A stretch of DNA of 32,134 bases from Parcubacteria group bacterium GW2011_GWA2_37_10 (GTDB taxonomy: Bacteria > Patescibacteriota > Minisyncoccia > Minisyncoccales > Staskawiczbacteraceae), in assembly GCA_000992015.1 (NCBI GenBank), contig LBSQ01000001.1:19473-51606 (forward strand), given 5' to 3'. Below are positions 1-32,134 of the stretch, one piece after another. The translations under genes were made by a program, and so were the position numbers. Numbering within the stretch: position 1 is the first letter of the stretch; each line of letters opens with the position of its first letter. Below the pieces are notes generated by a model, which did not search any database, was not told the origin of the DNA, and saw only the letters and a program-made list of their open reading frames with translations.

Positions 1-2312
1 TTTGCGTCAATCATTTGCAAAAGCTGATGAAACATTCTGTGGCCTTCATTTTTATATTCAACCAAGGGATCCTGGCCGCCATAAGTTCTTAACCTTACCG
101 AGTCGCGCAAATGGTCCATATCTGAAAGATGCGCCTGCCATAAATTATCTAAAACCTTTAAACTCACAAATTTTTCAACTTGATGCATATCTTCCTCGCC
201 GATTTCTTTTTCTTTTTTATTATAATCCCCTTCTGAAAAACCTGCTTTTTTAAAAATTTCCAAAATTTTATCTTTTAATCCGCCCGCTGGCGGATTGGCT
301 GCTAAAAATTCATATCGTTTCTTATATATAATTTCCCTGTGCTTATTCATTACGTCATCATATTCCAATAAATGGTTTCTTGCGTCAAAATTGAATCCTT
401 CAATTTTTGACTGGGCAGATTCAATGGCTCCTGAAATCATATTCGCCTGAATCGGCTCGTCATCTGGAACTTTTAAAGCAGTCATTAAGTTTTTTATTTT
501 ATCTCCGCCAAAAATTCTCATCAAATCATCTTCCAAAGAAACAAAAAATTGCGAAGAACCCGGGTCGCCCTGTCTGCCTGCTCTTCCCCTTAACTGATTA
601 TCAATTCTTCTGGCGTCGTGCCTTTCTGTGCCCACAACGTGCAAGCCGCCCAGCTCCCCAACCCCTCGAGAATCATCGAGGTTTGGCGGATTACCGCCGA
701 GAATTATATCAACTCCTCTGCCTGCCATATTTGTTGCAATTGTTACAGCTCCCTTTTTTCCTGCCTGCGCAATAATTTCTCCTTCTCTTTCATGATTTTT
801 TGCATTTAAAATTTGGTGAGGAATTCCTTTGACTTCCAATAATTTTCCCAGATACTCATTTCTTTCAACAGACCTTGTGCCAACCAAAACCGGCTGGCCT
901 TTTTTGTTCAACCCCTCTATTTCTTTTACTACGGCTGAAAATTTTCCGCTTTCTGTTTTGAAAACTTTGTCGGCCAAATCTTTTCTTACCATTGGTTTAT
1001 TGGTCGGAATTACCGCAACCTCAAGATTGTAAACTTTGTCTAATTCCTCGGCCGAGGTTATTGCGGTTCCTGTCATTCCTGATATTTTTTTATAAAGCCT
1101 GAAATAATTTTGGAATGTGATTGTGGCTAATGTCAAAGATTCCGGTTTTACTTCCAAATTTTCTTTTGCCTCAACTGCCTGATGAAGCCCGGCAGACCAT
1201 CTGCGTCCGGGCAGAATTCGGCCCGTAAATTCATCAATAATCATTATTTCTCCGCCTTTTACAACATAATCTCTGTCTTTTAAAAATAAAACTTTGGCTC
1301 GCAAAGCCGATTCTAACTGATGGGTTATTGTAATGTCGTTGTCTAACCAAGGGTCAGATCCCAAACTTTTTATAACTCTGTTCTGCCCGGCTTCAGTAAA
1401 ACTGACTGCTTTCATTTTTTCGTCAACCGTGTAATCTGCCTGCCCTGAGCCCGCCGAAGGGACTTGCCCTGAGCCCGCCGAAGGGTTTCCTTCTAAAGGC
1501 AAAACAATTTTTGCAAACTGGTAATATTTTTCCGTTGCCTCTTCTTCCTGGCCGGAAATAATTAAGGGCACGCGCGCCTCATCAATTAAAATTGAGTCAA
1601 CCTCGTCAACAATGCAAAAATTAAATCCTCTTTGCGCCATTTGAGATAAATCATAAACCATGTTGTCGCGCAAATAGTCAAAACCAAACTCATGGTTTGT
1701 GCCATAAGTAATATCTGCCTCATATGCTTCTCTTCTTGAACAAGGTTTCAAAAATTCCTGCACAACTTTAAACCCTCCTAAAATATCTCTTTCTTTATCT
1801 AAATTATTTTTGTAATTGGCATCATAAATATAACCTGATTCGTTCACAATGCATCCTACAGACAGCCCCAAAGCATCATATATTTGCCCCATCCAAACCA
1901 TGTCCCTCTTGGCCAAATAGTCGTTTACAGTTACAATGTGCACCCCGCGACTTTCTATCGCGTTTAAATAGGCAGGTAACGTAGCTGACAAAGTCTTACC
2001 TTCGCCAGTGCGCATTTCGGCAATTTTGCCTTGGTGCAAAACAATGCCCCCAATCAACTGGCTGTCAAAGTGTCTCTGGTTTAAGGTTCTTTTTGCGGCT
2101 TCTCTTACCAATGCAAAAACCTCTGGAAGAATATAATCCAGAGTTTGGCCTTTTGCCAATCTTTCTTTAAACTCTTTTGTTTTTTCTTTTAGCTGTTCTG
2201 CAGAAAATTTCTGAAATTCCGGCTCAAAAGAATTTATTTTTTCAACAATGGGCGCCAATCCCTTTATATATTTTTCATTCGGATCCCCGAAAATTTTGCT
2301 AAAAATTGACAT
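1..2312 (-). CDS. secA: Preprotein translocase subunit SecA (3' end truncated by window edge)
   Basis: Manual translation from the ATG at 2312 (MSIFSKIFGDPNEK) is open to the window edge (~770 codons). Motifs: AEMRTGEGKT (Walker A), VTVNDYLA, YGTNHEFGFDYLRDNM, IVDEVDSILIDEAR, ATNMAGRGVDI, RRIDNQLRGRAGRQGDPG, DPLVEYKNEG. No stop in the window, hence absent from the ORF track. Confidence 0.98.
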   Translation of the reverse strand, partial: MSIFSKIFGDPNEKYIKGLAPIVEKINSFEPEFQKFSAEQLKEKTKEFKERLAKGQTLDYILPEVFALVREAAKRTLNQRHFDSQLIGGIVLHQGKIAEMRTGEGKTLSATLPAYLNAIESRGVHIVTVNDYLAKRDMVWMGQIYDALGLSVGCIVNESGYIYDANYKNNLDKERDILGGFKVVQEFLKPCSRREAYEADITYGTNHEFGFDYLRDNMVYDLSQMAQRGFNFCIVDEVDSILIDEARVPLIISGQEEEATEKYYQFAKIVLPLEGNPSAGSGQVPSAGSGQADYTVDEKMKAVSFTEAGQNRVIKSLGSDPWLDNDITITHQLESALRAKVLFLKDRDYVVKGGEIMIIDEFTGRILPGRRWSAGLHQAVEAKENLEVKPESLTLATITFQNYFRLYKKISGMTGTAITSAEELDKVYNLEVAVIPTNKPMVRKDLADKVFKTESGKFSAVVKEIEGLNKKGQPVLVGTRSVERNEYLGKLLEVKGIPHQILNAKNHEREGEIIAQAGKKGAVTIATNMAGRGVDIILGGNPPNLDDSRGVGELGGLHVVGTERHDARRIDNQLRGRAGRQGDPGSSQFFVSLEDDLMRIFGGDKIKNLMTALKVPDDEPIQANMISGAIESAQSKIEGFNFDARNHLLEYDDVMNKHREIIYKKRYEFLAANPPAGGLKDKILEIFKKAGFSEGDYNKKEKEIGEEDMHQVEKFVSLKVLDNLWQAHLSDMDHLRDSVRLRTYGGQDPLVEYKNEGHRMFHQLLQMIDA
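277..296. repeat. GC-rich 20-bp palindrome inside secA (encodes NPPAGGL)
   Basis: AATCCGCC-CGCT-GGCGGATT: perfect 8-bp arms in an AT-rich context. Confidence 0.65.
1441..1485. repeat. Tandem pair of REP-like mini-hairpins in-frame in secA (PSAGSGQV-PSAGSGQA)
   Basis: TGCCCTGAGCCCGCCGAAGGG at 1441-1461 and 1465-1485 (24-bp period). Each contains CCCT-GAGCCCGCCGA-AGGG. Confidence 0.9.
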
Positions 2313-2336
2313 ATAGTTATTCTGTTATATTATACG

Positions 2337-2363
2337 AAAAACCGCATTTATTCAATGCGGTTT
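2337..2363 (-). terminator. Intrinsic terminator-like hairpin after the speD-like gene, overlapping a putative secA promoter
   Basis: Minus strand AAACCGCATT-GAATA-AATGCGGTTT then TT, followed by CG-TATAAT shortly before the secA ATG. Confidence 0.6.
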
Positions 2364-2383
2364 GAAGACAAAATGGTTTATTG

Positions 2384-2788
2384 TTATTCTTTTGTGGCGC
2401 CGCGGAGGGTGGTATTAAAAACAAGGTTTTGCGCCTTAAAAAAGTTTTTTGTGAAATCAACTGCTTTTTGCTGGTCGTAAAATTTGCAGGAAAATATATC
2501 AATGAAAACAGAGTTATCTGTTTCAGCAAAGTGTCCCGATATTAAAGAAGTTTCTATCAATTGAGCTAAGCTGTATCCCGAAACTTTCGGGTCTTCGCCA
2601 AAACGCGCGACTACCGGCTCTCCGAATCTTTTCATGTCTATTAAATCGCAAACTTCAATGGCATATTGTTTTATTTTTTCTCCGCTGCTTATAGTTTCGT
2701 GGTCGCACCCAAATAAATCTATTGAAGTGAGCATTCCCCATACGCCCCTACGTTCATACTCACTTTCAGAAATTGTGTTATTATTCAT
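2384..2788 (-). CDS. speD: S-adenosylmethionine decarboxylase-like (SpeD family) pyruvoyl proenzyme
   Basis: WGMLTSIDLFGCD, GYSLAQLIETSLISGHF and FIDIFSCK match the short AdoMetDC fold. Start placed at ATG 2788; the TTG at 2824 is part of a -35 box. Confidence 0.8.
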   Translation of the reverse strand: MNNNTISESEYERRGVWGMLTSIDLFGCDHETISSGEKIKQYAIEVCDLIDMKRFGEPVVARFGEDPKVSGYSLAQLIETSLISGHFAETDNSVFIDIFSCKFYDQQKAVDFTKNFFKAQNLVFNTTLRGATKE

Positions 2789-2796
2789 CTTTTTCA

Positions 2797-2824
2797 ATTT
2801 TATATTATGCCGAATATCTGTCAA
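2797..2824 (-). promoter_or_regulatory. Sigma70-type promoter for the speD-like gene
   Basis: TTGACA (2824-2819), 16 nt, TAAAAT (2802-2797). Only 8 nt separate the -10 from the ATG. Confidence 0.6.
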
Positions 2825-3213
2825 GGTGTGAATAAATCGCGGCGGCGAGGACGACGCGCTAAATCATTTTTTTTTAATTTATATTTTTTAATCTCCTGCT
2901 GTAACTTGTCTTTAATTTCCACGACGGTCAAAAACAAATCGTTTCCGGCTGATTGCGCCATTATTTTTTTACCGGGCAATAAAATTCTTGCCTCTGACCT
3001 GAAAACATTGCCTTTGTTATGGTGTTTACTTTCTTTTTCAATCTCAAAAAAAACTTCTGCTAATGTTTTTTTATCCCGCCTGGAATTCGCCAAAGGGTCT
3101 TCCTCGCGCTTTAAAACATCTATAAATTTTTTAAGACTTCCGATTTTTTCTTCAATAAAACTTTTAAGCGGCGCTGTTAATTCAAGATTTTTTGTTCTGA
3201 TTAAAATTTTCAT
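2821..3213 (-). CDS. hpf: Ribosome hibernation promoting factor (HPF/RaiA), short form
   Basis: MKILIRTKNLELTAPLKSFIEEKIGSL...DLFLTVVEIKDKLQQEIKKYK is typical of the S30AE family; hpf next to secA is a common arrangement. Confidence 0.88.
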   Translation of the reverse strand: MKILIRTKNLELTAPLKSFIEEKIGSLKKFIDVLKREEDPLANSRRDKKTLAEVFFEIEKESKHHNKGNVFRSEARILLPGKKIMAQSAGNDLFLTVVEIKDKLQQEIKKYKLKKNDLARRPRRRDLFTP

Positions 3214-3216
3214 AAT

Positions 3217-3233
3217 TTTTACCGTAGCGATAT
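3217..3233 (-). promoter_or_regulatory. Start-proximal conserved motif, copy 1 (before hpf)
   Basis: Minus strand ATATCGCTACGGTAAAA-ATT-ATG; near-identical copies at 13540-13556 and 26106-26122. Function unknown. Confidence 0.6.
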
Positions 3234-3241
3234 AATTATTT

Positions 3242-4153
3242 TCATAAAATTTGCACCTCTGTCTCTAATGATACGTCAGAAGTTTTTTTAACTTTTTTTT
3301 GAACCAATTTAATTAAAGCCAGAACATCTTTGGCTTTGGCGTTTCCTAAATTAATAATAAAATTTGCATGCTGCAGAGATATCTGGGCTCCACCTATTTT
3401 TTTGCCCTTGAGCCCGGCTTTTTCAATTAATTCTCCTGCTCGGATAACCTTACCCCTTTTTTCAGGATTCACAAAAACCGAGCCGGCAGAGGGAAATGTT
3501 ACGGGGTGGCTATTTTTTCTGTAACTCATAAATTTATTCATTCTTCCTTTTATTTCCTCTTTATTTCCTTTTTTAGGCGTAAAGGTCGCAGAAATAATTA
3601 TCAAATTTTTTCTCTTTTTAAAGATGCTATTTTTTAATGAAAACTTGCACTGCTCTTTTGAAAAAAATTTAGTTTTCAGGTTTTTTATATCTAACGCCTC
3701 AATGCTCTCTATCCAGTCTGAAACTTTTTCATTAAATGCCTGCGCGTGCCCATATACGGCTCCGCCAACTGTTGCCCCCGGAATTCCGGATGCCCATTCA
3801 AATCCTGAAAAACTATTTTCTGCCGCGCAATCCGCTAAATCATAGAGGGTGGTTCCGGCGAAAGAAAAAATCTTGTCTTCTTCCGCTTTGCACCCTAAAA
3901 TTTCAATTTTTACAACCAGTCCGTTAAACCCTTTGTCTAAAACCAGAACATTGCTGCCGCCGCCCAATATGAAAACAGGCAGTTTAAGCTCTTTTGCGAT
4001 TTTTACGGCGCAAAGTAAATCTTCTTTAGATTTTGCAACAAAAAAATATTTGGCCGGTCCGCCGATTTTAAATGTTGTATGGTTCTTTAACGGAATATTT
4101 TTCTGGACATCCGGTAATTCTTTTTTCAATTTTTCTAAAATTTGGTCTTCCAT
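3242..4153 (-). CDS. murB: UDP-N-acetylmuramate dehydrogenase
   Basis: LKNHTTFKIGGPA, LGGGSNVL, GIPGATVGGA, PSAGSVFVNP, HANFIINLG, LETEVQ. Confidence 0.96.
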   Translation of the reverse strand: MEDQILEKLKKELPDVQKNIPLKNHTTFKIGGPAKYFFVAKSKEDLLCAVKIAKELKLPVFILGGGSNVLVLDKGFNGLVVKIEILGCKAEEDKIFSFAGTTLYDLADCAAENSFSGFEWASGIPGATVGGAVYGHAQAFNEKVSDWIESIEALDIKNLKTKFFSKEQCKFSLKNSIFKKRKNLIIISATFTPKKGNKEEIKGRMNKFMSYRKNSHPVTFPSAGSVFVNPEKRGKVIRAGELIEKAGLKGKKIGGAQISLQHANFIINLGNAKAKDVLALIKLVQKKVKKTSDVSLETEVQIL

Positions 4154-4154
4154 A

Positions 4155-5806
4155 TTATCCGTCGGATAAAAAGAAATTTATTTTTATTCTTGTTGCTGGG
4201 CCCACAACGCCTGTTCCCGAGAACAGCCCAAGGGGCGCTAAAATTTCTACCCTATATTTTTCCTGAAAACGAATTACGGCTGATCTGGTTAAACTGCCAA
4301 AATATCCCGTCACAAAACCTTCTGGATAAATGTCCACCCCCTGCGATTTTAAAAAAGTTTGCAGACATTTAATCTCGCTATTGTTTGACATTCCAAAAGA
4401 AAGATTATTATTTATCTTAGAACAAGCGCTATTATTGCTATTACCGCCATTTCTCTGGGCAATTATATCCGCAATTTGTTTTTTAAGAGAAGCTATTTGG
4501 TCTAATAATTTTTGAATTAAAACCTGGTCTTCTTGAGACGTCTGCCCCTCAATAGAAACGGTAAAAGTATATGGGTATGTAAATTCAAAACCGTCGAATC
4601 CTTCAATCTTTGTCTGCAGAGAGGGAATAATAATCAGGGAATTGTAGTCTGCGCCAAAATTTTTAATAGTGATTTCTCCCTGTTCTTTTTTATCAAGCTT
4701 TAAAAATTTTATTGAATAATTATTATCCTTGTCAAAAACAATATATGGAACTTGGAAATTTAATCCGGCCGAGCTTGAAAAATTTAGTTTTAAATCGCAC
4801 TATTTCCGACCAAAGGCAAAAAATTAAGCGTGGAATTCAGCCTGAGGTTTTTTAAATTAGCATTTAAATAACAATACTTTATATCAAGAGAACAGTCGTT
4901 GACAACAGATGTTATCGTCCAATTCGTAAAAATCTGGGAAAAATCTTCTTTAACTCCATTTCTCTTCAGAGCATAGTTTATGCTGTTTATGCCGGTAAGC
5001 TTTGATTTTAAGGAATCGACCAGAATATCTATGCCATAATGGTCAATTAAATAATGGGTAAACAGGCTCACAACCCCATAATCATATTTACTTTCCTGCC
5101 ATTCGGTCAAAGAGTCTGTCGGCTTTTCCAAAAAAGTCTGCGCTCTTTTTTGAAGGTTGCTTCCGGAATAAGAAGTGTCATAACCCAGAATATTTGAAGA
5201 ATAATCTGCCCTTGCTTCATTTAACCAGACCTCTTCTTGGACATCAAAAATTTTGTCTTTTTGGTTAAAGGTAATCAGGTGCGCGAGCTCATGGGCCAAA
5301 AATACCTTTATTTCCGGGTTATCAATCTGACTTATCGGCAAATAAAGCATTTCTCTTTCGTTTGAATCAGAAATCTGTAGTTTTAAATATTCATCTGCAG
5401 AACGGAAATAGCCTCCTGTGCCCTCTTTCATTGGATGAAACAGAATGGTAATTTTTGCGTCTCCGTCAACCCCGGGTTTCCATTCGGAACCGAAAACAGA
5501 AGTCAGTGTTGGATAAATCCTGTTAGAAAACTCTGAAGACAAAGAATCTAAATTTAAAAGAATTTCGTTCTGTTTTGCCGGCATTTGAGAATCCAACCAC
5601 TTTTTTTCTACATAAAAATAAATATTAGAAGTGGTTTTAACCAGCGTGGCTGTTGTTTGAGACCTGGCTGACGAGTCATAGTTGCTGTCTATATAAAAAT
5701 TTACGCTGTCGCCGGAATTAACAGCCCTAACGGCTGAAGGCGCGAGTAAAATAAAAAAGAGGGCAAGTATTAAAATTTTTTTGTTTGACACTCCAAAAAA
5801 AATCAT
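4155..5806 (-). pseudogene. Frameshifted secreted zinc metallopeptidase (HExxH) with C-terminal peptidoglycan-binding domain
   Basis: 5806-4790 has a signal peptide, HELAH and WLNEA. A second frame is open 4799-4155 with no start codon until 4391 (DLKLNFSSSAGLNFQVPYIVFDK...LLDQIASLKKQIA...CLQTFLKSQG...GYFGSLTRSAVIRFQEKY). The span (1652 bp) is not a multiple of 3. Confidence 0.75.
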
Positions 5807-5879
5807 GAATTAAATTTTTTTATACAACGGGCCTGATGCTTGCTTTAATATTAACACGATAAAGCGATGCGAGGAAATT

Positions 5880-7748
5880 TTATCCCTTAAACGGCTTATA
5901 ATGAGGCAAAAAACTTCTCAAAATACTGATTATTTTTTCGTCTTGAGGACTGCCTACGATTTTTTTGAGTTCTTCTATCTTTTTCTCTAATTTTACTGAA
6001 TCTATATTGGAAAGATTTGCCATAAAAATTTTTTGGTTTTGCGTCGCAACGGTACCTTCCTCTGCCGTAAGTATTTCTTCAAAAAGTTTTTCACCCGGCC
6101 TTGGTTTTGTAAAAACAATGGCGATGTCTTTGTCTAATTCAAGCCCGGACAATTTAATCATTTCTTTAGCAAGGTCTAAAATTTTAACCGGTTCTCCCAT
6201 GTCTAAAACAAACACTTCCCCTCCTTTGCCCATAGACCCTGCCTGCACAACAAGCAGGCACGCTTCAGAAATCAGCATTAAATATCTTTTCATTTTAGGG
6301 TGGGTAACTTCTACGGGCCCCCCTTTTCTGATTTGCTCCTTGAACGTCGGCATCACGCTTCCTCTGCTGTTTAATACGTTTCCGAATCTTACGGAAATAA
6401 ATTTAACATTATTTTTTTGGTTATATGCCTGGCATATCATTTCGCCAACTCTTTTTGTGGCGCCCATCACCGAAGTCGGATTTACCGCTTTGTCCGTTGA
6501 AATAAAAATAAATTTTTCAACATTGGTTTCCAAACTGACTTGTGCCAAGTTTTTTACGGCAAAAATATTATTTTTTACCGCTTCATCGGGTTGGGCTTCC
6601 ATTAAAGGAACGTGTTTATATGCCGCCGCATGAAAAATAATTTTTGGCCCAAAGTTTTTAAAAACTTCTTCTATTTTTTTTCTGTCTAAAATATTTGCTA
6701 CTAAAGATTTAATCTCCAAGTGCGGAAACTTATTTTTTAGTTCTTCTGAAATATTAAAAATCCCGGTTTCGTCTTGGTCTAAAAGCATAAGCAGAGACGG
6801 ATTAAATTTTGCGGTTTGCCTTGATAATTCAGATCCAATTGAACCCGCGGCGCCAGTTATTAAAACCACTTTATCTTTTATAAAATTTTCAATTTGTTTT
6901 ATTTCTAACGAAACCCGTTCTCTTCCCAATAAATCCTCCACCCCAACATCTTTGAGGCTGCGCAAAGATAAGTGGCCGTTGATAATTTCGGTTATCGGCG
7001 GTGTAATTTTAATTTTTTTTAATCCTGCCTTCTTTCCATTTTCAATTGCATTTTTAATTGTTTTTCCGCTTGCCGACGGCAGTGCAATAACCATTTGTTC
7101 AATCTGATATTTTTTTACAATTTTTTGGATATCTTCAATTTTTCCTAAAACTCTAAGCCCATGAATCGTTATGTTTTGTTTTATGGAACTGTCATCAATA
7201 AATCCAACCGGAGTATACGGGCTGTTTACAGCCGAAAACATGCTTCTTAAAATCTGCTCTCCGGCATCTCCCGCTCCGATAATAAGTATTTTTTCCTTTT
7301 TCAGCAACCTGTTGGACCCGATAATGTGCAAATAAATTCTTTTGGCAAAACGCAAGGCTCCGCACAAAACAAATACAAAAATATAACTTATAAAAATAAT
7401 TGACCTTGGGAAAGTTGCGAAGGAGGTAAAATCTTTGGAAATATAAATCGCAGCTCCCAAAAACAAGAAGGAAATGCTTGTAGCCTTAAACAAAGAAATC
7501 AACTCGCTGGCTGAAACATAAGACCACGAAAAAGAATAAAGCCCCTGAGAATAAAATATAGGGATAGTAAAGATTATGGCGAGCCCGGCGGTTTCAAAAA
7601 TAAAGTGTAAATATTGCGCAGGCACGAGGCCGTCAAATCTTATTAAAAAAGCCAACCAAACCGAAACAGCAATTAAAATTACGTCTGTCAAAATAAAAAA
7701 TATATTGCGTGTTACAATTGTTTTTTTAAATAGAGAATGAAAGTTCAT
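5880..7748 (-). CDS. Membrane-bound UDP-GlcNAc 4,6-dehydratase (PglF/CapD/WbpM family)
   Basis: Four N-terminal TM segments, GAGDAG, EDLLGR, ITGAAGSIG, HAAAYKHVP, STDKAVNPTSVMGATKR, VRFGNVL, RPGEKLFEE. Confidence 0.95.
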   Translation of the reverse strand: MNFHSLFKKTIVTRNIFFILTDVILIAVSVWLAFLIRFDGLVPAQYLHFIFETAGLAIIFTIPIFYSQGLYSFSWSYVSASELISLFKATSISFLFLGAAIYISKDFTSFATFPRSIIFISYIFVFVLCGALRFAKRIYLHIIGSNRLLKKEKILIIGAGDAGEQILRSMFSAVNSPYTPVGFIDDSSIKQNITIHGLRVLGKIEDIQKIVKKYQIEQMVIALPSASGKTIKNAIENGKKAGLKKIKITPPITEIINGHLSLRSLKDVGVEDLLGRERVSLEIKQIENFIKDKVVLITGAAGSIGSELSRQTAKFNPSLLMLLDQDETGIFNISEELKNKFPHLEIKSLVANILDRKKIEEVFKNFGPKIIFHAAAYKHVPLMEAQPDEAVKNNIFAVKNLAQVSLETNVEKFIFISTDKAVNPTSVMGATKRVGEMICQAYNQKNNVKFISVRFGNVLNSRGSVMPTFKEQIRKGGPVEVTHPKMKRYLMLISEACLLVVQAGSMGKGGEVFVLDMGEPVKILDLAKEMIKLSGLELDKDIAIVFTKPRPGEKLFEEILTAEEGTVATQNQKIFMANLSNIDSVKLEKKIEELKKIVGSPQDEKIISILRSFLPHYKPFKG

Positions 7749-8905
7749 TTTATTTTTTGCGCTAAACTTATTGCTTCTTTCAAATTTTTAACCACAAATT
7801 CTATTTCCTCTTCTTTCAAATTATTAAAAAGGGGCAGCGCTAATGTTCTTTTACTGACATTTTCTGCTATTGGAAAATCGCCCTCTTTGTATCTAAACTC
7901 TTTTTTATAAAACGGCTGCGAATGGATTGTTTGAAAATAATTTCCGCATTGGATTCCCCTCTCTGCCATCTTTTTAATTATCACATCCCTCTTACCGGAT
8001 AATTTCCCGCTTAATTTTATAACATAAACAAACCAGCTTAATTTGTTTCCGGATTTTACAAAAGGAACTTCAATCCCTTCAATTGATTTCAGCCTTCTAT
8101 TATATATGCCAGCAACTTTTGCCCTTTTACCTAAAATTTCTTTGATCCGCTTCATTTGAGCAATTCCCATGGCGCAGCTCATCTCGTCCAATCTGTAATT
8201 ATAACCCAGCCTTATATGCTCTAACCATTTTCCATTTTTTTTCTCTCTGCCCTGATTTGCCATACTGCGGCAACTCTCTGCAATTTTGCGATTATTAGTT
8301 AGAATCATTCCGCCTTCTCCGGTTGTTATCTGCTTATTTGGATAAAAGGCATAAATTGCGGCATCTCCAAAACTTCCGCATTTTTCGCGCTTAGCGCGTA
8401 GTGAGCCCGTCGAACTATACTCTGACCCCAGCGCTTCGGCTGAATCCTCTATCAAAAATAATTTATGCTTTTTCACAATTTTCTGCAATTCGTTCCAATC
8501 AGCGGGCTGAGAAAAAACATCAACCGCTAAAATTGCCTTTGTTTTTTCGGTAATTTTTTCTTCTATTTTTTTAACGTCAATATTAAAAGTTTTTTCGTCT
8601 ATATCTATGAAAACGGGTTTTGCTTTTTCAAACAAAATACAATTTGACGAAGCTATAAAAGAAAAAGGAGTTGTAATTACCTCGTCTCCGTCTTTAATGC
8701 CCAGCGCCCTTATAATAAGATGCAATCCGCTTGTTCCGCTGTTCACTGCCACGGTAAACTTTACTCCGGCGAAATCAGCCATTATTTTTTCAAACTCTTT
8801 ATATTTTTCTCCCAAACTCAAAGAAGAGGTTTCTAAAACCTCTGCCACGGCTTTCTTCTCTGAATTTGTTATGTCCGGTTTTGACAGCGGAATTTTATAT
8901 TTCAT
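7745..8905 (-). CDS. DegT/DnrJ/EryC1/StrS PLP-dependent sugar aminotransferase
   Basis: NSGTSGLHL, IEDSAEALG, AFYPNKQITTGEGG, GYNYR. Confidence 0.95.
   Translation of the reverse strand: MKYKIPLSKPDITNSEKKAVAEVLETSSLSLGEKYKEFEKIMADFAGVKFTVAVNSGTSGLHLIIRALGIKDGDEVITTPFSFIASSNCILFEKAKPVFIDIDEKTFNIDVKKIEEKITEKTKAILAVDVFSQPADWNELQKIVKKHKLFLIEDSAEALGSEYSSTGSLRAKREKCGSFGDAAIYAFYPNKQITTGEGGMILTNNRKIAESCRSMANQGREKKNGKWLEHIRLGYNYRLDEMSCAMGIAQMKRIKEILGKRAKVAGIYNRRLKSIEGIEVPFVKSGNKLSWFVYVIKLSGKLSGKRDVIIKKMAERGIQCGNYFQTIHSQPFYKKEFRYKEGDFPIAENVSKRTLALPLFNNLKEEEIEFVVKNLKEAISLAQKIK
8386..8417. repeat. Composite of two mini-hairpins in-frame in the DegT gene (SSTGSLRAKR)
   Basis: CGCGC-TTA-GCGCG (8386-8398) abuts TAGT-GAGCCCGTCGA-ACTA (8399-8417); the latter shares its core with the secA repeats. 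Confidence 0.85.
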
Positions 8906-9299
8906 TTTTGAGAAACTTTATCACTTTTGCCGGCGCGCCATAAGCAATCACATTATCTGGAATGTCTTTGTTGACAAAACTATATGCTCCAATAATAGAA
9001 TTTTCACCAACAGTAACTCCCGGCATAATTGTAGAATGCGTTCCTATTTTGCAATTCTTTTTTAAAACCACTTTTCCTTTTTTATTATCAATTGTAGAAA
9101 CAGAATAAATTGAGCAATGGGACCCAATCTGAACACCAACGGTAATTTCAATCCCGAACTTTGCATTCATATAAGTAAAAGCGCCAATGTCTGTATTTTT
9201 GCCCAATTTAAGATTTTCCGGGTTTTTAACAACCCAATTATATTTTGTCGGTTTGCCGTCTTCTATTTCCGGCGCTAACCAATTTTTAAATCTGCTCAT
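8895..9299 (-). CDS. Left-handed beta-helix (hexapeptide repeat) acyltransferase
   Basis: VQIGSHCSI, CKIGTHSTIMPGVTVGENSIIGAYSFVNKDIP, GAPAKVIK. Confidence 0.9.
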   Translation of the reverse strand: MSRFKNWLAPEIEDGKPTKYNWVVKNPENLKLGKNTDIGAFTYMNAKFGIEITVGVQIGSHCSIYSVSTIDNKKGKVVLKKNCKIGTHSTIMPGVTVGENSIIGAYSFVNKDIPDNVIAYGAPAKVIKFLKNEI

Positions 9300-9964
9300 T
9301 TTATTTCTCTGACGAGCATAAAGGCTTCTGCATATCTTTTGCCGACCTCCATGCCCCTCTTTTGCGCTAATATTTTTATACCTTCTAAAGACCTTGGGTG
9401 AGGATATTCTTTTAATTCTGACTTATAACACTGTATTGCTTTTATTTTATCATCTAAAAAATCTGAAATATTTTCATAATAATTAGGAGTAAAAATATTT
9501 CCTGCGCCTTGGGCTGGATTAGACCATTCTGTTTCAGACAAAACCTCATAACAAAACACTTTTTTAACAGGAGAATCGGGTCTGGGTCTTACTGCCACCA
9601 AAGCGGATTCAGCAACCAGTTTATGGTCTTTATTAATGTCTCCAGAAAACGGTATAAAAACTATTTCCGGCCCTACTTCTTGAACTACTTTTGAGATAGA
9701 GTCATTTAACTTTTTTTGAGAAATTATATCAAGTTTCACTGTCGGAAAATCTAAAAGAAATAATTTGCTAATTCCGAGTGTTTTTACCGACAACTCTATT
9801 TCTTTTTTCCTGTTTGTTATAAATTCTTCTGACCAGTCTGGAGTATATGCCTTAGTGACAATGCAAAGAAAAACCTCGTCCCCTTTTTCTGAATATTTTT
9901 TTATTGTTCCTCCGCAACCCAAAACCTCGTCGTCCGGATGCGGAGCTATTACTAAAATTTTCAT
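9296..9964 (-). CDS. PIG-L/LmbE family deacetylase
   Basis: IAPHPDDEVLGCGGT, DINKDH, YEVLSETEW, HPRS, AEAF. Confidence 0.92.
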   Translation of the reverse strand: MKILVIAPHPDDEVLGCGGTIKKYSEKGDEVFLCIVTKAYTPDWSEEFITNRKKEIELSVKTLGISKLFLLDFPTVKLDIISQKKLNDSISKVVQEVGPEIVFIPFSGDINKDHKLVAESALVAVRPRPDSPVKKVFCYEVLSETEWSNPAQGAGNIFTPNYYENISDFLDDKIKAIQCYKSELKEYPHPRSLEGIKILAQKRGMEVGKRYAEAFMLVREIK

Positions 9965-10025
9965 AAAAATAACTTATCTTTTTTATTATTCTATATTATC
10001 AGATTTTTGCCTTAAATCAACATAC

Positions 10026-10063
10026 AAAAAAAGGCTGATGCCCGACAAGAGACATCAGCTTTT
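10026..10063 (-). terminator. Intrinsic terminator of the PP2C-like cassette
   Basis: Minus strand GCTGATGTCT-CTTGTC-GGGCATCAGC followed by C and T7. Confidence 0.8.
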
Positions 10064-10067
10064 ACTT

Positions 10068-10946
10068 TTACAACAACTTGATTTCCACTGCAGAAGCCTC
10101 TGGCCAGCCAGTTATATGAGATAGAGAGTCCTCGGTCTCATCTCGCCATTGCAGGACAGTCGGTAAACCACCACTCGCGTAAAGACTCCAAACATTCAAA
10201 GCCGTTCCTTCTTTGCGCGCGGGATTCATCGCCGCTGAAGTAAGCAAACCGTCACTGCCCAGTAGAATAAACTGCGGACGAGATAAACAGTTGATTTTCT
10301 TTACCATCCAGCACTCTTTCAGGGCCGGATCGCCGTTTAACAGGGGATATCCGCCCTTCCCGATGTTCTTGTTGGCGCAACGGATTTTCCTGGCTGAAAA
10401 GATCGGAAAGTAGATATCCCAAGCGCGGCCTTTGTCACCCTCTGTCTGCTTAAAACACTCCGCGATAGTAGCATTCGCTTCCTGCTCGTCTTTGAAAGCG
10501 GCCTGGTCAAACCCGGTAAGAAAAGATATACTATCGTTATACTTGACAAGGGCAAAACAATCCCCAGCGATAACGAAGGTAATTTTTGCCGGACCGAAAT
10601 GGCAAACAGCAAAGCTTGCCCCGCCAACATCTTGCCCCCTTGTAGGATCCTTTCCCTGAACATTGTGGGCCCGGCGAATTCGGCTGTTAGCATTAAGCGC
10701 AAATTCCTCAACATCAACCGGAGCGGACACAGACATCCCAGCCGAACAAAACTCTTTTGTCGCCACTTGTCCTCCGGTAAGACCTCCAGGATATATCAGC
10801 GGCGGATTGCTGGGGCTGTATCCAGCTGAAACACCATCAGATACCCCGAAAAGACCTGCCTGCGCGTTGACGAAAGCCCCATCTTCTTTAGGCGCTTTTT
10901 CGTCAGATGGCGCTCTGTAGAAAGACTTTGCTGAAAAAAATTTCAC
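10068..10946 (-). CDS. PP2C/PPM-fold phosphatase-like protein
   Basis: KEDG (motif 1), FGVSDGVS (motif 2), IAGDC (motif 5), LLGSDGLL (motif 8). GTG start with SD GAGAGG 6 nt upstream; visibly higher GC than neighbours. Confidence 0.7.
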   Translation of the reverse strand: MKFFSAKSFYRAPSDEKAPKEDGAFVNAQAGLFGVSDGVSAGYSPSNPPLIYPGGLTGGQVATKEFCSAGMSVSAPVDVEEFALNANSRIRRAHNVQGKDPTRGQDVGGASFAVCHFGPAKITFVIAGDCFALVKYNDSISFLTGFDQAAFKDEQEANATIAECFKQTEGDKGRAWDIYFPIFSARKIRCANKNIGKGGYPLLNGDPALKECWMVKKINCLSRPQFILLGSDGLLTSAAMNPARKEGTALNVWSLYASGGLPTVLQWRDETEDSLSHITGWPEASAVEIKLL

Positions 10947-10985
10947 CTGAAACCTCTCTTTCTATGGGTTGGTGGATAGTTGCAT

Positions 10986-11034
10986 ATTTTCAAAAATCTA
11001 CTAACATCCTATAATAAAATTATAAATTTGTCAA
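10986..11034 (-). promoter_or_regulatory. Sigma70 promoter plus boxA-like element for the PP2C-like gene
   Basis: TTGACA (11034-11029), 17 nt, TAGGAT (11011-11006), then GATTTTTGAAAAT (10998-10986). Confidence 0.65.
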
Positions 11035-11050
11035 TCATTGACTCCTGCAT

Positions 11051-11752
11051 TTACACTTTATCGGCGGAATTAATAATTTCCAAACTTTTCGGACCGCAAT
11101 TAAATAATAAGTCAATTACGGAAAGGTTTTCTAAAAACGGCGCAAATCTTTGAGAATAAACCGGGTGCTCAAATTCTGAAAAAATAAGTTTGAGATTGTT
11201 TTTTTTCAACTTTTCTTCCTCAATATAAAGTTTCCCTCCAACCCCCGAAAAATAGGTATCAGCCTTAAATTTTTTGCATAATTCAATTATCAAATCGGTT
11301 TTATGGCCTTTAAAATCAAAGCCTGAACTTTTAATAATGGGGGTCTTAATTTCTAACTTTTCTTCCAAATAGCAAATAATGTTTTCATTTAAATCAGAAA
11401 GTTTTTGCCATTTTTGGGAATATAGTTTTTCAAAAAAATCACAATAAACATCAAAAAATGGGGTTTTTTTATAGTTAAAATAAATGGTTTTCCAGTGCTG
11501 TCTTGCCCAAGGGATGGAGTTATCTATTTCTACTTCATTTATTTTTTGATATCCTTTACCACTAGTGACAACCGGCACCGTGAGCCAAAGCCACCCCTGA
11601 GAGTTAGAAGAAGTTCTAATCCGATTCCTATTCTGAAAACTTCCATCGTAAAACTGAACATGGTCAACTAAAATAAACTTGTCAGCCTTTGCTATTTTAT
11701 AAAAAAAGCCGAGGTAAGGAAGGTATTCTGGCTGATGCGCTGAAATAATCAT
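11051..11752 (-). CDS. wbqC: WbqC family protein
   Basis: SAHQPEYLPYLGFFYKI, FQNRNRI, WLTVPV, YFSGVGG, LSVIDLLFNCGP. Confidence 0.92.
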   Translation of the reverse strand: MIISAHQPEYLPYLGFFYKIAKADKFILVDHVQFYDGSFQNRNRIRTSSNSQGWLWLTVPVVTSGKGYQKINEVEIDNSIPWARQHWKTIYFNYKKTPFFDVYCDFFEKLYSQKWQKLSDLNENIICYLEEKLEIKTPIIKSSGFDFKGHKTDLIIELCKKFKADTYFSGVGGKLYIEEEKLKKNNLKLIFSEFEHPVYSQRFAPFLENLSVIDLLFNCGPKSLEIINSADKV

Positions 11753-12372
11753 TTTATGTTTGTTGGTGGAGGGAGATTAATCCCATCTTTGCCATAAACT
11801 CCTTTTCTGGAAAGAACGGCAAAAAAACCAATAAATAATATTTTAAAATCCAGCCATAAAGACTGGTTATCAACATACCATGCATCATATTCTAATCTTT
11901 TTTCCCACGACACCAGCCCCCTGCCCTTAATATCCACCAGGCAGACCAATCCAGGTTTTACTAATAATCTTTTCTTCCATAATTCATTTAAAAAACTGTC
12001 TTGATTCGGATACCTAGGCAATGGCCTTGGTCCGACCAAACCCATATCTCCTTTGATTATATTAATCAACTGTGGCCATTCGTCAAGCGTCCATTCCCTT
12101 AAAAATTTACCTAATTTTGTTATCCGAAAATCATTTTCCGCAGAAGCCAAACCTAGCCCCATATTCTCCGCGTTTCCTACCATTGTCCTAAATTTCCAAA
12201 TTCTAAATATCTTCCCGTTTTTGCCTAACCTTTCTTGTTTAAAAAACACCGGTCCTTTTGAATCCAATTTTATTAGAATAGCCATAAAAACAAAAACAGG
12301 ACTTAAAATAATAAATATGATTAAGGCCGGTAGAAAGTTTGCCGAATTTCTAACAAATTCCTGAAAATTCAT
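11749..12372 (-). CDS. Monotopic phosphoglycosyl transferase (PglC-like initiating sugar transferase)
   Basis: GPVFFKQERLG, KFRTM, LDEWPQL, GDMGLVGPRP, YDAWYV. Confidence 0.92.
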   Translation of the reverse strand: MNFQEFVRNSANFLPALIIFIILSPVFVFMAILIKLDSKGPVFFKQERLGKNGKIFRIWKFRTMVGNAENMGLGLASAENDFRITKLGKFLREWTLDEWPQLINIIKGDMGLVGPRPLPRYPNQDSFLNELWKKRLLVKPGLVCLVDIKGRGLVSWEKRLEYDAWYVDNQSLWLDFKILFIGFFAVLSRKGVYGKDGINLPPPTNIK

Positions 12373-13538
12373 TTTATTTTTTTATCAATAAGCCGCTGAT
12401 ATTCATTTTTTAATCTGTCTAAAACCAATTCATGGCTAAATTCCTTTAAAATCTTTTCTCTGCCGCGCTTGCCCATTTCTTTTGCTATATCCGGGTTGTC
12501 TAAAATGTATAAAATTGCCTCGGTCAGTTTTTCCACATTTTTTACCGGGACCAAAATCCCTGTCTCTCCATTGCTGACCGCCTCAGGGCATCCTCCGGTG
12601 TTGCACGCTATCACCGGTATTTCCATTGAAGACGCTTCTAAAATTGACGCCCCCACTCCTTCTCTGTGAGTTGGTAAAACAAATATATCCATTAATGGAT
12701 ATATTTCATCAACATCGCTTCTTTCTCCTAGAAAAATTACATTTTTTTCTATACCGTATTCTTTGACAACTTCAAGGTCCACTTTATCTTTTTTTTCAGG
12801 CTCTCTTGGACCAACAATCAGGAGCTGGGTATCGGGAAATTTACTAATCGCATGCTTAAATGATTCAAAAAGTTCAAGGTAGCCTTTTTCTTCAACTAGT
12901 CTGGCCACAATGCCGATGACTTTTTTATCTAAGCCTATTCTAAGCCGCTTCTTTTTATTTATAATAAATTTTTCAGAAAATCTTTCGGGATTAAATCTGC
13001 CGGTATCAATGTCTCTGCCCAAATATTTTAACAAATCTGGCCTGCAAATTCTTTCTTCAATTGCTTTTCTAACCACATCTTTGCTCACGGAAAAAATGAC
13101 ATCGGAATACTTAGCTGTAAATCTTTGCAAAAAAGTGAAAAACTTTCTTTGCGTCCAACGCGTATCCGGCGAAAGGTCAAACCCATGCAAAGTATCCATA
13201 ATAATTGGGACGCCGGCTAATTTTGCGGCTAATTGGCCATAGATTTCAGGTTTTGGAGTGTGAGTATGAACTATATCAAACTTCTCTTTTTTGAAATATA
13301 AAAACAGTTGAAAAAAGGCGACTATGTCTGCGCGTGGAGAAAATGACCTTCTCTTAAATCTTATGGTTTTTACCTTAATGCCGCTCTGCCCGATGTCTTT
13401 AATCCATTTCCCCTCAGAGCAGATGGCTGAAACATCGTATCCTTGCTTCTGCAAAAATTTCAGCTGATTCAAAAGCATAAACTTTAAAGTAATATCAACT
13501 GAAGCAACACAGCAAACTTTAATTTTTTTATGTTCCAT
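12369..13538 (-). CDS. Glycosyltransferase family 4
   Basis: HTHTPKP, VARLVEEKG, PTHREGVGASILEA. Confidence 0.92.
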   Translation of the reverse strand: MEHKKIKVCCVASVDITLKFMLLNQLKFLQKQGYDVSAICSEGKWIKDIGQSGIKVKTIRFKRRSFSPRADIVAFFQLFLYFKKEKFDIVHTHTPKPEIYGQLAAKLAGVPIIMDTLHGFDLSPDTRWTQRKFFTFLQRFTAKYSDVIFSVSKDVVRKAIEERICRPDLLKYLGRDIDTGRFNPERFSEKFIINKKKRLRIGLDKKVIGIVARLVEEKGYLELFESFKHAISKFPDTQLLIVGPREPEKKDKVDLEVVKEYGIEKNVIFLGERSDVDEIYPLMDIFVLPTHREGVGASILEASSMEIPVIACNTGGCPEAVSNGETGILVPVKNVEKLTEAILYILDNPDIAKEMGKRGREKILKEFSHELVLDRLKNEYQRLIDKKIK

Positions 13539-13913
13539 ATTTTAGCGTAGCGATATAATTTTCAGCATACCATTTAATCGACAGAGATATTCCTTTTTTA
13601 AGAAAATAATTTGGCTTATACCCTAAAATCATTTTTGCTTTTGAAATATCTGCAACAAATTTTACCACCTCTCCCTTTCGGTTGCCTCTTATGATTATTT
13701 TACTTTTACTGTTTAATTCTTTCTTTATAATTTCGGCGGCTTTAACCAATTTCTCGCCTTTGCCTCCGGCAACATTAAAAATATCGTTATGAATTACCAA
13801 ATCAAAATCAACGGGCAATTTTGCGATATCGCTTTTATTAGAAGTTTTTCAAAAAGTCTGGTGCCAATAGTTCCGCTTGAACCGGTTATTAAAATTTTTT
13901 TAATTCTCTCCAT
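13528..13913 (-). pseudogene. Internally deleted NAD-dependent epimerase/dehydratase remnant
   Basis: ATG at 13913 (TAATG overlap with the GT2 stop) gives MERIKKILITGSSGTIGTRLFEKLL, then a frameshift. The other frame reads KSDIAKLPVDFDLVIH joined directly to the C-terminal NDIFNVAGG...ADISKAKMILGYKP...KWY. The catalytic YxxxK core is absent. Confidence 0.85.
13540..13556 (-). promoter_or_regulatory. Start-proximal conserved motif, copy 2 (before GT4)
   Basis: Minus strand ATATCGCTACGCTAAAA-T-ATG. Confidence 0.6.
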
Positions 13914-14782
13914 TATTTTTTGCTTCGACAAAACGGCAATCTAAACATAAACGCCCGTGATTTAACTAACGTCAAGCGCAACTTCTGTTTTTGCTTATAT
14001 GGCAAAAAAGAATAAAAAAAGCTTGCCCAGCAAAGTAAAATAGCTTTTTTATAACTCGGGTAATCATTTTTGTATTGCTTCCTCATTTTTATATTAAGCC
14101 ATATTTTTCTTCGCGAGCTGTTCTTTCTGGAGAAAAATATTTCACTGCCTTCTTTTTCCAAATAATAAATAAAATATTCCTGAAAATTATAAAATTTAGA
14201 TATTTTGCCCATTTTAAGCCACAAATCTAAATCAGCCGAATAATCAAACAATGCGTTGTAACCTGCGGCTTTTTCCCAAATATCCTTCCTAAAAAGAGCC
14301 GAGCTGTGAGCAATCAGATTATTAGCAGAAAGTATTGATTTTCTAATTTCTCTGTCATGCTCCGGAAATACAAACCTCGCAATTTCATTATTCTTTATAT
14401 CTATTTTTATCATGCCTCCGCCGACTAATCCATAATCATTATTTTTTTCCATAAATTCTACTTGCTTTTTAATTTTTTGGGAATCAATCCAAATATCATC
14501 GTCGTCTAAATTGGCGATATATTTTCCCTTAGTCGCCCTTATTGCTTTATTCAAGCTTTTGTACGAACCTATGTTACTCTTGTTCTTGAAACTTCTAATC
14601 CGCGAATCTTTTTTCAAATACTCAAAAATTATTTTGGGAGTGTCGTCAGTTGAACAATCGTCCGTTATAATCAGCTCTATATTTTTATAGGTTTGCCCCA
14701 ATACGCTGTCAATCGCTTTTTTTATATACTTTGCCCCATTATAGGTAGATATAACAGCTGAGACTAATGGTTGTTGACTCAT
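13913..14782 (-). CDS. Glycosyltransferase family 2
   Basis: PLVSAVISTYN, DDCSTDDT, YIANLDDDD, SADLDLW. Confidence 0.93.
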   Translation of the reverse strand: MSQQPLVSAVISTYNGAKYIKKAIDSVLGQTYKNIELIITDDCSTDDTPKIIFEYLKKDSRIRSFKNKSNIGSYKSLNKAIRATKGKYIANLDDDDIWIDSQKIKKQVEFMEKNNDYGLVGGGMIKIDIKNNEIARFVFPEHDREIRKSILSANNLIAHSSALFRKDIWEKAAGYNALFDYSADLDLWLKMGKISKFYNFQEYFIYYLEKEGSEIFFSRKNSSRRKIWLNIKMRKQYKNDYPSYKKAILLCWASFFYSFLPYKQKQKLRLTLVKSRAFMFRLPFCRSKK

Positions 14783-14804
14783 TTTATTAACTTACTATCG
14801 CGGG

Positions 14805-15761
14805 TTAAATTATTTTTTTCGTTTCTAACCAGACTATCATATCAAGGGGAAACGTTTGCCAATGCTCTTTTATAATTCTAAATTTATTTTTATGCAATAA
14901 ATCAATCAAATCGTCATATTTCCAATGAAAAATGTGGGAGGTAGCCCATCCTTTTTTCTTAAGCGCTTTATTGATCGCCGCTTCAATAAGATTTTTAAAA
15001 CCGCCAATCCGAAATTTGTAAACAACGTCCGAAACTAAGCGGCGCAAAAAAGTATCTCTGTTTTCTGCCCTTGAAAATGATTTTCCGCCAAAAACCGTTG
15101 AACTGATAATTAATATGCCCCCTGTTTTAAGAACACGGTAGGCCTCTTTTATGGCAAGATACGGATCTGAAAAGTGATCCATGGCCGATTTTATATGGAC
15201 AACATCAAAAGTGTTTTTGACAAAAGGAAGATTTTCAGCGCAGCATGCTAAAAAATTACAGGGTTCAAGCAGACGAGGGTAAGCCTTTAACAGATTCGGG
15301 CGCAATTCAAAATTTTCAAACCCGTTTATAAGCGGATCAACGGATATATACAAAGGCACGTTGTCTCTTTTAATAAATTGACGTAGTTTCCCCTCTCCTC
15401 CGCCGATATCAAGCACTTTTCCTTTAATATTAAATTCTTTAGCATATATTTCCTTGAGGGACTCAACTTCATTAGAAAATACTAAAAAATCATCTTTTTT
15501 TGTATAACGTTCAAAATAACCATTCATATAATCATTTTGAACCGCTAACCAATTCTTTAATCCTCTGTTCATACAATAATCGGGTCTATGAATGCGAAAA
15601 TCAAAAACCTTATCCTTTAATCCTCTTTGAGGAATATCCTGCGAAGGATATTTACTGGCGCAAACTTTGCAAATAAACTCCTTGTCCTGTATTTTAAGGG
15701 GCTCCTTGCATAAAGGGCAACAAAGAGTTTTTATGATTTCTGCGTCTAGTTTTACATACAT
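14805..15761 (-). CDS. Class I SAM-dependent methyltransferase with N-terminal Cys4 (Trm112-like) module
   Basis: CPLC...CKVC at the N-terminus, VLDIGGGEG, AENLPF..NTFD, RVLKTGG. Confidence 0.85.
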   Translation of the reverse strand: MYVKLDAEIIKTLCCPLCKEPLKIQDKEFICKVCASKYPSQDIPQRGLKDKVFDFRIHRPDYCMNRGLKNWLAVQNDYMNGYFERYTKKDDFLVFSNEVESLKEIYAKEFNIKGKVLDIGGGEGKLRQFIKRDNVPLYISVDPLINGFENFELRPNLLKAYPRLLEPCNFLACCAENLPFVKNTFDVVHIKSAMDHFSDPYLAIKEAYRVLKTGGILIISSTVFGGKSFSRAENRDTFLRRLVSDVVYKFRIGGFKNLIEAAINKALKKKGWATSHIFHWKYDDLIDLLHKNKFRIIKEHWQTFPLDMIVWLETKKII

Positions 15762-15767
15762 AATTTT

Positions 15768-17060
15768 TTATATCTTGTCGGTATTGTAAATTTCATGCCA
15801 TTTTTTTTTAAAATATAAATAAAAAACCGCCAGTAAAAATAATTCAGTGATAGCCGTGGCAATTATTGCTCCCATCGCATTATATCTAATAATTAAAAAA
15901 TAATTAAGGATAATGTTCAGTATAGACGCAAGCCCGCTGGCCACTAAAACCTTTTTCTGCTCGTTTGAACCGGATAAAAACCAGTTGTAAACATAAGATA
16001 AAGATTTGACCAATATAATAAAAGACAATACTTTTAAAAGCGCAACCGACGCCGAATAATCTAATGAATAAATTTTTATTACAAGAAAATTTGCCGACAA
16101 AAATAATCCGATGCTCAGCAAAAAACCGATGGCAACCATAACCAGCCTATAGTTGAAAAATATTTTTTGTAATTCTGTTTTATTTTTTTCATAAAAATAT
16201 GAAATTTTAGGAAAAAAACTCATGGTAACAACGCTTGGAACGATAAAAACCGCGAGAAACAGGTTATAGGCGGCATTATAATATCCCACCTCCTCCATAT
16301 TAGAAAATATTCCCAACATTACCGAACCCATTACAAAATATATCATATAAAAAATACCTGAAAATAAAAACGGCCAGGCTTTTTTAGCAATTTCTTTCCA
16401 TATTTTGAAGTCAGCCTTAAAAGACGGCCTGAGAAGATATGCTTTAAGAAAAAACAACGAAAAAGAGGCGCCTATAAAACTTGCTATTAAAAATGCGGAA
16501 GAAATAAATAGAACGGAACTTTTGTTTAAAATAAAAAAAGCCGACAGAACCAATAGGCATAAACTTTGCGCTATTCTGCAAACAGCCTCGTACTCCATTT
16601 TTTCGTTAGCTCTGAAAATTGCCTGAAAAAGCGCCGCAAAGTTATTTATTACAATATAAAGACTCAAAAAATAAACTAAATTTATCACCATCGAATCTCT
16701 GCTCAATAGCCTAATTGCTAATGCGGCAAGCGCCGTTACTGCCAGTCCTAAAATTAATTTCATCGTCAAAATATTGCCGATGTACTCAGAAGATTTTGTC
16801 TTATCCCGGGCAAGTTCCCTGATAATTAACATAGTAAAACCAAAATCAACAAATACGGCAAAAAAACTTACAAAGCTCAAAGCAAAACTCCACTTACCGT
16901 AGGTTTGCGGGCCCAAATAACGAGCCAGCCAAATAAAAACCAGAAAATAAATTCCGTTGCTGAAAAACTCGGCTAAAGCAAGCCAAAAGGCATTCTTTAA
17001 AAGGGTTTGTTTAATCCCTAAATTTTCAAAAAAAATAGTTTTGATGATTTTTATTTTCAT
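15768..17060 (-). CDS. wzx: Wzx-type oligosaccharide flippase
   Basis: About 12 TM segments, ARYLGPQTYG, DFG, VGYYNAA, GAIIATAITE. Confidence 0.9.
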   Translation of the reverse strand: MKIKIIKTIFFENLGIKQTLLKNAFWLALAEFFSNGIYFLVFIWLARYLGPQTYGKWSFALSFVSFFAVFVDFGFTMLIIRELARDKTKSSEYIGNILTMKLILGLAVTALAALAIRLLSRDSMVINLVYFLSLYIVINNFAALFQAIFRANEKMEYEAVCRIAQSLCLLVLSAFFILNKSSVLFISSAFLIASFIGASFSLFFLKAYLLRPSFKADFKIWKEIAKKAWPFLFSGIFYMIYFVMGSVMLGIFSNMEEVGYYNAAYNLFLAVFIVPSVVTMSFFPKISYFYEKNKTELQKIFFNYRLVMVAIGFLLSIGLFLSANFLVIKIYSLDYSASVALLKVLSFIILVKSLSYVYNWFLSGSNEQKKVLVASGLASILNIILNYFLIIRYNAMGAIIATAITELFLLAVFYLYFKKKWHEIYNTDKI

Positions 17061-18934
17061 TTTTTATCTATAAATTGTCTGTGCCATAACTCAAAATTTA
17101 AAATCAGCCAAAATTGGGAATCAAGCGGTTGATTTTTATTTTGATAATTTTTGTAGAGTTTTTCCATATATTCAAAATTGAAGTAACCCCTTGATTTGGT
17201 TTTTTTATCAAAAATTATTTCAAATAAATAATTTTTCAATTTTCCCTTAAACCAAATGTTTGTTGGGACGGCGAGACCGTGCTTTATTTTTTTCAAAATT
17301 TTCTTTGGTAAAATGTCTTTCATCGCCTCCTTTAAAATATACTTAGTTTTAAAACCTTTTATTTTATATTTTGCCGGAATTGAATTGGCAAAATCAACCA
17401 AATGATGATTTAAAATAGGAGATCGTGTTTCTAAACCAAATGCCATACTTGCTTTATCAATCTTTTCTAAATAGCAATCGGGTAGCCAGATTTTCTGGTC
17501 TAAATACAAAATTTTATCAAGCAGGTTTTCCGGTTGATAACGGAAAAAATATTTTTTGTAAATTTTGAGAGGGTCTTCCTTAAAAGCGGGCAATTCCGGA
17601 TTAAAAAGGTTGCTAATCATATCCTTGGAAAAAAATGCCAGCCAATTTGTATACCTCGTCAAATCATCTTCAATCGGCATAGTTTGAATGAATTTTTTTG
17701 CACTTCGTAATCCCGGCAGTAGTTCAATGGATTTTTTGAATATGCTACTTTTGAAAAGCCGATTAAAAAGTAAAGTTTTAGAACGGTTGCTCTCGGCAAC
17801 AAAGCGGCGGTAGCCTCCAAAAATTTCGTCGCCGCCTTCGCCAGTCAAAACAACTGTTACATACTTCTTTGCAAATTGGCTAAGGTAAAAAACCGGAAAG
17901 GCGGCGGCATCTCCGAATGGTTCGTCATAGTGATAAACAATCTTGTTTAAGATATTTATTAAATCAGGTTCTTTTAAAAATAATTCGTGGTGTTCGGTTT
18001 TGAAATGATTTGCCACAATTTTGGCATCGGCAAGTTCATTAAATTCTTTGCCGGCAATATCAAAACCGACCGAAAAAGTCCTCAACGGAGAAACTCCATT
18101 TTTTGCCATCATCGCAACTACCGAGCTTGAATCAATTCCTCCGCTTAAAAAAGCGCCAAGAGGAACATTTGATACCAATTCATCCTTAACCCCTTCTTCA
18201 AAAAGTTCTCTTATTCTATTTTTATAATATTCTTCTCCTTTGTCTTCTTTGCGGCTGGGTAGCGCTGCGTCCCAATATTCGCAAATGCTAATTTCTCCAT
18301 TTTTTAAAAAAAGATAATGGCTGGGTAAAAGTTTTTTAATCCCCCGGTAAATAGTATCCGGAGCGATAGAGTGGCCAAAAGTAAAATAATTTATCATACC
18401 TTGGCCGTCTATAATCCTCGGAATACTCCTGTCCTCTAATATCGCTTTTATTTCGGAGCCGAAAACAAATTTTTCTTTATTTAAAAAATAATACAAAGGT
18501 TTCTCTCCCAAACGGTCTCTAGCCAAAAAAATACTCCTATTTTTTTCATTAAATATAGCGAAAGCAAACATTCCGTCAAATTTTTTGACGCACTCATGTC
18601 CCCATTCCTCAAAACTATGCAAAATAACTTCGGTGTCGGTTTTTGATTTAAATTGGTGGCCGATTTTCTCAAGGTCTCTCCTTATCTTTTGAAAGTTGTA
18701 AATTTCGCCGTTAAATACTACTCTCAGAGTTCCGTCTTCGTTTGCCATCGGCTGGCGGCCGGCAACCGAAATATCAATAACCGACAGCCTTCTGTGACCT
18801 AATCCTACGTTTTTGTTTATATAAACACCTCCATCGTCCGGGCCGCGATGGCTTAAGGCATCAACCATTTTTTTAAGCAAAAAAGAATCTACTGGATTTT
18901 CTTTTAGGTTATAAATTCCGGCAATTCCACACAT
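17057..18934 (-). CDS. asnB: Asparagine synthase-like glutamine amidotransferase (probably glycan amidation, WbpS-like)
   Basis: MCGIAG, HRGPD, GHRRLSVID, FNGEIYN, LSGGIDSS, LTGEGGDE; located inside the glycan cluster. Confidence 0.93.
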   Translation of the reverse strand: MCGIAGIYNLKENPVDSFLLKKMVDALSHRGPDDGGVYINKNVGLGHRRLSVIDISVAGRQPMANEDGTLRVVFNGEIYNFQKIRRDLEKIGHQFKSKTDTEVILHSFEEWGHECVKKFDGMFAFAIFNEKNRSIFLARDRLGEKPLYYFLNKEKFVFGSEIKAILEDRSIPRIIDGQGMINYFTFGHSIAPDTIYRGIKKLLPSHYLFLKNGEISICEYWDAALPSRKEDKGEEYYKNRIRELFEEGVKDELVSNVPLGAFLSGGIDSSSVVAMMAKNGVSPLRTFSVGFDIAGKEFNELADAKIVANHFKTEHHELFLKEPDLINILNKIVYHYDEPFGDAAAFPVFYLSQFAKKYVTVVLTGEGGDEIFGGYRRFVAESNRSKTLLFNRLFKSSIFKKSIELLPGLRSAKKFIQTMPIEDDLTRYTNWLAFFSKDMISNLFNPELPAFKEDPLKIYKKYFFRYQPENLLDKILYLDQKIWLPDCYLEKIDKASMAFGLETRSPILNHHLVDFANSIPAKYKIKGFKTKYILKEAMKDILPKKILKKIKHGLAVPTNIWFKGKLKNYLFEIIFDKKTKSRGYFNFEYMEKLYKNYQNKNQPLDSQFWLILNFELWHRQFIDKK

Positions 18935-18937
18935 ATG

Positions 18938-19765
18938 TTAATTTCTTTTTGAAAATTTTTTAGGATCGTTTATTGACTGACCCTCCAACAATTGGTTGTT
19001 AATTTCTTCGGCTGTTTTGTGAAGTTTTAGGTCAATGCCGATACTGTCGGCAAATTTAATTAAGGATTTGATATCTTTTGGCAGGCATTTACCGCCATAG
19101 CCCCGATAGCCCTTGTGAAAAACCTCAAGGTGGGTTCTTCCTATTCTTTTATCAGCCGCTGCTGATTCTGTAACCATATCATAATTAATATTCAATTTTT
19201 GGCACAAATCATACATCTGGTTGGCGAAAATTACCTTAATTGAAAACCAAGTATTGCCAAAATACTTAACCATTTCAGCTTCAGTGGAAGGCATTATTTT
19301 TTCAAATGGCGCCAAGGGCAAAATTTGCATAATATCTCCTGCCACATTATAACTTTCTTTTGTATGCCCTATTATTTGCCTGTCTGGATATTCCATATCT
19401 TGGTCTGCCGTTGTTTCAGTTAAAAATTCAGGGTTGAATAAAAACTTATGTTTTGAATATTTTTGCTGAAGAGCTTTGGTGGTTCCCGGAATAACGGTTG
19501 ATTTTATCACTATTATTTTTTCTCCAGAAATATTATCGCAAGCGTCTTCAATAAAAGACAAATCAAATCCTTTTTCTGCGTCAAAAGGAGTGGGAACGCA
19601 AATAAATATAACATCTGCATTGTTTATTTCTCCAACAGAGCCCTCATTTTTTCCCTTGTCGTAAAATAAAACCGTAAATTCCCTCTTATCAAAATATCTC
19701 TTTACCGCTCCCCCCACCATTCCCAATCCCATAATTCCTATTTTAAATTTTTTATTATTTTCCAT
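18938..19765 (-). CDS. Short UDP-glucose/GDP-mannose dehydrogenase family protein
   Basis: GLGMVG, ICVPTP, KSTVIPGTT, NPEFL, AEMVKY, GYGGKCLPKD. About 275 aa; start placed at ATG 19765. Confidence 0.85.
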   Translation of the reverse strand: MENNKKFKIGIMGLGMVGGAVKRYFDKREFTVLFYDKGKNEGSVGEINNADVIFICVPTPFDAEKGFDLSFIEDACDNISGEKIIVIKSTVIPGTTKALQQKYSKHKFLFNPEFLTETTADQDMEYPDRQIIGHTKESYNVAGDIMQILPLAPFEKIMPSTEAEMVKYFGNTWFSIKVIFANQMYDLCQKLNINYDMVTESAAADKRIGRTHLEVFHKGYRGYGGKCLPKDIKSLIKFADSIGIDLKLHKTAEEINNQLLEGQSINDPKKFSKRN

Positions 19766-20669
19766 AGTTTTCTTCAAACCATTTTTTAGTAATATTTACC
19801 CCGTCTTTAAAATCGACATTGGGCTTCCACGAAAGAAGATTTTGGGCCAACGTGGTGTCTGCCTGGGTGTGGCGGGGATCTCCGATTCGGGCTTCAAAAT
19901 ACTGAACTTCTCCTCCCAGCAATCCAGCCAGATAATTTATGGAATAAGAATTTTCCTGGCCGATGTTTATCACCTCTCCTCCTTTTATTTTAGAACTCTC
20001 TGACGCCTTAATATTGGCGTCAACCACATCTTCAACAAAACAAAATCCTCTAGTTTGCTCTCCGTCGCCGTATATAGTAAAAGGTTTATTTTGTGACTTC
20101 AGTTTTAAAAATTTGCCGAGAACTAGGCTGTAATCAGAATTAAAATCAATCCTTGGGCCGTAAACATTAAAATATCTTAAACAGACAATTTGAATTTTAA
20201 AAAGGCTGACAAACATTTTCGCGTATTGCTCGCCTATTAATTTCTGCAGGCCGTATGGGCTCAAAGGATTCGGGGACATATTTTCCACAAGAGGCAATTT
20301 TTCTTGCGCACCGTATATAGAAGAAGACGATGCAAAAACAACTCTTTTCACCTTGCTATCAACTGCTGCCTTAAAAACATTCACCGTGCCCAAAACATTC
20401 ACCTTTGATGTATTCACCGGATCTTCTATGGACAGAGGAACCCTTGGGATAGCGGCTAAATGAAAAACATAATCTACTCCATTAAAAATTGGGCTGATTT
20501 TTTCAAAATCGCAAACATCTTCCTTAAAAAAATTTGCCTTGGGATTTAAATTTTTAAGATTGCCTGTTGAAAGATTATCAATCACAACAACATCGTGTCC
20601 CAGCTCTATTAATTTATCAACAAGATGACTACCTATAAAACCCGCTCCCCCGGTGACTAAATATTTCAT
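19755..20669 (-). CDS. NAD-dependent epimerase (WbpP/GalE-like extended SDR)
   Basis: VTGGAGFIGS, FHLAA, ASSSS, SPYGLQK, LRYFNVYGP. Confidence 0.93.
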   Translation of the reverse strand: MKYLVTGGAGFIGSHLVDKLIELGHDVVVIDNLSTGNLKNLNPKANFFKEDVCDFEKISPIFNGVDYVFHLAAIPRVPLSIEDPVNTSKVNVLGTVNVFKAAVDSKVKRVVFASSSSIYGAQEKLPLVENMSPNPLSPYGLQKLIGEQYAKMFVSLFKIQIVCLRYFNVYGPRIDFNSDYSLVLGKFLKLKSQNKPFTIYGDGEQTRGFCFVEDVVDANIKASESSKIKGGEVINIGQENSYSINYLAGLLGGEVQYFEARIGDPRHTQADTTLAQNLLSWKPNVDFKDGVNITKKWFEENYGK

Positions 20670-22225
20670 GTTGTTAAAAAATCTAATTTTTTAGAAAAAA
20701 ACTTAACTATCTTGTTGTTTGAGGCCCAATTAATTCCAAGCGGCGCTAAACAGAAAAGAGATATAAAGGCTGGAATCCTAATTCTGGTTGTTATGCCAAA
20801 ATTGGCTATAAAAACAGAAAGTACGCTCAATAATAATATACTGAAAAAAAGCAGGGTAAAAGCATGCGACCTAATAGGTTTTTTTATTCCTTTTATTATA
20901 AAAAATATAGAAAAATACAAAAGAATGGTTTCGGGTAAAATTAGAAAATGCCTCAAATACCTCATTTGCCAAGGAAAAGGACCTAATGAAGCATAAATAA
21001 AAGATGTTAAAGAATTTTTTAAAAAGGTAAAGGGATTTTCAAATCCCGTCTTTACTATTACATTAGATCCTCTACCTCTTTTTGTAATAGGATTATCAGT
21101 AAAGCCAGAAGGTTTGGGTTCAGTGGCCACAGAGGGTTCAGTGGCCACAGAGGGTTCAGTGGCCACAGAGGGTTCAGTGGCCACAGAGGGTTCAGCGGCC
21201 ACAGAGGGTTCAGCGGCCACAGAGGGTTCGACAATCACAGGGGGCTCAGTAGTTGGCGGAACTTCAGGATTAGCAACAGCAAGAAATTCTCTATAATAAG
21301 TAATCATTTTTTGATTAATAAAGGCCTTCATAAAATTAATTCCAAAATATCCTGACCCGTTAGATGTTCCTCCTGAAATATTAGGCAAAAAACCCAGAAG
21401 AATAATAATTATAATCCCATAGATTAATCTTTTTTTTATTTTTAAATTTGAAAATAAAAACCAACAAACAATAAAAGTTAAAAGGGCAGTAGTGGCGATA
21501 TAAAGACGAAAATGGAATAAAACGCCCAAAGCAATATAAAAAATTAGAAATTTGAGCCAAGAAAACGCTTTAAGTAATTTTAAAATTGCTAACAACGCAA
21601 TTGAACATAATAAGACGACCAAAGCGTCTTTCAACAATAAACTTCCGAAAAAAAGTAAACTGGGATAAATGCTTACAATTAATCCCGCAAGAAAAGCTTC
21701 TTTTTTTGAACCGCCAATCTCCATAACTGTTAGATAAACAAAAATAACTAAAAGGGCAACTAACCAAGCATTAAACATTTGACCAATAAACGCTTGCGGC
21801 AATGTCAAAGTATAAATATAACCAAGAATAACTGGATAATTATGACCAACGTCCAATCCCTGTAAGGAAAAATTTCCCTGACGAATCCTTTCTGATATCT
21901 GTCGAGCTACAACGTCATACTCTGAATAATCTCCAGCGCCCCCGCTAAACGGCTGAAATCCAGTGTAATGAACAAAGAATACCGTTCCAATGTGGATTAA
22001 AAAAGCAATTAAAAAAAGTATATATACTGTTTTTGTTTTAAAACCTATTTTTTTAAGTATTAAAAAGGTGGTTGCTGTTAAAAAAACAATAAAGACGACC
22101 CCTACGGCCAGCGTTTTGTCAAACAAAGAAACTGCCGCCAAAAATAAACAGCTCGAAATGATTGTTGTTATTAAATGAGGAGAAGAAAAACTTTCTTTCA
22201 ATATAGATATAATTTTTCTGAACAT
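20666..22225 (-). CDS. Polytopic membrane protein, putative GT-C-fold polysaccharide polymerase/ligase (Wzy-like)
   Basis: More than 10 hydrophobic segments, GDYSEY loop, LLKD, PFPWQ, NFGITTRIR; cluster context. Confidence 0.6.
   Translation of the reverse strand: MFRKIISILKESFSSPHLITTIISSCLFLAAVSLFDKTLAVGVVFIVFLTATTFLILKKIGFKTKTVYILFLIAFLIHIGTVFFVHYTGFQPFSGGAGDYSEYDVVARQISERIRQGNFSLQGLDVGHNYPVILGYIYTLTLPQAFIGQMFNAWLVALLVIFVYLTVMEIGGSKKEAFLAGLIVSIYPSLLFFGSLLLKDALVVLLCSIALLAILKLLKAFSWLKFLIFYIALGVLFHFRLYIATTALLTFIVCWFLFSNLKIKKRLIYGIIIIILLGFLPNISGGTSNGSGYFGINFMKAFINQKMITYYREFLAVANPEVPPTTEPPVIVEPSVAAEPSVAAEPSVATEPSVATEPSVATEPSVATEPKPSGFTDNPITKRGRGSNVIVKTGFENPFTFLKNSLTSFIYASLGPFPWQMRYLRHFLILPETILLYFSIFFIIKGIKKPIRSHAFTLLFFSILLLSVLSVFIANFGITTRIRIPAFISLFCLAPLGINWASNNKIVKFFSKKLDFLTT
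21116..21223. repeat. Coding 18-bp tandem repeat x6 (EPSVA[A/T])
   Basis: GGGTTCAGYGGCCACAGA units at 21116, 21134, 21152, 21170 (T) and 21188, 21206 (C); two degenerate units follow to ~21259. Confidence 0.97.
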
Positions 22226-22248
22226 AAATTTTTATGTATTTTTAATTT

Positions 22249-23157
22249 TTATATCTGACTCTTAAAATAATCTTTAATTCCTTTTTTTATATCATATTCT
22301 GGAGAATATCTCAAAAATTCTCTTGTTTCTGTTAAATCTGCCTCTGTGTTTTCTTGATAGTGCTCATATGGGTTATCAATGTATTCTGGCTCAAGATTTA
22401 CGCCAAACGTTTTGTTAAGATTCTTTATTATTTCATTGAATGTTGTTGCCTTGCCTGCGCCAATATTAAAAACACCGCTTTTTTCGCAATCCATAGCCAA
22501 TAAATTTGCTTTAACAACATCTTTTACATAAACTTGGTCTCTTTTCTGCTCCCCGTATTTGAATATTCTCGGCCTCTTGCCTTCTTTCATCTGTAAGTAT
22601 AACTGCCAAATCATACTTGCCATTTTGCCTTTGTATTTTTCGCCTGGGCCATAAACATTAAAATAACGGAGCCCGACAATGTGAAGATTGTTAAAATTTT
22701 CACGGGCGATGTTGTCTGCCTTTAATTTAGAAAGCCCGTATACGTTGGCAGGAACTTCATTTTTGCCTACCAACATTGGAGGCGAAGAGTGGCCGTAAAC
22801 TGCTGCCGAGGAAGCATAAATCAGTTTGGCTCCGCATTTTATGGAAAAATCAAGAACATTTTTAAATCCATCTACGTTGTTGAGCATCATTTTTTTTTCG
22901 TCAAAAACCGTGGTATCTGTAATAGCGGCTTGGTGAAAGATAACATCCAGTTTATAAAAATGTTTGTTAAGATCTATTTCGGCAATGTTTCCGGAAATAA
23001 TTTCTCCTTTAAATCCGACTAAATTATCTGAATTCCCCGAAGAAAAATTATCAATAATATAATATTTGTTGTCGGGATATTTTTCCTGCAATGTTTTAGT
23101 TAGGTTTGATCCAATAAATCCAGCTCCCCCTGTAATTAAAATTTTTTTATTTTCCAT
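22249..23157 (-). CDS. rfaD: ADP-L-glycero-D-manno-heptose 6-epimerase
   Basis: ITGGAGFIGSN, FHQAAITDTT, YASSAAVYG, YGLSK, GLRYFNVYGPGE..KGKMAS, YQENTEAD; adjacent to heptose genes. Confidence 0.85.
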   Translation of the reverse strand: MENKKILITGGAGFIGSNLTKTLQEKYPDNKYYIIDNFSSGNSDNLVGFKGEIISGNIAEIDLNKHFYKLDVIFHQAAITDTTVFDEKKMMLNNVDGFKNVLDFSIKCGAKLIYASSAAVYGHSSPPMLVGKNEVPANVYGLSKLKADNIARENFNNLHIVGLRYFNVYGPGEKYKGKMASMIWQLYLQMKEGKRPRIFKYGEQKRDQVYVKDVVKANLLAMDCEKSGVFNIGAGKATTFNEIIKNLNKTFGVNLEPEYIDNPYEHYQENTEADLTETREFLRYSPEYDIKKGIKDYFKSQI

Positions 23158-24187
23158 TGTTTAAAATAATATTTACGGCATCTAAAATATTTTTGACATG
23201 ATAATTCGGTTCTAATTTCAGATCAACAGGCATTTTTTTACCGATCTTTATGGTTTTTATGTTTGCCTCTCTGCCAGCAATAATATCTCTGAAATCGTCC
23301 CCCACTATCCAACTTTTGCTTAAATTCAAACCAAAGTCCTCGCCAGCCTTTAAAAGCATGCCTGGCTTTGGCTTTCTGCAAGGACAATTGTCATTTGGCC
23401 CGTGCGGACAGTAATAAATTTTATCAATTCTCACCTCGTTTTTTCTGAGTTCTTTTAGCATCCAATCGTGCAATTTTTTTAAATCTTTTTCATTATAATA
23501 TCCTCTGGCTATTCCAGACTGATTAGTTGCAATAATGATTTTGTGATCAGTTTTTGATAATTTTTTCAAAGCGGAAATCGCGCCGAGAACAAATTTAAAA
23601 TCATCTATTTTGTGAATATATTCGGGTTCGTTTATATTTATAGTCCCGTCGCGGTCTAAAAAAACCGCTTTCACTTCGGGTTTAAAATGAATATTATTAG
23701 TTTTTTGTCCCGCTTGGCGGGATTCCGCTACGCGGGACATCAACCCGCTGGTTGAAAAACCCTGTTGCCATTTTAGAATATGAATTTTTCCCCCATTTTC
23801 TTCAACAACACCCCTTTCAACGCAATTTTTACCCCAGTCAGAACCGTTACAATGAATATCCGGCTTTATTTTTTTTAAAATTTCTTTTGGATTGATTTCA
23901 TCAAAATGGACAACATAATCAACATGTCCAATAGCAGACAGAACTTCCGCCCGCTCTTTTTCCGAATTTACGGGATGATTGGGCCCTTTATATTTTTGAA
24001 CAGAGTTATCGCTGTTTAAAAGAATGGCTAAAATATCCCCCTGCGCTTTTGCCTCTTCCAAAGATTTAATGTGTCCCAAATGCAGAATGTCAAAACTGCC
24101 GTTATAAGTAACGACTTTTTTCCCCTGCTCTTTAAGGTTTTTTACGATCTCAACAATTTCTCCTTGTCTTTTAATCTTCGGATTCAT
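23147..24187 (-). CDS. gmhB: Fusion of heptose-1-phosphate nucleotidyltransferase (RfaE2/HldC-like) and heptose-1,7-bisphosphate phosphatase (GmhB)
   Basis: N-terminal GSFDILHLGH, NSDNSV..YKGP, GFSTS; C-terminal AVFLDRDGTIN, TNQSGIARG, CPH...CPCRKPKPGM, VGD. Start placed at ATG 24187. Confidence 0.9.
   Translation of the reverse strand: MNPKIKRQGEIVEIVKNLKEQGKKVVTYNGSFDILHLGHIKSLEEAKAQGDILAILLNSDNSVQKYKGPNHPVNSEKERAEVLSAIGHVDYVVHFDEINPKEILKKIKPDIHCNGSDWGKNCVERGVVEENGGKIHILKWQQGFSTSGLMSRVAESRQAGQKTNNIHFKPEVKAVFLDRDGTININEPEYIHKIDDFKFVLGAISALKKLSKTDHKIIIATNQSGIARGYYNEKDLKKLHDWMLKELRKNEVRIDKIYYCPHGPNDNCPCRKPKPGMLLKAGEDFGLNLSKSWIVGDDFRDIIAGREANIKTIKIGKKMPVDLKLEPNYHVKNILDAVNIILNNGK
23706..23739. 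repeat. Double mini-hairpin in the interdomain linker (SRVAESRQAGQ)
   Basis: TCCCGC-TTG-GCGGGA (23708-23722) plus CCGC-TAC-GCGG (23725-23735); outer inverted repeat TGTCCCGC/GCGGGACA. Confidence 0.8.
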
Positions 24188-24204
24188 TTTTTTTTTATTA
24201 GACA

Positions 24205-24233
24205 AATATAACATAATTGTAAATATTTTTAAA
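24205..24233 (-). promoter_or_regulatory. Possible restart promoter for rfaE2-gmhB, divergent from the Nudix promoter
   Basis: TTTAAA, 17 nt, TATATT with an extended TG; weak evidence in AT-rich DNA. Confidence 0.3.
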
Positions 24234-24235
24234 TA

Positions 24236-24322
24236 TTGACATTATCATGAATAAATGATAGCATGAGTGCATCTTGAACATTGACAAAATAGTTGTTTTT
24301 CGCAGGCGTCTGCGAACAGCTA
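24236..24322 (+). promoter_or_regulatory. Sigma70 promoter, boxA-like element and leader hairpin of the Nudix gene
   Basis: TTGACA (24236-24241), 17 nt, TAGCAT (24259-24264, extended TG); GAACATTGACAA (24276-24287); hairpin TAGTTG..TTCGCAG-GCGT-CTGCGAA-CAGCTA (24290-24322). Confidence 0.65.
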
Positions 24323-24356
24323 CTATTGGATTTGTTCGGTTTTGGGAGAGGGTGTT

Positions 24357-25070
24357 ATGAACGAACGTAAAAAAATAGTTCTCGCGAAACATCTGATTGG
24401 CAAGGGCGGTTGGGTAAGCCTCTATGGTTTCAACACCGAGGGCGGCCGTCGAGAAATATTGGCGCGAAATAACGGCCACTTTAAAGCGGCCAAGTGCCTG
24501 GTTCTGTACGTTGACAAAAATGTGTGGGAAAAATTGCGTGCTGAGAACAGCAGTGGTCTTCCGACCTTTTTGCGCCGTCTCAAGGCGATTGGATTATCCA
24601 ATTTTCAGGTTTTCCTTTTGGCGGTAGACAGGCCCCTCACGTATTCGGATTCACTGGATCTTGCCGGGCTGACTGCAAACCACCAACTGGAATTATCCGG
24701 AGGCGTAGCTGACGCAGTTGATAAGGACGCTATCGCCACCGGTGTACGGGAAACCTACGAGGAATATGGCTGCACGGCCGCAGATGTCGCGATGACAGCT
24801 CCTTTGGTAGCCGAAGGAGCTCACGTGGCATATGATGCCGGTGGCCAGGTAGAGATCTACTCAATTTCCGTTGCCGTTGTCACACAAAAACCAAGTCCTC
24901 CACGACGCGAAGGCACCATACCGGACAAATGCGTTTTAGTGCCCCTTTTGGAAGCTGAAGAGTTCCTGATGGAACAGGGCAGGCAGGGCATCCTTCTAGA
25001 AGGGCTTGCCTTGACTGCGCTATCTCATCTCGGCCTTGCATTGCATGGCGGATGGAATAGCTTGAGATAA
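24357..25070 (+). CDS. Nudix hydrolase, divergent NDP-sugar/ADP-ribose pyrophosphatase-like
   Basis: LELSGGVADAVDKDAIATGVRETYEEYGC is a variant Nudix box; SD GGGAGAGGG precedes the ATG at 24357. The only credible + strand gene; higher GC. Confidence 0.75.
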   Translation: MNERKKIVLAKHLIGKGGWVSLYGFNTEGGRREILARNNGHFKAAKCLVLYVDKNVWEKLRAENSSGLPTFLRRLKAIGLSNFQVFLLAVDRPLTYSDSLDLAGLTANHQLELSGGVADAVDKDAIATGVRETYEEYGCTAADVAMTAPLVAEGAHVAYDAGGQVEIYSISVAVVTQKPSPPRREGTIPDKCVLVPLLEAEEFLMEQGRQGILLEGLALTALSHLGLALHGGWNSLR

Positions 25071-25103
25071 TGGAATATCCTTCTTGGCGCTAAACTTCAC
25101 AAC

Positions 25104-25136
25104 GCCCGTCGGTTGACAAACTGACGGGCTTTTTTT
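25104..25136 (+). terminator. Intrinsic terminator of the Nudix cassette
   Basis: GCCCGTCGGTT-GACA-AACTGACGGGC followed by T7. Confidence 0.85.
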
Positions 25137-25146
25137 ATTGATAATT

Positions 25147-26103
25147 TTAGCTTTCCAAATATTGTTTTAACTCTTCCGGCCCGACTGTTGCTGTACCCAA
25201 TTTGCCAACTACAATCCCAGCCGCGTGGTTTGCAATTATAGTCGCCTGTTCAAGGTTGGCGCCGGCGGCCAAAGCCAGAGTGGCAACAGCCACTACCGTA
25301 TCTCCTGCTCCGCTTACGTCAAACACTTCTCTTGCCACTGCTGGAAAATGTTTGACATTATTGTTTTCAAAAAGAGTTGCTCCCTTAGCTCCCCGAGTGA
25401 GCAAAACACTGCAATTTAATTGCTTCTGAATTATTTTTCCAGCTACCTCAAAATCGCTGACTCCGGATATTTCCAAAGATTCTTTCTGATTAGGGCTCAA
25501 AAGAGTAATGTTTTTGAAGAATGGCGCGTGTTTTGGTTTTACATCGCCAATAATCGGTTTTTTATATTTTACAGCCAAATTGACTATATTTTCGGCTAAA
25601 TTTTTAGTAATCAATCCTTTTGCATAATCTGAAACCACAATGCCGTCCCATTCTTTAATATGCAAAACGATAAATTCCAATAATTTTCTTTCGACATTAT
25701 CGTCAACATATTGAACATCTTCCTTATCTACTCTCACAACCTGCTGGCTTCTGGCAACAACTCTTATTTTCTGAATAGTCGGCTTTTTAGAATGTACCGT
25801 AACTCCTCCTATTTCAATCCCTCTTTTTTTGAACTCTGAAAGCAATATTTTTCCCGCTAAATCTTTTCCTACTAAGCCAACAATGAATGCTTTGCCGCCA
25901 AGAGCGGCAATATTTGCGGCAGTGTTTCCCGCTCCGCCCGGCACAAAACTCTCTCTGGCAACCACAACTACTGGAATTGGGGCTTCAGGCGAGATTCTGT
26001 CGGCATCTCCCCACATAAAGTGATCCAACATTAAATCGCCTATCACTCCGATTTTTTTTCCTTTAAAATTTTCCGTTATTTTAATTAGTTTATTTTTTTC
26101 CAT
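25147..26103 (-). CDS. rfaE1: D-glycero-beta-D-manno-heptose-7-phosphate kinase (RfaE domain I/HldA, PfkB family)
   Basis: GDLMLD, RISPEAPIPVV, GGAGNTAANI, SDYAKG, VFDVSGAGDTV, AAGIVVGKLGTA. Confidence 0.95.
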   Translation of the reverse strand: MEKNKLIKITENFKGKKIGVIGDLMLDHFMWGDADRISPEAPIPVVVVARESFVPGGAGNTAANIAALGGKAFIVGLVGKDLAGKILLSEFKKRGIEIGGVTVHSKKPTIQKIRVVARSQQVVRVDKEDVQYVDDNVERKLLEFIVLHIKEWDGIVVSDYAKGLITKNLAENIVNLAVKYKKPIIGDVKPKHAPFFKNITLLSPNQKESLEISGVSDFEVAGKIIQKQLNCSVLLTRGAKGATLFENNNVKHFPAVAREVFDVSGAGDTVVAVATLALAAGANLEQATIIANHAAGIVVGKLGTATVGPEELKQYLES

Positions 26104-26105
26104 GT

Positions 26106-26122
26106 TTTTAGCGTAGCGATAT
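26106..26122 (-). promoter_or_regulatory. Start-proximal conserved motif, copy 3 (before rfaE1)
   Basis: Minus strand ATATCGCTACGCTAAAA-AC-ATG. Confidence 0.6.
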
Positions 26123-26125
26123 TTT

Positions 26126-26494
26126 TTAGTCTCCCTTAATTATACGTTTTGAATCTTCTTCATAATGAGTGGTAGAAAATTCAAAAAGGTTTGAGTCTTC
26201 CAGAGCCGTCATTTGGTGCCTTAACCCAATTGGTATCTCAAGGCAGTCGCCCGACAAAAACATATAAGATTTTGCGGTTAAAATATCGTCTTCAAAACTG
26301 ACTTTTATTTCCATTTTTCCTGAAAAAAGATAAAATGTTTCGTGTTTTTTTTCGTGGTAATGAAAACTGCATTTTTTTCCTTTTTCAAAAAATAATAATT
26401 TTCCGCAATACTCCCTGTTGCTTATCCAGTCTTCAAAACCCCATCCTTTTTTATGTCTTTCTGGCTTATATGGTTTTGGCACTTCTTTGCTCAT
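26126..26494 (-). CDS. Cupin-domain protein (putative sugar-phosphate isomerase)
   Basis: KGWGFE, SFHYHEKKHETFY (HxHxxxxE metal motif), IPIGLRHQM, EFST. Confidence 0.85.
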   Translation of the reverse strand: MSKEVPKPYKPERHKKGWGFEDWISNREYCGKLLFFEKGKKCSFHYHEKKHETFYLFSGKMEIKVSFEDDILTAKSYMFLSGDCLEIPIGLRHQMTALEDSNLFEFSTTHYEEDSKRIIKGD

Positions 26495-26500
26495 TAAAAT

Positions 26501-27559
26501 TCAACTTTTAGAATTTATAATCTCCTGAACTTTATTAAAAACTATTTCAGGAGTTATTTTTTTTAAACACTCGTGTTTTTTGTTTGTATCGTAATTTTTA
26601 GTAAAAATATCATGATAGCGGTATCTGCATTTTTCTGAAATTATATGCACTCTTGGACCGACGGGTCCGGTTCTTTCCGGAATAGTTGGGCCAAAAATAG
26701 CGATTAAATTAGCGCTAGTTGTTGCGGCAATATGGCTAAGACCGGTGTCTGAAGAAACAAATATTCTACATTGGTCAGTCAAGGCGGCTACCTGGCATAG
26801 TGTTTTCCCAATTACTGATATGGCTTTTTCTTCCAGCTCATTTTGCATTTTCAGACAAAGGTCTTTTTCTCCTAAAGACCCAAAAAGAAGAATAATGGCA
26901 TCGGGGCAGCCGTCTAAAATTTTCTTGCCCAGTTTAATAAAATTTTCTTTAGGCCATAATTTAAATTGCTGAGCTGTGCCCGACCCTATGGAAAAACCTA
27001 TTAAAATTTTATTTTCTAAACTATTTTTTTGAATAAATTCTTCGGCAAATTTTTTATCATCGGCTCCCATCTCAAAAAATGGTAATGGAGCGGGACTTTC
27101 TATCTTTATATCTAAAGCTTTCAATAAATTCAGATTGGTTTCTATTTTATGCTTGTCAACGTCAAGTTTTACTTGATTGGTATAAAATGTCAGTTTAGCT
27201 TTCCTGTATTCTCCCGCCCTGGTTTTAGCTCCAGTCAGAAAGGCGAATAAACTTCCCATCAGTGGATTTACACCGCTGGCGACAAAAACCAAATCATATT
27301 TTTCTTTCCTAAATTTGTGAATAAGTTTAATTTTGCTCAAAAAATTATTCTTTTGAAAATCAAAAAAGAAAATTTTATTGACAAACAAAGAATCTTGAAA
27401 AATTCCTGTCCTGCCCGTAGTGTAGCTGACAAAAATATCTATTATTGAAATTGAATCGGGAAAATTGTTTTTCAAAATCTGCAGGGCCGGCGAAAACATT
27501 ATCAAGTCCCCAACTCCTCCTGGATTTATTATTAAAATTTTGTGAGGGGGTTTTGACAT
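26501..27559 (-). CDS. Glycosyltransferase family 9 (heptosyltransferase-like)
   Basis: GGVGDLIM, KLWPKENF, SSDTGLSHIAA, IFGPT. Confidence 0.92.
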   Translation of the reverse strand: MSKPPHKILIINPGGVGDLIMFSPALQILKNNFPDSISIIDIFVSYTTGRTGIFQDSLFVNKIFFFDFQKNNFLSKIKLIHKFRKEKYDLVFVASGVNPLMGSLFAFLTGAKTRAGEYRKAKLTFYTNQVKLDVDKHKIETNLNLLKALDIKIESPAPLPFFEMGADDKKFAEEFIQKNSLENKILIGFSIGSGTAQQFKLWPKENFIKLGKKILDGCPDAIILLFGSLGEKDLCLKMQNELEEKAISVIGKTLCQVAALTDQCRIFVSSDTGLSHIAATTSANLIAIFGPTIPERTGPVGPRVHIISEKCRYRYHDIFTKNYDTNKKHECLKKITPEIVFNKVQEIINSKS

Positions 27560-27562
27560 AAA

Positions 27563-28324
27563 TTAAGGTTTTTTAAAATATACTCCTGTATCGTCTATTT
27601 TAATCAATTCCGGGTTTATTTTTCTTTCTGCAAAAAACTCGTCTAATGCCTTCTTGGCGCCATCCCAACAACCATAATCATCTAAAACAACATATCCTCC
27701 GATTATAACATTATCGTACAAATTATCAAGGCAGACTTTTGTGGATTCATACCAATCGCCATCTAGCCGCAAAAACGCGATTTTACCAATTTTTTCTTTG
27801 GATTCTGGCAGAGTATTTTGAAACCAACCCTTTTTAATTATAATATTGTCTGGGTTAAGCTTTAGTTTTTTAAAAAATATTTCTTTAACATCTTCTAGCG
27901 AGCCAACGCACCTATCTATTGTTTTCAAATTTCCTCCGGCTTTGTTTTGCGCATATTCTTTTGCTATGGGCCCATCTTTTTGTGTCGGCTCGGGTAAACC
28001 CTCAAAAGAATCAAAAAGCCATATCTTTCTGCCAGAGCTAAATTTTTGCGCCTCAAAAGCCATAACAGCAACGCAACCGCCCTTCCAAACCCCGCACTCA
28101 ACAAAAGCGCCAGAGATTTTATTTTTTTCAACTAAATTTGCCAATTCATAAACATTAGACAACCTTGCGTATCCGACCATTGTATAAGGATATACTTTTT
28201 TAAACAGCCATAATTTTTTAAAATTTAAAAAATCTATTAAAGGAATACTTTTTACAAGCATTAACTTTTTGGCAAAGCTAAATAAAATTTTATTTTTTCT
28301 AACTATATTTTTAAATTGTTGCAT
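27563..28324 (-). CDS. TylF/MycF/NovP family sugar O-methyltransferase
   Basis: YTMV..ARL, VECGVWKGG, FDSFEGLP, KGWFQNTLP, LRLDGDWYEST, DDYG.W.G. Confidence 0.93.
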   Translation of the reverse strand: MQQFKNIVRKNKILFSFAKKLMLVKSIPLIDFLNFKKLWLFKKVYPYTMVGYARLSNVYELANLVEKNKISGAFVECGVWKGGCVAVMAFEAQKFSSGRKIWLFDSFEGLPEPTQKDGPIAKEYAQNKAGGNLKTIDRCVGSLEDVKEIFFKKLKLNPDNIIIKKGWFQNTLPESKEKIGKIAFLRLDGDWYESTKVCLDNLYDNVIIGGYVVLDDYGCWDGAKKALDEFFAERKINPELIKIDDTGVYFKKP

Positions 28325-29465
28325 TATTTTCTAAAAATTTCCATTCTTTAATAATATTCTTAATGTTAAAATCTTTTGCTCTTTGTTTGGATTTCTCAAT
28401 TAAATTATTTGACAATTTTTTATCGGTTAATACGTTTATTACGGCTTCTGCTAATTTTTTTTCGCTGTCTGGTAAAGAATCAATCGGGGGTAAAATTCCA
28501 AACTCTGCGTATTCGATATCTTTTGTTTGGTAATTTATATCAGTTTCAGGAGCCAAAATCTCTCTTGGCCCCGATTTACAATCTGTTGATATAATAGGGA
28601 TGCCGCAAGCCATTGCTTCCAAAATTGAACAAGGCAAACCTTCCCGCAAGGAAGCCAGAACAAATACTTTTGCTTTGGCTAAAAACCTAAATGGGTTATC
28701 CTGACGGCCCAATAAATATACACTATCCTCAAAACCCAATTCTTTAATAAGTTGCTCCAAAAATTCTTTATTCTCACCGGCTCCTAAAATCACTAACTTA
28801 GCTGTTTTAATTTCATTTTTTATTTCCTTAAAAGATTTTATCAGTGATTCGTAATTTTTTTCTATAGACAGTCTGCCCATAGTAATTATAACCGGATTTT
28901 TAAAAATTTCTCCATATTCTGGCTCAATCGGAAAATCCGCTTGTTCTCGGATTTTTTCCACATTCACCGGATTATAAATAATTTTTATTTTTTCTTTTTT
29001 AATTCCGAAGTTGCTTGTCAAATCTTCTGCTACTGTTTTTGAAACGCAAATAACTTTTTTCGATTTATTAAAAAGCAACTTAATTATACTTTTTTCTATA
29101 ATTCCTCCATGAGATTTTGACCAAAGACTGTGCGCGCCTACTAATGTTTTTGAGGGACTTGTTAGAATACCCATCAAATCCGATGGAAATCCAAACGTAA
29201 TTATATAATCCGGGTTTTCTTTTCTGACTATTTTTTTAAATAAAAAAAAACCTTTTAAGAAATAATATATTTTAAACAAAAAACCGTTGGAAAGCGACAT
29301 ATCTAAAGAAATCATTTTCCCCTTATACGGGTAAAAAACCTCATTTTTGAACAAAACAATAATTTTTTCAATTGAATCTGGCAAACCCAAAGACAGATCG
29401 GATACCACTCTTTCTCCACCCCCCATGCTTAAGGTGGGAATTAAAAAAATAACTTTTTTATTCAT
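28311..29465 (-). CDS. Glycosyltransferase family 4
   Basis: GGGERV, IYNP, GRLSIEKN, SLREGLPCSILEAMACG, DCKSGPREIL. Confidence 0.93.
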   Translation of the reverse strand: MNKKVIFLIPTLSMGGGERVVSDLSLGLPDSIEKIIVLFKNEVFYPYKGKMISLDMSLSNGFLFKIYYFLKGFFLFKKIVRKENPDYIITFGFPSDLMGILTSPSKTLVGAHSLWSKSHGGIIEKSIIKLLFNKSKKVICVSKTVAEDLTSNFGIKKEKIKIIYNPVNVEKIREQADFPIEPEYGEIFKNPVIITMGRLSIEKNYESLIKSFKEIKNEIKTAKLVILGAGENKEFLEQLIKELGFEDSVYLLGRQDNPFRFLAKAKVFVLASLREGLPCSILEAMACGIPIISTDCKSGPREILAPETDINYQTKDIEYAEFGILPPIDSLPDSEKKLAEAVINVLTDKKLSNNLIEKSKQRAKDFNIKNIIKEWKFLENNATI

Positions 29466-30406
29466 AATTTTGATTCTTTAAGTTCAACTAATATCGTCCC
29501 GTTGTTTCGTCTTAGAATTTTACCCAAAACCCACAAAAATGCCGCCGGAACCGTTCCGATCAAATAATTTTTGAAACAACCCAGAAAATAAACTGTCCTT
29601 AAAAAAAATAAAGATTTTGGCTTATTTTTTGAAACAGTTAAAGATTTGCCGACTAGCCCGGTTCTAAATTTACTTGTCATAGCCTCGGAAAAAGTTTTGA
29701 ATTGCTCCACATAATCAACGCGGGATATACTAAATCCCTTTTTTTTGAATATGTTTGAAACTGCCTGCTCGTTCCATCTGGTAAAATAATGAGGCGGAAA
29801 ATCCCAATGGTTTAAATTTACCAGCATTCTTTCCCTACAAGGCGCGTTTAAAACAACCGTGCCATTGGGTTTCAGCAGGTTTTTGACATTCTGAATAAAT
29901 TCCAACGGGTCATCTAAATAACCTATCACTGCCAAACAACTGATAATATCAAACTTTGGCAAGTCCGTTTTCTTAAAAAAATCCTCAAAAGATAATGCAA
30001 AAACTCTCTCTAATCCAAAATATTCTTTGGCAATTCTGATATTTTCTTTATCAAAATCCACGCCCCAAACTTCGCATCCTCTTTTTTTAAGTTCTGCAAT
30101 AAACTCGCCAGCAGCGCAACCTAAATCTAAAACCCTTGTACCTTTGGGAAAGCTTTTGTGTGTTTTCAAAAATTTTTTGTGGTATCCCGCATAAATTTTT
30201 GGTTTAATGGCATTTTTTATTCTGAAAGCTTTTTCCTCATACCAGCTAAGTTTTGGGATTTCTAAGGGTAGCCAAAATTGAACCTGGCATTCAGAACATT
30301 GATATAAAGAAAATTTATCTTGTTTCTTTTCAAAATCTCTAATAAATTTAAATTTTTTGCCTTGTTTGCAAATTGGACAAATTTTAGGGTATTCTTGAAA
30401 TGGCAT
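29462..30406 (-). CDS. Class I SAM-dependent methyltransferase with N-terminal zinc ribbon
   Basis: CPIC...CSEC, VLDLGCAAG, LLKPNG, PPHYFTRW. Start placed at ATG 30406; the upstream 60 codons in the ORF track are largely the palindromic element. Confidence 0.85.
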   Translation of the reverse strand: MPFQEYPKICPICKQGKKFKFIRDFEKKQDKFSLYQCSECQVQFWLPLEIPKLSWYEEKAFRIKNAIKPKIYAGYHKKFLKTHKSFPKGTRVLDLGCAAGEFIAELKKRGCEVWGVDFDKENIRIAKEYFGLERVFALSFEDFFKKTDLPKFDIISCLAVIGYLDDPLEFIQNVKNLLKPNGTVVLNAPCRERMLVNLNHWDFPPHYFTRWNEQAVSNIFKKKGFSISRVDYVEQFKTFSEAMTSKFRTGLVGKSLTVSKNKPKSLFFLRTVYFLGCFKNYLIGTVPAAFLWVLGKILRRNNGTILVELKESKL

Positions 30407-30426
30407 GATGTTTAAGGCTTTGATGT

Positions 30427-30590
30427 TACCTTGAATTACGAAATGACCTTCAACTCTTTTGCTTTGCTTTTGCCTATGCCTTTGCAAAAATTTTTCGGCA
30501 GAACACCCTGTGTATGCCTCAAAATTTTTGCTTCGGCTCGGCTGAAAATCAAAGCAAATTCGTTCGGAAAGCATTTCGCAACTCAAGGTA
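30427..30590. mobile_element. 164-bp MITE-like long imperfect palindrome with TA at both ends
   Basis: Terminal inverted repeats TACCTTGAATTACGAAATG (30427-30445) / CATTTCGCAACTCAAGGTA (30572-30590) match 17/19. Nested arms: TTTGCTTTG/CAAAGCAAA, GCAAAAATTTT/AAAATTTTTGC, GGCA/TGCC, ACAC/GTGT. Confidence 0.7.
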
Positions 30591-31991
30591 TATTAATTTA
30601 TAATCATTAGTGTCTTCTTTTTGGCCCGCCAAAATAATACTGCCATTAATCGTATTTCTAAGACACGAAATAATAAAACGACAATTAATATCCTCTAAAC
30701 CATCTATGTTGGGTTTATTGATTAAATCATTTCGCATCTTATTTTTTAATTCCTCAAAGTTTTTTATTTTTTGGCATGCAGGGTGGAAAAAATAAGATGC
30801 GCTTCCCAAAACATAGGTTGTCTTACCGGCGAGGGCTGATTCCATTCCAACGGTGCTGGTCAAAGTGATGACAGCTGCTGATTTTTTAACAATCTGTCCC
30901 ACGTTCTCGCGCGGAGAAATTAAAACCACATTAGGCAGTTCTTTTAGTTTTTTATAAAAACTTCCGGATCTCAACCCAACACAGCCCGGATGCTCTTTCA
31001 CATACAATTTATAAGGAAAGGGCAGGGCAAAGGCGATATTTTTAATGGTGGTTAGTTGGTCGGAGTAATAAGTTGCCCAAATAGATGTAGAAGCTTCCGG
31101 CGGACCCTGCAAAGGATAAAAGAAAAAATTATCATTATCGCTGATTTTAGAAAAAACATTTTTCTGAAATAAAATTTTAAGCTTTCTTTTTTCCGCCTTC
31201 CATGGAGTAGTAAGCGCATACCTCAAAGCGATTTCTGTTTCGTAATCAAAATTTTTAAACTTTTTGCTTCTAAAAAAACATCTCAACAAAAAGGGACCCG
31301 CTTCTTTTATTCTTTTAATATAGTGTTTTAAAATACTTAACTGAGTAAGATAATTTCCCGCCATACCCAAATTAAAATAAGAAGGCAAGGACTCATGGGT
31401 TATAAATTTCTCTATAAAGTTTTGAGCAAATTCTTTTTCTTTTACCGATATATCCTCGTTCCTGATCTCTTTAAAAGTTTTTTCATATTTTGAAAAGGTA
31501 AATTCCGAATCGTAAATGTCTAATCTGCCCTCAAATCTGGAGTTGCCCAACCCAAAATATGGTGCATTGTTGATTTTGCAAAAGTTATAAGCAATTTCGT
31601 GGAATAAACCCGCTGGCGGTTCACCTATTATTACATCTGGTTTTTCCTGCAAAAATAGAAATTCAAAAAATTGATAGGTCTGGGATATTACATTAAACGA
31701 ATTATTATAGCCAAAGAAGCCCGATGGCTTATATCTGTCAAAAGTAGGAAAAAATTCTTTCCACGATAAATTGCCGAACTCTTTTTGGCCTGGTTTATAA
31801 TTTTTAACGCACCAGTCAACCCTAGAGATAAATTTAGCTTTATCGGAAAAAATTTTCTTCTTGGTAAATTCAATAATCTTGCTATTCATAGCAATCAAGC
31901 ATTCATCTCCTTGTTCTATTGCCTGTTCGGCTAATTTAGCGAAAAATTCCGGGAAGCACGAAGAGTTATTTACTATGAAAAGCCATTTCAT
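30549..31991 (-). CDS. KpsS/Capsule_synth-like protein (putative nonulosonate/Kdo-type glycosyltransferase)
   Basis: FFYPLQGPPEAST, LYVKEHP, VITLTSTVGMESALAGK. Confidence 0.7.
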   Translation of the reverse strand: MKWLFIVNNSSCFPEFFAKLAEQAIEQGDECLIAMNSKIIEFTKKKIFSDKAKFISRVDWCVKNYKPGQKEFGNLSWKEFFPTFDRYKPSGFFGYNNSFNVISQTYQFFEFLFLQEKPDVIIGEPPAGLFHEIAYNFCKINNAPYFGLGNSRFEGRLDIYDSEFTFSKYEKTFKEIRNEDISVKEKEFAQNFIEKFITHESLPSYFNLGMAGNYLTQLSILKHYIKRIKEAGPFLLRCFFRSKKFKNFDYETEIALRYALTTPWKAEKRKLKILFQKNVFSKISDNDNFFFYPLQGPPEASTSIWATYYSDQLTTIKNIAFALPFPYKLYVKEHPGCVGLRSGSFYKKLKELPNVVLISPRENVGQIVKKSAAVITLTSTVGMESALAGKTTYVLGSASYFFHPACQKIKNFEELKNKMRNDLINKPNIDGLEDINCRFIISCLRNTINGSIILAGQKEDTNDYKLIYLELRNAFRTNLL

Positions 31992-32134
31992 ATTTGCGTA
32001 TTTTTAATAAACGGTTTAATTAATTCCCTTAAAAAAGCGACTTCTTTTTTACCGACGCCTTTAAATAAAAATATCAAAATACCATAAATAAAAGCGCCTA
32101 AAATAATTGATAATATAACATTAAACATACCCCA
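31988..32134 (-). CDS. C-terminal fragment of a membrane protein, probably a second Wzx flippase (5' part outside window)
   Basis: Manual translation WGMFNVILSIILGAFIYGILIFLFKGVGKKEVAFLRELIKPFIKNTQI*; the stop overlaps the next start (ATGA). Confidence 0.6.
   Translation of the reverse strand, partial: WGMFNVILSIILGAFIYGILIFLFKGVGKKEVAFLRELIKPFIKNTQI

Follow-up and report, generated by a model that had tools for sequence, protein, structure and literature searches.

Short GC-rich repeats lie in frame within SecA and other intact genes of a 716-kb Patescibacteria genome

Several classes of small DNA elements in bacteria are known to spread or accumulate. Insertion sequences of the IS200/IS605 type insert without target duplication and recognise small imperfect hairpins; they encode a transposase or possess two or more distinct end hairpins, which the enzyme binds, and they insert on the 3' side of a fixed tetra- or pentanucleotide. 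MITEs are derived from insertion sequences and are bounded by terminal inverted repeats and a target-site duplication. DNA uptake sequences are species- or genus-specific 9–12-mers that uptake bias enriches and that arise by point mutation, not by insertion. The small dispersed repeats (SDR) of Nostocaceae cyanobacteria, which Elhai and colleagues are said to have described in 2008, are reportedly mobile repeats of 21–27 nt, often nested, mostly outside genes and confined to one family. To our knowledge, no transposase is known for them.

REPs, in the account of Di Nocera et al. (2013, PMC3733652), have stems of 5–13 bp and a GTAG or CGTC tag, and are mostly extragenic. The CGTC REPs have 8–9-bp stems, 4–5-nt loops and a CCA tail, and no dedicated transposase had been found for them as far as that account goes (PMC3733652). 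The Rickettsia palindromic elements (RPE; first reported by Ogata et al. in 2000 and cited here through the review PMC10969869) are palindromic, about 150 bp long and, in that summary, described for Rickettsia only. The GC clusters of yeast mitochondria are presented by Wu and Hao (2015, PMC4478555) as hairpin units (e.g., of 42 nt) with a putative AG target-site duplication, mostly intergenic.

The window, the whole stretch of 32,134 nt analysed here, belongs to an AT-rich, densely coding genome of 716 kb (G000; coding G+C 0.369), in which GC-rich repeats of 15–48 nt lie in frame within SecA and other intact genes. A sequence-only reading of the window had pointed to four such sites in three unrelated intact genes, and all four were present at the positions given, on the coding (minus) strand. 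The secA gene (positions 3–2312, minus strand, 3' end beyond the window; Pfam SecA_DEAD, SecA_PP_bind, P-loop_SecA, and SecA_SW) hosts two of the inserts, and its product is 65–79% identical to the aligned SecA of relatives. The other hosts are a DegT/DnrJ/EryC1-family aminotransferase gene (7745–8905, minus strand; Pfam PF01041, E 6e-117) and a fusion of a cytidylyltransferase-like (rfaE2-type) domain with a HAD phosphatase (gmhB-type) (23147–24214, minus strand; Pfam PF01467 and HAD families), for which fused orthologues were found in four relatives. Two relatives, G007 and G009, were fetched for orthologue comparison.

In-frame insertion had been proposed for all four sites, and the orthologues showed clean insertions at three. 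The secA insert at 1440–1484 (minus strand) is 45 nt long and consists of two copies of the 24-nt unit CCCTTCGGCGGGCTCAGGGCAAGT with a period of 24 nt, coding PSAGSGQ-V-PSAGSGQ. It corresponds to a 15-residue insertion with a gap in 18 of 19 relatives and in the solved SecA 3JUX, and the gaps against G007 and G009 were also present at the nucleotide level; SecA of genome G002 has one 8-residue copy at this spot. The DegT insert (8393–8416, minus strand; 24 nt, AGTTCGACGGGCTCACTACGCGCT) codes SSTGSLRA and is a diverged 24-nt unit, with the core TTCGACGGGCTCA retained and a different 3' part; its eight residues were missing in 10/10 orthologues and in perosamine synthase 3BN1. The linker between the rfaE and gmhB domains contains a 30-nt insert (23708–23737, minus strand) of two tandem 15-nt hairpins, TCCCGC-GTA-GCGGAA and TCCCGC-CAA-GCGGGA, coding SRVAE-SRQAG, and this 10-residue insertion was missing in all four fused orthologues. 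The fourth site, secA 277–296 (minus strand), reads AATCCGCC-AGCG-GGCGGATT on the coding strand, a perfect 8-bp stem with a 4-nt loop coding N-P-P-A-G-G-L. It lies in a SecA loop with other inserts in relatives, and a clean indel is not definable there because the loop length differs among them. The proposed placement in protein loops agreed with the DegT insert, which falls within residues 162–177, predicted as coil with pLDDT below 50, and with the comparisons to 3BN1 and 3JUX. One more GC-rich insertion, unlisted in the earlier reading, was detected at 3071–3097 (plus strand; 27 nt, in frame, 56% G+C, coding LSRLEFAKG) in the ORF 2807–3235, and was missing in the G007 and G009 orthologues.

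All four sites had also been described as hairpins and treated as one micro-repeat system. As single-stranded DNA, the rfaE–gmhB insert (dG −14.4, z −6.3) and secA 277–296 (dG −9.1, z −3.8 against shuffles) were strong hairpins. The DegT hairpin CGCGC-TTA-GCGCG (8386–8398), a 5-bp stem to which the insert contributes its final 6 nt and the host gene the remaining codons, did not stand out; the 36-nt stretch of insert, hairpin, and flank had a dG of −6.4 and a z of −0.9, indistinguishable from shuffles. The TGAGCCCGYCGAA unit, whose sequence occurs 12 times in the genome, folded no better than shuffles (dG near −2 kcal/mol, z between +0.2 and +0.9). The four sites represent at least two unrelated kinds of element, a 24-nt unit (kind A) and true short GC hairpins (kind B).

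Kind B comprises perfect GC hairpins of 15–20 nt, TCCGCC-N4-GGCGGA and TCCCGC-N3-GCGGGA, single or in tandem. In 526 ORFs, hairpins with all-G/C 5-bp stems numbered 43 versus 17.4 ± 4.0 in synonymous-codon and 12.3 ± 2.8 in codon-order shuffles. Hairpins with stems of at least 8 bp numbered 25 versus 3.85 (maximum 6) in 20 shuffles. CCGCC..GGCGG hairpins were counted 6 times in G000, 22 in G007, and 15 in G009. CCCGC..GCGGG ranked first among the 32 all-G/C 5-bp stems (16, 39, and 13 copies in the same three genomes), and some of these hairpins begin with CGTC or TGTC. In G007, in-frame inserts of CCGCCAGCTGGCGGA hairpins were found, with the loop AGCT versus AGCG of secA 277–296. Instead of belonging to a mobile family, the hairpins of secA 277–296 and of the rfaE linker could have formed locally in variable loops, by slippage and 'palindrome correction' through template switching. 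In favour of such an origin, the GC hairpins in ORFs are heterogeneous in sequence, the secA loop is variable in every relative, and the rfaE insert consists of a 15-nt unit duplicated in tandem. Nevertheless, we regard it as rather unlikely: the opposite polarity, GCGGG..CCCGC, occurred 0, 0, and 4 times in G000, G007, and G009, a bias beyond composition; near-identical CCGCCAGCTGGCGGA and GGGATCCCGC..GCGGG inserts lie in frame in other G007 genes; and the rfaE–gmhB gene differs from every fused orthologue by a clean gain of 30 nt.

The main family, kind A, has the form CCCTTCGRC-N2-3-GCTCAGGGCARG and about 55 copies in the genome (57 core matches). Its layout is CCCT-TCGRC-N2-3-GCTC-AGGG-CARG, that is, 24 nt or 8 codons with a 4-bp stem, a conserved loop of 11–12 nt, and a short 3' tail. 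The palindrome assumed for this family was ruled out; what was found is a unit with a co-varying stem and a conserved loop. Among 72 distinct copies, 63 had a Watson-Crick second closing pair (C-G 41, T-A 18, G-C 4); shuffles averaged 33.4 and peaked at 45, with 63 reached in 0 of 2000. The third pair was at chance level (23/72). Because the unit is thermodynamically no hairpin, it is recognised as a structure solely by this covariation, which related copies can inflate, though the T-A pairs are distributed across 13 core variants. Units occur singly, in tandem as in secA, or as nested 48-nt forms with the second unit inside the loop of the first; in 7/7 composites aligned by eye, the inner unit followed the outer CCCTTCGGC[A/G].

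Comparison with codon shuffles, the check suggested together with the sequence-only reading, showed an excess of this kind, as of the all-G/C hairpins: the core was present 44 times in the 526 ORFs versus 0.5 in synonymous-codon and 0.2 in codon-order shuffles. In G000, 44 of the 57 core matches fell in ORFs of at least 150 residues. In a comparison with the regional GC skew, 31 copies were in sense and 13 in antisense orientation, and the orientation tracked the host gene over the skew (seven discordant cases followed the gene and one the skew). The overall sense-to-antisense ratio, 31:15, does not depart much from the 3:2 that open frames by themselves would give. Copies with a 2-nt spacer included 13 in sense orientation, 12 of which read PSAGSGQ, and 4 in antisense. 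The peptides are rich in G/S/A/P/Q, as ordinary linkers are, and might be ascribed to convergent native low-complexity linkers or to assembly artefacts. This explanation is hardly credible. The excess over synonymous shuffles already contradicts it, copies are identical over 21–24 nt across unrelated genes and use rare GC-rich codons, and one and the same sequence is found in three sense frames, in two antisense frames, and outside ORFs. Moreover, the independent genome G002 has its copy at the same secA spot, and contigs from public runs span the first site and extend into the second.

At 35 distinct places (48 host ORFs), a gap of at least 5 residues lay exactly over the element, in both G007 and G009 at 16 of them and in one relative at 19; the modal gap was 8 residues (10 of the 35 places). 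At some places the element was shared with one relative (GatA with G009; C27_3939 and C28_8798 with G007), and copies seem to have decayed in place in GatA of G009 and C13_1262 of G007. The two relatives and the solved structures indicate insertion here, not deletion in the relatives, and do so more weakly for the 19 one-relative places. Two loci passed the flank criterion of at least 10/12 conserved positions on each side. In the three comparisons that they allowed, the insert was exactly 24 nt, uniquely placed, and without flank repeat, which shows blunt insertion of kind A at these loci, with no duplication of the target site. The left flanks of kind A inserts differed (..gaa, ..agc, ..aaa), with no common flank seen. 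In an unbiased survey, 30 insertions of at least 4 residues were absent in both G007 and G009; 27 of them had a G+C content of at least 0.5 and 24 of at least 0.55, and 10 contained the strict kind A core. The survey of G007 yielded 66 of 110 insertions with G+C of at least 0.55, of hairpin types, and that of G009 hardly any GC bias (9 of 62).

The view that mobile micro-repeats seed peptides into proteins was upheld as far as dispersed in-frame copies absent from orthologues are concerned; a mobiliser was not identified. None is encoded in the window, as had been noted. Four Y1 (HUH) transposase-like genes (Y1_Tnp, above the Pfam cut-off) are present in the genome, three of them bracketed by private hairpins of 2–4 copies each. 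Neither kind A nor CCGCC/CCCGC hairpins were found beside any of the four, contrary to the expectation of a RAYT/IS200-like gene bordered by these repeats. No parent insertion sequence was found in the genome; there was no TnpB, and the Y1 genes had other ends. These IS200/RAYT-like enzymes could still mobilise the repeats, as RAYTs are thought to do for REPs. The four matches in 716 kb, the eight Y1_Tnp matches in a same-genus relative with 29 kind A copies, the blunt, duplication-free insertion, and the small stem-loop with a conserved loop speak for them, and the last two features match the HUH chemistry of IS608 and RAYTs. Yet the evidence is rather against the genome's own Y1 genes as the agent, and their role seems quite unlikely: besides the private hairpins, G014 and G010 had 19 and 8 kind A copies and no Y1 match, and G018 had four Y1 matches and no copy. 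Y1 matches were also absent from the two genomes with the most copies in the phylum sample, G401 (75 copies; 98% complete) and the single-contig G337 (52 copies; 99% complete). Since the Y1 genes carry other hairpins and the richest genomes have no Y1, no mobiliser was assigned.

Kind A is not lineage-specific; it occurs in many bacterial phyla. Within the phylum, 148 of the 401 genomes contained it (0/401 for a reversed-pattern control), and its sub-variants differ lineage by lineage. Beyond the phylum, at least 120 loci were found in many other phyla; among the matches listed, 87 of 129 non-phylum copies continue with GGC or AGC, and the listed loci contained 47 extra core copies versus 0 for a reversed-core control. 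The complete genome G337 comes from a different family of the phylum and has 43 copies of a longer variant; 41 of these were outside ORFs of at least 120 residues, mostly in arrays between genes, and in-frame residence is therefore not intrinsic to the element. The conserved loop and co-varying stem across distant lineages, the sense excess in genes, and the mostly intergenic arrays of G337 could mean that the stem-loop is retained for a cell function as RNA or DNA (protein binding, mRNA stability); its spread would then be a secondary effect and its translation a by-product. For REPs, a role as RNA elements has been put forward (PMC3733652). Such a function would be compatible with the explanation preferred below, but we give it little probability: 253 of the 401 genomes have no copy, among them entire sampled families (f36, 0/23; f39, 0/11), the host genes are unrelated, copies seem to decay in place as mentioned for GatA and C13_1262, and no Rfam family matched.

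Overall, the four sites probably hold copies of non-autonomous, GC-rich micro-repeats. These would have come into the genes as DNA and persisted because they leave the reading frame intact and the loops they add do no harm. Copies would arise anywhere in the densely coding genome, and selection would purge those causing a frameshift, a stop codon, or a disruptive peptide. The remainder, mostly on the sense strand, would by predicted translation add PSAGSGQ or PFGAAQGK to linkers and surface loops. The strand and frame bias fits selection for harmless G/S/A/P/Q loops. The copying agent may act in trans and recognise the small stem-loop as single-stranded DNA in an HUH-like manner, HUH enzymes also being duplication-free. 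More tentatively, kind A might be a pan-bacterial mobile element of an undescribed type, with a 4-bp stem and a conserved 12-nt loop, copied without duplication by a host repair route or by an enzyme outside the known transposases; it would then, along with a few hairpin families, be the main source of new protein loops in ultra-small Patescibacteria genomes, also in essential proteins such as SecA and GatA.

If these units move, mobile DNA may be as small as 8 codons, one 24-nt unit crosses phylum borders, and essential proteins can be remodelled by it in the most reduced bacterial genomes; 27 of the 30 surveyed insertions were GC-rich and at least 10 had the kind A core. Should the pan-bacterial reading be true, kind A would be among the smallest mobile DNA known. 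Identification of whatever copies a 24-nt stem-loop without duplication would reveal a new mechanism or an old enzyme newly used. In practice, such repeats disrupt short-read assemblies, give spurious similarity among unrelated proteins, and swell 'hypothetical protein' families.

Unlike DNA uptake sequences, kind A occurs in many phyla and as whole-unit insertions. It differs from MITEs in that its only inverted repeat is the 4-bp stem, with no flank repeat at the two clean loci and no parent insertion sequence. With IS200/IS605 it shares the absence of target duplication (two loci, three comparisons) but not a transposase gene, and its flanks showed no common sequence. As described, the SDR come closest to kind A in size and behaviour, given the 24-nt unit, the 48-nt nested forms, and the 35 polymorphic places; the SDR, reportedly of one cyanobacterial family and mostly outside genes, differ from kind A, which is found in many phyla and, in G000, mostly in ORFs.

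Yeast GC clusters (PMC4478555) are likewise short GC-rich units with a constrained stem that spread, merge, and shuffle in an AT-rich genome by an unsettled mechanism; they belong to an organelle, not a bacterium, and their sequence is unrelated. REPs and REPINs (PMC3733652) are also short GC-rich stem-loops, numbering from tens to hundreds and standing alone, in pairs, or in clusters, sometimes intragenic and translated, and the CGTC REPs likewise had no dedicated transposase found in that account. By the same account, kind A is set apart by its 4-bp stem, its 11–12-nt loop, its CCCT start and CARG end, and the lack of a GTAG or CGTC tag. A stable imperfect palindrome of about 20–40 nt is seen in kind B and not in kind A, and neither kind flanks a cognate Y1 gene as in REP-RAYT systems. 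REPs are mostly extragenic, whereas the core matches of G000 lie mostly in ORFs; G337, with its intergenic arrays, is REP-like in this respect. Compared with the RPE as reviewed (palindromes of about 100–150 bp in Rickettsia; PMC10969869), the units here are shorter (15–48 nt), and the main one is non-palindromic and occurs in many phyla. The likeness lies in selfish-looking elements that keep the frame of the unrelated genes they have entered, intact and often essential ones, in a small AT-rich genome, with a recurring peptide per family and apparently functional proteins (PMC10969869). We classed the phenomenon as RPE-like and intragenic-REP-like.

The in-frame GC-rich stretches that the sequence-only reading took for mobile palindromic micro-repeats are a real feature of this DNA, and most of that interpretation holds; its link to REP-associated Y1 transposases (RAYT) is unsupported. 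The source genome (716,262 nt in 40 contigs, 36.6% G+C, 94% complete) is a member of an ultra-small-genome lineage, probably Patescibacteria/CPR judging by its size, and the window corresponds to positions 19473-51606 of its contig C1. All four reported stretches were confirmed in place. Each is read in frame, and they lie in three intact host genes of the minus strand: secA (3-2312), a DegT-family aminotransferase gene (7745-8905) and a cytidylyltransferase-HAD phosphatase fusion, rfaE-gmhB (23147-24214). Immediately before the window's start, a run of N (X in the translation) lies within the C-terminal part of secA, so this gene crosses a scaffold gap. Elsewhere in the window, G+C is raised at 10001-11000 (0.48) and 24001-26000 (0.42-0.46) compared to about 0.35 around, and one of these blocks covers a 292-residue ORF at 10068-10946.

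The claim of in-frame insertion stood for three of the stretches, all on the minus strand, where orthologues have a gap. At 1440-1484, SecA has a 15-residue addition, PSAGSGQ-V-PSAGSGQ, which is a gap in 18 of 19 aligned relatives; a relative from another genus (G002) has a single 8-residue copy at this spot, and Thermotoga SecA (3JUX) is also without the addition. At 8393-8416, the DegT-family protein has an 8-residue addition, SSTGSLRA, absent in all 10 orthologues, the same-genus one included, and in perosamine synthase 3BN1. In the AlphaFold2 model of this protein (mean pLDDT 76, pTM 0.80), the addition falls within residues 162-177, a coil between two strands with pLDDT <50; two further segments of the model are equally uncertain. 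At 23708-23737, the fusion protein has a 10-residue addition, SRVAESRQAG, absent in all four fused orthologues. For the fourth stretch (secA 277-296, minus strand, read NPPAGGL), no clean indel could be defined: it lies in a loop whose length differs in nearly all relatives, some of which have other repeat-like inserts there. FQFSIFNFQ-type peptides occupy this loop in relatives' SecA (loci L006, L009, L010, L015 and L020 examined), and at other places in the protein, SecA of G023 has two long inserts of ~40 and ~16 residues. The DegT orthologue of the same-genus relative (G001:C53, L034) is interrupted by an in-frame insert of ~440 residues within a single 828-residue open frame, directly behind a conserved motif, PNKQ(V/I)T, which adjoins TGEGG; this insert looks intein-like. 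In four public DNA runs, short contigs stop at or before the repeats (e.g., X3 at 1461 and X1 at 545). The X1 and X3 contigs, from two of these runs, have 67 extra letters between window positions 4798 and 4799.

Two kinds of element were distinguished. Kind A is a 24-nt unit reading CCCTTCGRC-N2-3-GCTCAGGGCARG on the coding strand, seen in secA at 1440-1484 and in diverged form in DegT. Its core has 57 matches in the source genome; the spacer is 2 nt long in 22 of them and 3 nt long in 35, and two palindromic places are scored on both strands. As single-stranded DNA, kind A folds no better than shuffles; it is therefore not a palindromic element, and the palindromic label originally given to the repeats does not apply to the main family. 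The four nucleotides on either side of its loop are paired, with covariation, as revealed by 72 distinct copies from the source genome and two relatives (G007 and G009) found via the core alone. Of these 72 copies, 63 have a Watson-Crick second closing pair (C-G in 41, T-A in 18 with 13 different cores, G-C in 4); shuffled partners gave a mean of 33.4 and reached 63 in 0 of 2000 trials. At the next position outward, pairing does not exceed chance. Since the closing pairs co-vary, we define kind A as a conserved loop of 11-12 nt closed by a 4-bp stem and followed by a 4-5-nt 3' tail.

Kind B comprises short perfect GC hairpins. The description of the four stretches as GC hairpins was correct for secA 277-296 (dG -9.1, z -3.8) and for the insert in rfaE (dG -14.4, z -6.3), which consists of two 15-nt hairpin units in tandem, but not for the kind A unit; CGCGC-TTA-GCGCG in DegT is an unremarkable hairpin with a z of -0.9. 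The stem CCCGC..GCGGG (16, 39 and 13 occurrences in the source genome, G007 and G009, respectively) is the most frequent of the 32 all-G/C 5-bp stems in each genome. CCGCC..GGCGG (6, 22 and 15) takes second place in both relatives and third place in the source genome, where CGCGC..GCGCG (8) is ahead of it. Opposite polarities are scarce (0, 0 and 4 for the first stem; 3, 1 and 0 for the second). A 48-nt double-hairpin unit, read VPMTSSSRIHDSKAVG and IPTTKSSKIHDGKAIG, was found in frame in two unrelated genes of the source genome (C15 ~4919, C26 ~8244); both inserts are absent in both relatives.

The string TGAGCCCGYCGAA occurs 12 times in the source genome, with ~0.01 copies expected from base composition (estimate). 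The codon-shuffled control proposed along with the sequence-only reading came out in its favor. It was run on 526 non-overlapping ORFs of at least 150 residues (77% of the genome; secA, which contains N, was excluded), with shuffles of synonymous codons, which keep the protein, and of codon order. The repeat core was observed 44 times vs. 0.5 and 0.2, respectively. All-G/C hairpins with 5-bp stems numbered 43 vs. 17.4 ± 4.0 (maximum 27) with synonymous shuffling and 12.3 ± 2.8 (maximum 18) with codon-order shuffling, 30 shuffles of each type. Perfect hairpins with stems of at least 8 bp numbered 25 vs. 3.85 (maximum 6; 20 shuffles).

Mobility was assessed by comparing each host ORF by tblastn with G009 as a whole and with most of G007. 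The 48 host ORFs with the kind A core yielded 35 distinct places where a gap of at least 5 residues lay exactly over the element, 16 in both relatives and 19 in one. The commonest gap size was 8 residues (10 places), and four gaps were of 16. At the two loci with conserved flanks (three comparisons), the insert was exactly 24 nt, had a unique placement and left the flanks unrepeated. In 48-nt composites, the inner unit was placed after CCCTTCGGC[A/G] of the outer one in 7/7 cases aligned by eye. Some places are also occupied in a relative (GatA in G009, three in G007), partly in decayed form. The GGCGGG spacer form, dominant in the source genome, is rare in other relatives, as a lineage-specific sub-variant. 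An unbiased survey considered insertions of at least 4 residues, taken from best HSPs that were 45% or more identical and matched at 3 of 8 residues in each flank. Among the 30 insertions absent from both relatives, 27 had G+C of at least 0.5 and 24 of at least 0.55 (coding G+C is 0.369), and 10 contained the strict core. In the reverse comparison, 66 of 110 inserts of G007 had G+C of at least 0.55, mostly kind B hairpins, among them CCGCCAGCTGGCGGA, read PPAGG. The bias was barely present in G009 (9 of 62).

The orientation of kind A, scored by the longest spanning ORF, was sense in 31 cases and antisense in 15, with 2 copies in no ORF; with ORFs of at least 150 residues, 31 were sense, 13 antisense and 13 outside. 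A replication-oriented signal (Chi- or KOPS-like) would follow regional GC skew. Where gene strand and skew were discordant, 7 copies followed the gene and 1 the skew, and such a signal was rejected because orientation tracks the gene strand. In antisense, kind A has a stop codon in one frame, and a 3:2 sense-to-antisense ratio is expected from open frames alone, which makes the overall sense bias a modest one. Frame, in contrast, is strongly biased: PSAGSGQ is the reading of 12 of the 13 sense copies whose spacer is 2 nt long. Copies with the 3-nt spacer mostly read PFGAAQGK (11), then PSAxLRA (4) and LRRGSGQ (3). The two spacer classes thus prefer different codon phases, to which a DNA-level process is blind, and in each class the favored reading has the fewest charged and bulky residues; we therefore infer that selection acts on the encoded peptide.

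A Pfam search of the source genome gave four Y1_Tnp (HUH) matches that exceed the cut-off. Three of the four genes are bracketed by their own hairpin, with 2-4 genome copies each, and neither kind A nor kind B was seen flanking any of the four. Counts of Y1 genes and repeats did not track each other among 31 relatives (19 copies and no Y1 in G014; no copy and 4 Y1 in G018), and no Y1 match was found in the high-copy genomes G401 (75 copies) and G337 (52 copies, complete). The RAYT link put forward earlier thus found no support. TnpB was not found in the source genome, and its two large serine recombinases have no link to the repeats. The sole reverse transcriptase match (RVT_1) was rejected as part of a DGR-like cassette (C21, about 10300-12312; L181 1-2016). 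This cassette has an ORF whose C-terminus is GC-rich and variable-repeat-like, followed by a reverse-transcriptase fragment of 173 residues that contains LGNLTSQ and YADD motifs; directly after it lies a Y1 transposase-like gene bracketed by GTGGAGGACGGGCCTCCAC. Another Y1 transposase-like gene (C16, 14778-15611) has its own flanking hairpin in frame inside the CDS, read VVSPTYN. In G337, genes adjoining repeat copies encode pilin-like membrane proteins. Blunt insertion and the co-varying stem lead us to favor a trans-acting agent that would recognize the stem-loop as single-stranded DNA.

No RNA family matched at the gathering threshold in the window and 14 loci, and around secA 1440-1484 nothing but a chance XIST match appeared at E up to 10. 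No tRNA genes were detected in the window. Elsewhere in the source genome, two 14-mers that also occur in kind A variants were seen in tRNA-Gly(GCC) and in a repeated fragment downstream of two other tRNA genes (C10 95-169, 482-501 and 1425-1444; C18 38-57). tRNA-Gly(GCC) contains TTCGACTCCGCTCA; the fragment, ~40 nt 3' of tRNA-Leu(GAG) and tRNA-Arg(TCT), contains TGGT-TCGACTACGCTC-ACCA and again shows a 4-bp closing stem, whose sequence is different. Each 14-mer has an identical counterpart among kind A variants elsewhere in this genome. They could point to an origin of the kind A family or be a chance match.

Judged by pattern matches, kind A is far more widespread than the sequence-only reading supposed. 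CCTTCGRC-N2-3-GCTCAGG was present in 19 of 31 close relatives, with 40 copies in the source genome and 29 in the same-genus relative, and in 148 of 401 genomes sampled across the phylum, where the reversed pattern was found in none. The highest counts in this sample were 75, 52, 46, 41 and 40, the last being the source genome; entire families were without the pattern (e.g., 0/23 and 0/11). A stricter 21-nt pattern matched at least 120 loci in 596 Gb (one genome per species). According to record titles, the matches listed included Acidobacteriota, Chloroflexota, Cyanobacteriota, several Proteobacteria classes, Planctomycetota, Verrucomicrobiota, Actinomycetota, Saccharibacteria, Peribacteria and others; in Actinomycetota, five copies stood in tandem with a period of 24 nt. 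By our own arithmetic, roughly ten to a few tens of matches are expected by chance at this pattern length, and the loci were therefore checked further. At the listed loci, 87 of 129 copies run on into GGC or into AGC, and the free spacer departs strongly from randomness; 843 kb of these loci contained 47 additional core copies vs. 0 for a reversed-core control. In G337 (one contig, another family), about four fifths of which was surveyed, 41 of 43 copies of a longer variant with the stem ATCCT/AGGAT lie outside ORFs, and this variant forms arrays in which the period is 68 or 52 nt. Intergenic arrays of this genome lie between pilin-like membrane protein genes, e.g., at 108194-108466 and 775339-775443 (L264-L303).

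In size, kind A is nearest to the small dispersed repeats of Nostocaceae, reportedly 21-27 nt long (Elhai et al., 2008). Searches with the motif strings and peptides found no paper, the supplementary intragenic-REP tables of PMC3733652, which possibly hold related units, being outside the search; nor was literature found on such repeats in Patescibacteria/Candidate Phyla Radiation. In-frame palindromic repeats are known from Rickettsia, and these elements (RPEs) are about 150 bp according to a review (PMC10969869). Intragenic REPs are known in several species, and Di Nocera et al. found CGTC-tagged REPs to have no dedicated transposase (PMC3733652). The REP definitions of that paper require stems of 5-13 bp, with 8-9-bp stems, 4-5-nt loops and a tag in the CGTC type, and kind A falls outside them. 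The GC clusters of yeast mitochondria behave alike, but most of them are intergenic and they show a putative target duplication (PMC4478555).
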